A DNA stretch of 64,000 nucleotides from Rhynchopus sp. YZ270_cl-10 (lineage: Eukaryota), in NCBI GenBank assembly GCA_964035575.1, contig OZ037841.1, positions 930,001-994,000 of the forward strand, in the 5' to 3' direction. The notes under the pieces were generated by a model that saw nothing but the letters and a program-made list of their open reading frames with translations, was not told where the DNA came from and ran no database searches. This document shows, piece after piece, positions 1-64,000 of this stretch. How positions within the stretch are numbered: the first letter of the stretch is position 1; every line of letters starts with the position of its first letter. Both the position numbers and the translations under genes were made by a program.

Positions 1-152
1 TTGGGCTCCAGTTGTGCATCCTCCGTCTCCAGCTTCCGCTTCGACGCCTTCCTCTTCTCCCTCAGCGTCGCGTTCCACACAGCATCCCTCGCACTAACCA
101 GCGGGCGGAACTCGTTCTTCAGCTCTTCTTCATCCTGATTTGCCGCGGACAT
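1..152 (-). CDS. 5' part of an ORF running off the window (MSAANQDEEELKNEFRPLVSARDAVWNATLREKRKASKRKLETEDAQLEP...), probably transposon-encoded
   Basis: ATG at 152 on the minus strand, open to the window edge. Charged, with an NLS-like KRKASKRK. Starts ~290 bp inside the TIR ending at 439 and is antisense to all host genes. Confidence 0.45.
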   Translation of the reverse strand, partial: MSAANQDEEELKNEFRPLVSARDAVWNATLREKRKASKRKLETEDAQLEP

Positions 153-284
153 GTTTTGTGATTTTTTCTCTGAGTGTGAGGATCAAATTAGAGTATAACT
201 GCGTTTAAGAGACAAAAATAGCACTACAGGCTTTCCCAGAGTTCCCTCTGTACCCGCAAAAACACCCACACATTTTTTTTTGTC

Positions 285-439
285 TGATCAAGTACTTGAT
301 TTTTGCCAAGTACTTGATCAATTTTCAAGTACTTGACTGTGTGTTTTTTTTTTTTAGAGGAAAAAAAAAAGGGGCATCAAGTACTTGAAGTATCATAAAA
401 ATCCCCAAAAAAGTACTTGAAGTACTTTGGACATCCATG
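285..439. mobile_element. Terminus of a DNA transposon of the CATGGATGTCC-TIR family
   Basis: Ends in AAGTACTTTGGACATCCATG with multiple palindromic TCAAGTACTTGA subterminal repeats. Colinear with 21331-21476. Confidence 0.85.
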
Positions 440-601
440 ATTGGAGGCTCCCTGGATTTCCAACACCCTTTTTTTCACATTTTTCAATCCATACACACAA
501 ACACGGTAAAAACTTTTACAATTTCAAAAACTCTCCGGGGTTTTTAGGATATTAACAACACTTTCCAAACAACCTTACCCCCACAACCAACATTACCCCA
601 C

Positions 602-1501
602 ATGCACCCTCCACACCCCCCACCACAGCACGGCCGCTTCAACTCCCCTGGCCGATACGCCAACACTGGCGGTGCCAACGCCCCACGCGACCCCTGCAGC
701 GAGGACGAGAAGCTACGCGACGACCCTACCGTCGCCAGCGCTGTCATCATCCCAAAGTCCTCAGGCATACGGGACTACACCATCCGCAGGGGCCGCAGAC
801 GCAACTCCGTAGGCATCATCCAACGCCGTGCCCAGGATGAAGACTGGTACGCCACCTCCGCCATGCGCAACGAAGAGGACCGCCGCACCCACGCCCTCCC
901 CGACTACCAACCCCCGAAACACTTCGACCCCTCCCGCACCAACCTCTTCCAAGGCACCAAATCCGTTGCCGCAAAGCAGCGCGACAAATTCACCCCACCC
1001 TCCCCAAAGACCCCCACCTTCCGTGCAGGAGGCAAGGTCCCCATAGACGACCGCTCCTACTTCGACAACTCTCCTTTTGAAAAGGAAAAGGAAAAGGAAA
1101 AGCCACGAAGCCCGACCCCAGAAGCAGGGTCGCCTTCTTCAGGGGCGAATCCGATGTCAGCTTTGGGGGGCTTCGGTGGAGGTGGGTCTGGGTTTGGGGG
1201 TGAGCCGAGTAGGTTTGGGCGTGGGGGTGGGGGTGGTGGTGGGTTCGATAGTTCTGTGAAGAGTGAACCGGCAGGAGGAGGAGGAGGAGGTGGTGGTGGT
1301 GTTGACTCAGATCCGCCAACCCTGACCGGAACCCGGATGCGTCTGACACAACTCCTCGGCGGTGTCGATTCACCCGACAGCGTGCCCGCAGCTGCCCCCG
1401 ACACACCAGAGGTGCAGGCAAGGGAGCCCTCCCCTCCCCTCCCAGAGCCCAACTCCCCAACAGCACACTCAGACTTCTCAGATGAATGCGTTGACGATTA
1501 G
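602..1501 (+). CDS. Hypothetical protein, 299 aa, Pro/Gly/Ser-rich and largely low complexity
   Basis: ATG-initiated GC-rich ORF flanked by AT-rich DNA. No recognisable domain. Confidence 0.7.
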   Translation: MHPPHPPPQHGRFNSPGRYANTGGANAPRDPCSEDEKLRDDPTVASAVIIPKSSGIRDYTIRRGRRRNSVGIIQRRAQDEDWYATSAMRNEEDRRTHALPDYQPPKHFDPSRTNLFQGTKSVAAKQRDKFTPPSPKTPTFRAGGKVPIDDRSYFDNSPFEKEKEKEKPRSPTPEAGSPSSGANPMSALGGFGGGGSGFGGEPSRFGRGGGGGGGFDSSVKSEPAGGGGGGGGGVDSDPPTLTGTRMRLTQLLGGVDSPDSVPAAAPDTPEVQAREPSPPLPEPNSPTAHSDFSDECVDD

Positions 1502-1872
1502 GGTGAGGAAAGAAAAAATGGGGCTAAGGGGTGGTTGGGGAAAGGAAGGAAGCCCCCCTTTTTTTTGTACTTTTTTTGGGAAAAATTGGGAAGGTTGGGG
1601 GGTGGGGGGAGGGGCTGCAGCTGAAAAAGTGAAGTGGAGATTAAAGAAGTAATCATTTCCCACGCAGTTGACTCTAACGTTCTCAGTGTCTCGCTACGGG
1701 GGGGGGAAAACGTGTTTTATAAAAAAAAAAAACTGCTCTTTTTTTTGGTGAAAAGAGGTTTGTATCAGATGTCTAACTTTTTGTTTTTTTTTATTCTGAC
1801 GTCAACCTCGAAATGGATTGTAGGGTTTTCAGCACATCATTTTCGGGTCCACACCTCCCCCCTTTAGACATA

Positions 1873-2062
1873 CCCCGAAGGCGAATTCAGATTCGCCCTA
1901 TATCCGGATTGAATTTAGATCCGATAGGCGAATACGGGATACACACAATAACCCACAGTATTCTCCCTATATTCAAATCTGAATACACCCAAATAGGATC
2001 CGAATATTGTCCAGGAATTTTGGGATCCGAATATGGGGCAAAATACTAATTCGCCTTAGGGG
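1873..2062. mobile_element. Tc1/mariner-like MITE inserted into a family-A hairpin element
   Basis: TIR CCCCGAAGGCGAATT / AATTCGCCTTAGGGG (1 mismatch). TA duplication in a CA-TA-TG context. Confidence 0.8.
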
Positions 2063-2986
2063 TATGCAGCAGGGGTTCCCCGTGGTGTGTTGGCCACGCA
2101 ATAAAAGGTACGCTGCCCATGAGAGGGGCTTGTATTTCAAGTCAACTATACCCAAATAGTTTTTTTATGTGGGCTACTCAGTGCCTGCGTCGTTTGTAAC
2201 TCTCTCCACCCTTTTTTTTAGATTCTTTTCCCCCCTCCCTTGTCAGTCTATACTAGACACCCCGTGCTGTCCGCCAGGATACGATGCCCTTTTGCCTTTA
2301 CGATGATAAGATAACCCTCTGTGGTTGGATAAACGCTCATGTTGTACCTGTGTGCAACCTCCCCCGTGGTAACCCTTATTCCAATGAAGTGCGCCCACCT
2401 CCCCAGTGGGAAAGTGCTCTCTGGGTATTCGAGTAGCCTCGGAGAACCAGTGTCTTTTTGTCCGCAGATGAACGGTGAGGCGTTTGCACTTTCAGCTTCT
2501 TTTTTTGAAATGACTGTGTGCCTGCTTACAGTTTGCCTGTTAGTAACTCCCAAGTGCAGCACTCCGGGGGGGTTCGATAGCCGGAGCGTCAGTGCCTGTG
2601 TCCCAGAGGCGTTTTACACTATCAACTTCACGTTTTTTTTTTTTTTTTTGAGAAACGGTCGAACAAAGTACTGTGCGGCTGATACTCATCTCTAAGCCAG
2701 CCTTTTGTCTGTTTTGTTCCTTGCTTTTCTGTACACAGGCCGTTTGCTTTATTGCCCAACTCGCTGGGACATTTCTTTTCTCTTTCTTTTTTTATTTGGT
2801 ATTGACATGTCGTCACTTTAACGCTGCCAAGGCAGTTCCTGCTCGTCTTTTTTTTATCACTTCGAAATCGGTCGAACGCATGGTTTGGGGTACACACCAA
2901 AGGTACACTGTTCACGAGAGGGCTTTTGTATTTCAAGTCAAATTTTCTATTCACTTCTCCTCTCCGGGTATTCCCACAGAAGCCAC

Positions 2987-3104
2987 GGTGTGATCGGAAC
3001 CCAAATACCCCGTACTTCTCCCGTACCTTCTACTAGGGGGAACCAGAAAATTCCTACACACACCCGAATTCTCTGTACTTTTCCCGTCTGGTTCCGACCA
3101 CACC
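2987..3104. mobile_element. Small MITE-like inverted-repeat element
   Basis: GGTGTGATCGGAACC ... GGTTCCGACCACACC, a 15-bp TIR with 1 mismatch. No clear TSD. Confidence 0.5.
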
Positions 3105-3358
3105 AAGTGAGATTCTATTGCCTTTGGGAGAGTGTTGTGGTGTCAGGGTTGGGGGGGTGCTCTCCTTACGAGACTCCCCTTTCTCTGATCTACCAAGGTG
3201 GCATTGTAGGCGAGTGTCGACCCAACATGCTCCTGCTGATATCTTTTTATTCTAGGAGACAGCACCCTAAGCAAGGTGGCTAAGCAGGCAAGAGGCTGAG
3301 GATACATCCTCACCAAACTTTTCTTTCTTTTCTTTGTTTTTTTTTTAGCCATGTGTTC

Positions 3359-3843
3359 CAGCCCCTCCGCTACGTTTTCAGATTTTTTTTGAGTTCTGTT
3401 GCGGGGGTTTTTTTTTCACCCTGCGCCAGTGTCTTATCCAGGAATTCAGATTTCAAGATTGGGGGGGTCAGCTGTTTTTGTGCCCAAAAATTTTTCAGCC
3501 CTGCTGACCAGGGACATTGGGAACTGTATTTTTTTTGCGGAGCAAAAAAAAATCAAACAAATGGCGCCGCAGGCGCCATAAAAAATTTAGGGCACGGTGT
3601 AAAAATCTAGCTTTTTCAGCACAGAGTCACACATCGAATCCTTTTTTGCGGAGCAAAAAAGGAAAAATGGCGCCGCAGGCAAAAAAAAATTGAGGTACAG
3701 CCCGGATGGTGCGGTCAGCAATCCAGTTCCCATGGTACTCCCGTGGTTCAACACCATGGGATTTTTTCCCCCCCCCCCCCCCCCCCTTTTTTTCAGACTT
3801 CTGTTGCGCCGCAACAGAACTTTATACGGTAGCGGAGCCCCTG
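3359..3843. mobile_element. hAT-type MITE, 485 bp
   Basis: Ends CAGCCCCTCCGCTAC / GTAGCGGAGCCCCTG (imperfect TIR). Perfect 8-bp TSD ATGTGTTC at 3351-3358 and 3844-3851. A second copy of the left end lies at 56637-56750. Confidence 0.85.
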
Positions 3844-3971
3844 ATGTGTTCACGAAGCTTCCAAGCTGTTTTTTTTTGTGCTCATTTTTTCTCTCTGCCA
3901 GTCTCCGCCTTTGCTTAGATGTGTCTTTGTGTGTGTGTGTGTGCAACGGGGGGGTACATTTTGTTCTGCTT

Positions 3972-4040
3972 TCATCCGGATGGCTGGGCATCGTACGGGA
4001 GGTCAGTCGGAGGTGTGCCTGCATCAACAACTACCATTTT
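3972..4040 (+). repeat. Sense-strand hairpin element, family B (representative copy)
   Basis: Consensus TCATCCGGATGGCTGG(G)CATCGTACG..GGTCAGTCGGAGGTGTGCCTGCATCAACAACTACCATTTT. Other copies at ~16274-16302, 28328-28392, 49394-49456, 51281-51330, 54740-54805, 63027-63066. All on +. Confidence 0.8.
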
Positions 4041-4620
4041 TCTTTTAAATTTTCCCTCACCTCTGTGCGATCTTCTCTCTAGACTCGTTTCTGTGTAAGG
4101 TGGCAACTAAGTAAGACAGACTCTTATGCCCTCTTACAGTTTCCCCCACCCCATCTTTTTGTTACTCGTAAGTTGTGTGTGTGTGCGAGAGAGACACATT
4201 CATCTTACAAGTTTTCTTTTCTTTTCTTTTCTTTTTCTTTTTCCTATGTGTATGACATACCTGCAACCCACAGCAATGTGTCTTTTGTAAACATATTTCC
4301 ACCCACTCATACAGCGAAAACCCACAAAATTGCAGAGCGATACACGAAAACAGCTTTCTTTTATTCACTTTGTCATATCCTGAAGGTCAGCTTCTATTTT
4401 TTTTTTTGGGAAGAACGAGCGGGGCAAACGGTCCATTTTCCCCCCCTTCTTTTTTCGACTGAAGCGTTTTAGCGCGTTTCAACTATTCTTTTTTTAAAAA
4501 TCAGGGATGTATCGGTTTTTGAACGTCCTTGTGTGCTTTCCCTTTGAGTGGAAAGTATATGAAATTAATTAAGCCAACACAACCGACACGATACAACCAG
4601 GGGATGGGTTGGGTGTGTGT

Positions 4621-4662
4621 TTGATAACTAATAGGGGGTAATTCTTGCGCAGAATATGGCCC
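4621..4662 (-). repeat. ~45-bp dispersed repeat GGGCCATATTCTGCGCAAGAATTACCCCCTATTAGTTATCAA, found in both orientations
   Basis: Minus-strand copies at 4621-4662 and ~12890-12922. Plus-strand copies at ~29912-29955 and ~41402-41430. Confidence 0.7.
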
Positions 4663-5249
4663 CATGGATGTGTGTGTATTGAAAGAAGTTTGTGGGCAGT
4701 TCCTAATAGCGAGATATTGTCCAGAATGTGTGTGTGTGTGTTTTCCTTCTTCCCCTTGTGTACCAGGGACCTATCCGTTGTCCCTTCTGTGTGTCCACCT
4801 TTGTATCGAAACGTTTTTGGTTATTATTTTTTCAAAAAAAAAAAAAAAAAAAAAAAAGAAACTGCGCGCTCCTCTCCATTTTCCATTCCCCTTCCCTTGA
4901 GGAATCTGTGGCAAGCAGAAAAAAAAACCAGTAACCCAGTAGTGTAAATAAGAGTCCAAAAAAATCCCCCCCCTCTCCCATCCCCATAAACTTGTTTAAC
5001 AGTCCTGCATAAAAGTGTTGTGGGAAAAGGGCCTAACGAGGGAAATATTTAAATCCAACAAAAATATCCAAAAAAAAATGACAAAAAAAAAAAAAAAAAA
5101 AACAAAAAAAACTGCAACAAAAACAAAAGATTCCACCACCCACTTTTTAAATATCCCCCCGAGAGATCCAACCATTTTTTTCCCCCACCAAATTCTACCA
5201 AAAAACTTTTCCAAAGACAGATCCTACTTTCCCCCCCCCCCCCCCCAAA

Positions 5250-7343
5250 ATGGTTCGCAAAGCCAACCAGAAAGGCAAACGGTTGAAGGCTGCAGTTCAA
5301 AGCGCTGCGGCATCGACTCCTCTTGCCACACCACCCACCACCACCACCACCGTCAATCCAGCCACCACCCTTCCTACCGTGGACAGCTTTGATGTGGAGT
5401 CAGCTGCGCCGTCTGTCTTATTTGATGAAGGTGCTGATTCAGGTGAAGATGTGATCGTCTCTTCTGACGCCCCAGAAAGCATGTTGGAACACCTTCGCGC
5501 TGAAAAGGTAAGGTTAGGGGAGCGCAAAGAACGCACCCTCTTAACCAAAAAACGGCAGGAAGGGGAAAGGGAACGGACCGCAGCGCTACGCGAGGAGACA
5601 AAAAAGCGGGCACTTGAAGAAAAGAAATCACGAAAGGCAGGGAGGGACGCACTCCGAGCACAACGTCGTGGTCAAGCGGATACGGTACGTTCTGCAGCGC
5701 GTATCGCTCTGTCAGAAGATAAGGTGACATTAGAGAAAGACCTTCTGTGCATCAAGGAGCAGGCCGTCTCTACGCAGACGAGGTTGGAAACTACACAGAA
5801 CACTTTGGTGGCGTGTACGGCAGTGGGGGAGAAGGCGCAGCTTCAGGCGGAGGTTATTCAGATTAAAAATGATTTGAAATCGCTTGATTCTCGTGAGTCG
5901 CAGATTTCTGCAAATTTGGCAAGAATCGCTGATATGGAGACAGCTTTGCAACCAAACCCTGAGTCATCAGAGGTAGGCAGAACGGTCTTGAAGGGACTTC
6001 AGAAGCATTTCAAAGAGTTGTCCGCCTTTTCTGCGGGGCAGCTGGATGAGGTGGCACAGAGGCAACGTGCTCAGACTGCGGTGTTCAAATGTATGAAGGC
6101 CGACCTTCAGATGCAAGAACAACAGCTCGTCGAAAAGAAACGGAGTTTGAAGAGATTGGAGGCAGAAGTTAAAAGTCTTCACCATGTTCGCAGTCAGACG
6201 AAATTAAGGTGTAGCACCGAAATCGGCCAAATCCAGCATGAATCCTCAACCCTCCGTGATACCTTAGAGGCAAAGCGTACCAAACACAGTGCGGTGCAAA
6301 AAATGCACAACAAAGAGAACACCGCGCTGTCCAAGGAGGTTTCGGAGCTGCAGGAGTTGGTGCGTCAGAGGGAGGCAGAGCATGCAAAAGACATTGTTGC
6401 GCTGAACGAAAAGAAGCTGGTCTGCCTCGTCACCGAGGAGTCGGAGACCCGGACCACCACCTGCGCACTAGAGAAGCAAGAATTTGAGGTGTTCGTTGAG
6501 ACGTCGAAAATGGAGCATACGATTGTTGTGGAACAGGCGAGGCTTGCGGGAATGCGTCGTGCTAGACAGAAGCGGCAAAAACTGATTCAAAAGCAGAAAA
6601 CTAAGAGTATCCATATGCTCGACCTCTTCGATGGTGACAGCTCCGACGACAATTTGGATGGCGCCTCCACCGTCATTTCTGCCATCACTCCCGCACGCAC
6701 CCCTGCACGCACCCCACGTACCTCTCTTCGCAACGAATTCACCACCCCCCTCTCCAGTGCTCGGCGTAGCGGGGTGGGTCTTGCCCAAAGTGTTCATACC
6801 TCCCCTCGTCTGACCAATGAGTATAGCCCCCGCACCTCCTTCCCGCATTCCAAAAGATCGAATGTTGATAAATTGGATTTGGAGGTCTCTTCAGATGCTT
6901 CTTCCGCATCAGGAGGACTGCAGGATCTTTTCAAATCGTTGGGAACCCCAAGCAAGCACGCACCCTCCAGGCAGGCGCTCCAAAAAAGAAAGAGGGAGCG
7001 TCGTGCATCCTTCGAACAGGTGTCAACACCACCAAGACTTTCATTTGACCCGACCATAGACTTCACAATGCGTCCAAGAGCAGCGAAGAAGCCCAGGCTC
7101 AGTGAGGCCTCAGAAGATGGGGTTTTGAACTTTGATGTGGAGGTGGGTTTGGGAGAAGGGGGAGGGGGAGGAGGAGGAGTGGAGGAGGTGCAGCCACCGA
7201 AGAGGAGAATGAGCGGGGTGCTCCGCAAGTCCGGTGGAGGACCGAAGGGAGGCCCGAAGCAGACAGTGCGATTCAGCGAAAATGTCGAGAAAAAACGCTT
7301 TTCAGTGGGTTCAGAGGCGGACCTGAACTTTTTGTTTGACTGA
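5250..7343 (+). CDS. Coiled-coil protein, 697 aa, with a Ser/Thr-Pro-rich basic tail
   Basis: Long ATG-initiated ORF. E/K/L/Q heptad-rich from about aa 80 to 450. The C-terminus carries TPARTPARTPR, SPR, TPSK, TPPR, RRAS and KRRMS. Confidence 0.85.
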   Translation: MVRKANQKGKRLKAAVQSAAASTPLATPPTTTTTVNPATTLPTVDSFDVESAAPSVLFDEGADSGEDVIVSSDAPESMLEHLRAEKVRLGERKERTLLTKKRQEGERERTAALREETKKRALEEKKSRKAGRDALRAQRRGQADTVRSAARIALSEDKVTLEKDLLCIKEQAVSTQTRLETTQNTLVACTAVGEKAQLQAEVIQIKNDLKSLDSRESQISANLARIADMETALQPNPESSEVGRTVLKGLQKHFKELSAFSAGQLDEVAQRQRAQTAVFKCMKADLQMQEQQLVEKKRSLKRLEAEVKSLHHVRSQTKLRCSTEIGQIQHESSTLRDTLEAKRTKHSAVQKMHNKENTALSKEVSELQELVRQREAEHAKDIVALNEKKLVCLVTEESETRTTTCALEKQEFEVFVETSKMEHTIVVEQARLAGMRRARQKRQKLIQKQKTKSIHMLDLFDGDSSDDNLDGASTVISAITPARTPARTPRTSLRNEFTTPLSSARRSGVGLAQSVHTSPRLTNEYSPRTSFPHSKRSNVDKLDLEVSSDASSASGGLQDLFKSLGTPSKHAPSRQALQKRKRERRASFEQVSTPPRLSFDPTIDFTMRPRAAKKPRLSEASEDGVLNFDVEVGLGEGGGGGGGVEEVQPPKRRMSGVLRKSGGGPKGGPKQTVRFSENVEKKRFSVGSEADLNFLFD

Positions 7344-7501
7344 AAAAAAAAATTTCTTTTTTGAAAAAATGTGTAGGATAGAGTAGAGGGAGGGGTTTTT
7401 TTTAGAAAAAAGCAAAAAAAAGCGTGGAGTTCACACGATAAAAAAGCGAGGTGTCTACATGTCATCAATTTTTCAAAAAAGGACAGAAATGTCAGACCAG
7501 A

Positions 7502-8507
7502 GGGGGGTATGTAATTTGACCGGTTCTGACCGGTAACTAAACCAGTGTGTTGTCAAAAATTCCCGAAAAAATCGGGTATTTTTGTGTACAAATAGTACCC
7601 GGTCAAAATAGGGTATGTAATTTGACCGGCACCCCATTTTGACCGGCATTTTGACCGGGTACTATTTATACACAAAAAACACGGGTTGCCTACGACGCTT
7701 CTAAGGTGCTCGCTCTCCATACCTAGACCCTCGAATTTTTTTTTTTTGCCCCTATATTGGGCTAATTTCGACGATTTGAGGCCATTAAAAGTTCGTGATT
7801 TTTACCAAAAACAAGTCGATTTTTGAAAAAATCTCAAAAAAAAAAATCCCAAATTTTTTTTTTCACAAGTGTTTTTGAGGCCTGCTCACTACACCCTAGG
7901 TCCCCTTCTGGGACCAAAAAGTCAAAAAAAGCAAGAATTGGGCTGTTTTGAGCATCTAGAGTTTATTCCCCAGCCATTTTCTGCACCACCAGTGCATTTT
8001 GTATGGGCCAGCGCCTTGTCAAAAAATCGCCCAAAATCGGGCGTGGTAGGTCATAAAATGGCCCAAAGAATCCAAAGAAAACCTCAGAAATAGATGTTCG
8101 CGAAAAAATTTCGCAAGTCAAAATTCAGCCGCAATACCCTGTGACTGTAGTGGCTAGAGAACACGCATGCAGACCCGTTCCTTGCAATTTCCAGTGTTGT
8201 GTTTATCGATGCATGCATCCAGAGGACCCCTGGTTTACGAAATCGTAAGCACTCCTGTGCAAAAATGAAGTCGGTTTTTGACCCAAAATCGGGGTGGGTG
8301 GGTCATAATTTGCTCCAAATTTGGCCGAAAATCGGGATTTTTCTGAAAATTTCATTGTGCCCAGCAAAAATCCTTGCTTTTTTGAAGAATTTTCCAAAAA
8401 ATATGCTATACCCCCTATGACTGGACCCAACTCCCCTCACTCTTTTTTTTTTCACCCAAAGGGCCGGTCAAATTTTACACACTAATACACAAAGTTACAT
8501 ACCCCCC
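7502..8507. mobile_element. Non-autonomous TIR DNA transposon, ~1.0 kb, 3-bp TSD (PIF/Harbinger-like by TSD length and GGG ends)
   Basis: TIR GGGGGGTATGTAATTT / AAGTTACATACCCCCC, flanked by AGA on both sides. TGACCGG subterminal repeats. Confidence 0.75.
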
Positions 8508-9632
8508 AGAGTTTTCCTAATTTTTTTTTGTCTCAAATCTCACTCTGTTTAGATGAGGTGTATTGCCGTTTCTCGGAAGCATCGTGGCCATTTCAAAAAA
8601 AGGAAATGTTGAGAGATGTAAAAACTTTTTTGTGGGGTTTGTTGGTACAACAGATATAATACAGGGTGGGGAATCAACAATTTTACAAAAAAAGCAAAAC
8701 CAAAATAATAGAGAAAATAAATGGAGCGTAAATGGATGACTGAGTGAACACATGCCCTGTTTTTCTTCAAGGTGACTCAAATCACGCGAGGCTTACCTTC
8801 ATCGTACCAAATTTTTTCCCACCAAAGGTACACTGTCACGAGAGGGCTTTGTATTTCAACTCCTTTTTCTTTTCAGATGTAAATCACGAAATGATGAGGG
8901 ACTGCATGGCCATCCTATTGACCATTTCCACTGGAGTCCACCCTGTACACCGATCACATGCATGAAGGTACACTGTTCACGAGCGGACTGTTGTATTTCA
9001 AGTCATATCTTTTTTTCTTCTCTCTCACTCTAGCAGTTTGTAGTCTCAGGACAAACCGTAAATGAAGCGGAGGACGTTTGGGTGAAAAATGGATATGACC
9101 ACAAACAAGCAAAGAGTGGATATATCATCCTCGGTGAACTCACACAAACCAAATTTTCAAACTAAACAAACAAGTCTCCCCCTTTCCTGTAAATTCTTCG
9201 GCAAACATTGAAACGTAGATCACCCTCCCCTACCTCCACCTGATTAGATACATACCCCAAAAGCAAACCCACGTCTCTGTCTTTGGAGTCATATAAAGAG
9301 CATTTCATTTCCCTCCCCCAATAACTGTTCTTTTCCTTTTTTCCCTGCAAGGTGGGCATGTGTATGTACCTGCAGTGAAGTTACATTATTCCTTCGTGCC
9401 GTGGTCAGGAGCCATAATGTCAACAAAAAATAAAGTGGAGCGCATCCCCGGGGGTGTGCGTTCATGCAACAAAGTTTTTAAATAAAACCGTCTATACTGA
9501 ATGGTGGTGTATTGTGAATGCTTGGTATTTTTTAGTTCCAGGGCTACCCGGGGTACGTGGTCGCCGTGTGCTATGGGATGAAATGCATAAAAAAAAATAC
9601 AAAATAGACATCACCATCGACCTCCCCCACAC

Positions 9633-9786
9633 CACGGCGGACTAGTCAGGGGTACTTGTAGTGCTACTAATCCAAACGACTAGTGTTTTACGACTAGTTT
9701 TACAATATTATTATCATTAGCAGAGTTAGCAACGAGTCGTTGCGACTAGGAGTTCCACTATGTAGTACCTCTGACTGTCCGCCGTG
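9633..9786. mobile_element. MITE-like element
   Basis: Imperfect TIR CACGGCGGACTAGTCAGGGGTACT / AGTACCTCTGACTGTCCGCCGTG with internal CGACTAG repeats. TSD not evident. Confidence 0.65.
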
Positions 9787-10604
9787 CTTCCATCCTCCCA
9801 CCCCTTGTACTATGGATAGATTAAAGTAAAAAGGCTAATCGCAACCCGTCCCCATTTTGTTTTTTTCTTCTGTAAATCTCCTGTAAATCAATCCCATACG
9901 CATCACTCCGGGGTTCGATAACCCGCGGAGTGTCAGTGCCTGCGTCCCAGAGGCGTTTGCACTATCAACTTCACTTTCTTCTTCTTCGCCCTTTCAAATA
10001 TCCACGCGCACGACAACGCATGCCCTGTGCAACTCCTCACTGGTGAGATTGCTCGTCTCGTTGTGGTATCTCCGAAAATACCTCACTTTGCTTAAGACTT
10101 CGACGAGGGATTCCTGCTCGTCGGCAAAATGTCCGAAGTCGATCATGCGCATGTCCTCACCAGGCAACAAACGCGCACACACTGCACACCTAGATTGCGA
10201 GCGTGCTGCGCCTTTTGGGGTTTCGAGCTCTGATCTGAAGCGGTTCAGAAGCTCACGCCATGTGGACCAGCCTCAGCACGCAGGAACAGCACAGTCGCTC
10301 TGTAGACTTGACGTCCACCGTGTTTGCGTGCGATGTGCTTATCCAGAGCGCTGTGCTTCTGCACCCTCCCTTTCTCAAGATGACACGGTTGCGTTTGAGT
10401 CTTGCATTCGCTGAGCCACACTCACTACACCAAACACCCCCTTTGAGTACTTCTGCTTTGTCCCCTTTGCATGTATGTTCTTACTCAATACCGCTCACTA
10501 TCACCAGGTTTTGCACGCGTCACACCACACACCTTTGCAGATAGTATTTATCTTGGAGCAAGACACAACCCACCCACACCCCAACACCACAACCACACGC
10601 AACG

Positions 10605-11543
10605 ATGTCGTCACGGATCGCTGTGCTAGCAACAATGGGGCTTGCGCTTGCAACGCCGGCACTGTCGCTGAGCGGGTTTGGGATGCAGTGCTCTGCGGCG
10701 TGTGGGTCGTGCTGCGTGCGTGGGGGTGCGGGGGACAACTGGCTGACGCCCGACGCAGACGGGTACTGTGTGGACGGGGCAGGGGCGCGGCAGTGCCGTC
10801 TGGGGAGCGGGCTGTGCCTGGGTGCGGACATGGCGGTGCCGGAATGTGCCAGTGTGCCGCTTGCGACAATTGCGATGGTGGAGCCGTTCCCGAACGACCC
10901 TGTAGGGAACACGTTCCTGCACGAGGGGATGGAGCTGTGGGACACGGGGCTGGACGCACGCTCATCGCTGCACGCACTGCCGCCGTACTACCTGAACGGG
11001 TGGACGGCACTTGTGCCACGTGAGAAGACAGTGTTGGGGGGGACTGAGGTGCGGTACACGTGCCCCGAGGGTCCTGCGGGGGCGTGCGACGCTGTGGTGT
11101 TCATGTACGAGTGCAGCCCGTGTGAGGCGAAGAAGGGTGACGTGCCTGCGACACTGGCAAAGGCCGGGTTTGAGCGGTCGAGCTGCGGCCCGCACTTCAA
11201 GACCGGGAAGGCACATGGACTGGGACACCACATGACGTCGTGGCGCAAGACTGTGCCTGCCGGGGAGACACTGAGCATCGAGGTGAAGGAGGACGCGGAG
11301 TGGGTTGTGTTTGCGCTGAGCCAGGGGTCGAGTCTTGTGTGCCCGATGCTTGAGGTGGACGAAGCCTGCGAGGACCCTGCGCTGCACGGGTTCTGCCAGT
11401 GGAAGCAGGGCACGTGCCACACGAATATGTGCAGGCTGTCGGCGGGGCCGTCCCTCGGGTGTGCGCCTGCGACGTGTGTGGGGAAGGACTTTGAGTCTGC
11501 CACTCCCGACATGGACGTGCCGATGATGACACCCGACAAGTGA
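10605..11543 (+). CDS. Secreted cysteine-rich protein of unknown function, 312 aa
   Basis: Signal-peptide-like N-terminus MSSRIAVLATMGLALATPALS, many Cys residues, strong GC3 codon bias. Confidence 0.85.
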   Translation: MSSRIAVLATMGLALATPALSLSGFGMQCSAACGSCCVRGGAGDNWLTPDADGYCVDGAGARQCRLGSGLCLGADMAVPECASVPLATIAMVEPFPNDPVGNTFLHEGMELWDTGLDARSSLHALPPYYLNGWTALVPREKTVLGGTEVRYTCPEGPAGACDAVVFMYECSPCEAKKGDVPATLAKAGFERSSCGPHFKTGKAHGLGHHMTSWRKTVPAGETLSIEVKEDAEWVVFALSQGSSLVCPMLEVDEACEDPALHGFCQWKQGTCHTNMCRLSAGPSLGCAPATCVGKDFESATPDMDVPMMTPDK

Positions 11544-13310
11544 TGCGGTGTGAGATCATGTGTGTGCATGTTGTCTTGTTCTTCTTACTCTGTTTTCAGC
11601 ATCTTTTTCGTCTTCTACATTTTACAGTTTGCTTTTTGCTTCACCACAGAATACGCTTTTGAGGCGTGTGCAAACGCTGTGCTGCCAGAGCACGCTATTT
11701 GCAGGTGAACCTGAACCTGGATATGACTATTGCCATTGTTATTATTGCTTTTTGTTGTTGTTTGCATATCCTGCTGTTTTTTTTTTTTTACTCTTTTCTC
11801 TTCATTCAGTTTTATTTTCATTTTACCTTTGCACGTCTCTTGGAGAAGGGGACAACTGCACAAGGAATGTTTCGACCTCTTCCTGTGCAGGCAAATCATA
11901 CCTTCAGTTTCGCTTCAGCTTTCGAGTAGCTGTTTTTGCAAACTGATTCCACGTTTTCCCATGAACCGGCCAGTCACGAGGCCTTCGGGAAGTGACTGGA
12001 CGCATGAAAAGTACAAAACAAAGCACCCTTTCCTTTTCCTCAGTTCCCCATTCGCTGTTCTCTGTCACCGCAAGGAGAGGATGAAACAACAGGATCGGTA
12101 CTATCTGACGGCCTTGTGTCGGTTGAATACGAACACCTAACTCGCAAGCTTTCACAACTGCTGATTCACGTTGCTTTGCCCCGAGACGACGTTACGAGGT
12201 CAGTGATGATAAACATTCACACACAAATCACTCCAATCGTATTGGGCAGTCTTTTTGGCTGTCTCTGCCGATGCTTCAACATGCACCACCATCTGAGTTC
12301 CGAAACATGCAACCAGGCAACAACGCATTGCGAGAAGCAAATCACCGGTCATCCACATTTCTGTGATGCACAGCTCCACGCTGGATGTTTATCGCAAAGC
12401 AACGCACACAGGCCTGCCTGCTGCGTCACACATATTCTACGCCGCTCACTATACCCTTTACTTTGGGTTACAACCTTCGCGAGTCTTAACGACTACAGTT
12501 ATATTACCACATTCTTGTTGATCTGGGGTAGCATGCTGGTCTGGGGGAGTTGTTTTGGATAGGGGAAGGGAAGACGTTGGGGTGTTCATATCTATCCTGA
12601 CTGGGAATGCATTTGCCTGGTTCCTTGGTTACTTTTGTGGTGTTCTTCTGAGGCTATCCTCACAAGACATTTCCTCATGATGTGCACAGCGGAGGAGTTC
12701 GGAATGATGCGATGTTGGGAACGAGGCTTGAACGGTAGGTAGGTAGGGGGCAGGGTGGGAAGGGTTGTGTGCACAGGAGGGGAGGTTGGTGCTGCGAGGG
12801 GAGACCACGGTGTGAAGTGGTCAAGTGACGTTGATGCATGCTATGCAATGCGCAGTGCGTGCAGTCCGTCGTGTGGGGTGGTGATGCCTAGTGAGGGAAA
12901 ATTCTTGCGCAGAATATGGCCCGTAACGTGGAGTGTGGGGGGGGTGGGGAGAGAGGTAGGGGGGGTTGATGCTATGGGGAGGACCACGGTGTGAAGTATT
13001 TCCACATCTTTCCGTTTATCGTGGGGAGCGTACTGTGCATGCTTGTTGTTGCGTTGATGTGGGAAACATGCAATGGGTTTTGCCGACTGATTATGAACTC
13101 CCTCCGTTATCTCACGGTCCGGACCACTCACATCCCACCCTTTGCACCAAGCTAGTATATTTCAACTACTAGTTTACAGCAGTTGCTCCGCGATAAACGA
13201 ATGTGATCAAGGTGACTAAGCACACAAGACTTAGATTCATCTTATAAACTTTTCTTCCAGAGGTTGGGTATATCTTGGAGTTAATTTTTCTTTTCAAAAA
13301 AAGAAACACA

Positions 13311-14003
13311 ATGATCAGAGGAGGCTGCCGCGTCGTGTTCCAGAACCCCCAATGGGGTCGCTGTGTCAACGCAGCTGTCAAGAAGATCATTAACGAGGTC
13401 ACTGTACCTGAGAAGCAGTTTTCCGAGAGCGCAAGAGAAATCTCTTCCACCTTGAACAAGGACATTCTTGGAAAGTTTGCGACTTTGGAGCATGACGACT
13501 CTGTTGGACGGTGTCTGGTTGCGTCTGAATTTATCCCGAAGCACACTGTTGTGCTTCCATTCGATGGTGTTGTGGTGCCTAAGCCAAACACATGGACGAT
13601 TCAAATTTCGAAAGACCACCATCTTCTGTCGGTCGGAGGGTCGCAGTTGGTGGAGCATTCGTGCACGCCTAACATGCAGCTTCTGTTCGATTATAACAAC
13701 GCAAAGATGTATCAGGGGAGTGACGTGAAGCTTCCGGTGATCTACTTCTGTTCTGTGCGTGACATTGAGGCAGGGGAGAAGCTTGCGTTTGACTACAACA
13801 GCTCGGAGTGGGTGATCTCGTCGCCGTTCTTCGACGCAGGGTCGCAGAAGGATATTGAGGGGTTCAGCAAGGTGGAGGACCCAGAGTACCGTCTTCGTCT
13901 TCTCCCGTACATCACACCGCCGATCAGGGAGCTCTGCGAGGAAAACGGGCTGCTCGGGGAAGCAGAACTGCAGGTCGCAGGGATCTTTGCAAAGACCATG
14001 TAG
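13311..14003 (+). CDS. Small SET-domain protein (putative lysine methyltransferase), ~230 aa
   Basis: Motifs GRCLVASEFIPK, LVEHSCTPN (NHSCxPN equivalent) and RDIEAGEKLAFDY. First in-frame ATG is at 13311. Confidence 0.88.
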   Translation: MIRGGCRVVFQNPQWGRCVNAAVKKIINEVTVPEKQFSESAREISSTLNKDILGKFATLEHDDSVGRCLVASEFIPKHTVVLPFDGVVVPKPNTWTIQISKDHHLLSVGGSQLVEHSCTPNMQLLFDYNNAKMYQGSDVKLPVIYFCSVRDIEAGEKLAFDYNSSEWVISSPFFDAGSQKDIEGFSKVEDPEYRLRLLPYITPPIRELCEENGLLGEAELQVAGIFAKTM

Positions 14004-14090
14004 AGAGAGAGGTGAACAATGGTGTAGGAAAAATGAAAAAAGAAGAAAAGAGCCTCCTGAGGTTGGCTGTGCTCAAAAAAAAGACAAAAA

Positions 14091-14140
14091 AAGTATAGTG
14101 GAGCACACTCTAGGGTGGCTACACTAATACAACCAAGTTT
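14091..14140 (+). repeat. Sense-strand hairpin element, family E (representative copy)
   Basis: Consensus GTATAGTG..CATCCTCGGGTGTCTACACTAATACAAC..TTTT. Other copies at ~9112-9158, 22168-22217, 44234-44286, 50384-50412, 52207-52252, 59550-59600. All on +. Confidence 0.75.
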
Positions 14141-14420
14141 TCAAAAAAAAAATAACTCGAAAATATTTCAAAAAAAAAGAGAGAAAAAAAATGATTGTTA
14201 GAAAAGCGGAGCTGCTTGTTGCACCCAAAGGTGAGAGCACAGCTACGCTATTTAATAACGTTCAACAGAGAAAAAAAACGGAAAGTGGAGATTGCACAAC
14301 TGTGTCAACACAACCGAGGCAACTGCACTACTCCAAACAATTTATCAAACAAAAAAACAAAAAGAACAAAACAAAAAATGTATCGTAACGAAGGCAGTTC
14401 TGTTCAAGGCCTGCACCACT

Positions 14421-14590
14421 CACGGTGACCATACTCCGCAAACCATGTACCCCAGGTACCATGCTAAATAACATGCTATTCTGCACATTACTTTGAAATA
14501 CATCATATGTCATGCTTTTTTGCATATTGTTTACATACATTTCATGCAACAAGCATGTTACCATGGGTTTACATGGTCACATGGTCACCG
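14421..14590. mobile_element. MITE family with CACGGTGACCAT ends and CATGCTAAATAACATGC internal repeats
   Basis: CGGTGACCAT ... ATGGTCACCG inverted ends. Related copies at ~16339-16415, ~22340-22400 and ~43941-44113, in either orientation. Confidence 0.65.
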
Positions 14591-17052
14591 ACCTCCCACC
14601 GTCCCTTCTTCCCTCCCCTCCCTCCCCTCCCCTCCCCTTTTAGTGGCCTTCCAAGCTTTTTTTCTCATAGTCGATGCTGTTGTGTGTAACCCTTTAATCC
14701 CCCCCCTCCCAAGAATTCGATTTTTTCAAGTTGTTGTTGCTTTTTTAATATAAATCTACCTTTTTTCTCTCTATTTGGTTAGCACAGAACCAGCTGGGTA
14801 GTATTCCGCACTGAGCTACCCACATAACCTTTTTTCAAAAAAAACAAAAAAAAAAAACGCTGTTTTTTTGTGCAAAACAGCGAGAGAGAACATCCATCAA
14901 AATCAGGGGAAATATTTATCATCTTATCAGAGGGGTGCGTATGTGGGTTGTGAGGTGGGGAGAAAGAAATAAGGTGAGTATTCGTGACGGACATCAGGAG
15001 ATGAAAAAAAATGGGGTGAAAAAAAGAGGCAGTTAAAGTGTCGAATATACATAGTCGTCAAGACAAAAAAAAGCAGTTTTTTTTGAGGGGAAAAAAAAAT
15101 ATGAGAAAAAGGGGGTGTTTTGGTGTATGTTGTGGGCCTATCGGATTTGGTGTGACTATTTTTTTATGTGCTCCCCTCATGAAGCTTTCCCCCCGATGTC
15201 ATATTTGCCTTCTTTCCCTCCCCATTTTTCCCAAGAAATACAAAGAAAGTACTTTGCTATTTGGAGTATGACATCCCCCCCCCTTTTAGTGGAAAAAAAA
15301 ATGAGTATAAATCACTCTTGCGTGTCCCCCTTCCTAAAACTGGGAACAGACGTGGTCAGGGATACATGCCAGTTTTTAATATAACCAAACGTGGTGAACG
15401 AGGTATTAGAATCGACGGAAGGTGTGTTGTCTGCAAATTTGTCTTTTTTCCAGTATTTAGTGCTCCTTGACGACCCAATATTGCGTACTTCTTGCGCACT
15501 TAGTGTGTAGTTGGCGGGGGTTTTTTTGGATTTCTGGGGTACCAGTATTTGTAGTTTTTTTTTTTACCACTCGCACAAACTGAACGAAAAAAAAACGCAA
15601 CAATTTTTGCAGAGCAATCCACGAAAAAAAGGTGTTCGCAAAAGGGTTCTTAGGTTCATCTCATAATTTCCCTTCGTTGCTTCTGCGTCAGCTTTGGCTA
15701 GGCGTTTTGCACTCTCAACTTCACTTTCTTGTTTCACAAAGCAACACTCCGCAGGGTTCGATAACCCGCGGAGTGTCAGTGCCTGCGTCCGCCGAGGCGT
15801 TTGCACTCTCATTTTATTTTATGCTGTATGTGCGCAAGCGACACATTCACAAACGCGTTCTCTCCATTATTTTATTTTATTTTTGCTTTCCCCCCCACTG
15901 TGTGTTCCACGCATCACAGCCCCCTTCCCTTCCCTCTATATGTGTGCACCAAAGTGCAGTAAAAAGTAACGTTTTTTTTCTTGAAAATGTAGTATAATTA
16001 CTTCCCCAGGTGTGCACAAACAAGAGCACAAAAGCAAAAATTACAAAAGAAAAAAAAAAATACTTCACAACAAACAGTGGCATGCACACCGCGAGACGCC
16101 CATTCATCATTGGACCCCATTGTAGTTCAAGGTGACTAAGCACTGAGGCTTAGAATCATCTTACACAACCTTTTTCTCTGTCTTTTATTTATTTATTTTG
16201 TTTTGAATATTTTTTTTCTGCGTTTTCGCGCATGTTTTGTTTTTGTCGAATTATATTCGCACTTCCCTTGTGTCATCCGGATGGCTGGCACCGTACGGGT
16301 TCCTTCCCCACCACCCCCCCCTACGCACATCAAATAGTGCACAGTGATCATATTAGCCCCAGGTAACATGCTAAATAACTTGCTATTTGCATGTTACTTT
16401 GAAAATGCATGTTTTACAAAGACAAATTAAAAAAGGTCAGGTTTTTTGGGCAAGTTTAAAGGAGAAGAAGGAGAAAAAAAAGACGTTAACTGAAAGAGCC
16501 GACACAACTTCGTGAGGGAGGTGGGCTGGGACAACAAAAAAAAAAGCACATAAAGCAACAACAGAAGCAAGCTTATCTCGGAGAAAATAAATTTTTTTTT
16601 TCTCTCTCCCACGAAAAATCGTTCCCTCCACACATTTTTTCCCCCCAACTTTTTTTACCCCATTCCACCCTCATTCCCCCCTCTTTTATGCAGGGTAGTG
16701 TACGTTATGGCATTGACCCTTTTGCTTCACCCCTCTTTGTCAAATCAGACAACCTTTCTAGATGAGTGTGCATGAGTGCATCCCCGAAAGTATCACATTT
16801 TTCATCTATTAAGATTTTTCTTCTTCTTTTAGTACTCTCTGGGTGGACTCTTTAAAAGGCCCTCCCTCCCCCCATCCCCTCCCACCATCCATGACTTGGC
16901 GCCTTCAAAGGTCCAAAAGAAAAACTCCACTTTTTCCCCTCACTTTTATTTGGAACAGAGTGTTCTCAAACAGAGGGTAAAAAGTTGGTCAATTTTTTTC
17001 CGACTCAGATTCTTTTTTTTGTGGTGGTAACTGTGTGTTACATTTTTCATAA

Positions 17053-17147
17053 CAATGAAGTGCTCTCTAGGGGTTCGATAACCCGTGGAGAACCATGTGC
17101 CCTGCGTCACGCTGATGAACGGTGAGGCGTTTTGCACGTTCAACTTC
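17053..17147 (+). repeat. Sense-strand hairpin element, family C (representative copy)
   Basis: Consensus CAATGAAGTGCTCTCTGGGGTTCGATAACCCGCGGAG..GTGCCTGCGTCCGCCGATGAACGGTGAGGCGTTTGCACTTTCAACTTC + T-tract. Other copies at ~2382-2500, 2551-2630, 9903-9972, 15683-15722, 15744-15812, 21572-21596, 21981-22075, 43410-43452, 43530-43560, 45651-45708, 50214-50275, 51401-51448, 53893-53935, 59281-59360, 63394-63415. All on +. Confidence 0.85.
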
Positions 17148-17893
17148 TCTTTTTAGATCAAAAAAAGGTGATAAAAGGTGATGATCCTAAGCACGGCTTA
17201 GGATCATCTTATAAACCTTACTTTTATTTTTTTGTTCAGATGGTGCTCTTAGGGTCGTCTGAAGTATTGTGGTTTTTATTATTTGCCTTTATTGGATGTA
17301 TCTGGTAGAGAACATCCTGTTTACTTCCTCTTCTTTGACTGGAAAGGAGATGAAGGTAATGTATTGGGGTGAAGAAGAACTGCAGGCTGCCATCCTGTGC
17401 TGGTAGCGGCTGTGTGTCAGTGATATTTCAGGTGTGGGTTATCTCGAGCATTTGAAATATAACCACATAGACCATGGGTCTGTGTACATCATTCCGTGCT
17501 GTGAAAAGCAATGAAGTGTTATGTGCAGGGGGGAGGGACGCATTTAGCTTTACAAAAAAAAATCTGTTTTTTGTCCTTTCTTCCAACGATCATGGATGTC
17601 CAAAGTACTTGAAGTATATCAAGTACTTGATCCCCCAAAAAATCCAATACTTGATACTTCAAGTACTTGACACCCTATTTTTTTTTCTAGTACTTTTTTA
17701 CTTGTTCTCCCTCTGTCAAGTACTTTTTTCACAAAAAAAACGTCAAGTACTTGATCAAGTACAAAAAAAAAGTGGGTACTTGATCAAGTACTTGACGTTT
17801 TTTTGCGAAAACAAGTACTTGACAGACTCTGCCAGAGGGTAAAAAAGTAAAAAAGTACGAGAAAAAAAAATACACCACGCTGGATGATAGGGG

Positions 17894-18293
17894 TCACATG
17901 ATATAATCACATGATATTTCACATGATATAATTATATCATGTGACATGATATAATTATATCATGTGAAATATCATGTGGTATATCATGTGGTATATCATG
18001 TGGTATATCATGTGAAATATCATGTGGTATATCATGTGGCATATCATGTGGTATATCATGTGACATGATATAATTATATCATGTGAAATATCATGTGGTA
18101 TATCATGTGGTATATCATGTGGTATATCATGTGGTATATCATGTGGTATATCATGTGAACCGGAAAATATATCATGTGAAATATCATGTGGCATATCATG
18201 TGACCTATCATGTGACCTAAGTAGCACATGATAGACTTCCCGGTTCACATGATATACCACATGATATTTCACATGATATACACATGATCATGT
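17894..18293. repeat. Subterminal tandem array (ATATCATGTGGT-like 12-mers, some inverted)
   Basis: About 30 degenerate ATCATGTG/CACATGAT units at the left end of the nested element. Confidence 0.9.
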
Positions 18294-20680
18294 GGGCCCA
18301 CAAGTTACACACGAAAAAATTCGTGAGCTCAGTTAGTTGTCAAAGACGTCTTCCACCATGCACTGAGGAGATAATGATCCAACAATTTACAAGAAAGATT
18401 ACTTAACCTACTGCTGGAAATTGCCAGGTCGTAGTAACACACAAAGTGTGCCTCCGTTCGGGAAGACCGGATATTCTAGAGACCAGAAAGGCCTCAAGAA
18501 TATCTTCCGGTAGTCAAGGTATAACCGAGTGAACGGCCCAAGACCCCCGTGGAGAAGTTAAATGTTGTAATGCTATCAAGTAGAAACTGCGAACACTGTC
18601 TTACCCTCCTCAATACATGGTGGAATATGTCTTTCACAACAAACCGAGCTCAAGAATTTTTAAACTTCCCTGAGGGAATGCGACACTACGCAAAATTTAC
18701 CACCAGACCCTGTCTTCGTACACCTTCGGTGCAACACTGCAGACAGGCCAAACTGCGTTGGACTCAGAGGAATTCCTGCTGCAGGTATCAATGAGAACCA
18801 AGTCCCAGCAACAAGGGGCGCCTTTTGGCGGGCGTTGTTGAGGGTGTTTGGGGTGCAAAGTTTTCCACAATTTTGATGCGCGGGTACAGAAGTGTTATCT
18901 TGTTCTTTCATCTCTAGGAATGTAAATGTCAATCGCGTTTAACTACCACTAGGGCTTGTTCAGTGAACCCACGAGGGGTCGAAGGGGGTTGGTTATCCCA
19001 TATCTATCAAAGGTTGTGTCGACCAGGCGAATCCACTATGTTACGCTGTATGATGATAAATCCGAAGAAATAACAGTGCATAGCAACTGCAGGAAGTTTA
19101 TTAAAAAGAGTGCCTCACGCTACACAAACCACCACCCGCGATTGACTTAGATGTTATAACAAAGAGAATTCAGAACAAAACAACACCCTGCCCCATACAC
19201 ACTAAATTGTCATGCTTCAAGAGCATGCCTGGGCCAAAATTACTGTGACAAAAAAGGCAACAAGACCACCCACAAGGAGTGTGAAATGTGCACTGGTTTT
19301 CTGGGGGAACGCAATATTTTCTTGTGCCTCGTCCTCCGGAAGCAGAGGACAGACTTTCCGGAAGGTTTCCAAAGTCGAATTTCTTGCACCAGCTATGCTC
19401 CCTGGTTAATGGCTATAGCAGTGACTGACAAAAGGTACCCACCCGGCCCTTCCACCCCCAGAATTTCGTCCGCAATCCGTAGAATTGATACGGGTGCACG
19501 CGCGTGAGTTGTTGAATGTCGGACACGCGCCGAACCTTCTCATCGCAATCGTTGATACAGTCCAGATTTCACGATCCTGTGATGAGTGTAAATGTGGGGT
19601 GTGATTAAGTTATGGTCGCTTGGAAAAGAAGTTAATTGATGACTCCCCTGAATTTGAGGATGTAAAAAGACAGGGATGCAAAAGGTAGTGTAAAACCCCC
19701 ATGTTTAGTGAAAATTGTATTTTTTGTGGGGGAGATGAAACCATACCTTGTCTGCACTGATTCGACCGATGCGCCTCTGGTTCTAAAAGTTGTTTTACAA
19801 ACATGTCAATGCGAGGTTTTCTTTGGATTTTTTTGGGTAATTTTATGACCTACCAACGTCGTACCAAAGTCAAATTTCTTGCACTAGCTATGCTCCCCGG
19901 GCCAATGGCAATAGCAGTGACTGACAAAGTATTCCCACCCTATCCCCCTATGAAGTGACTATGAAGTGAATTATTCAGCACTGAAGGCTGTGATAAGCCT
20001 TGTGTGCGTACAACAGATGGCAAGCCGTTCAGGTTCAATAACAGCGTCGCTGAAAAAAGCCTTTGCAGACTACGTCAACGTCGCCAGCCAGAAAGAGGCT
20101 GATGAGAAGAAGCTGACCCTGTACAGCATCCGCCGCAACTGCAAGGGAGTGCTCGCCACGTGGCTTTGTGGACTGAGGCTGCGCAGGTACCCCCTCCGCC
20201 AAGGTCAAGGGCCAGGCGTATGCGAGGCTACAACGGATCGCAGAAAAGGTCGGGAGTCTGGATAAGCTCGACGTTGCCGAGCTTTAAGGCGCCACCGAAG
20301 CCCCAGACAATCACGGTAAGCCCAGCGGGCTTACCGTAGTTGTCGTGGTGGTTGCTTGCGATGTCCGTCAAAAGGGACATCGCAAGCAACCACTCACCTG
20401 CTGTCGAGTACGACAGGACGAATACGTTACATACTCAGTGCACAAGACGTTGGTGGAGGAAGGGAGCCAACATGAAAGAAGAGAGAGAGAGAGTTCAAGT
20501 GCAATTTTTTTTTTTTTTTAAAGCCAAGATGACCACGCCTATTGCTAAAGTGGGTTCCCAATTCCGCCCCCCCTGCCCCTGCCCCCTCCCCTTCCAGTTC
20601 GTATTTTTGTTTAGTTGGTACGCTACATACGTCACACGCAACAAAAAGAAAGTAGAGACTGCACAACTTGGTAAAAGCAA

Positions 20681-20717
<37 letters not shown>

Positions 20718-20870
20718 GGTGTGCAAAACCGCGTTTTAGACCCCCACAGATGCTCAAAAGTGCCACATTTTGCTTTTAATGGCCTCAAATCGTCCAAATT
20801 AGGCCTATATAGGGCAAAAAAAAAAAAATCGAGAGTCCCTTTCCCTGGGAGGAGATAGCCACCGAGGGCA

Positions 20871-21296
20871 TCACATGATATTCGACATGATATAATTATA
20901 TCATGTGACATGATATTTCACATGATATAATTATATCATGTGAAATATCATGTCACATGATATTTCACATGATATATTTCCTGGTTCACATGATAGGTGA
21001 CATGATAGGCCACATGATAGTTCACATGATATATTTACCGGTTCACATGATACTTTACATGATATATTTACCGGTTCACATGATAGGTGACATGATAGGC
21101 CACATGATAGTTCACATGATATATTTACCGGTTCACATGATACTTTACATGATATATTTACAGGTTCACATGATACTTGACATGATATATTTACCGGTTC
21201 ACATGATAGGTCACATGATAGGATTTACCGGTTCATATGATAGGTGACATGATATGTCCACATGATAAATTCTATCATGTGACCTATCATGTGAAC
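20871..21296. repeat. Subterminal tandem array (CACATGATA units interspersed with ACCGGTT)
   Basis: Mirror array at the right end of the nested element. Confidence 0.9.
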
Positions 21297-22860
21297 CTAC
21301 CAAATCACCCTATCATCCAGCGTGGTGTAGGGTATCAAGTACTTGATTTCTGTCAAGTACTTGATCAATCTTCAAGTACTTGACTGTCATTTTGAGAGGA
21401 AAAAAAAGGGGGGTCAAGTACTTCAAGTACCATAAAAAATCCGAAAAAAGTACTTCAAGTACTTTGGACATCCATGAACGATGGGATGCAAAAATATATT
21501 TTCGCAAACGAAAACAATCAGAAATACCTCGTGTGCTGTCTGTAAAGTATCCCAAAAATCTTATCATTTAAAGAGGCGTTTGCACTTTCAACTTCTCTTT
21601 TGGTGATATTTGTTGGGTGCTTAGAAAATACCCCCCCCCCCCCCCCCCCAGCTCTTAGGCTGGGGGCGAATTGTTGACCACAAATTCCTTCTCCTCCCAG
21701 CGTGTTCACAGCACGATACCGATAGTGGTAAACCAAGATGTGTTTGTGTGTCAGAGAGAGGCACATGCATCTTTCAAATTTTATTCTCTTTTATCTTTTC
21801 TTTTCTTTTTCTTTTTAAAAAACCCCTCACGTGGCAGACCAGAGGTTTTCGTATTTTGTGTCTGTCCCAGTCTCAGCCACACTCTCGGCAATGCTTATGT
21901 ACCTGCATAACAACCTTCCTCGTGGCAGATGCATGCCTTCTTTTTTTTTGTGGTGGTAACTGTGTGTTACATTTTTCATACCAATGAAGTGCTCTCTGGG
22001 GGTTTGATAACCCGCGGAGAACCATGTGCCTGCTGTTCGCCGGTGTACGGTGATGCGTCTTGCACTTTCAACTTCTTTTGTATCCGTCTCAATCTCTTGT
22101 CACACTCTTGAGAGAGGTGTGCTGTTAGTTCCTGGGGCCGTTATTTATTTTTTCCCCCAACAAAAAGAAGTATAGTGAAGCATCATTCGGGTGTCTGCAC
22201 TAATACAAATACGTTTTCAAAAAAAAAGGGATGCCAAATCTGAGTAGTCAGAACCCCACCTCCGTTGGGTGGGGTTTGAATCGCCGATCGAAACAAAATA
22301 AAAAGGTGACCGTCCCCCCTCTCCCCTCCCCCCATTTTTAGCACGTTGCGTTAACTAGGGGGAAAAAATGGCATGTTACCCGAGGCCACATGGTCATCGT
22401 GTTTGGCAAGCAAGGGTGTGGGTGGTTCTGAGCAGAGTATGGTGCCAGTGGACTATGAACACCATGTAACATCACCTCCAACATAGCGCACCTGACCCTT
22501 GAAACGCTTCGAGCGGGGACATGGTTAGCCACCTTGGAAAGCTGCACTACTTTTGTGCAGTAGGGTGTCTAGTGTGAAGTGCATGGAAAAAAACAGGGGA
22601 GATGGCTTTCTCTTGCATCAGGCCGTACCGTTAACCGCAATAGGTCTCCTAGGCTAAAAGCCTCTGGCCGACAGAACAATGTAGGTAAGGGAACGTCAGG
22701 ACCAACATCACCACCAATCACCACCCCATCAGGAAGCCCGGGAAGGGTATCTTCTTTTCCCCCCCACCCAAACCCCTCCCCCCACCCCAAACCCCTCCTC
22801 CCCCCACTCCCCCCCACTCCCCTCCTCCCTCTCTTTTCTCCTTCTCTTTAATTCTTTACA

Positions 22861-25800
22861 ATGGTAAGGTACGCGCATGTTTTAGTTACTTTCCCAAAAA
22901 TCTGGGAAGACTTTGTCGAGGTGAAATGGGAGCGGGAGTTATTAGACGGGACCGGGTTGAAGAGATTCCATTTAGTGGCAACGTCAGATGATTACAGCGT
23001 TGAAAGGCTTTTTGATGTGAAGGAAAGCAGATACCGGTTGGTCGGGTTGAAGCCAGGGTCTACAGTGAAGGTGGCGATTCGCGCTCAACTCGAAGGAGAT
23101 GAATGGGGGAATTGGTGTACTTCATCTGCTACATTGCATGCTTCAGTTGACGTCAGTGTTGGCATGGTGGGGCCAGACTTTATTCACGGAAATTTTGCAT
23201 GGGGTGCCCAAACTGAATCATCTGACACCCACAACTGGATGCAAGCGGTTGGTTTTCATCTTAGAGTTCGCCAAAAAGAGCATGTTTTAAGCACCTCACT
23301 ATGCGACCAAGAACTGAAGGCGAACCAAAGAGAGTTTGCAGTTCGTGGATTGGAAAGCGATGGGGTGTTTAACGTTCAGGTCCGCGCCGTGTCGCAGTAT
23401 GGCGATATCGGGAAGTGGTCGGAGGTTACCAGATTCTTAACGCTAGGAAACGTTGAGGTAAGCATTGTTGAGGTGGGCGAAGACTACGCTGTGGCATGGT
23501 GGGGCAGACAAGGTGAGGACGTCGGCTCGCTCCCCCCCTCCTTGGGCTCCAGAACCTCCATCGAACAGTTTGCACTTCGTCTAGAACTAGCACCTTCTCA
23601 AAGACAACTCCTCTCCAACCCAAACGCTCAACCCTGCATCGTAACTGAAGAGGTTTTCACTGGAGTAGTATCATCAAAGAAACTGCAAGGACTTCTTTCA
23701 GGGCGGATCTATATCATATGGTCAAGACAACTAAACATTCAGGGCGATTGGTCGCCATGGGGTTTCACAAAGTTTAGGACAATGTGTAGTACATCTATGG
23801 TCACTGTTCAATCCGTTTCTGACAGTTTTTTGCTCTTCTCTTGGGAGCAGGACAAAGGAGAACCTATACAAGAAGGAGTCGATGTCATCGCAGACGCAGC
23901 GATTGTGAACTGGCAGGTTCGTTGCATCAATATGGAGTCCAATGAAGAATCATGCGTTATCCTCCCAGAGAACGAAGCCTCTACGAGAATCATTAATCTT
24001 CCACATTCTACGGAATTCAGTTTGGCGGTTCGATCCAAAAACACTTATGGAAAATGGGGACCTTGGGCGGAACCGACCTATGTCAGTACACTATCACCTC
24101 TGCAGGTTCATGTAGATGCGGTAGGGGAAGGGTGGCTCAAATTGAATTGGTCGAGAAAGGATAAGCGACACTACGATGACAGCGTGGTACGCTATCATGT
24201 CCAGGTCTCTGCTGCCAACACCACCTTTAGGCTGTCGAAGTACTTTCCCGCAGATGCCGTGGAGCATCGTTTCGAAGATCTGTCCCCTTCAACGGAATAC
24301 CGGGTAAGCGTGCAGGCTTGCATTGGGGATAGATGGCAAGCATGGTCGGAGGCGATTCCGGTAAAGACTGCAGGGCCTGCAGAGGTTCATTTGGTAAGGA
24401 GAGGAGAGGATTTTATTCAAATCCGGTGGACCTCAGAATTCTATGAGCTCAACGGAATTGATACTCTGGATCAGCGTTATCAGCTCAAAATTTTGCGTCT
24501 TTCTGATGAAGAGAACCTCCTCAAAAAAACCGACCCCGCCGTCCTTCAAGAGTTCTCGAATGTCTCGGGCTACCGTGTCACCAAGCTCAAACCATCTTCT
24601 CGGGTTTCAATCCAGGTTCGTGCATACAACGCACCGCAAGCCAAATGGGGTTCATGGTGTGTACCGCGTACCCTGTCTACTTTGCCTAGTGTAATTTCTT
24701 TTACGATGGTGGGGGAGACGTGCTTTGAGGTGGCGTGGCAGCGGAAACCGCGTACTGTTTCTGCGGTGGACGATCAGGTTCCGGTGAGCGATGATCCGCT
24801 TGCCCCGGCTGAGGCGGTGATGTATATTTTGAGGATAAACGAACTGAGCTCTGACGGAACTTCAAGCCCGCTTGAGAAATACCACTTCACCGACGAAGAC
24901 AAACCCTTCTTCATTGTCGAAGGGTTGGAACCAAGCCACCGCTACTCCGCACAGCTCTGCACCGCAGATGGACAACAAACCTGGTCTCCTTGGAGCGCCC
25001 CAGCATTAGTCACCATGATGCCCCCTTTGAAAATCACGGTCCTAGAGCTGGGCGAAGATTACTGTACCATGAAATGGTCTCGCGAAGCAGGATGTGACGG
25101 AAACGTAGAACACGATGCTCTAGATACTAAATACCGCATTGCAGCGACAGCATTGACATTAGACAGCAACAACGGAGCGGTGGCGGGGGCACAACTCAAA
25201 TACCACGTTGACGGAGACACAGAGTTTACTCTTCGCCATCTCCATCCGGACACAAGCTACCGTCTTAGTATCAGCGCATATCCGAATAAGACGAATGTAT
25301 GGGGAGTATGGTCGGAAGCGGTTTATATCAGAAGCAACGCATCGATAGAGGTGGAGTTAGATGCAGTAGGGGAAGATTATGCGCATGTGTCGTGGAGAAG
25401 GACGCCACCGTCGGCGGATCTCGCAAAATTGCATCCGTGCTGTGAGATAATTCATTTAGGTAGTGCGGCGCATCTGAACCCAACTGCGGTGGAGTTAAAA
25501 AGGATTCAGGATACGTCGATGGAGGCGGTGATTCGGAACAATTTGAAGCCATATCCACTTCATGTGGCGGATGCGTCGATTACACAGTTTAATGTCAAAG
25601 CGTTCAGTGTAGAGTACGCCGACGACGCTGCTGAAACCAAGCGAACGTTAGAATACGAATCCTTCCTCCCTTTCGAAAGCACCACGCTGCGCATTCCTCA
25701 CCTCCGTCCGAACAGCCACTATGAGGTCCTCGCGTGCTCATGCAATCCTCGAGGGGAGTGGGGTGTCCTCTCTGCGGCGCTTGCCCTGAGAACCACTATG

Positions 25801-28800
25801 CCAACGGAAATCGCGGTTCGAGAGATCACCCACTCCCATATCAGTGTGCGTTGGGGTCGTGGGGTGGTCTCCGAAAACCAAACCACCGGGGCCGCAGCAC
25901 CAACCGAGATAGCATCTGCCTGCGACAGCAAACGCGAGGTAGCAGACCTCGTTGAAAAATACCTTCTCAAAGTGGTTGGCCCCGACGACGACTACTGCAA
26001 GGAGATTACCATTCCTGGAGACACAATGGCCTATGACATACACTGTCTTTCGATCAACTGTTGCTACTCAATTTCGGTGAAGGCGTTGACAGAAGGGCAA
26101 TGGGGGCATTGGTCTAACCCAATATTTGTTGCAATCCGCGCAATCCGGGTACGATTAGTAGAAACTTCGCAAGATTGGTTGAAATTGAGTTGGCATAACA
26201 AAGCAATTCCGGATGGAAGACCTAGAGAGCAGTTTATTACCCTCATTGGAAACGCCAGGGCAACAACGAAAACACTTCCTTCTGGCAGCGACACAGAATA
26301 TGTTTTCACAGAACTCAGCCCATTAACAGTCTATTCTGTACATCTCCTCTGTGTCGAGCAGGTACCCTCCTATGTTAAGAAGGGTGGTTGGGTTGGGCGA
26401 GGAGAGGACGGTGATGTGTCGTCCCTTCCAGAAGCAGGACGTCCAACGGATACGGGGATAACCATAGCGTTGCCGCTGACCGCTGCGGATTATTCCTCCT
26501 TTTACACAGACAGTTGTTCGTTTTCTACTCTTGCGAACATCGCGTTGGAGGTGTCCAACGTAGGGGAAAACTTTGTGACAGTACTATGGAGCCGTGAAGT
26601 GCATGCCCACGCTGCAGAGGTTCAACGCGAAAAGGACGCAGATTACGAAGTCTTCTGCTGTGCCCTTGACGGCAGCCCCCCATTTGAATTCAAAAAAAAA
26701 GTTCGCGGTACCGAAACCACCCTAACCGGGCTACCATACAACTCCCTCTTCGAACTTCGAGTACGCAAAGTCAGTCTATTAACAAGCGCATACAGCCGTG
26801 CTGTGACGGTGCAAACGTTAGATAAGGTTCGCGTACATCTCGGCCCCCCTGGTGTTTCTTCCGACGAGCTTGAAACGCAGATCGGTGTAGGGGAGGATTT
26901 TTTATTGTTGAATTGGGTGCGTGGTGCAGGGAAGCCTGCGTCGCACACTTCTTTTGTAGTGCGGTGCGAAGTGGTCGATGGAGAAGGCGCGCTTCTCCAG
27001 GACGCTGAAGAAACCCCGACACGCGAGACCAACACAAAACTCACCGATCTCAAACCGGACACCCGCTACCGCGTCTCTGTACGCAGCATAATCGACGACG
27101 AAGGAATCGCACGACATGGTGAATGGAGTGATGGCATCACCCTTTGCACCCTCTCCCCGATGCACGTCCGTGTAGTTGGGGTTACCGAAGAAACAGCGGA
27201 GGTTCGTTGGCTTCGTAAAGGGGAGATTCATGGGGAAACACCGTCAATTCATACGATCAGTTCGTACCACCTCAAAATCCATTCGATTCCGAAGAATGAT
27301 TCCGAAGAGGTTGTTGTGCTAGATGAACGGCAGCTCCTCGAAACGCACCCAGAGTTTGTCTCCAGAAGCATTCGACTGACCGGACTCAAGCCGAACCACT
27401 CCTACACCACAATCGTCCGCGCCTCAACAGAAAACTCCTGGGGTGCCTGGAGCACCGGGATCACCTTCACCACCCTTCCCCTTATGGGGTTGAACGTTAA
27501 CCTCGTTGGGGAGGAATGCATATTCATTTCTTGGGCGAGACAGCTTAATGCAAAGAGAAGGTCAACGAGGGAGGTGGAGACGGCGGATGCGGTGGAGCTG
27601 GCGGAGGTGGCAACCTGCGAGCTGTCGGTGTCGACGGTGGGGAAGGACCGGGTGCACTTCAGCCGCCGCCTTCCTGCTTCGCCTAGCCACTATCGTCTCG
27701 AGGATTTGACGCCGAACATGCAGTACTCCTTTAGCCTGCGGCCTTGCTACACCTCTGGAGAGTATGGCATATGGTGCGATGAAATCTACTGCTGCACGTT
27801 GGCGCCGATTACAGTTGAAGTGAGCCGAATTGGAGAGACATTTGTGCATGTGCAATGGTCACGTGCTCCACAACAACGCATTGCTGCCCGTCTCCGCGAA
27901 CAACATTCGCAACAGCAAAGAGACTTCGAGACACAGCAGAGGAAGCTTCAGGATGAGATAGAGGCGTTGCGTGTGGGTATAGACGATGGGGGTGCGTTTG
28001 AGACGCAGTTTTTGTCGAATCAGGGGGGTGGTGGTGGGGGTGGAGGCCAGCCTGCGCTCACCCCTGTCGCATCGAACAACAAGCTTGAGCAAATGCTCTG
28101 CATGCAACAGCAGCAGCAGCAGAAGCAGCAGCACCTTGCCAAGCTCCAGGACCTGCAGCTCCTCGAGCTTGAGCGGGTGACACGCTACCCAGACGGAGAG
28201 GACACCCGCTACGAAGTGGTCATCATGGGCAGTGGGGTATGTTCCTGGATGTATTATCTTTTCTACCCCCGTTCACGGTATTGGGGATCTTTTTACACCT
28301 TCTGTTGTTGGCCGCAGGGTGTGCTTTTATCCGGGGTTGGTATTGTACGGTGGGTCAGTTGGAAGTGTGCCTGCATCGGAACTACCATTTTTCTTTTGTG
28401 ACTGCAACAGTGTTTGTCTATACCGGGACACGCTTTTTTTTTGGGGTGTAAAATAAACGCAGGAGGCTTAGGTTCTTCCAACTGCTTCCCATATTGGAGA
28501 ATTTTTCCAAAATAGCTTGTTTTGTCACGAGCGGGCTTTGTATTTCAAGTCAACTTTTTTGTGTAGAGTAATCTGCTATCCATTCTCCATTCTCCCCCAC
28601 CACCCCCTCCCTCCTCCTCAGGCCAACGACGACAGCGCTGATGAGGACCGGGACAAATCGAAGCCTTTTTCGTTCCGGAGGCGTATTAATTGCAGTGAGG
28701 GGAAGGAAGGGGAGAGCCGCACTTGCAAGATGGACGGCCTGCAGCCACACGCATGCTACACCGTGCGGGCCCGCGCGATGTACGGCAACGGCTACAACGT

Positions 28801-31243
28801 GGCGCAGCTCGCCAGCCCAGACGCCTCTGTGGACACACGGTCGATCCTCCCCACAGCCGAGGAGCGCGAACGGGAACGCCAAGAAGCAGCCGACCAACTC
28901 CTCTGGGGCGCCTGGTCTGCCAATGCAGAGCTCTGCACCCTCAAGCAGATCTCCCTTCGCGTCCGCGGCATCGGCTCCACCCACTGTGTCGTAGACTGGG
29001 ACACCGGGTACGCTACCGGCGACGCAGCGACCGCAATCTCACAATACCAACTCATGGTCGCAGAACGCGACAAAAAGAAGGGAAAACCATGCCAAGACAT
29101 TATTGTCGGCAATTCTCACACCCTAACCTGGACGGTAGTAGGGCTCCAGGTGAATACGCAATATACGATCACGGTGAGGGTGTGTTATGATGATGATCGG
29201 TGGGGGTTGTGGAGCAATGCCATCGCGTTTTTAACGTTGCCTGCATTGAGTGCAAGGGTGACTGATGTGGCGGAGACGGGGGTGAGTGTTCTGGTGTGGC
29301 GTGAGGTGCAGAAGGTGAACGACCCGGCGTTGCTGGTGTGGCGGCAGAAGCAGAGCGAGTTGCAGCTCTCGATCAACAACATCCCGTCCCCTTCGACCTT
29401 CAAGCTAGACCTAGATACCTCGACGCTGCTCAGCCTAGACGATCTTGCCCTAGACTCACTCTACCAAGTCAAGTCCCGCGAAATTGACGCAAACGCAGAA
29501 TGGCGTGAATGGCAGCAAGTGGTCGAGTTCGAAACCCTCTCCGCAGCCCCCTCAAAACCAACCCTCGACGAACGGAGAGGAAATGTGATCACACTTTCAT
29601 GGAATCAGAGGCAGAACCGTGAGACTGTCAACTATCTATACAGGGTATGAATTGGGTGCTTTTTTTTTTGCTAACCATCGGTATTATTTTGAGCGAGAGG
29701 ACCAACCACGGACCCTACGCCAGGCCTCATAACCCTGGGTCTCCAATGATACCCGCTCATCTGACCGATAAGCGGAAGTGAGAGTAGCACACATATCAGA
29801 TGTAAACCGGATATTATAAACGGATATTAGGACTGCATGGTTGGTGGTCCACCCCTGTATTTCTTTGGGTTCATCTTGTCTTTAGGAAGAGACAATCCCA
29901 TCCCCACACACTGCCATATTCTGCGCAAGAATTACCTTTACTAGTTATCAAACCACACACAACACACAACACACAGGTCGAGATGGCGTACACTAACGGC
30001 GCCAAGGGTAAGACCGCATCAAGCGTGGGCAACAGCGCCTTCCAGCCGGTGGGCTTCCTGCGGCAGGACTCACTACGCCTAGAGCTGACGGAGCCTGTGC
30101 ACCGCTGCCTCTTCCGCGTGAAGGTCTGCAAGGAGCACCAACGGTTAGAAGGGGCTGTCAGTGAGGAGGATGCCGAGGTATGGCAAACACTCTGCACTCT
30201 TTCATTTGCCTAGAGCAAAGGTTGACTAAGCATGGAGAGGCTTGAGCGTCTTGTTAGCCCCCTTCTTTCTTTGGTTATGAGCGTGAGGGCTCATTCAATT
30301 GACGGCTTTGATCTCGTTTTGTCTGGGGTGAGGAAGTGTTCACCATTACAACCTCTCCCCATTTTTTTTACGTTGGCGAGTTTTTACTTCCCGAGAATCA
30401 GCAGAGTGTGTACGTTCAGATTTTATTCTCTTTACCCTGCAGTTTTTCCAAGAATGTACGTATTATTCACCCAGTTGATACAAAGTGATTTGTTGGTAAT
30501 AACAAAGCCTTAATCATTTCACAGCAAAGGCAATACCACCTCTCTCTCTCCCTTAACAGGATGGATACCTCTGGTCACAGTACAGCCCTGTGGCACATTT
30601 CCTTGCCCCGTCTGTCCCGCAGCCGCCGACGTCCTTGAAGATTGTGAATCTACGTGACACCTGCGCTGTTGTGAAATGGCGCAAACCAGACAACTTCCGC
30701 AGCCACGCGAACCTAGTCTACAAGGTGTACCTCAGCTCAGGCTACCAGGACCGCCCCGCCTGTCTAGGCACCACCACCAAATGCGCCTTCCGCATGGACG
30801 ACCTGATGCCGAACACACACTACAGGGTGGGGTGCACTGCCGAGAGTTCGATGGGGGTGTCGCAGAACAACCACGTTCTGCACTTTAGTACGAGGGTGCT
30901 GTCGGGGCAGGGGCCGCTGCATGGGCCGTGCGAGAACCCAACGTCATCGACGTTGCCTCCGAGGAACGGCCTGCGGCTGCCTTTGTCGCAGGATCCGAAT
31001 CGATTGGGTGTCGGGTTGGGGTCGACCTGTCCGTCGCCTTCTGCGATGTCGGGGATGCAAAGCGGTGCGGCGTCGCTGGCAGGTTCGCCTGCGGGGTCAC
31101 GTGTGCCACGTAGCGCAACAAAAGCTGCCTACTCTCCCGCCTCCTCAACATACCCACCAGCGGACAGAGGCGGTGCAGGAGCAGCTGCGCAGAGACATCC
31201 TAGGTTCCTCCCACCAATGCAGTCGCCGCAGTCTGCGTTTTAA
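22861..31243 (+). CDS. Giant fibronectin type III repeat protein, ~2427 aa, 4 exons
   Basis: Exons 22861-28236, 28622-29644, 29977-30177, 30560-31243, all GTATG..CAG introns and in phase. About 20 FN3-type units (VGEDxxxxxW ... LxPxTxYxVxVRA ... WGxWS). No obvious signal peptide or TM helix. Confidence 0.9.
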
Positions 31244-32557
31244 AAGCTCGAAATGGATGTAGTACTGCATTGGGGGGTCCACCCGGGTCCACCCCACGGT
31301 ACACCGGTCATATGTACGAAGGTACACTGTCAACGAGAGGCTGTTGTATTTCAAGTCAACTTTTAAAAGGGGAGAGTGAGGATGGGGGGGGAAAAGGGGG
31401 TAATGTGCACACACAGTCGTGCCGCAAGGTGTTGGTTGTGTGATGTTTCTGTTTAGAGGGGAGGAGTGTGCCATTTTGTCTTAAAGATTGTATTGTTGTG
31501 TGCATAAGTTTCTGCATATCGCAAGGTTTCTGTGTGTATTTTTTTTTTTTTTGGAATCTGTGAAGAAAAAAAAACCGTGGCTGCTATCCCGTGATAGTAG
31601 TCTCAAAAATCAAACCATTTTTTTTTCTTTTTTGCTTTTTATCTCTCTTTCTCTGCCCCTCTCTCTCTGGGATGATACCAGTAAATGACGCTTACGCGTG
31701 TTGCTGTCTTCTCTCTCTCGTTCCCTCTCTCCAGCCCCGCCCTACCCCCTTTTAATTTCCCCATTTTTTTTTTTTTTTTTGTCTGGGTATCACAGTTTCT
31801 TATCTTTTCTGAATTATATATTACCCCTTTATTCTCTTTCGGATGTCTCCCTCAAGGTTTTAGTGTTGACAGTTTACTTGCAACGAAATGTGCGTAAAGG
31901 AACTCCCCCGAAAACACATGAGTTGTGCCTGCAATCAATAACTACTATTTTTTTATGAAGGTGGCTTAAAACACAAAAGAGACCGCTTCATCCGATAAAC
32001 TTTTCTTATCCCAAAAATTGGGGTCGATCAGACTAAAGAGGCTTGTTCATTTTTGCAAATAAAAAAAAAACTTCTTTTTCTTCTTCGCCTCTTTTCCCTC
32101 AAACCACGTCGCGTTTTTCAAAGCGCGTGCACTATACATACACTGCTCCATTTACACGAAAGGCAGTTTTCACAGGGAAATGAGCACACACAGACTCTCT
32201 ATTTGCTGAGTCTAGAAGAGAATCTGAAGAGACACGTATCCCCTCCCCCCTCACCACCCCCCCACCCCGAAGTACCTAACCACTGGAGGGCATTTATACT
32301 TACAACAAAAAAAAGGTGACTATCTATTTCTCATATTACTGTCTCCCTCCCTCCCTCTCTCTCCTTCTTCCCCATTCTGCGGCGTTGGGTTCATCAAAAT
32401 GTTGTTTTCGTCCTCTACATTCGTCCCCCTCATCGTAGTACCTCTTTTTCGCGATAAAAGTATTCCTTTCCCTTTTCTGTTTTATCATTTTTTTCATTGC
32501 TGTTCGGGTCTGTTAGGTACTCTCTATCTATCCTCAGATCTCCCCATTCTGCTGCTA

Positions 32558-32672
32558 TCAGATGTAAACCACGAAATGGATGTAGGGCTGCATGGTTGGG
32601 GCGTCCACCTCGCGGTACAGCCGGTCATATACCAAAAGGTACACTGTCAACGAGAGGGCTTTGTATTTCAAC
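32558..32672 (+). repeat. Sense-strand multi-hairpin element, family A (representative full-length copy)
   Basis: Consensus TCAGATGTAAACC.CGAAATGGATTGTAGGACTGCATGGTTGGGGTCCACC..CGGT....GGTCATGTACCAAAGGTACACTGTTCACGAGAGGGCTTTGTATTTCAAGTCAAC + T-tract. Other copies at ~1796-2146 (split by a MITE), 2863-2942, 8821-8861, 8873-9006, 28520-28553, 29797-29862, 31249-31360, 49469-49590, 52405-52512, 52757-52890, 54022-54121, 57761-57845, 57968-58045, 59395-59425, 59740-59780, 60375-60445. All on +. Confidence 0.88.
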
Positions 32673-33169
32673 CCTTCTACGGTATTGGATCAAAATGTTG
32701 GAGAGCTTTCTGCGGATTTAGAGGGTGTGTCCCTAGGGGGTGGGTATGGGATGTGGGTTGTGAGGTGGGGGGGATGTGTGATACCGGGGTGATGGTCTGC
32801 CCACACCACTGTGTGTTAATGGATGTTGCGGTGGTTTCGATGATGTGTGTACCCTGGGCAGCGTTGTAAGAAATGTGGTCGTGTTTCGGTAGCGATGGTG
32901 TGCAGCATGGTGCCAGCGTAGTGGGGGGGATTATGTGATTCGCGATATGTGGGGTGGGTCACATCAAGTCAGCGATGGGCAGCACGGCTCGCGTACTGTT
33001 GGGTCACTCCATCATGTATTGCTGCCGAACGCTGTGCCAGCTGTATGCGGGAAATACAGTCAGTCCTGATGTTGGTGTTCTGTGACTGTCGTTGCCGTGT
33101 TGTGTGGAACGAAAGGGTGGGTGTGGTGTAGTTCTTTTTTTTCTCTTTTTTTTTTTTTGGCTTTCAGGG

Positions 33170-34230
33170 GTGTTCGTTTTTCCGCATGAGAAGGGTGGTG
33201 GTGTCCACGTGTCCATGTGTGTGTTCCAGCCGCAGCAGTCATCCGCCTCGCATACCCTGCAAGGTGTGCGTACGACTCTGTGCTGCAGGAATGTTTTCGT
33301 CGTACCTCAATTCGCACCATCGCCTTGCGGCAATGGCAGCATGTTGGTTACGAGAGGGGAGAGGTGTGGTGAGGTGAGGGTGGTATATGCAGCTCAGACC
33401 GAATGGATACCGGGGTTCCATTGGAAGCGAAAAACGGAGATCGGGGGGTGACAGCCGAATGATAGTGGAGGGCTTGCTTTGTCAACCCTAGGTTGATGCC
33501 GTCCAACCCATCTTTGATCACCGCTGCTGGTGCTCGAGGAGGACGTTGAGGAGGAGTCGTACGCTGTGGTGTACGTGCGAAAAGCCTGTTGGAGTGGCTC
33601 TTCTTTGCACTCACCGTGTAGGAAAAGGCTGACAGCTTTTTCGGCAGCCTTCGCGGTGTTCCTTCTTTTGTGCGAACCACATCCCATACGTACGTCTTCT
33701 TCTGCTTCTCCTCCGATGTTCAGTGCGTTGGTGGCGTGATCGACAACACAGATCCAATGCTCCGTGGACATGCCGAGGGATGTGCAGTACTCCTGGAACT
33801 CGTCCAGCTGCGTGGGCTTCGTCACCTTTCCGTCTTTGTTCGCAGAGACGTGTCTCATTTTGAGCAAGAATAATATCCGTTCTTCAAAGCGACCCGACGC
33901 AGCCAATGTCCCAACACTTTAGCCCTGCAACATAAATTTTGCATGAGGAAGATCTTCGTCCACACCAAAGGACAGAGGTCCACTAAACCATTTGTATTGT
34001 GCTGACTGTGGGACTATCGGCAGCAGAACCTGTCCACATCTCAATCTGGTTCTGCAGGAGCCCTGCACTGTCTACAAGCCTAGACCCAAACTTCGCATGA
34101 GCCACCTCTGCACTTTCAGCAACAGGCCGCCGATGCCCCTTTTTCGCGGTCCCCTCGCTTCCCCTGAACCGAACTCGCTCTCCAGCATCGAAATCGCGCC
34201 TTCAGCTGGTTCTCAGTCTTCACGGAGACA
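33170..34230 (-). pseudogene. Degraded hAT-superfamily transposase fragment
   Basis: One minus frame reads SFGVDE...(stop)...WICVVDHATNA...RMGCGSHKRRNTAK. This matches the hAT order D1, D2 (TDNAxN-like) and CxxH. Stops and frameshifts present. Boundaries approximate. Confidence 0.6.
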
Positions 34231-34489
34231 ATACTTTGACTCCCCCATGATTTATGCTCAATACTCAATGCTTTATGCTTTATGCTGTGCAACAGACCAC
34301 TTTGCGTGACCTGACCTTTATTAGATTCTAAAAAGCCCCCCTTTTTCCACAGAGTCCCCCCTCCCCCCATATACACAACTCACACACAGGACCTGTATCT
34401 GTGGAGCGCGCAGTTCCACGGAGGCAGTGTCCCCGACGGGGGAGCGGGGGACGGGCAGTCGTCACACCCCCCCATCCCCTTAAGCAGAG

Positions 34490-37400
34490 ATGACAACTCT
34501 TCCGCCGGTAGGGTCTATCGTCGAAGCCTTTGGGTTGAAAACGTATGAGGCTGTCAACGGACAGCGGGGTACTGTTGTGAAGCATCAAACCGGGGGAGAT
34601 GGCAAGACCGTTCTCCCTTTGGTGCAATTCCCTGAACCGACAGGAAAACTTATGCTGAAACCCACTAATGTACGCGTCGTTGACGTCGGAAGCACACCAG
34701 CCGCACCAGCGCTTTCTGACAGCCAAAAAGAGCACCACAACCTCAGCCTCAAATACCCTAAGGGCACTGAGGTGGAAGCAACCGGGTTGAAATCTCAAGC
34801 ACATCTGAACGGTGCAAAGGGAAGGGTAGACTCCCTCCGCGCAATGCCTGAAGGCGCAACCAGAGTGGTCGTTGACTTCGGTCCACCCCATGGCCTCAAC
34901 GCCCTGCGTGCAGTCAACGTCAAACCCTCCGAGAAAACCAGACAACGCACAGAACGTGGAGGCTCCGTCAGCCCCCGCTCCCCTCGCGAGTCTTTGACAA
35001 GAAAGTCGAGCTCCCCTTCTCCGAGGGATTCGTTGACAAGAAAGTCTTCGTCGCATCGTGGGTCAATCATGCAGGGCGACTCCCGCAGGATGTCTGTCAG
35101 CTCCAATGCATCACGGTCCTCGAGAGGGAACGTCCGTCGCGATTCCTCCAATTCCATGTCCCCTGCAACAGGTCTGGTCACCTTTCAGGACAGATACGCA
35201 ACATTCGCTTCATGGCCTGCACATCTCCAAGGCGGCCAGGTCAACCCACGAGAGTTAGCCTTAGCCGGGTTCTACCACAATGCATCCCAGAAGGACCCTG
35301 ATCGGTGTACCTGCTTTACCTGTGGATATTCATTGGTGAATTGGGGTGCCAACGATGTACCATGGAATGAACATTCAAAGCACGTTACCACCTGTGCATT
35401 TGTTCAAGCACATAAGGCGTCATTGAAGGCATCTGCTTCATTAAAGGGAAAGGCGCGTGGCAGCAAAGAGTTAAAGCCTTTAGACGAAGAAGGGTATCTC
35501 AAGAAGCAGAAGCCCGGGAATTTCACAAAGGGGTGGGATGAGCGGTACTTTGCGCTGAGGGGGACGACTCTGTACTATTATGAGGAGAAAGGGCAGATTG
35601 ATCTGTCCCGAGGCTGTCAATGCACTGTGATTGATACCGATAGCACCTCCTTTACCGTGAATGGGGTAGGACAGACGCGAGAAGCCTTTGCATTAAGAGC
35701 AAGCGATGAGTTCGAAAGAAATAAATGGATGGAGGCGTTAAACGGATCGAAGGAGAGGCCTATGTCGAAGGACGATATGGAAGCGTTGATGGGGTTCGAA
35801 ACTGCGGAAGCGGAGACGAGAACACAACTGATCTTCGAGGCTTCGCAGCATACTACTTTGCTTGCAGGGAAGTGTATTGTGCGGTCTATGAAGATCTCGT
35901 CGATTCTTGAGAATGAATTTCAAGAAAAAAATGCGCGTCTCAAAACTGAGCTAGAAGAGGTTACTGCATTCGGAGATTTACAGAAGGAATTTCAAAAAAG
36001 GCGTAGTCAGCTGCATCTTGCACGGTGCCTGCAGGCAACGACAACGCAACAGAATAAGGCATGGCTGTACTCTGCATGGAGACAGGCTGCTGTCCCCACT
36101 TCTTCGACCACTCCTGAATCGGAGGCATCGGATCGTGAGGCAGCTGCGCGCACCTACCTGACCCTCAACGAACAGCAGGAGCGTTGCGCCCTCATGACCC
36201 ACCTCCTCACCCTCACCCTCGCAGACCTAAACAAAGGCTCCCGCTCGGTCACCTCTCTCCGAGAGGAGCTTGACAAGGAAAAGGCAAAGAGCTCTGCCGG
36301 AGGGGTATCCGCTACCATTGCGAGCGGAACTGAGGTTATTGCGCATGGTCTCAAAAATATGGCGTCGTTAAATGGAAAGCGTGGAGTCGTCAAAGAAAAC
36401 CAAATGATGAAGGACGGCACGAACGTTACTTTAGTAGAATTTCCAAGCGAAGATGGGACTCCTGCACCGCCGATTCTCTTGAGGATTGGGAATGTGTTTG
36501 CAACGCCGCCTACCTCGGTTATTAACCTTCTTAACAAAGAACCGCTGGCGAAGCTCTCTGAAGCACAATCAAGAATTGAAGCCTTAGAAGCAGAATTGAA
36601 GGGAATGGCCTCTATAGACTCTACCGCTGCTTCAAGCACCGCAACACGCTTAGAAGAAGGCGCTGCAAACATCCAACGCCTGGAAACCGAAAAAGCCCAA
36701 TTAGCAGCAGAATTGCAGACTGCAAGAAGTTCCTCCTCCATCGCAGCCGATGTAGGTTCCGACCCTTCCTCTTTTACGTCAGACCCGAGAGTCGTGTACA
36801 GCCCCCTTCCGCTGCAAGGTTCTCGCGTTATTGTTCATGATTTGACCTCGATGGAGTCGTTGAACGGGAAGATCGGAGAGGTTTTGGAGCATACAGCCCT
36901 ACCAGATGGAACTGATGTTTCTAAAGTCCGTTTTGACGATCCAAACACAACAGTATTGCTTCGAAGGGAAAGCACGACTCAGGTCCCATCTGAGACCACA
37001 TTGGAAAGGCTCTTAGCTCATTTGCATGCTCCGTTGTTGGCGGAAAATGGGAGTCTGTCGTTAAGCAATTCTACCTTGCTTCAAGAGGTTGAGGTGCTAA
37101 GGGCAAATGCGCGTTCATCTGCGGATTCTCCTGGAGAACATCGTGAAGGGGTGACGGTAGTGGCGCATTCTCTCTCAACGGATGCGGAGTTAAATGGTCT
37201 TGCCGGGGTGGTAGTGGAAAGCAACAATCTTGCGGATGGCGCGCCCTCGAGTTTGGTTCGATTTAACGTTCCGAAAAAAAATGATGACGGTGTGATGACC
37301 TATGTAGAATCTCTGAGGAGGCTGCGCAACGCAAATTTGGATGGTCTACCCCGAGAAGAAGTCGCAGCGGTCGTCAAATTGGACCTTTTAAAAGAGCTGG

Positions 37401-40400
37401 CTGCAGTGAAGGAGAAGCTTGGTGCTGTGGAGTCGGAGCTGTTGGTTGCCTCTTCCCATGCGGACAGCCGGGCGGAGGTGGCTGCTGTGGGGTCATTGGA
37501 TGTGGGTTCGAACGTCATGGCACATGGTCTGCGTAACCGTGCAGAGTTGAATGGACTGAAAGGGAGGGTTCTGCAAAAGCAGGTTGCACCTAATGGAACC
37601 GAAGCCTTGGTGGTCGACTTCTTCGAAAAAAATATGAAGCTAGCGTTAAGAAAGGACAATTTGGCCCCTGCCGCGCATCCCGCCGTAGTAGCCCTGCTCG
37701 AAGAACCTCTGTTGGCAAAAATTTCGTTATTAGAAGCGAGTTTGGCGTCTCCACCTCCTCCACCGACACCACCAACCCCGCTTACCCCAGCCCCAGCAGA
37801 ACCAACGAATGACCTCCCCGAAATCGGGAGCAATGTCATTACCCACGATATTTTAGCAGACCCAGACCAGAATCATCGATTTGGAACCATCACGGAACAC
37901 CGCGAGCTTCCAGATGGTGGTTCCGTATGTGTGGTCTTGATAGAAGGTGAAGGAGAACGCACGATGCTGTTACGGTCGGGACAGTGTTCGGTCCTCCCAG
38001 AGCAGAAGGTGTTGGACGCTTTGAGGCAGCCTGCGGAACGGAAGCAAAAAATGGCTGAAGCGGCCCTAGAAATGGAGAGGATGAACCACCGTGCGCTCCA
38101 ACGCGAGGCGGAAACCATTTCAACACTTCCTCCGGTAGGCTCTTACTTTGTTGCAACGAATTTGATGAACGCTCCGAACACTAACGGGCGCTTAGGGAAG
38201 GTTATTGAAATGAAAACACTCAATGAAACTACCGAGGCAATTGTTGCTGACATTTTTGATGCGGGGAGCACCGAGGAGGAAGAGAACCGGACCACGATGA
38301 TGTTGAAGGCAGGAAACACATTTCAGATCGAAAAGGAATTGTATGAAGCGATCGTTTCAACGATAATGGCAAAGGCGGAGGAGGTGAAGGGACAGCTTGA
38401 GTCAGATCTTGCTATGCTAAAAGAAGGCGACGCAGAAAGACGCAAACAGAACACAGACCTGGAGGAAGAGATTCGCACCTCTGCTGAACGCCTCTCGGGG
38501 GTAGAGCAGGAGTTAGAAGCAATGGAGGCTACCGCAGGCACCCGACAGGCCGAGGTTCTGCTTCTCCAGAAAGAGCTGGAGGATGCATCCCGCGCCCGCC
38601 TCGATCAAGACAACACTGTCGACACCTTCACCCCTCTCCCCCTTCTCATTGAACAAGGCCGTTCCGTTCTTGTTGTTCCCCCAGCAAACAATAATGGTCC
38701 ATCTCGCCCTCAAAAGGCTACCATAGTCAGCCAGGTCGACGAAAACACTGTGTGTGTCAAGCTTGCCTCGGATACGTCTGCGAATATCGGAACTTTGGTT
38801 GCAATGTCTACTTTGATTGCACTGCCCGAGGCGGGAGGGGTGGATATAAAGGTAGCACAGCGTCGTCAGGTACAACCTGAGGTGGGGTGTTTGTTGAAGG
38901 TATTCGAAACGAAGGTGGACTCTGATGGGAACAAAGAGAGGATTGCGGTAAGCAAGCGTGGTGTAGTGGTGTCGCGACTCGATGCAAGCAGGGTGTGCGT
39001 GAAGGTGGATGGAGACAGCTCTTCTGATGCAGGCGAGATTGTCGACATCGACGCAGTGCTGCCGCTGCCTAACGCAGAGGTGGAGGACGCATTGCTAGCA
39101 TCATTGCGAGCAGAGCTGTCGAGGGTGACCATGGAGTTGGCAGGAGAGCGGGCAGACGCGGAGGCATTGAATGAGAAGATGGCGGGGCTGGAAGCAGAGC
39201 ACCGTGAGGCATTGGAGGCGTCGACGCAGCGGTTGGGGAAGCTGGATGCCTTGTTGGAGCAGCAGCAGCAGGCGCAGTCGCAGTCGCCACAGAGGTATCT
39301 TGCGGGTGGTGGTGGTGGTTCTGGTTGTGCCTTCTGCAGTGACCTTCGTCGTGAGGTGCAGGAGCTCCTGCGCCAGTCCGAGGCGGAGCGTGTGTCGCAG
39401 CAGCACCGTCAGGACCGCATGCTCGGGGCACTGCAAGACCAGGCGCGGTCCAGGTCTCACGAAGAGGCGAGGCTGTTCTCGGTGATTGATAGTCTGCAGA
39501 GGAAGGTATCAGGAGTTTTGTTTTTTTGTTTTTGTAAATTTAGGGATGAGGGGGGTGGGATGGGGTCAACAACGTTTATACACTTTTATCATCAGCACCT
39601 CTTTACGATTTTTCATCAACAATCAAATTCAAAACCAAGCGTTGTCCCCGCTAACGATAGTAGTAACAAACTGAGAGGCACATTTCCTCCAAAAGGTTTT
39701 TTCTATTTCCCCCATCAAAATCAATACGACGAAACCCCACAACCACTTAACCCTCCTCCTCCTCCTCCTCCTCCCCTCTCACACAGACCGAAGGCACAGC
39801 AGTCTCTCGTGCATTTACCCCGATGGAACAGTCGCCACACCTTGCTCTCATCGCGGGGGCGACGTTGAATGGATATGACACAGACTACCACCGTGTGCTC
39901 CCTGATGGGGAGCTGCACAACGCCTTTGCGGCAATTGCTTCGGAGGCTGCTGCGGTGGCGGAAGAGCACGCCCGCTGCGAGGCAGCGCTCTTACGCGACC
40001 ATGCTGCCGCTGCTGCCGAGCGGCGCGACACTTCGGCTATTCTTTCTCAGCTGACCTCCCTCCGTCAGGAGATGCTCGACACCAGACGGAGAGCGCTTCA
40101 ACAACAGATGGACCTTCTCCAAGCGGTCCACATCCGACGCGATGCAGAGTCAGACCTACTGAACGACCTCGAACGCACCGCACTCACCCACCACCACGCC
40201 CTCAACGCCCACCAACACTCCCTCCTCCAAACCCTTCATAGCCACGACGAATACAGTGTGAGAATGAACGCAGAATGCATCGACATCTTACAGACCACTC
40301 TTGCAGAACACTGTTCTCTCGAGGAAGGTCTTGCTGGAGCGGTCGCACGACTGCAGCAACAAGGAAAGCCTAGCAACAACGCATACCCCCTTGATGAGTT

Positions 40401-43066
40401 GGATGCGTTGATACAGAGTGTGGGGGATTCGCGTCTGAGAAGCATCTTGGAGGGGATGCGAGGTGAGTTGAGGGGGAACGTAGCGGTAAGGCCGGAGGTG
40501 TATATGGGTGGGAGTGTATCGCCAAGGTCGAGGGGAGGGTCGCCAACAGGGGGGTCAGGGTTTTCTGCGCAGGAGTTGACGGAGATGCGGCAGCAGCTGG
40601 CGGAGGCGAAGCAGAACCTGGCGACGTTGCAGACGGAGTACCTCCAAGCGTCGGATGCATTGACAGCGTCAGCCTCGCGGATGCATGCACTACAGACGCA
40701 GACGGACGCGGTGAAGAATGTGGCGGAGGAGAAGACGGCCGTTGCAGCAAGGTTTGCGGAGGCAATCGCGCAAGTGCAACAGCTCCCGCTCCTCCCTGAA
40801 AACGCCCGTCTCATCCTCCAGCCCCTGGTGCCCCCAACAGATGTATGGAATAAGCTGGTTACATAGGAAATAAAAAAAAAAACAGCGTTATTGCGGCAAA
40901 TAGTGAGTGGCATATGAAAAACCTTTTCATGGAACCCCCTTTTAAAAAGTGGCAGGAAATATTCCTGACAGCTCAACCAAAGCATTTCTTTTCTTTATAC
41001 CTACAAAGCGTAGCTCAAAAGAGAAATAGTTCCTCCTAGGGTCGCCAATCACCCCCTCCAAGGACACATCCTTTTCCCCCCCTTTTACTTATCAGAGTTA
41101 CTATTTCCTGCATTATCAACACCACCCTTTCTTCTCAGATGGACAAGGTGCGCTGGCTCTTCCACCACTTCGATACGGACCGCAACGGGCTCTGGTCCTT
41201 CGAGGAGATGTACCGCCTTCGGTATGCCTGGAGCACACCCCAACCACGTTGGGCCATTTCTCAGCACTTAGAGACCCAAAAAAAGCAAACACTACCTCAA
41301 ACCCGACTACATCTCACCAACTTTTACGCGTATTCTATCAACCTCACTTTCTGCATTTTTTCATTGCATTGTTCTTAAAATTGCCTTACAACACCACATT
41401 GGGTCCATACTCTGCAAGAATTACCCCCCTACTTCACACCACCCCCCACAGCGGCCTCTCCTGGAAGGAATGGGTAACCCTCTGCGGCAGTGTCGGTGCA
41501 GACTACAAAGGACCGGGTCTCTCTTTGGCACAGGTTGAAGCTGTCTACTCCTCTGATGGCAACGCACGGCTTGATCTTGAGTATGACCGATCCCGCTCAA
41601 GCCAGGTCTGTGGCTTAGAGGAATGTGTGGATGCAGAAGCATGGAGCAGACGGGAGCTGATGGAGTTTGCTGAGGCGGCAGCTCGCAGGGCAATTGAGAA
41701 GAGTCGTGCAGCGATTGCGGCTGTTGATCCGCAGTCTCCGATCCGCAATACGCTGAACCAAGTGAAACGTGAAACACACCTCTCCCGCATGGAGCACGCA
41801 GAGCACGAAGAACGCATGCTCTCCGCGCTTCTCTACAGCAACAACAACGCACTCTCTCCGTCCCGCGTCCCCCCTCTCTCCCCACGCTTCTCTTCTCCCC
41901 CGCAGCTGAGAAGCCAATCCCCGGAGGTGATTGAAATTCAACGGTCGATTGACAGGCTTTCTTCTCAGGTCGCTATGCAACACGACGCATTTGGCTCAAA
42001 GCTGGCGCAGTTGGGTGGGGATCAGCCTCTTACCCCACAAAACGAATTGGGCAACCTCATCTCGATCATCGACAATCTGAGGGACGAAAAACTGCAACTA
42101 GAAACAGAGAACTCTGCCCTCCGCTCTGCCTTGGCGAGAGGTGGTGGTGGCGGCGGCGATGCGGTCTCAACCTCGGGGAGGGCCCTCAGATGCACCATGG
42201 CAAAGCTCTTACAACGCCACACCCACAAGTCAACAGCATGCAAACGGTACATCCAATGGCGTCTCTTCGCTGTATCGCGACGTGGCATGCAATACAACCA
42301 CATGCCCTCACACAGAGCCTCAGCATCCTACGGAACCCCACTCTACATCCTGCAGGAGGCAGAATCAACGTCAAGAAGACTTCTTTACTCCTCGTTAGAG
42401 GACAGTGTCGCAGTTTTACGCGAAATGTCATTCAGAACAGCATCCGCAGTCAGATTCGGAGGACCCCAAGGAAGATTAACACTGACCGCAGACACTCCAA
42501 TCCCATTAGATGTGCATGAAGAAAGCTCGAGAGGATGTGTTGCGGCAGAAGAATTTGGTGCTCGGGTTGCGCTGATCAAATGGAAGTTGAATGATGCGGT
42601 TCAACACGTTCAAATGGCGGAGGTGAGTGGAGTGATGCAGAACCTACAGAGTGTTGTGGCAGGGCTTCATGTACCCCCTGAGGTTCGGGCACGGTTTGCA
42701 AAGTTGAGAACCGGGTACGGAGCGGTCGGGGCAATGACGAGAAGGCTGGCGGAGTTGGAAGCTCGTACTGCAACATTGAGGGAGGAGAGGAATGTCTCCT
42801 TGACGCAGGCTGCGGCAGCAGACCAAAGGCTTGCGGAGTACAGAGCACGCATCCACAAGCTGCGTGACGAAGCAAGATCCCGCAATGATCGATCAGCCTC
42901 TCGCGGTGGCGGTGCGGATAGAGGGGGTGCAAGTGGATCCCCAGCACACCTCAGCCAGTCACCCTCCCCAAGGCGACTGCAGCACCATTCCAGCTCCCCA
43001 CCAGGCAAGGTAGAACAATGGTCCTCTGAATTATCACCACCCCCACGGCAAGCAGGGTGGGAATAA
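34490..43066 (+). CDS. Large multidomain protein, ~2589 aa: SH3/KOW-like repeats, BIR domain, PH domain, coiled coils, EF-hand
   Basis: Inferred exons 34490-39505, 39787-40842, 41139-41221, 41452-43066, phase-consistent. BIR: RYATFASWP...LALAGFY...CFTC-x16-H-x6-C. PH: GYLKK...WDERYFAL...ERNKWMEAL. EF-loop DTDRNGLWSFEE. Joining of the 3' exons is less certain than exon 1. Confidence 0.8.
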
Positions 43067-44814
43067 GGTGGTTTTGTTTTAGATTTTATAAAAGATTCGT
43101 GGTTGTTGGCATGGCTTCTCTTGTAAATATAATAAGTGAATATGGAGAGGGGGGTGACTGATGTTTCAACAGTTTTTTTAAATAGGTCTGTGCACGAGAG
43201 GCGCATTCATATTTCAAGTTTTTTTTTTCTTTTCAGCAAAAAAAAGTGGGAGAGGGCAACATGAAAGGGTGCATCTCCATCACACTTCATTTCAAAGTTT
43301 TTTTTTTCAGGTGAAAAAAGGTTTCACCTTCATGGGTGCAGCGTGATGTATGTAGTTTTGTGTGTGCGCATTTTTTGTTTTTGTTTTGTGTTTTTTTTTG
43401 TTTTGCTTGCAGTATCTGCGTCCGCTGAGGCGTTTTGCACTTTTCAACTTCTCTGTTTTGTTGTTCAGATGCGTAGCCTTTACTCTGTGCGTACTATCCC
43501 CCAGTTCATCCCTCCTTTCACAGAGCGTAGGAACCCTGCGTTGTTTTGCACTATCAACTCCACCCTTTTTTATTAGATGTGTGTGTGTGTGCCCACGAGA
43601 GGCACATTGTTCATCTCATCTCTCCTTTCTCTCCATCTTTTATTTTTTTTCCCTCGACTGAGATGCGTTTTAGCTTTCAACGACTCTTTTGTATACTATA
43701 AATGGCCATGTGCCACGCAAAGTAACAAACTCGACATTTTCTTTTTACTCCTCCCTTTCTTTCGTTACAACTGACTCCACACGTGAACCATGTGTGTGGA
43801 AAGATCGGAGGATTATCTTTTGCCCGCCTCTTGGGCTTTCACCAGTATAAAAAAAAAAATTAGCATTTTTTTGTGAAATGTAAAAATTAAGTTCAAAGCT
43901 AAGTAACATGCAAAAAAAAGCATGTTATTTAGTGTGTTACCACGGTGACCATGTGACCCCGGGTAACCTGCTATTTTCCTTGTTTCGTGACTACACGTGC
44001 TAAAACGGTGTCATGCTAAGTAACATGATTTTTTGCATGAAATGCATGTAAAAAAGCATGCAAAAAAAAATGCATGTTATTTAGTACGCTACCGGGTCAT
44101 ATATAGTTACCATGTGTATTTCCTTGCATCTCCCACCTCCCCCCAAAAGCTTTGTAATCCTCAATTATATCTCCCGTTCCCCACCGCCCCGATTTCCCAA
44201 AAAAAAAAAAAACAAAAACAAAAACAATACCAGTATTATAGTGGAGCTCATCCTCGGGTGTCTACACATGATGCAACCTAGTTTTCAAAAAAAAGAAGTA
44301 ATTCATGCCTCGTTGCATTGTATGGTAATTGCTATCGGAAAAAAAAAAGTATTTGAGTGCAGTTCTTCCCCAGAGTAGGTGTAAAGTGTTTTTTGTCGTC
44401 TTTTTTTTTTTTGAAAAGACAGATGTGCAAAGAGATGCACATTTGTCTTACAATTGTTATTTTTTCTTTTTTTCTCCCCCCTTTTTTTTGGGGTGATAGT
44501 TTTGAGTATAGAACCTACTACCTAGCGATTCGTCGATACAAAAAGAACAAAAAAAGAAGTGTCAAGCATTTCACAGATGGGTGATGCAAGTAGTACTTCC
44601 ATCCCCGTCGTACATCCTTCTAATGGTTGCGCACATTGTGTCATTTTCTGATGTATTTTTTTCGCCAAAATTAGAACCACGTCAAAAAAAAAATCTTGTG
44701 AACAATATAAAGGTTACTCTTAAAAGGGTTTGACGACATCTCTCTTCGTTTCTACCTTTTTTTTTGCAGTACAAAAACGCTTCGAACAACTTTGAGTACA
44801 GATCTTTATACTGT

Positions 44815-44912
44815 CCACCTGATTTTGCCTGAAATTTGGTGGAGTTTAGAGGAGTTTAGAGGAGTTTGGTGGTATATAAGCACCCTTCAAATTTCAGGCA
44901 AAAATGAGGTGG
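44815..44912. mobile_element. MITE, ~100 bp
   Basis: CCACCTGATTTTGCCTGAAATTT ... AAATTTCAGGCAAAAATGAGGTGG. Second copy at 52013-52099. Confidence 0.75.
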
Positions 44913-45514
44913 GTAGTATTGCTTTTTTTTGTTCCAATTTTTGTTCCAGCTTTGTGTTCCCCGATAAAGATTCTCTGTGATTTTAATACATCCAGAATAC
45001 ACAAAATGCAATATGCCATTAGCTTTCCTCCCCTTTTCCCCCCTTCCCCATCCCCTCCCTCACCAAAAAAAAAAAGTTGTATGTAACCACGTATTCACGT
45101 TTCTGACAAAAAAATAAAGAATTGTTGCCGCATTTTTCTCTCATTCCACCAGTGTGCTCCTTTGTACTCAGGTAGCTACGTAGCCTTCAGGGAGGCAATC
45201 GTGTGCTAATACAGAAAGTATCAGTCAAGGCTGTCCTTACAGACGCTCCTTTTGTTTGCGCATTTCATCTAATGGTTCACTCTTAGGAACTACCTACGTT
45301 TGCTTTCAATACACAAAAAAACACACGCACAGGGTAAAAAGAAAAAAAAGGAAAAGAAAGGGAAAAGAAAGACACACAGCACACGGCAGCACAGCATTGC
45401 ACATACACACTGCGGCGTTAGCTTTCTGGTAACGGGGTGGGGGGTCTGCGGCTCTGACGCCCTTGCACGCCGAGCCACGCCGTAAGGCACACACATAAAG
45501 AAGGGAAAACAGCA

Positions 45515-48500
45515 ATGGCGGAGACCGATTATGCGGAGCAGGTGTGTACAGCACAACAGCAAATAAGGAAGACAATTTTTTCCTATGCCAAAACCCCAAT
45601 CCTTTATGTCAAAGGTTGACTAAGGCCAAACCCCCTTTTTTTTTCTCTAAACAATGAAGTGCTCTCTGGGGTTCGATAACCCGCGTACAGGCGTTTTGCA
45701 CAACTTCTCTTTTTATATAACCCACTTGGTTTTGGCCAGGTAGCAACTTCCGCCCAACACCGACAGACTCGGGTGAGAATTAGGTGGATAACCCTTTTAA
45801 TACGAACTGTTTGTTACATTAGCATACCTTTGTATTTTTTTCTCTCTCTTCCACAGTCCGCTGGAGGCATTATCGCCGTTGCAGTTGTCTCGTTTCTTGC
45901 GATTGTAGGCGGTGTTGCAGCGTTCTTTTTCAAGCTCAACAAGTCAGATGCAGCAGCAGACACAACCAAGCGACACCATGTCGCCTCCTCTGCCCACACA
46001 GCCAAAACCTCCAAGACAGTGAAGACAGTCAAGGCAGACAACACCCCTGCCACGCAGGCACAGAAGACACAGGAAGCCAACGGCCCCAGCGAGGGTGCCA
46101 TGAGTCTGAGCAAGAAAAAACGTGGTATGTACTTCCTCCCAAACCCCTCAAAGCCAAAAAAATATTTTACCTTTTACTAACCCCTGACATGACTTACCTA
46201 TCAGAGTTACGATTTATTTATTTTGTAAATCAAGATACTTGACGATAGGAAATAGAAACGACGGAAGGTGCCCCGCCAGCTTGTATTTTCTCACCCACCG
46301 TTTCTCTCACACACAACACACACTTCAGTGAAAAAAAAACACATCAAGCTTGCGGAGTGATAAACGAAAATATGACCACCTTTATAACCCACCCCCCCCC
46401 CCACCCCACCACACAGTCAAGAAGAAGCGTGCCGCTGCCAACCGTGCTGCCGCCGACACGACCGACAACACTGCCGACACGGTCGAACCCGACACCACCG
46501 TACCTCCCACCGCCACCACCACCACCACCCCCGAGCCTGCAGCAGCTTCTCCCTCCCCTACCCCCACCCCTACCCCAGAGGTCGATGCTCCTCCCCCAGC
46601 TGCGGCGCCTACTCCCACACCCACACCCACACCACCGACTGAACCTACACCGGAGCCTGCGGCACCTACACCAACACCAACACCTACACCTACACCCACA
46701 CCTACTCCGCAAATGGAAGCAGCGGAAGCGCCGGTGGAGGCGGAACCAAGCCCTTCTGAGGATGGGGTGGATGAGGCTATGCTTCCGGAGGAGGAAACGC
46801 GAAGTGAGGACGGTCAAGGTGAGGTTGAGGAGGAAGAGGAGAAGGAGGAGGAGGAGGAGGTCGATGCTGCGGCCGTCGCAGAGGAAAACCGTATTGCGCT
46901 TGGGGAGCTTGAGGCAGAGGAGGGAGCGGGGCGTGCCGTGGTCATCGGCGACCACAGCGCTGCACATAAGAAGCTGGCAGCAAAGGGTGTCCAACAGAGG
47001 AAGGACGTAAAGAAGGTGGTGCAAAAGAGAGAGAAGGTAGGGGTGGACGAAGGGGCCGCCCGGGGTGTAGTGATGGCAGAAGAAGTGAAGGCGAGGAAGG
47101 CGCTGTCCTCAAGGCTCCTTGAAGGACGTGATAAGATTAAACGTGAACGGCGTGAAGCAGAGAAGGCGCAGAAGGCGGAGGAGAAGAGGCGGGTTAACGC
47201 AGCACCGGTTCTGCCACCGTCCCCACCGTCGCCTCCCGCAGAGCCGCAAAGGCCGCCTACACCACCTCCACCACCACCGCCGCCACCACCACCGCCGCAG
47301 GAGAGGGAGAGGGAGAGAGAAAGGGAGAAGGAGAAGGAGAAGGGCCTCTTCAAGGCGAGGGGTTCGGGTCCTGTGTCGCCGCCGAGGGGTGCTCCAGTGC
47401 AGCAGGGGGTGCAACAGGGGGTACAGGGGCAGTTCCCGCAGCATCATCACCACCATCACCACCAAATGCATGGGCAAATGCATCACCATCATCACCACCA
47501 CAGTCACCACCACCACCACCACCATCACCACCATGCATACCAAGGGCATCATCAGCATCATCACCAGCACCAGCACCACCATCACCACCATCATCATCAC
47601 CAGCATCAACATATGCATGCGCATGCACAGCAGCAGCATCAGATGCATCAGCACCAACACCAAGGGGGGCAGGGGCAAGGTCAAGGGGGGCAAGTTGGCC
47701 ACAACGCAGTCAACGCAGGGGCGAAGAAGACGAAGCAGTTCACGGTGCGGCGTGGGAACACTTTCAAGGTGCGCTGGGCGAAGGACGTGCTGTCGGTGGC
47801 GTCGCAGAAGCATTCAAAGAGCGATCTGCTGATCAGCTTTGAGAACTTCATTGTGCAGTCTGTGGACGGGCGGCCGCCGAGGCAGAGCGACCGTACTGCG
47901 CTGAACGAAGGTACGGACAGGGACATCTCGCTGACGCTTGTCCCAGCATCGTCACCTGCGTCCACAGCGCCGTCCTCTCCATTGGCACCAGCACCGTCGT
48001 CGCCCACATCTCCTCTCGTGCCTCCACCTCAGGTATGCCAAGAGACGGAGAGAAGGGGCTTGCTTAATGTCAGGGCTTTTTCTATCAGGGTATTGAGAGA
48101 AAAGGCACTGTGAGAGGTGCTTGGGGGCAGTGATCGCCCATATTGGTGATATTTTCCAGCTTTTTTGAGAATATAACTGTATCCACTTTGTAAATGTTTT
48201 AAGAGGGATGGTTCTCGGTCAGGCTTTGTCTGATACTAAAAATCGCCCAAAAAATAAACATCCCACCACCCACCCCCTCTTCCTCTTACAGCAAAACGCT
48301 GGCCAGCTCTCCCACCTCCCACCCTCGCGCATGATGCCTCCTGTCTACCCTGGTGTGAAGCAGGCACCCGCAGCACCAGCAGCACGGACACGCGCCGCTG
48401 GGCAGCACACTGCTGCCGCTGCCGCAGCAGGGCAGACCCAGGCACTCACCCCGCAGCAGCAGCACCAACAGCAGCAACAACAACGGCATCAGCAGACAGT

Positions 48501-50559
48501 GCAGGCACAGGTCCAGGCTGCGCAACAAGCTGCTCAAGCACAGGCTCAGGCCCAAGCTCAAGCCCAGGCCCAAGCACAGGCACAAGCTCAAGCACAGGCC
48601 CAAGCTCAGGCTCAGGCACAAGCAGCTCAGGCTCAAGCTCAACAACAGGCACATGCAGCGCAGGTTCAAGCTCAAGCCCAAGCTGTCGCACAGGCCCAGG
48701 CACGTGCCCAACAGGCAGCACAGGTGCAGGCTCAGGCACAACAAAACGCACAAACTGCGCAACGCACCCAATCCACACAAAGCCTCCCACCTCTGCCGAT
48801 GTGCGAAAGCGACAAGAGCTGCCGCGACATCAACGATGCTAGCCACCAGCAGCACTTCAAGCACACCTGCAAGATCGAGGGCTGCCCGCAGGCGAAGGAG
48901 GAGTGGCACACACGCTACTTCGAGCACGAGGAGTGCATCGACATCCACGCGGACGGCACGCCTCTGCAGATTGTGGGCAACTGGGAGAAGATCAAGGTGT
49001 CGCGCCTGAAGACCCTCATCAACAAGCATCTCAAGATCCCTGTTGCGGAGCAGACACTGCGACGTGGCGACATTGAGCTGGCGGACCCAGACTCGACGTG
49101 CAGGGCGTACGGCGTAAAGGCTGGTGTGGTCATCAACGTCATCAGGCCCAACTCACAGCAGGTCGCACAGCCACCCGCAACACCCACCAGCACCGCCGCC
49201 TCCGCACACAGCAACGGCCTCACGAACTCCACACCCACCTCACCACCGCACAACACTGCGTACAACAAGCACCTCCCGAACAGTGCCTTTGCTGCGTCCT
49301 TCCCGATGCGTATGTAACGGGCACAGTTATTTTGCGCGATAACGATAATGGTAAAAGATTGTGAGAGACACATTTGTTTTATTCTTTGTACTTTCATCCG
49401 GATGGCAGGATTACAGTGGGTCAGTTGGAGGTGCCTGCAGCAACAACTGCTATTTTTTTGTTCGCATATCAGATGTAAACCCCTCGAAATGGATTGTAGG
49501 ACTGCGTGGGTTGGGGGTCCACCCACGGTGTTCTGGTCATGTACCAAAGGTAGACTGTTCACGAGAAGGCTTTTGTATTTCAAGTTAAATTGTTTTTTCA
49601 CATATTTTCCACACCTTTTCGCAGAGCAAGGCAATGGTGTGGCACAGCAGCAACAGCAACAGCAACAGCAACAACAACAACAGCAGCAGTCAGCGTACAT
49701 CCCACGCGCCTACCAAGCGGCAGGTCGCTCAATGCACGCACCGGTAGTATGTTCCAGCACCTTTCCCCACCCTGACCTGCAATGCGATTATGCACCTACA
49801 CCTTATATTACCTTTTCCCCCTATCTTTCGTCGGTTGGTGGTTACTATTGTTTAATGCACAGAGAGAGGGTTTTGTATTTGTATTTTTGTTTTTGTTTGG
49901 TTTCCCTCTTTTGTGCAAAGCACAGTTTTAGTTTCTGTGTGTATTTCGTCGATTACAGTCGCAGTATATAAACATCGGTCAAAAAACATAGATGGAGCTT
50001 TCTGATTTTGAAAAACTTCTTTTATTTGCCCCACATTAGTTTATCACCGACTGTACTCAATTTGACCACCTCCGCATCCACCTCCCCTCTCGTACACAGG
50101 TCAACACTGTCGCGCAGCCTGCACAAGCGCAGAACGGCACCCATGAACCATGGACGTATGTTGCCCCCCACCCCTCGTTTATATCATTACCTCCGTGTGT
50201 CATATGTAATGCTCTCTGAGGGTCCGATAACCGGGAACTGAATGAACCGGTGACGTGTTAGCACTTTCGACTTCTCTTTATGATTGCCCAGAAAAGCCGC
50301 TCTTAAGGGTGAGGACAAACGATGTCTGTACCTTATGGTTGGGTTGGTTTGTGTAGTATTTTTTTTTAGCCAAATTTTTTTAGTGTAAAGTGGTTTCGTC
50401 AGTACAACAAAAAGAGGGAAATCTTTGAAGTATTTTAGCCTTTTTCGGGCGGCATTGAGGACAGATCCTGTAGCAAGGTGATTGTTTGACACAACAAAAA
50501 ACATACCACACCACAGCCACGGTGGTCACGGTGATACTGCGTACGCGGCCTACCAATAG
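45515..50559 (+). CDS. Membrane-anchored low-complexity protein, ~1049 aa: N-terminal TM helix, Pro/Thr and acidic tracts, poly-His, QA repeat, two PBZ-like CCHH fingers, ubiquitin-like domain
   Basis: Inferred exons 45515-45541, 45857-46124, 46417-48032, 48292-49309, 49625-49746, 50100-50155, 50517-50559 (total 3150 nt, phases consistent). TM segment [22 protein letters not shown]. The terminal mini-exons are less certain. Confidence 0.75.
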
Positions 50560-50750
50560 AAACCGTTACATGCAGTCCCTTTCATAGCTCCACGAAAAGC
50601 ATGCTTCTCGTCAACTTCACCAAAAATCAGATGTCAAGAGAAGCTAGGTGTTAACCAAAAAAAACAATGCGTGTCAAAGGGGAAGGGACACAGCACTCCC
50701 AAATTCTAGGGGGGGATAAAATGTGCGAAATCTGTATTTTTTTTTTCATA

Positions 50751-50892
50751 CAATGCAACGAGGCCGAACAAGCCTCGCTAAGGCCTGATACAGGCGTGGC
50801 CAGAGGCGTGATTGTATAGCACGCCTCAGCCATGTCTCAGATAGATTTTCCAGACTTGCCTATTTGCAAGCGTAGTCGGCCTCGCTGCATTG
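50751..50892. mobile_element. Tc1/mariner-like MITE, 142 bp
   Basis: TIR CAATGCAACGAGGCCGA / TCGGCCTCGCTGCATTG. TA TSD in a CA-TA-TG context. An isolated end lies at ~44307-44322. Confidence 0.8.
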
Positions 50893-52012
50893 TATGTTTT
50901 TCTTTAAAATACAAGATAGGGGAAAGGGGGTTTCCACCCAAAAGGGGGCGGGTCGTGGATGTGTGTGATTTGTGTGTTTGAAAGCAAGGTGTGTGGGTAA
51001 TCGATACGGAAGATTTTCCAGTGGGTGTGAGGATGGGGAAAAATGGGGGTTTTTTTGTGGAAAAAGTGGATCACGTCCTCAGGGGGGTGGTGTACTCGGG
51101 GGGGGGGTTTTAAAAAATTTCTCCCCAAAAAAAAATGCACTGATTTCTATTTGCACACCTTCCTTTTCATCCCTCACCAACACCCCCCTCGTCCCCCTTT
51201 TTTTCTTTTGCTTTTATGTACAGTCGTCCAAAGTTTGGCAGATTTTGGAGATTTTTTTTTCGCGAAATTCGGCGCCTTTTAGGGCTGGTATCGTATGTGG
51301 GTCAGTCGGAGGGGCCTGCACCAACCATTCTTTTTATTTCAAGATGACTAAGCATGAGAGGATTAGGATCATCTTATAAAATTTTCTTTTTATTTTACGC
51401 GAAGTGCCTGAGTCCGCCGATGTATGGCGAGGCGTTTGCACTATCAACTCCTCTTTGAACGTCAATTGTATTCCTTTGGGCGACTGTATTTTCTTTACCC
51501 CCTCCTCCCCCATCACCTTCTCCCCCTACCTGCTAACCGCTACCTTGTGTGCATCTGCATGGAAAGCACAACTGTTGTGTTCTCTTGTACGGTGCCCTCT
51601 CCCCAGATAATAATGCCAAAGAGCACAACAACCGCGTCCCCACCCCTTTTAGATGTGTGCACAGTGCTGCACATTCTTTTCTTTCTGTTTGTTCAAGGTG
51701 ACGTGCACGAGAGGTTTAGGGTCATCTTACAACAACTTGTCTTTTCTTTTCCCCCCCTCTGTCTTATCCGCGGCATATCTCAACCGAATCTGGTGGTTTC
51801 CGCGATGAAGAAAAAGAGAGAGAGGGGGAGGGAAAGGGGGAGAGAGAGAATTTTTTTTTTTTTTTTTTTTTTTTTCAAAACCTTGTTCGTCTCTTGTTAG
51901 TTGGTAGGTAAAGGCTGTGAAGGGTTGTTTTTTTTTTGAGTTGAAAACACACGGCAGTTTTTTTTTTGGAAAAAATAAAAGCAAAAATAAAATTTTAAAC
52001 TTTGTGATGGAA

Positions 52013-52099
52013 CCACCTGATTTTGCCTGAAATTTTGATGGGGTTTAGTGGTATTTAAACATCACCAAATTCCACCAAATTTTCAGGCAAAATCAGATG
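52013..52099. mobile_element. MITE, same family as 44815-44912
   Basis: CCACCTGATTTTGCCTGAAATTTT ... AAATTTTCAGGCAAAATCAGATG. Confidence 0.75.
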
Positions 52100-55000
52100 A
52101 TGGGAGTTTCTCCAATAGCTCTATACCATTCTCCAACGTGGGGAATTCTTGTGAATATCAAAATGAAAGTGAACGCATAAAAAAACATAGAAATAAATGT
52201 GCTTTTTGTACAGTGCACCTATCCTCGGGGTGTACTGAATACAACCAAATTTGCAAAGGAATTCAATAAAATTCGAGGGAAAAAATACAAAAGAAAACCA
52301 AAAAAACCACTTTTCAAAAATTCCAAAATTCTCAAGCACCAATGGAGGACATAGTGCCGTCCACAATGTATTATTTTGTTTTGCCATGTAAACCATGTAA
52401 ACCATGAATTGAATTGTAGGACTGCATGGTTTGGGGTCTCATCCACACGGTGCACTCAACACGCACCAAAGGTACACTGTTCACGAGAGGGATTTTTGTA
52501 TTAGCAGTCAATTTTCTCTTCGGACAGGTGATTGTCGATTCTACAATAACAAAAAAAAACAACAGAACGGTTGGCTCTCTGTTACACCCGTATGATGGTG
52601 TGGTATTCTCCTGCATATAATATGGCGGTATATGGCTTGGAACGGTGAAACAACCACAAATAAAAAACCACATGGCAAACTATTTACTTCACCGTCGTGT
52701 GCACACAACAGCCATCGCACTATATTTCACTCATTTTTCGTTCGTAGCACATATAATATGTAAACGCACGAAATGGATTGTAGTACTGCATGGCTGGGTC
52801 CATCGGGGTGAGAGGAGGTTCACCCAACGGCGCATCAGCCACATGCCAAAGGTACACTGTTATCGAGGGCTTTTGTATTTTCAAGTCACCTTTTTTTACA
52901 ACCCTTCAACGGTATTCCTCCACTTCATGAAACCCACCTAAAGATATCCTCCTCTCTCAGTTTTATTTTTTCATTTTTTAGCCGTTTTTCTTTTTATTAG
53001 AAAAGTGTTTTTCTTTTTTTTGTGAGGGTGTTACGTGCGAAGGTAGTTTTGTGTGTCATCCCTTGTCCATGTCAACAGCGATCGCTGAGTGGGGTCCACC
53101 TCTCGTGCTCTGATGATGTCTGCATTCATATACTCTGATGTTTTTATCTTCAGAAACAAAATCAAAATCCGCAGACATCTTTGCCTCCTTACCTACCGTA
53201 AAGGTAGAAGAAAAAATAAGAAACAAATCAGGGGCACAAAGCAAGAAAAAAAGCAAAAACAAAAAAAAAAACAAAAACAACTTCATAAAAACCCCATTCA
53301 AACCCACGTATTTTTTGCATCACACGTGTGAATTCTTTTAGCCAATAAACAAAAAACAAAAAGTCATCTTCAAAATAAATGGATGTTGTGTGGGTGAGGG
53401 GGAGATGGGTGGTGTATTTTTTTTTTTCTTCAAAAGAAACGATGTGTTTTGTGTGTGCCTTCAGAAGATTCTGACATTTTTTTTTTCTGGAGAAATTACA
53501 GAAAAAAAGACATTTTTTTAAAAGTAGTTGAAGAGAGTTACTTGACCCGTTCGTTGTCGTGTCATCTTGTATTTTTTTTGTGTAAGTCCCCCCCACGTAA
53601 GCCTTTCTTTGAAAAGTTGAAAGGTGTGTATGCACGCGAGGCACATTCATCCTTCAGCTTTTATTCTTTGTTTTAGGTGACTAAGCGAGGTGTAGAGAGC
53701 ATCTTACCCAAACCATTCTTTCTGTACCTCTTCGTTACCCCCCCCCCCCCCCCTCACCCCACCCCCCTCCCCCCTCTGTGCCTGCACTACGACACTTGCC
53801 ATGGCAAGACAAGCAGTTCTGCATAACGTTCGTTTTGTGCTTTGTTATTGCGCTTGTAATTTAACATGTGCTTGTCATGACAACTGTTGTCGTATGCGTC
53901 CGCCGATGAACGGTGAGGCATTTGCACTTCCAAATTATTATTGTCTGCAAAACAGCTCTAAAGGTTGCATTGTTCTGGTGTTTTCAAAAAAAATAAAATA
54001 AAAACAAAGAGAATGGACATAATAGATGTAGGACCACATGGTTGGGGTCCACCCAATGGTACACCGGTCATTGTACCTAAGGTACACTGTTCACGAGAGG
54101 GCTTTTTTTGTATTTCACAAATATTATTGTCGCACATTTTAGTCTATAGGGGCGTTCGGTCGTCTTCGTTTGGAGGGTACAGCAAAAAAAAAAAAGGAGG
54201 TTTTTCTAGTAGGGGGTTGGGTGGCGTGGGGGGCAGGCGTTTCTCCCCTATGTATGGGGGGTTTGGGATTGGCGATGGGGTCGACAGAATGCGGGGAAAT
54301 TTATTTTTTGCGCGCTTTTTGAGCGGGGGAGGAAGAATGATGGTAAACTCAAAAAAGGTTCAGTAAAAAAAGAATACAAAAAAACAAAAATGGAAAGTGA
54401 AGATAGCACAAAACTGCGCTATTCCAACTTTTTTACCTTTTTTTTTTTCAAAAAAAATTCAATTTTTTTTTAAAAACAAGAGCTAGTGAGGCACATCTGC
54501 AGAGATGTGAAACGCTGATACGAAAAGTTTTTCAAAAATAACAGTAAAAAAAAAGGCAGGAAAACAAGAAATTCATTCTGGGGTAAAAAGTTCGCAAAAG
54601 AAGAAAAAAAAAATACAAAAAGTAAAAAAAAAGCAAAACAAAACTTGCAACAAAAAAAATATCGGACTTCCACCTCTCTGTTTCTCTCTTGCTCCCCCTC
54701 CTCCTCTTCTATTCCCAACCCAACCCACAATTCATTATTCCCCGGGGCTGGTATCGTACGATACGAAGTCAGTCGGGGTGTACATGTATCAATAACTACC
54801 ATTTTTCTCTCTTTGGCAGTGGCATGTTAAAACTTTCAACCGAACTTTCTGATTTATAATACAAGCAAAGGAGGACCGTCCGAAGCGAAAGCGTGTACGT
54901 CTCTGGATGCAGTGATTATTTGTTAAAAGCTGTGAAGAAGGCGAAGTTTAGCGAGTTTGTGGTAGAGGACCGTCCGAAGCGAAAGCGTGACGGATCTCTG

Positions 55001-55307
55001 GACGAAGACGAAGACCGCAAGCGTCCGAGACTGTCGCAATGAGAGACGCACAGCCTGTTGACAGCACACTTCGCGTTGGACGTGGTGCAGACTCATTCGC
55101 GGTGCAGAGTCTTCCCTCTTTTTATGAAGATATCCGTCTCAAGAAATATCTTTCCCTCCACCTTCCAACCCGGTACACATCGATGTAGGCAACTAAAATG
55201 CAAATATGAACCCTTTTCACCCCCACAGATACACACACACACACAACTCCATATTCCTCGGAAAACACCCTCCTCCCCTGAGTCCCCCCCAAAACACCCT
55301 CCCCCAA

Positions 55308-58300
55308 ATGGAGACCCCCGACCCACCCGTGGATGATGACACCAGCCGTGCTGACACACCTCCTGTTGAGGAGGATGCGAGCGGTGAGGAATACCAGCTG
55401 GAGGATGAGGAGTACGACCCAAGCGAACAGGAGGTTGCGGAGTACTGCGAATGGCTTGGGATGGACCTGACACAGGAACGATCCCTTACGTGGATCGCAC
55501 GAGAGGCCCTGAAGGCTCCGCTACCAGAATACTGGAAAATCTGCTACACAGATGAACGAGAGGTTTACTACTTCAACATGCGAACCGGAGAGAGCATATG
55601 GGACCACCCAATGGATGCCTTCTACAAGGCGCTGTTCAAACAAGAACGTGCCAAGCTAGAAAGCAAGCTTCTTAGAATGCGAATATTCGCAGGGTCCATG
55701 CCAATCGTGCCCTTACAATCTCTCTTCAGCGATCTTTCCGGGGAAGAGGGTGGGCCAGAGATCCCCGAGAGGCTATGTGATCCTATAGACTTTATGTTAT
55801 TAGTTGACCCGGTGGTGCTGCCTACCTCGGGGAGGACCGTGAGCAAGCATACCATCGTGAACAATAAGTGGAGGGATCCGTTTACCAGAGAGTACGTCGA
55901 AAACCGCCGTCTTATAAGCAACGTCGACAAACGGAATGAGGTTGGCTCCTGGCTCGCCAAGGCTGTCAAAGAATATTTTGTTGCAACAGCGTTTCCCTCA
56001 GAATGGAAGCAGTGGGGACGTTCCCAGGGCACCCCCTATATGGTGGGTGATGGACACAAAGAGATGCCAAGCGAGGTGCCGAACGTTGCGGCGCTGTGGC
56101 CTGCTATTGAGCGGGTCCTGCCGTACATCCTGGACAAGGAGGATGAGGTGTGCCTGGATGCGCAGAGGTGGGTGTTGTATTTTCTTGTGACGGGGTACGC
56201 GCTGCCAGGGAAGGTGCGTGGGAGGGGTGGGTTGCGGCATGTGGCCGATGTGAGGGTCTTGCGGACAGCCGCGCAGGTGACGGCGGCAAACGAATTGCAT
56301 GAGATTGTAGCAGCGTTGCCCGATGCGGGTGTGCTGCTCAAGCCGCTTCTCACCATGTCGACGTCGGCTAGTCTAGAGGCGTTGTGTCTCGTGCTCAGCC
56401 ACCATCCCCCCCTGCGTGCGCATCCGTGCTTCTTCGGCTTTGATGCGCCGGTGTTGCATGTGCTCCAGATGGCGGACGCTGACCTAACAACAATGTGTTC
56501 CAGCCTAACAGCGCACAGCTTCCCACCAAAAACGACAAATACCGACTATCTGGTGAAGTTGCAGTGGTGTTATCTGTTGTTTGTATGTTTTTTTTTTGTT
56601 TGTTCTTTTGGTTGTTTTTTTTGTTTTTGTTTGGCCTAGCCCCTCCGCTACGTTTTCAGATTTTTTTTTTGAGTTCTGTTGCGGGGGGTTTTTTTCCAGT
56701 GTCTTATCCAGGAATCCAGATTTCAAGATTGGGGGTCCAAAATTTTTTTGCGTGCCTTGATGGTCGCAGTTGGTGATGTCCTCCATACGAAGACGTTCAT
56801 CGAAAACCCGTCTGCAAGAGGGAGGGCCGCCTCCTTGCCACCCGTGAATGCACACGACGAAACGACAGTGAAGTTCCCCCCTTTCGCTGTTGCTAAGGTT
56901 ACTGCACGCGTAGCCTGTGTCTTCTTTTCTGCGAAGATAACGCCTGCTTCGACTTGAATAATTCCTCAGCGGTAAGCATGGGCGCATGAAACGTACGACA
57001 GAGAAACTGTGGCGGGGGGGCGGGCCTTCGGGCAGACTGGAGCCATTGTGTCTGTTTGGAGTTGGCGGTGGAGGGCGCGGTGGCGGCGTACGTGCGAGGG
57101 CGTGCGCGAGCGAGTTGTTGTTGGGATCCGGCAGTGTGGACGGGTCTATCGGACGCAATGTTCGCAGAAGCACACCCGCAGTGGTATCTGATGAGGTATC
57201 GATGTAGCTGCCGCTGCTGAAGCTGCTGTAGTCATGGTTGTTGTAGAAGTGGAGCCTCCGAACAGGTGCACCTTCCCCAGTAGCGCGACGAGGGTTTCCT
57301 TACCGCAAGGGCCGACTCAAGCGACGCTGGAGAGTTGGCGCTTTCCACAAACCTAGCGGCCTCCAGCTGGAGGGCGCTGTGCCAGCCGTCCGACATGTTG
57401 GTGTTGTTCTATAAAGAATGTTGTGTTACAAGGGGGGTTTAAAAATCTCAACGCAGAATATACATTTCACTCTTTTCACACAAAAGAAGGGTAAACGAGG
57501 AAATAGAATTGGAAGGTGCCTGCAAATTGTTTTTCAGTATTTTGTTTTACCTCAGGAATTACCCAAAAAAAAATGCTTTACATGACACCCATACCACACA
57601 CAGGATTCTCCAGGGGAAATGCACGTGTTATCGCGCATCCCGTGGGACTTGTCCTTCGCTGCCATTGCAACAGCTTATCACAGTCTGCCGCAGTCGTCTC
57701 AGCTGTCTTATTTAGTATGCAACACGTTGCGCTTTTGGTGGGTTGTTTGCCTTTATTTTTTAGATGTAAACCTCCTTGGATGGACTGCATGGTTGGGGTT
57801 CATTGTACCGTCATGAGAGGGCTTTTGCAATTAATATTTCAATTGAAATTGTGAATTCAATGTACCACCCAACAGACAATAAAGATGCTGAGATGTCTGC
57901 CAGGCTGGCCCGCAAACATCAAGTCGTCAGACCACGAAGCCATACAGTATGCCCACACACTTTTTCGATAATGGATTGTAAGGGAAATCATGGGGGTCTA
58001 TCCACCCCACGGTGTTCTGGTTCACGCCAATAGAGGTGTACTGATACACCCTTTTTATTATACCAAGCATTGTCAAGAGGAAATAATCGACGGAAGGTGC
58101 GTTGCCTGCAAATTATTTTTTCATCCAATATCTGTTTCACCCACAACTCATACAGCGAAACACACAACAAATTTGAGCGATAAACGAAAAACTTTTGTTT
58201 TTCTGTTTACTTTGTCATATCCTGAAGTCAGATTCTATTTTGTATTTTGTTTCACATCACATGACATCAAAGTACCACTTCCCCCCTCCCTTACAGATGG

Positions 58301-59191
58301 GTGGTAGCTCTCGCCATAGCCAGCACCGATGCTGCCCAGCAAACGCTCCTTCTCTACGACCTGCTTGTCAGCACCCCCGACGCTGCTGTGCCGTTGTGCA
58401 GACGGCATGGCGAGGCCCTGGTGCGACAGCTTCTAGAGGGCGACAACGAACAGGGTGCGGACACACCAGACGCCACCCCCACCGTCACCCCCACCCACCC
58501 TGGCCACAGCGCACAGCTCGGCGCTCTTTTGGTTTTCCACGACGTCTGCAGGCTGGACGATTTTGCCTCCGCACCTTCTCTCCAAATTAGAGTCGCCGAT
58601 GCAATCACACCACGCCTTACTCGAGTCCAATGGAGGCCTCGTCATTTTGAGGCAACGGTGAAAACTATGATTGCGATAATCACAGCACGCCCTGAGCTTG
58701 CTTGGGCAACGTTTCAGTCGAGTCGGGCGGAGTTTTTGCTGAAGGAGCTGGCAAAGAAGAGGAAGAACAATGAAACATTGAGAGTTCGGTTGGAGCAGAT
58801 TGAGGCAACAGCGAAACGGCTGCAGCAGACGGCAGCGATCAACCATTGGGCAGTGTTGAGTGCAAAGCTTCTTAAAGGAAGCTCTCCAGGCATCTCCCTC
58901 ACTGGCAAGCAACCCGCCCTGCGACGCACCGTTTTAACCACCCATCGAGTCGAAAACCTAGTCCTCCTCCTCGAAACACTACTCGCCGCGCGTGTAAAGA
59001 AACACACCAGAGGAGGACAGCCTGCAGCTGCCGCTGCTGCAGCAGCAGCAGGGGGTGGAGGAGGAGGCAGTATAGGGCTTGGGGCGAGTATAGAAAGCAA
59101 GAAACGTGATGAAAAAGAAAGGGCTCTCGCGGGGTCCTACCACAGCATCCCACCTGCGACAGAAGCCCCACTGTCGTTGCCGCCCATTTGA
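55308..59191 (+). CDS. CEP164-like WW-domain + U-box protein (putative E3 ubiquitin ligase), ~783 aa, 4 exons
   Basis: Exons 55308-56582, 57604-57714, 57876-57946, 58297-59191 (GTATG..CAG, in phase). WW region EYCEWLGMD...WIAREALKAPLPEYWK...YYFNMRTGESIWDHPMD. U-box IPERLCDPIDFMLLVDPVVLPTSGRT...DPFTRE...LISN. Confidence 0.85.
56637..57396 (-). mobile_element. Intronic insertion: hAT-MITE-like end adjoining an antisense, frameshifted gene-like fragment
   Basis: 56637-56750 matches the left end of 3359-3843. GC-rich coding-like sequence reads on the minus strand from the ATG at 57396 (MSDGWHSALQLEAARFVES...). Confidence 0.5.
58075..58240 (+). repeat. Sense-strand dispersed element, families G+H (representative copy)
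   Basis: G: GAGGAAATA.AATCGACGGAAGGTGCGTTGCCTGCAAATT. H: CACTCATACAGCGAAA..GAGCGATAAACGAAAA..ACTTTGTCATATCCTGAAG(G)TCAG. Copies at ~4295-4400 (H), 15396-15640 (G+H), 46243-46372 (G+H), 57493-57535 (G). Confidence 0.7.
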
Positions 59192-61012
59192 GGGAAGGGG
59201 GTGATGCTGTGCGATAACGATTGGTGATGCATGTGAGAGGCTCAGGGGAATCTCAAACTTTTTGTTTTGTTTTGTTCAGTCCAATGAAGTGGTGCGTGTC
59301 TCCCCCCAACGCTTCGATAACCTAAAGCGGAATGGAAGTGGTCTGTGCACTTTCCAACTTTTTTTTTCAGAAGGTTTTTTTTAGTTCCCTCTTTTGACGA
59401 GCGGGCTGTATTTCATGTCAAACTTTTTTTTCTCTCTCTCGATTTCATACGAGAATACTTTTTTGTTATTTGATTTCAGATATTCATTTGGTGGGGATAT
59501 ATAAAACCAAAGTCGGGGTCGACAAAAAGTAGCTACCACGAAGAAAAGGTTTAGTGTAACCCATCCTCGGGTTTGTCTACACGAATACAACACCATTTTC
59601 AAGAAAAGAAAAAGTATGAGAGAGACAGACCAGAGTTGTCCTTAATGAGCCTTAATTCTCTACCACGCTCATTATGGATAAGATGCGGTTGGCTTGTCTG
59701 TCACAGTATCTCATTTTCATTGGTCCTTTTTTTTTTCCACCCCCGGTACACCATGTCATGTACCAAGGTATATTGTATACAAACATACGAAGCGGTACGC
59801 GTACGGTTTGTTAGGGGATGCGTCCAATGAAAATCACGTCAGTAGAAAAGTTCGAGAATGTAGGTTTTATTATTTCTGTCACAGAGCGGGCTGGGTAAAT
59901 TTACCCCCTTTCCACCGCTTCCACCCAAAAAAAAAAGACTCTCAGTGATGAGGTGTGTGTGCTTTGTCTGTGCGTGTATTTTTCTAGCCCCCTTCATTTT
60001 TTTTAAAAATGTGTGTGGTTGTGTTTTTTGAAAAAAAACAGTTGTTTTTTTCGGTAGTTTCGAAGAGTGGAATATTGCTCAGATTGTGTGGTTGTGTGTA
60101 TTTCGAAAACAGTTCTATTGGCAGCCTACGAAAGAGAGGCACATTGCCTGGGGGATACGAGAGGCTTAGGTTCATCTCATAACCTCCCCCCCTTTTTTTT
60201 GTGCGCACCGTGAGGCGCGTATTCCGTCTCTCTTTTTTGTTTGTTTGTTTTTTTTTATCCGTTCTTTCCTCTGAAGATGGCTGAAACCACAAAAGGCTTT
60301 GGGTCATCTTATTAGTTCTCTCTCTTCCCCACTATTCCCATTTACGTTACCCCATCCACATCACATATTGACATGAAATGAATGGACCTCTTCAGCGCGG
60401 TGTTTTTTTGGTACACTGCCACGAGGGCTTTGTATTTCAAAACATCTTTTTTTTGGGGGGGAAATCCCAGGGTTCAAACCGGATCTTATTCAAAGAAATC
60501 TGATTTTTTATTTCCTGGGGGAAAGGTTGTGTGTCCTTTTAATGTGTAACCTCAAACCCACTCACCAAAAAGCAACGGTACCCGCACCTCAATTTCTGAG
60601 TTCAAAAAAGGCACACAGTCAAGATCGCAAGATCCCGCTAGCCCAGACAGAATCCGCCAAAGGGGAATAGAATTTTTTTTTTCTTTTCTTAAATTGCTTC
60701 TCACCCACCTTCCTCTTTGGAACGTAACTTGCAAACACACACAAAAAAAGGCACACCCCCCTCCCTACGTCTCACCTTCCCTCAAACAACCCCTCCATCC
60801 CACACACTCCACCAGCACCCCCCTCCCCTCCCCTCCCCTCCCCCAAAGTACACACCCAAGGCAAACCTCTCTGGAGGAGGGAGTCGAGAAGCGGTTTCAG
60901 GGGGCATACCCCCTCCCATCCCCTCCCCTCCCCTCCCCATCCTCCTAACAAATTTAACCCCCTTTTATTTTGGTCATTTCTTTTGTTTTTGACAACTTTG
61001 CATGCTAAGAAG

Positions 61013-62950
61013 ATGGCGGGGACTTCCAGAGTCGCGCTGGGTATCATTCTCTTTGTGATGCTATGCTTTACTGCGACCACCATATATGACCCTCAAACCG
61101 CCCCTGAGCGGTTATTGAAGCTGCCCGACTCTGTTTCAACCGAGCCTTCAGAGTCAGGGTCTTCTTCCGGGTCCGAATCTTCTTCAGGATCGGAGATAGG
61201 GGTAACTCATGCAGCTTCCGCTCTTGAAGAGCGGAACGCCTCCGCAGATGCACGGAACTATCCGTCCCTTGCACAACTTCGTTTACTTAAGGCGGTTCCC
61301 CCACAGAATATTATTACCGAAGAGCACATCAAAAACAGTAAGCACACCTTCGAGAAACCGCGCGAAGTGGAAAAGGACACCGTTGACATGGAAAGCCATT
61401 TGAATATTGTAGTAAAAGGCGAGGATTGGGCGTTGTTCTGTTATGGGCGGAACACCACTTTGCCGCTCCCTTTTGGGAAGACTGGGGTGTCGCAACCGAG
61501 ATGTTTTGTACATAAGTCACACTGTGCGAAGGATTTTAAGATATTTCAGTATCCATTACTCCGAAAACATTATTACCGTGCACGAAAGAAGAAGACAAAC
61601 AGTGGTCGGTTCTTTAATGAAATTCATGATGAAGTACGAACGAAGCTGAAGACATTTCTCACAGCGACCCCGCATGATGCCTGCGCCTTTATGCTAGGCA
61701 TTGACACGATGATGTTTGGAAACTCCCCCTCAATTTTTTCCGGCGATTTTGCTGAAGGCGATTCACTCTTAGAATGGCAGGCACCGCATGCCTCCCCTCC
61801 TTTTCCCTTCATCCCAAAAGGCGCTGTCACGAACACGACTCTTCATATCAAGGCTCTCCCAGACCCTAATGGATTTGCTTCGTTCTCCTTCTCCGGTGAG
61901 TCATCAACACTGCCGTTGGAGGAAACACTGAGGAACACCACTATACGTCCGATCTGGGGGCTGAACCATATGTCGTTAGGGTTTTGCGATTGGGGGATCG
62001 ATGAAGAAAGGGCATATACCAACCGCATGATGCTTCCAGTACGCTCCTCTGTAGTAAATACAACGTATCAGCGTTGGATTGATATGGTCATTCCGCTCCC
62101 AAAAGTGATCAAAAAGAGTACTAGGCTGACGGTGCTCGCATCCGCAAAACCGTCATTAATGTTCTTTTCGGGGTCCGTATATGATTTCAAATCAAGTCGT
62201 TACCAACTTCGTCAGCTTCGAACATTAGGAACACCTCAGGAAATTAGAATTTGGCTTTATTGTTATGATAAGACCAGAAAAAAACCGCTTACTCCAGCGC
62301 AAATGAGGAAACGTAAGGTAGGGTTGGGGAGATGGCAGAAATTTAAAATGAAGTGCGCGCCCGAAACGGACCGGTCCGATGCGGCAGGGTTTTTTCCTAG
62401 CTTCAAGAAAAAGCCTCCAGCGAAGAGCAGACGAGGCAACCTATTTATGCCACCCGAAGAGTTCTCTGGGGATACGGCAGACTTCTATTCAATCGAAATG
62501 GAGTCAAGCACCTTTTGCCTGATCCTTCGAGGCTGGGGTATGCACTCCTATCGGCTGACCGAAGCGTTGTATCTCGGTTGCATTCCGGTAATATTTTCTC
62601 CAGGAGCATTGAGCCATACGAGAGGTGACGATACATACGTGCCATTAATCCCTGTGTCTCAGATCCTTCCGTTTCATGATAGAATAGATTGGGCACAGAT
62701 TGCGGTGTTTGTGGATGAAGATGAGTTGTATACGGCGGAGGGGAAGGAGGGGATTGTTGCGCGGCTGCGTGCGCTGAAGGCAGACAAGGTGAAGGTGGAG
62801 GCCATGCAGTTGCAGGGGATGGTCGCACACGACACGCTTCTCGGGGCAACAAACCTCAAAGACAGCATGAAGGTCCTAGCGAAGACGATCTTTGGCGAGA
62901 TGGCGTACAAAGCGCGCATCTACGAGAGCATGATGCGGAGGCACAAATGA
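61013..62950 (+). CDS. Exostosin-family (GT47) glycosyltransferase, type II membrane protein, ~645 aa
   Basis: N-terminal signal anchor VALGIILFVMLCFTAT. GT47 motifs SSTFCLILRGWGMHSYRLTEALYLGCIPVIF and LPFHDRIDW. Confidence 0.9.
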   Translation: MAGTSRVALGIILFVMLCFTATTIYDPQTAPERLLKLPDSVSTEPSESGSSSGSESSSGSEIGVTHAASALEERNASADARNYPSLAQLRLLKAVPPQNIITEEHIKNSKHTFEKPREVEKDTVDMESHLNIVVKGEDWALFCYGRNTTLPLPFGKTGVSQPRCFVHKSHCAKDFKIFQYPLLRKHYYRARKKKTNSGRFFNEIHDEVRTKLKTFLTATPHDACAFMLGIDTMMFGNSPSIFSGDFAEGDSLLEWQAPHASPPFPFIPKGAVTNTTLHIKALPDPNGFASFSFSGESSTLPLEETLRNTTIRPIWGLNHMSLGFCDWGIDEERAYTNRMMLPVRSSVVNTTYQRWIDMVIPLPKVIKKSTRLTVLASAKPSLMFFSGSVYDFKSSRYQLRQLRTLGTPQEIRIWLYCYDKTRKKPLTPAQMRKRKVGLGRWQKFKMKCAPETDRSDAAGFFPSFKKKPPAKSRRGNLFMPPEEFSGDTADFYSIEMESSTFCLILRGWGMHSYRLTEALYLGCIPVIFSPGALSHTRGDDTYVPLIPVSQILPFHDRIDWAQIAVFVDEDELYTAEGKEGIVARLRALKADKVKVEAMQLQGMVAHDTLLGATNLKDSMKVLAKTIFGEMAYKARIYESMMRRHK

Positions 62951-63331
62951 TATCCCCCACAAACCCGGAAAGGGGTTTTTTTTTAATTGTACATTTTTTT
63001 AAATTATTATAACGATTTGTGTGCGTTCATCCGGGCTGCGTGCCGGCATCAACAACTACCCATTTTATGATAACGATTGTGTTCAAGGTGGCTAAAGAGG
63101 TTTAGGTTCATCTTAATTTTTTGTTTTCGTCTTTTTTTGCGGAAAGTGCAACGGCAATGGTGTGGTCCCTAACACAAAACGAAATAAAGTTGCAGGGTGA
63201 GTACGGTGATGGGGTGGAGAGGATGACTATCGGGGGGGATGGGAAAAATTTTTTTCTTTCAAACCCCACCCCCCCCTATTAGGTTTCATAAAAGCGGACT
63301 AAGGTTTTGTCTTTCACGTCACATTTTTCTT

Positions 63332-63377
63332 GAAGGTGACTAAGTACGAGAGGCTTAGGGTCATCTTCTAAACTTTT
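63332..63377 (+). repeat. Sense-strand single-hairpin element, family D/F (representative copy)
   Basis: Consensus AAGGTGA-CTAAG-CACGAGAGG-CTTAG-GGTCATCTT-A(T/C)AAAC-TTTT. The F variant has a TGTG/CACA inner stem. Other copies at ~3274-3320, 4097-4142, 4175-4215, 8768-8815, 13208-13255, 16127-16175, 17175-17222, 21744-21782, 30217-30252, 31958-32005, 43184-43222, 43575-43620, 44416-44455, 51341-51385, 51693-51740, 53621-53665, 53675-53715, 60128-60185, 60273-60312, 63083-63120. All on +. Confidence 0.85.
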
Positions 63378-64000
63378 TCTTTTTATTTGTACGTGAAGTG
63401 CCTGAGTTCGCAACTTTTCATTATTTTTTTTTTAAAAGAACCACCGTGTTGGACACATGGTGGTCTCGCCGATCACACAAATAAAATTTAAGATGAATTT
63501 AATAAAAGCGCTGTGTTAAAGTGGCGCCACCTCCCTATTTCTTGTTTTGTCTCTTTCCCTTCCTGTCCCTGTCCCACATCATTCATACACCAATAAGGTC
63601 AGTCCCTTCGGCGGCCCCATAATTTTTTGTTCATATTTTCTTTGCTCCTTCCCACCCCTTAAGTGTCGTTGCTCCGTGGTTCACATATTTGCCGACAGTA
63701 TTCCAATATTTGGGGTACAAATAAAGTCCCCAAAAAAAAATCTCCAAAATCCGCGTTGTTTAGACGCCAATATATTTGGAGTATTGTATTTGCAAAATAT
63801 CGTTCAGGAGATGCTTTCTCTGCATGTGAACAACAACAGCACTGAGTTTTTTTTGGCGTAGCGTGCTATATAGTCACTCAGCTTCGCTACTGGTTTCTAA
63901 TTTCGGGGCTCACGGTCAACTAAAAGGGAGAGGAAGAAAATGGAATTGCCTTTTGGTAATCCAACAACCTGAGAGGTAAATGACGGGGGAGGGATGGAAC

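Follow-up and report, generated by a model that had tools for sequence, protein, structure and literature searches.

Why should dozens of short repeats in the introns and spacers of one gene cluster all face the same way? The question is raised by a 64-kb stretch of contig OZ037841.1 (hereafter the window) from Rhynchopus sp. YZ270_cl-10, a diplonemid, i.e. a marine flagellate, in which an earlier note had described, by eye, about 70 covarying hairpin elements on the strand of the genes.

Repeat families and their orientation

Profile searches of both strands resolved the short related repeats of the window into 73 loci of eight families, in good agreement with the number counted by eye, and all 73 lie on the + strand, as had been claimed. 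The repeats are 40–130 nt in size, non-coding and dispersed, and each kb of non-coding DNA holds about two of them, all locked in sense (Table 1). While 67 of the 73 loci are of the kind of family first described, the other six form an extra A-tailed family, T. Before merging, about 92–94 module matches were obtained (nhmmer --max, both strands, E ≤ 0.05), every one on the + strand: A3 14, A5 12, B 15, C3 13, C5 8, D 7, E1 3, E2 2, G 4, H 8 and T 6. The same profiles gave no match in the reversed window used as a control, and relaxing the threshold to E ≤ 5 brought up a small number of short minus-strand matches, the best of which (E 0.32) overlaps a + copy. Median identity within the larger families is 0.67–0.82, and the next-best matches of a B-only model are five H copies, all +.

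The control repeats behave differently. The 45-bp repeat has two copies on each strand, both minus copies lying within introns, and the TIR ends and a third control repeat also occur in both orientations, bearing out what had been noted for the TIR MITEs and the 45-bp repeat. A MITE identity was rejected, as TIR elements occur either way while self-BLAST links among the repeat families are all same-strand. Outside the elements, T-runs and A-runs are balanced (189 versus 183), so target choice does not explain the strand lock. Both the repeats and their strand lock are confirmed.

All nine genes of the window are on the + strand, with 15 GT-AG introns in total. Profile matches fall in 10 of these introns and degenerate copies recognized by eye in two more, which gives the figure of about 12 of 15 proposed earlier. 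No profile match lies inside the coding sequence of the nine genes or inside the 3.9-kb TIR element, so the reported absence of copies from coding exons and large TIR elements held as well.

Table 1. Repeat loci and reference features, in window coordinates; A3 is the 3' hairpin module of family A
Positions	Strand	Feature	Basis
1798..1854	+	A, 5' module alone	nhmmer
2104..2147	+	A3	nhmmer
2412..2630	+	C x2: 2412-2500, 2558-2630	nhmmer
2875..2943	+	A: partial 5' module + A3	nhmmer
3272..3325	+	B	nhmmer
3972..4401	+	Cluster: D 3972-4042, H 4179-4221, E1 4309-4362, E2 4366-4401	nhmmer
4096-4146	+	B-like copy in the 3972..4401 cluster	Model training copy, outside the 73
8767..9007	+	Tandem cluster: B 8767-8817, A3 8823-8864, long A 8876-9007	nhmmer
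9431..9486	+	T: hairpin, AAC, T-run then A-run	nhmmer
9904..9973	+	C	nhmmer
13207..13256	+	B, 55 nt upstream of SET-domain gene start	nhmmer
14093..14149	+	T, 90 nt past SET gene stop	nhmmer
15399..15449	+	G	nhmmer
15637..15815	+	B fragment 15637-15666, C3 15700-15723, C 15744-15815	nhmmer
16127..16174	+	B	nhmmer
17058..17223	+	Long C 17058-17149 then B 17175-17223	nhmmer
17583..21484	.	Control: 3.9-kb TIR element without copies	Self-BLAST, overlap check
21573..22225	+	C3 21573-21597, H 21746-21788, long C 21987-22076, T 22170-22225	nhmmer
28328..28555	+	D 28328-28393, A3 28525-28555; FN3 gene intron 28237-28621	nhmmer
29799..29856	+	A 5' module, internally deleted copy; intron 29645-29976	nhmmer
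31243..31361	+	Long A, begins at FN3 gene stop codon	nhmmer
31920..32007	+	D 3' part fused to B	nhmmer
32561..32674	+	Long A	nhmmer
39673..39701	+	Weak H; intron 39506-39786	nhmmer, E 0.023
43186..43628	+	H 43186-43227, C3 43411-43452, C3 43543-43562, H 43587-43628; downstream of BIR-PH gene	nhmmer; RNA contig 43426-44185 spans part
44237..44463	+	T 44237-44293, H 44427-44463	nhmmer
45515..50559	+	Gene 7: seven exons, six GT-AG introns	ORF refinement; three joints in RNA
45657..45690	+	C, internally deleted; intron 45542-45856	nhmmer
46247..46372	+	G + weak E1; intron 46125-46416	nhmmer
49361..49589	+	H, D, long A tandem; intron 49310-49624	nhmmer; RNA contig ends at 49309
50208..50276	+	C; intron 50156-50516	nhmmer; RNA joint GT..AG 50155>50517
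51282..51739	+	D-B-C3 tandem 51282-51452, B 51693-51739; gene 7 3'-UTR-like region	nhmmer; unspliced RNA contig 51283-51803
52208..52888	+	T 52208-52257, long A 52395-52512, long A 52758-52888	nhmmer; RNA contigs 52021-52492, 52473-53239
53626..54118	+	H 53626-53667, B 53675-53719, C3 53895-53936, A 54021-54118	nhmmer; RNA contig 53288-53736
54742..54807	+	D	nhmmer
57496..58243	+	G 57496-57537, A 57763-57842, A5 57970-58021, G 58075-58124, E1 58150-58205, E2 58209-58243; U-box gene introns (three, inferred from open reading frame)	nhmmer
59397..59607	+	A3 fragment 59397-59421, T 59549-59607	nhmmer
60156..60447	+	B 60156-60185, B 60272-60312, A3 60410-60447	nhmmer; RNA contig 59847-60682
63035..63378	+	D 63035-63066, B 63083-63116, B 63331-63378	nhmmer

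Hairpin structure, covariation and homology

Families A, B, C and H have a common 3' module, in which a closing stem of 5–6 bp with a span of ~25 nt and GAGG is followed by an A-rich linker and then a U tract. The one plan attributed earlier to most families is therefore confirmed by the closing stem and GAGG of A3, B, C3 and H, whereas D, E and G fit it loosely. One closing stem carries family-specific pair sets, and its geometry is the same in families that differ in sequence. Anchored closing stems contain more G-U than A-C pairs (43 versus 15), and in most families the + strand folds better than the minus strand. Compared with shuffled sequences, folding reached a mean z of −2.4 to −3.1 for B, C5, H and T and −1.1 for C3. 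It was no better than shuffles for A3, A5 and D (z about 0), which does not bear out stable hairpins in all families.

The description of the elements as covarying was overstated. Within family B, 421 of 500 shuffles reach the observed covariation score; for a structure-fitted alignment of B with H, 16 of 500 reach the score and 144 of 500 the count of doubly changed pairs. The strict HDV ribozyme descriptor had no match in the window, and the relaxed one none in 10 A, C and D copies. With weak covariation, two large families unstably folded and no ribozyme pattern, the idea of a structured-RNA system using one shared machinery was not upheld.

No known family had been recognized, and none emerged here. 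Rfam gave no match on any copy at the gathering threshold and none at E ≤ 10 over the whole window; a small-region search returned one minus-strand H/ACA match at chance level (E 7.8). No tRNA head was found in the elements, and no RT domain among the 18 non-genic ORFs scanned in the window. The 5' module of A had no nhmmer match to 14 eukaryotic 5S copies and a borderline similarity to 5S (one of 10 copies with z 3.2; consensus z 1.9, p 0.04). By eye, C5 contains a T-loop/B-box-like hairpin.

Transcripts, copy number and flanks

RNA evidence came from one spliced run, as contigs covering 11.7 kb. In this run elements are removed only within whole, ordinary GT-AG introns; in the 3'-UTR-like region they stay unspliced, and contigs cross ten copies. 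Much of the tested 'intergenic' DNA is transcribed and UTR-like, so that copies do lie between genes, as stated earlier, but the label intergenic does not suit much of the DNA tested.

Depth in three DNA-like runs, a rough measure, puts A3, B and C5 at roughly 1,400–7,400 depth-equivalents per family and hints at copy numbers of roughly thousands for each major family. By the same rough measure, taken for family A only, the 3' module is ~3-fold deeper than the 5' end. This agrees with the earlier observation that copies keep the 3' end and lose the 5' part, although some short copies lack the 3' end or have both ends with the middle missing. The flanks are T-rich on both sides (T 605, C 283, A 254 and G 198 in the 20 nt 3' of non-T loci), and an A-run at the end is confined to family T. 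Neighbouring copies often adjoin, with 13 of 72 gaps at most 30 nt, where random placement gave a mean of 4.4 and no more than 11 such gaps in 300 simulations. Target-site repeats of at least 8 nt flank 5 of 48 copies versus 3% in the null (permutation p = 0.12), one of them being a 12-nt repeat, compared with TSD vestiges of 11–19 bp in the SIDER/ingi clade; hence no significant target-site duplication (TSD) was detected among the 48 copies.

Origin of the repeats and related systems

An explanation at the RNA or single-strand level is supported, since all 73 loci are in sense, G-U pairs are in excess, the + strand folds better and Rfam and tRNA matches are absent; to this extent the earlier reading (U-tailed SINE-like RNAs, cis-acting structures or ssDNA/RNA mobile modules) is supported. 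We give an even chance to the repeats being non-autonomous SINE-like retroposons, copied from polycistronic host RNA by an RT encoded elsewhere. According to passages of PMC10161547, Diplonema papillatum has polycistronic gene clusters as well as LINE-type RTs and an RNAi pathway. As the copies have no evident promoter or ORF, they would be expressed only by host read-through. Their 3' hairpin would be recognized by a shared enzyme and the U tract would prime at T-rich targets, which would keep 3' ends and lose 5' parts. The 3' excess in A, T-rich flanks, adjoining copies, the B–H link and presence in intron and UTR RNA favour this model, and the repeats have the SINE-type traits of being high-copy, non-coding and in excess at the 3' end (A only, from rough depth ratios). 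Ordinary retroposition inserts in both orientations and T- and A-runs are balanced, so the strand lock needs an extra step. Within the retroposon model, the lock may arise at insertion, tied to the transcribed strand, for which the chance seems slightly better than even; alternatively, and with a chance a little under even, antisense copies may be removed because pairing with nearby sense copies would trigger RNAi. Any SIDER-like regulatory role would be secondary. Against retroposons count the lack of a significant TSD and of a tRNA or Rfam head, and the unstable folding of A and D; both-ended copies without a middle would also suit DNA-level elements or simple decay.

The repeats could instead serve the host as cis-acting RNA elements. 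The hairpin and U tract would then form a protein-bound code that acts on the handling or stability of pre-mRNA or on the length of introns; duplication or conversion would have spread the copies, and they would be retained in sense because only sense copies work. The strictly sense copies of introns and UTR-like RNA, the equal stem geometry of families that differ in sequence and the occupancy of 12 of 15 introns, most introns being 230–385 nt, agree with such a code, and passages of PMC2323293 describe 3' UTR SIDERs as regulating mRNA. We nevertheless consider it unlikely, if worth keeping in view: copies lie 32–276 nt from the 3' splice site with no fixed spacing, three introns and several kb of non-coding DNA have none, many copies are broken or unpaired with covariation in B at shuffle level, and positive selection by itself gives no reason for neutral antisense copies to be missing. 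Improbable, too, are mobile elements of single-strand DNA, either non-autonomous and Helitron/Helentron-like or IS200/605-like. An HUH nuclease would move them, reading the subterminal hairpin and inserting them into the exposed lagging or non-template strand. The absence of a significant TSD, T-rich flanks on both sides, the subterminal hairpin and internally deleted copies retaining both ends suit them, the G-U/G-T bias shows strand specificity without telling RNA from DNA, and Helitron-like ORFs are reported in D. papillatum. However, Helitrons and Helentrons are not known to be orientation-locked, no common terminal motif is evident among the copies by eye, and reverse transcription would fit a 3' module of A in 3-fold excess.

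Small RNA genes dispersed in introns or polycistronic units (snoRNA-like guides, or retrocopies of these) and processed from host transcripts would account for the single-hairpin size and for sense-only intron location, which processed snoRNAs need. The negative Rfam result (with the H/ACA match at chance level), the lack by eye of a conserved ACA/AGA box or pseudouridylation pocket, the single copy overlapped among six + matches of a C/D pattern scan and the thousands of copies make them very unlikely. Least credible of all are mobile spliceosomal introns of an introner-like type, lodged inside introns and UTRs and running from AAG|GT to an AG past the U tract. A and B do start with AAG-GT(A/G) and finish in a pyrimidine tract, and reverse splicing would yield sense-only copies. 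Yet none of the eight RNA joints listed excises an element alone, contigs run unspliced through ten copies, and real splice sites differ, with GTATG donors in 13 of 15 introns and C/A-rich acceptor regions (C 125, T 59, A 54, G 2 in 12 introns) unlike the U tails. For 43200–54900, the identity of an element with a spliced intron is largely refuted, no element-sized joint being present in the contigs of the one RNA run (11.7 kb).

Several known systems are similar in part. Introners are sense-only short hairpin repeats in genes; unlike them, the repeats here are not spliced as units in the tested region, nor do they create introns in coding exons. By analogy, the repeats may also be likened to the REP/BIME and BOX mosaics of bacteria, whose palindromic modules occupy the untranslated portions of polycistronic transcripts; the repeats here are eukaryotic and U-tailed. 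SINEs that share a LINE 3' stem-loop carry varied 5' modules on a common 3' hairpin or tail, with the 3' module in excess. Like such SINEs (L2/RTE partners; plant U-tailed SINEs), the repeats have T-rich targets, and PMC6007223 describes a T-rich stretch upstream as a hallmark of RTE-driven SINEs. They differ in having no proven Pol III head of tRNA, 5S or 7SL origin and no significant TSD, and ordinary SINEs are not strand-locked. SIRE of Trypanosoma cruzi has a sense bias in mRNA 3' ends. It is likewise a short, non-coding, interspersed euglenozoan repeat, and VIPER-type elements, from which it derives, are described in passages of PMC12278014 and PMC6681497 as making no TSD; SIRE is one family of ~430 bp matching VIPER repeats, whereas eight families on a common hairpin plan occur here.

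The parallel with Leishmania SIDERs drawn earlier is fair as an analogy. According to passages of PMC2323293 and PMC2689281, SIDER1 and SIDER2, non-autonomous retroposons of the ingi clade, are short, high-copy, degenerate repeats of a polycistronic euglenozoan genome, mostly in sense and in 3' UTRs and preceded by a T-rich stretch, which PMC2323293 treats as a hallmark of SIDER2/ingi insertions. SIDERs are 450–790 bp long, bear a signature of 79 bp and are A-rich at the 3' end; they are about 4:1 in sense and mostly antisense in spacer regions, and the 5' signature of 77–79 bp in the SIDER/ingi clade includes an HDV-like ribozyme; the repeats here are 40–130 nt, U-tailed except T, 73/73 in sense in one cluster, fill introns and have no HDV-like fold in the descriptor scan. 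SIDER/ingi membership was rejected: the sense bias within gene clusters is shared, and stronger here, but the HDV descriptors and Rfam gave no ribozyme match and an A-rich end occurs only in T. The repeats thus appear analogous to SIDERs and outside their family.

Besides the SINE-like retroposons, it is possible, though doubtful, that the repeats represent mobile RNA modules of a new class, which have no promoter and are mechanically constrained to insert in the direction of polycistronic transcription, several unrelated-looking families sharing one GAGG-hairpin/U-tract address. Such modules might join host pre-mRNA and return to the locus as cDNA, or prime at transcription R-loops; tens of thousands of them, now carried by the host, would then make up a structural code of its introns and UTRs. 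The repeats of diplonemids, which are protists abundant in the sea, are uncurated. In kinetoplastids, with their polycistronic transcription, decayed UTR retroposons became regulators of mRNA fate, and the diplonemids, as a sister lineage, may offer either an independent case of retroposon regulators or insertion that follows the direction of transcription. Either would bear on a long-standing question, namely why the retroposons of Euglenozoa share the direction of the gene clusters.

Census, strand and placement of the repeats

Repeats were grouped by self-BLAST, and 11 module profiles, hand-seeded from + strand copies, were searched iteratively against both strands using nhmmer --max at a cut-off of E<=0.05. 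This returned 92 rows (A3 14, A5 12, B 15, C3 13, C5 8, D 7, E1 3, E2 2, G 4, H 8 and T 6, where A5/A3 and C5/C3 are the 5'/3' parts of families A and C, and E1 and E2 are modules of family E), all 92 of them on the + strand. After merging, 73 loci remained (A 16, B 15, C 13, H 8, D 7, T 6, E 5 and G 4, one locus being counted twice); the family letters were assigned anew and may differ from those of the earlier note. The reversed window gave 0 profile matches. At E<=5, 15 short minus-strand matches appeared, the best of which (E 0.32) overlies a + copy. The chance of 73/73 by coin toss is ~2e-22; tandem neighbours are not independent, which leaves the conclusion unchanged. The control repeats take both orientations: 2 + and 2 - for a 45-bp repeat, whose minus copies are both intronic, 3 + and 2 - for a second short family, and either orientation for TIR ends. 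The claim that every copy runs in the direction of the genes is thus borne out.

By placement, introns hold 17 loci, a further 55 are found outside genes and 1 abuts a stop codon. As the earlier note had observed, none lies inside coding sequence or inside the TIR element at 17583-21484, which measures 3.9 kb, carries 12-nt subterminal arrays, has related ends at ~264-443 and gave no Pfam match in three scanned internal ORFs. Profile matches occur in 10 of 15 introns and degenerate copies were seen by eye in two more, in agreement with the earlier figure of about 12. Short copies in the window include 3'-only forms, as expected if copies keep the 3' end and lose the 5' part, but also 5'-only and internally deleted ones.

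The SET-domain protein has four relatives besides itself (49-57% identity); two are named as Rhynchopus humris and Diplonema ambulator, which identifies the window as diplonemid, and a third is labelled Hpha. A search of metagenomes with the SET alignment gave 2 short loci at 30-31%, which were not used. All nine genes lie on the + strand; the window comprises 27,120 bp of coding and 36,880 bp of non-coding DNA. Of the 15 introns, 13 begin with GTATG; the splice sites of the U-box gene are one among many frame-keeping solutions, picked for their GTATG donors. Intron length falls in a narrow range of 230-385 nt in 13 of 15 (161 and 1021 in the other two), with C/A-rich acceptors. Three long element-free non-coding stretches (32700-34330, 11544-13100 and 56740-57420) have ORF-like composition and no Pfam match, and are possibly decayed insertions.

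Genes, repeats and hairpins of the window, with positions and strand
Feature	Positions	Strand
Three genes without Pfam families, left end	602-1501, 5250-7343, 10605-11543	+
SET-domain gene	13311-14003	+
FN3-repeat protein gene, 2,427 aa	22861-31243	+
BIR-PH protein gene, 2,589 aa, BIR and PH domains, repeated modules	34490-43066	+
Gene 7	45515-50559	+
WW/U-box protein gene		+
GT47 protein gene		+
tRNA-like C 5' hairpins	17058-17095, 21987-22024, 2412-2450	+
Family T copies (starts), six of six	9431, 14093, 22170, 44237, 52208, 59549	+
45-bp repeat, four copies	4619-4662, 12881-12922, 29913-29953, 41402-41427	two per strand
Two-copy repeat	41088-41124, 46198-46231	+
Two-copy repeat	3360-3465, 56638-56735	+
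Two-copy repeat, small hairpin immediately 5' of long C copies	17019-17051, 21948-21981	+

Hairpin module, folding and covariation

B, H, A3 and C3 align around GAGG in MAFFT without structural help. When both strands were searched without filters, a covariance model made from 13 B copies returned these 13 at the top, with five H copies next (E 0.01-1), all +. The closing stems were compared with the central U-A pair as anchor, so that for this one pair the comparison is circular; two copies without the anchor were skipped. The neighbouring pairs vary between families yet remain paired: G-C, G-U, U-A, G-C and A-U/G-U in B; G-U, G-U, U-A, A-U and C-G in A3; and A-U, G-C, U-A, G-C and U-G/C-G in C3. 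In B and A3 the hairpin covers 21-29 nt, in C3 25-38 nt. G-U cells number 43 against 15 A-C cells in the anchored stems, counts that tally few family-level events over many copies and to whose G-U excess a transcription-linked mutation bias could add. In B, 79.9% of cells pair, compared with 31-46% when slid. A hairpin module common to the four families is therefore credible.

Folding z against dinucleotide shuffles, computed for A, B, C, D, H and T, was -2.5 for B (n=13), -3.1 for C5 (7), -2.5 for H (6) and -2.4 for T (6). The values were -1.1 for C3 (9), -0.3 for A3 (11), +0.2 for A5 (7) and +0.3 for D (5); with z near 0, neither A nor D has a stable fold. On the minus strand, folding is poorer in A3, B, C3, H and T and much the same in C5, A5 and D. 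RNAalifold on the MAFFT alignments, whose gaps limit the result, found no consensus pairs in A, D and T and only 4 in C. A generic grammar scan, weakly specific, gave 10 plus and 3 minus matches. The covariation score of B was reached by 421 of 500 shuffles; for the fitted B+H alignment, 16 of 500 reached the score and 144 of 500 matched the number of doubly changed pairs. Covariation is therefore weak and not established: of the strand-locked, covarying repeats first described, the repeats and their strand lock stand, and the covariation is weakened.

Elements in RNA and in the genome

Run X5 has no library record and was recognised as spliced from its joints; it is one run of contigs only, a kind of data in which strand, transcript ends and small RNAs are not visible. 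At 99% likeness it holds GT..AG joints 48029>48289, 49746>50100 and 50155>50517, the last of which removes a 361-nt intron enclosing a C element. Among the 8 joints listed in X5 there is none by which an element is excised on its own; of the five not named above, each either connects repeat copies that lie far apart or has short sides. The acceptor regions of real introns are rich in C and A, which agrees with PMC12621601, and the U tails of the elements are therefore no mimic of this organism's 3' splice sites. The joints and the acceptors together do not support the elements as splice signals.

Past the gene 7 stop near 50559, X5 contigs (50815-51312, 51283-51803, 52021-52492, 52473-53239 and 53288-53736) traverse D, B, C3, B, T, A, A, H and B at a depth of 36-103, compared with 98 for the exon. 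Cover extends to 54900, and part of the next gene is without cover. What follows the stop resembles a 3' UTR, more than 4 kb long and carrying 12 elements. Family T, usually present as one copy per intergenic region, consists of a hairpin, AAC, a short T-run and then an A-run between mostly A-rich flanks, the copies at 14093 and 59549 being flanked by an 8-nt repeat. RNA continues through the copy at 52208, so T is no obligatory poly(A) site. A further RNA contig (59847-60682, depth 39) lies over three elements, the upstream U-box exons having depth 0-4; it may belong to the GT47 gene as a long 5' UTR, or be a transcript of its own.

The region is covered by five runs from two studies, of which four were analysed. 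Runs X1, X3 and X4 are DNA-like, with long contigs that cross introns. For B (position 51362), summed depth over single-copy depth came to ~7,400, 1,500 and 2,100 in the three runs; for A3 (54078) it came to ~3,600, 2,700 and 3,300, and for the 5' hairpin of C (45667) to ~2,400, 1,400 and 2,200. These ratios give orders of magnitude and not copy numbers. Depth in one long A copy rises from the 5' end (49483) to the 3' module (49567) by a factor of 2.9-3.3. For copies elsewhere in the genome, consensuses of the loose ends place T-rich DNA on either flank.

Origin and orientation of the elements

Rfam, proposed as a check in the earlier note, gave 0 matches at the gathering threshold. At E<=10 it gave 57, nearly all on palindromic TIR/MITE DNA, with one weak lncRNA match overlapping an A copy; together with small-region scans, no match on any copy was meaningful. 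We found no HDV-like fold in 10 copies examined by descriptor, and long A as an HDV-like ribozyme was dropped; hammerhead, twister and C/D core gave no family-wide match. The 5' hairpin of C looks like a tRNA T-arm with an acceptor-like strand and ACCA after it, and stops 1-2 bases before the point where a true tRNA would end; ARAGORN found 0 tRNAs, and neither it nor Rfam supports the likeness. The A 5' module is by eye collinear with 5S rRNA from ~position 45 to the 3' end (the 3' two-thirds), at 32540-32634 and in other long A copies. The comparison set came from 100 loci found by 5S motif (Rfam confirmed 14 of 20 checked), of which 14 of 34 distinct copies were used. Against these 14, nhmmer gave no match; of 10 module copies one reached z 3.2 and nine lay between -1.7 and 1.7, and the consensus reached z 1.9 (p 0.04). 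On such borderline sequence likeness, a 5S origin may serve as a lead only. The 5S loci (L003-L102) include eukaryote-type arrays in many prokaryotic genome assemblies, likely through contamination. Target-site duplications, also proposed for checking, are not significant: the mean longest flanking repeat is 4.3 vs 4.1 for mismatched flanks (p=0.12), with at least 8 nt in 5 of 48. Pfam found no RT or transposase in 18 non-genic ORFs.

As to the single strand, non-coding DNA outside the elements holds 189 T-runs vs 183 A-runs (at least 5 nt); with runs so balanced, a preference for T-rich targets cannot yield 73:0, and T-tract targeting is ruled out as the cause. Because intronic copies are 17/17 sense while the 45-bp repeat is antisense in two introns, we lean slightly towards a lock set at insertion over selection. 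Alternatively, RNAi may purge antisense copies among dense sense neighbours. For Diplonema papillatum, PMC10161547 reports an RNAi pathway as well as gene clusters that are polycistronic and co-oriented. The window is one gene cluster, in which the directions of transcription and replication are confounded. In Leishmania, sense copies of the SIDERs, which are non-autonomous retroposons, outnumber antisense ones by ~4:1, and in spacer regions most copies are antisense, according to PMC2689281.

Exact patterns of A3, B and C3 gave 0 matches in metagenome, viral and prokaryote collections, which is uninformative for eukaryote distribution. Literature searches turned up no description of these repeats, with Dfam, Repbase and the repeat and UTR sections of the PMC10161547 supplement outside the comparison; the repeats are provisionally new, and that supplement may bear on their novelty. 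Lacking an HDV-like head and an A tail, they do not belong to the SIDERs, although by analogy their manner of working may be like that of SIDERs or of SIRE, a Trypanosoma cruzi repeat. The elements are most likely a set of non-autonomous, U-tailed, SINE-like retroposons; we infer that they would be mobile, that an enzyme would move them, and that they may have some function.

Follow-up and report, generated by a model that had tools for sequence, protein, structure and literature searches.

Strictly sense-oriented stem-loop repeats in a diplonemid genome, apparently undescribed so far and possibly copied like SINEs

Introduction

Short repeats that can be drawn as hairpins raise the question of which molecule folds, double-stranded DNA or a single-stranded transcript, and of where the fold has been under selection. 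The question is posed here by a window of 64,000 nucleotides (the whole stretch of DNA that was analysed), for which an original prediction had held that compensatory base changes and G.T wobbles identify the sense strand as the folded and selected molecule. As set out below, its conclusion on the sense strand is likely right, its proof by covariation is not made, and the strictly sense-oriented set of stem-loop repeats is real and apparently undescribed so far.

The window stems from the nuclear genome of a eukaryote, a diplonemid whose nearest named homologs are in Diplonema. The long ORFs are carried by the + strand and encode SET, fibronectin-III, BIR/PH, U-box/WW and exostosin domains; for the exostosin protein four homologs with 41-42% identity were found, of which the two named ones belong to Diplonema ambulator and D. 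japonicum. All four introns tested are GT-AG introns with a G/GTATG donor and join their exons in frame, and this donor pattern has been reported for Diplonemidae (PMC12621601). Because the long ORFs lie on the + strand and gene clusters of Diplonema run one way and are probably co-transcribed (PMC10161547, which also reports RNAi), the sense strand of transcription is very likely + across the whole window. The gene content also includes a large protein exon (34490-39506) that combines BIR and PH domains, a pairing unusual for a protist, and an ORF without Pfam match (10605-11543), for which overlaid contigs with 3-5% divergence and approximately 8-14x single-copy depth indicate a multicopy gene family; diverged relatives were seen in run X6.

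Definitions and leads were drawn from PMC7315354, PMC6681497 and bioRxiv 10.64898/2026.10.18.760011. Such elements were not found described in the literature on diplonemid repeats, SINEs and introns, a scope outside which the repeat section of PMC10161547 (Additional file 1) lies, and the words "hairpin", "stem-loop", "SINE" and "palindrom" are all absent from seven supplementary files of that paper.

Results

Iterated nhmmer searches from seed copies, applied to the whole window and to the reversed window as a control, yielded 66 matches in six families (A 16, C 14, D 15, F 8, E 6 and H 7), every one of them on the + strand, while the reversed window gave none. The elements are dispersed non-coding repeats of 40-120 bp in six or more families, located in introns and spacers; outside exons, a copy occurs about every 0.6 kb. 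Their exclusion from exons was likewise observed directly, as 0/66 matches fall in the hand-drawn exons (25.4 kb), six lie in the four tested introns, and a weak match within the 34490 ORF is placed in a likely intron. The GT-AG intron at 28237..28621 (+) of the gene for a 2427-aa fibronectin-III protein, whose four exons are in frame with no internal stop, holds copies or fragments of H, D and A, and the GT-AG intron at 49310..49624 (+) an H copy and a full-length A copy. By self-BLAST, 50 same-strand and 0 inverted pairs were counted between elements, compared to 21 and 14 for the other repeats of the window (Fisher p 6e-7). T runs (168) and A runs (145) are about equally frequent, so that the supply of targets does not set the polarity.

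Additional same-strand repeat pairs outside the six families (15373-15456/58052-58131, 4305-4408/58146-58249 and 3325-3465/56603-56735) imply that the list of co-oriented elements is incomplete. Another dispersed repeat occurs in both orientations (14450-14561, 16357-16404, 44020-44067) and is a useful DNA-type control. A further element of ~3.9 kb (17583-21484), likely a non-autonomous DNA transposon, is bounded by long inverted repeats in which a 12-bp palindromic unit forms arrays (17871-18267, 20870-21329); its interior has very high summed depth, its ORFs lack a Pfam match, and a related end is located at 287-441.

Chaining is common, with gaps of at most 60 bases between 16 of 65 successive matches. 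Examples on the + strand are H, D and the 3' hairpin of C, joined by T-rich linkers, at 51282..51455; D, a short A and a full-length A, delimited by nhmmer, at 8767..9008; and a 5'-truncated D fragment followed by a 5'-truncated C fragment at 15637..15726, directly upstream of a C copy at 15738..15820 (+). This latter copy, of subfamily C2, consists of a 5' hairpin (9-bp outer stem, GGGTT-CGAT-AACCC cap), a short 3' hairpin and a T-rich tract, and folds with a z-score of -4.8 on the + and -4.2 on the - strand. The complete two-hairpin form of subfamily C1 is represented by 17053..17153 (+), with ends taken from the depth step of paralogous contigs and z-scores of -3.0 (+) and -1.5 (-); it has approximately 40 bp of upstream flank in common with another C1 copy at 21983..22079 (+). 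A typical D copy at 16127..16174 (+) shows a basal G.T pair and a 2-base bulge. The E copy at 14093..14149 (+) lies 90 bases past the stop of the SET gene and is flanked by A-rich rather than T-rich sequence.

No known RNA was recognised in the elements. The window gave 0 Rfam matches at gathering score, and E-value scans added sub-threshold hits only, of which those on the elements were unconvincing. ARAGORN and Rfam detected neither a tRNA nor another known RNA as the head of an element, and no complete Pol III promoter was recognised by eye. A B-box-like hexamer, GTTCGA, is seen in family C only and sits 20 bases inside the 5' end. The TTCGA motif of this family (17071-17084, 2427-2440, 59304-59314) is retained where the closing stem differs, and is similar to the T-loop of a tRNA or to a B box of Pol III. 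D, F and A have in common an ACGAGAG loop (e.g. 63341-63351) with the GNRA-type tetraloop GAGA, replaced by GCGA at 8785 and 53637; this loop is reminiscent of the sarcin-ricin loop of rRNA, a likeness that Rfam did not support. Identities as ribozyme (hammerhead, HDV-like, twister), snoRNA or rRNA fragment had been suggested by known motifs and were dropped, Rfam giving no support. A metagenome pattern scan returned 0 matches for family A and 0 in viral contigs; its three matches to a C motif were judged chance because their flanks lack the remainder of the element.

To compare the strands, 51 hand-bounded copies and 197 ordinary non-coding 45-mers were folded, the latter with fewer shuffles and a damped z-score. 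The energy was lower on the + than on the - strand in 46 of 51 copies (background 94/197), which makes a dsDNA cruciform unlikely, and the z-score was lower on + in 37 of 51 (background 103/197); only 17 of 51 copies fell below a z-score of -2 (background 14/197). With RNA energies, the + strand consensus sequences of D, E, F, C1 and C2 reached z-scores between -2.1 and -4.4 (D -2.1, E -2.2, F -3.4). On the - strand, E and F lost the signal, and D (-1.9), C1 (-2.0) and C2 (-3.8) kept most of it. With DNA energies, D (-0.7), E (-0.4) and F (-0.8) were not significant on either strand, while the C1 and C2 consensus was still significant and C again better on +. The consensus sequences of A and H folded no better than shuffles (z +0.6 and +0.7) and are not significantly structured, and the best stems are strand-neutral. 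Taken together, the claim that the folded molecule is the sense strand in single-stranded form, rather than a dsDNA cruciform, is supported mainly by evidence on which the original prediction did not draw: the co-orientation with the genes, the folding asymmetry of the strands, and stems in D, E and F that score with RNA energies only.

The argument from compensatory base changes did not hold up: four alignments (D, C, E, A) showed no excess over shuffles, and most of the cases quoted for it are one-sided wobble changes. The pairs were counted on MAFFT alignments of 6-14 rows each, in which power is low and subfamilies shift register. Both sides had changed in 3/13 pairs of D (shuffle mean 2.4, reached by 233/500), in 2/20 pairs of C (reached by 261/500 shuffles), in 0/15 of E and in 0/11 of A, so that significant covariation, the mark of a conserved structured RNA, was not found in alignments of this size. 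RNAalifold on MAFFT alignments called two pairs for C and none for D, numbers this small owing to the register shifts between subfamilies, and 13 pairs with no double change for full-length A. The sole clean double change, from G-C to A-T, lies between the C1 copies at 17053 and 21983; as these differ at ~11 other sites per 100 bases, it is unsurprising. Between C1 and C2 the 5' hairpin is kept with different arm sequences, which is a change at the subfamily level.

The perfect 13-bp stem at 17180-17208, previously taken as a sign of RNA-level selection, looks more like the product of a template switch. It belongs to a D copy (17175..17222, +) whose 5' arm matches the reverse complement of the 3' arm exactly, down to the bulge, and which carries a 5-base insertion relative to the sister copies. 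Likewise, the near-perfect 14-bp stem of an F copy (44414..44462, +) has a 5' arm that is unlike those of its sister copies and matches its own 3' arm. Template switching in replication yields perfect stems in one step (PMC8794818), so selection on RNA is not needed for them, and both stems are likely template switches.

The wobble argument survived in part. All arms quoted for it were recovered within 3 bases of their expected places (the loop at ~22005 reads TGAT, not CGAT), and every non-Watson-Crick pair in these hand-picked arms is G.T, none A.C. The excess is, however, due in part to composition and in part to C>T changes. When small symmetric mismatches within Watson-Crick stems were counted in a way that treats the two strands equally, 23 were G.T, 3 A.C and 48 of other kinds, while dinucleotide shuffles (30 sets) already gave 14.6, 6.5 and 43, i.e. 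69% G.T; the observed G.T:A.C ratio was reached in 1-2 of the 30 sets. Family D supplies seven of the 23 G.T mismatches, mostly at one inherited site. Relative to the family consensus, G.T-making changes affected 40/549 and A.C-making changes 25/484 paired sites (p 0.2), and changes of the same types 42/545 and 34/436 unpaired sites. In a genome-wide table of C variants (40 of 41 rows, positions 17084-17118 only, variants of at least 2%), C>T averaged 3.1% at six paired and 3.7% at four unpaired C, and G>A 0.8% at six paired and 0.7% at three unpaired G. Since C>T exceeds G>A equally at unpaired sites, albeit few, a C>T excess on the + strand can supply much of the variant G.T excess. G.T pairs are fixed in the basal stems of A (two pairs, 11/11), D (12/14, with A-T in the other two) and C (9/9), although invariant pairs by themselves prove nothing.

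For family C, contigs of two runs (X1 and X4) were overlaid on 16990-17170. One C copy was overlapped by 734 (X1) and 519 (X4) contigs; summed depth, which is not a copy number, rose in X1 from 109 on the unique flank to 1.1-2.0e5 at both hairpins, with 2-4e4 on the linker, and in X4 from 82 on the flank to 1.4-1.8e5 at the hairpins. This suggests copies on the order of a thousand. The five times lower depth of the linker implies that the two hairpins are also found apart or with other linkers, a swapping of modules. The boundaries in the overlay are sharp (17053 and about 17153), with T-rich loose contig ends, and no empty insertion site was seen among the best-supported contig rows of a 20-kb overlay.

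Loss at the 5' end exceeds loss at the 3' end, 45 of the 66 matches reaching the former and 58 the latter end of their model. The flanks are T-rich on both sides except in family E, where both are A-rich; as the upstream flank is T-rich too, the downstream T-rich tract may be target rather than tail. A poly(A) tail is absent in five of the six families. The E copies at 14093-14149, 22170-22225, 44237-44293 and 59549-59607 end in TTTTC, after which an A run follows; E, alone among the six, may be a retroposed family with a poly(A) tail, or it may be a 3'-end signal. In 39 full-length copies examined for target-site duplications, the best flank repeat averaged 5.8, compared to 5.3 in mismatched pairs; repeats of at least 8 were found in 7/39 copies (9% in the control), all of low complexity, and such flanks could hide a duplication.

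Discussion

We favor, with a probability of roughly 0.55, the explanation that these families are SINE-like and non-autonomous and are propagated via an RNA with one or two predicted stem-loops. The stem-loop might be recognised by the reverse transcriptase of a retroelement encoded in the host genome, by analogy with stringent LINE proteins, which read such a structure (PMC4176376); in D. papillatum, about 2,500 gene models belong to retroelements (PMC10161547). Selection on the stem, its G.U pairs and the loops would act in source copies, whereas inserted copies would mostly drift, an occasional template switch perfecting a stem. The strict polarity might be explained if insertion were tied to the polycistronic transcript, or if antisense copies, which would meet a sense partner roughly once per kilobase and supply RNAi with duplexes, had been lost. 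SINEs of stringent LINEs are similarly short, non-coding and of high copy number, retain the 3' end more often, place a stem-loop by a simple-sequence tract and form modular subfamilies (PMC4176376, PMC7315354). The elements share with SINEs that they are short, non-coding, dispersed and of high copy number; they differ in that ARAGORN and Rfam found no tRNA, 5S or 7SL head with A and B boxes on them, only the B-box-like GTTCGA in C, and in their strict polarity. Our claim is therefore that they work like a SINE and not that they are SINEs, as neither a Pol III-RNA head nor a clear duplication was found. Against this explanation also stand a poly(A) tail in one of six families at most, the families A and H, which fold no better than shuffles, and 26 scanned ORFs in which no reverse transcriptase was found.

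The original prediction comes closest to another explanation, which we regard as rather unlikely, namely that the host maintains these RNA elements and that each copy works in polycistronic pre-mRNA, in processing, stability or protein binding, like domesticated Leishmania SIDERs. Its claim of selection on the sense single strand can be kept for source elements, which appear selected, and not for each genomic copy, where none was detected. Among frequent C variants, transversions affect 3/15 paired sites (mean 0.46%) and 9/14 unpaired sites (2.65%; p 0.013), some protection of pairs that would also fit host maintenance, and at consensus G.T sites 21/26 changes are transitions and thereby create a Watson-Crick pair, compared to 141/294 transitions elsewhere (p 0.002), an excess to which hairpin repair in DNA or wrong polarity could contribute. 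Both results favor real pairing in amplifying lineages. In the window copies, however, transversions are equally frequent at paired (79/1033) and unpaired sites (74/981), although alignment error would dilute a difference, and the 5' arm is lost in many copies, which argues against selection on each copy; the fold is thus likely selected in amplifying source elements more than in each copy. Strict sense orientation, the density of the copies and a hairpin followed by a U-rich tract fit maintenance by the host, while a position that is not fixed, with several copies per intron, does not. Elements as 3' splice signals were rejected, given that a pyrimidine tract plus YAG follows 13/52 elements and 51/215 ordinary T runs, i.e. 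shows no enrichment.

SIDERs are several hundred bp in length, and structured RNA reportedly matters for the action of SIDER2. In Leishmania, SIDER1 and SIDER2 share with the present elements a euglenozoan host, co-oriented gene clusters, non-coding dispersed copies (about 1,000-2,000) and a sense bias (PMC2323293, PMC2689281). In contrast to the elements, they derive from ingi/L1Tc, carry a 79-nt signature and in part (19%, PMC2323293) duplications of 11-19 bp, and favor sense over antisense by roughly 4:1 (PMC2689281). The elements described here are 40-120 bp long, also intronic and 66:0 in orientation, with no duplication found and no signature or HDV-like Rfam match. This polarity is stricter than that of SIDERs and also counts against the SINE-like explanation.

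It is doubtful that the elements are introner-like or related to noncanonical introns, in which case end-paired RNA would be excised, re-inserted in pre-mRNA, reverse-transcribed and recombined into the locus, forcing the sense orientation. By the same doubtful route, the families would be tiny stem-loop RNAs moving via polycistronic pre-mRNA, sense-only and without duplication, and would represent relatives that are not spliced, or leftovers, of the noncanonical introns with paired ends that took over in hemistasiid diplonemids and in euglenids. Introners of Micromonas, for which this route explains sense-only insertion restricted to transcribed regions (PMC3879977), and fungal introner-like elements are also repeated, have a predicted stable structure and leave remnants in ordinary introns (PMC3879977, PMC3609843). 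The noncanonical introns of Hemistasiidae and euglenids occur in the same phylum, pair their ends on the sense RNA and have a similar length, hemistasiid medians of 37 and 91 nt being near the 40 and 100 bp found here (PMC12621601). D, F and the short A begin with a donor-like AAG-GT. However, introners are removed by the spliceosome, have defined ends and interrupt genes, while the elements interrupt no exon (0/66) and sit within introns and spacers. Furthermore, in C the GT is found 7 bases downstream of the 5' end, A replaces the G of the D start in 2/14 rows, and no fixed 3' AG was found; the host introns tested are canonical, and hemistasiid ends are C/G-rich, unlike those of the elements.

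Non-autonomous rolling-circle elements of the Helitron/Helentron type, in which one displaced DNA strand folds, are a still less probable source. They would account for the missing target-site duplication, the T-rich flanks, the retained 3' ends and the chained composites, Helitron ORFs are known from Diplonema papillatum (PMC10161547), and C folds with DNA energies too, better on +. On the other hand, rolling-circle replication alone leaves the 66:0 co-orientation unexplained, and the D, E and F stems are not significant on DNA energies. Helitrons end in the consensus TC...CTRR; the element ends seen in the family C overlay do not fit it, and no separate terminal hairpin was seen after the 3' arm.

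Least probable, and already disfavored, are MITE-like dsDNA inverted repeats or cruciforms with a G.T excess due only to strand-biased mutation and composition, since the near-equal C>T and low G>A rates at paired and unpaired sites, the G.T-rich shuffles and the strand-neutral best stems that would suit them are outweighed by a polarity of 66:0 where other window repeats lie both ways and MITEs occur in either orientation, by the fixed basal G.T pairs of A, D and C, and by arms that are bulged instead of forming terminal inverted repeats with duplication.

The element set is probably a variant of short retroposed elements, and if these are simply decayed SINE-like elements, their interest is descriptive. 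Several very short, strictly sense stem-loop families would reveal how repeats multiply where transcription runs in long one-way blocks and the genome nonetheless has introns and RNAi, and the elements are a testable candidate source of the noncanonical introns of Euglenozoa.
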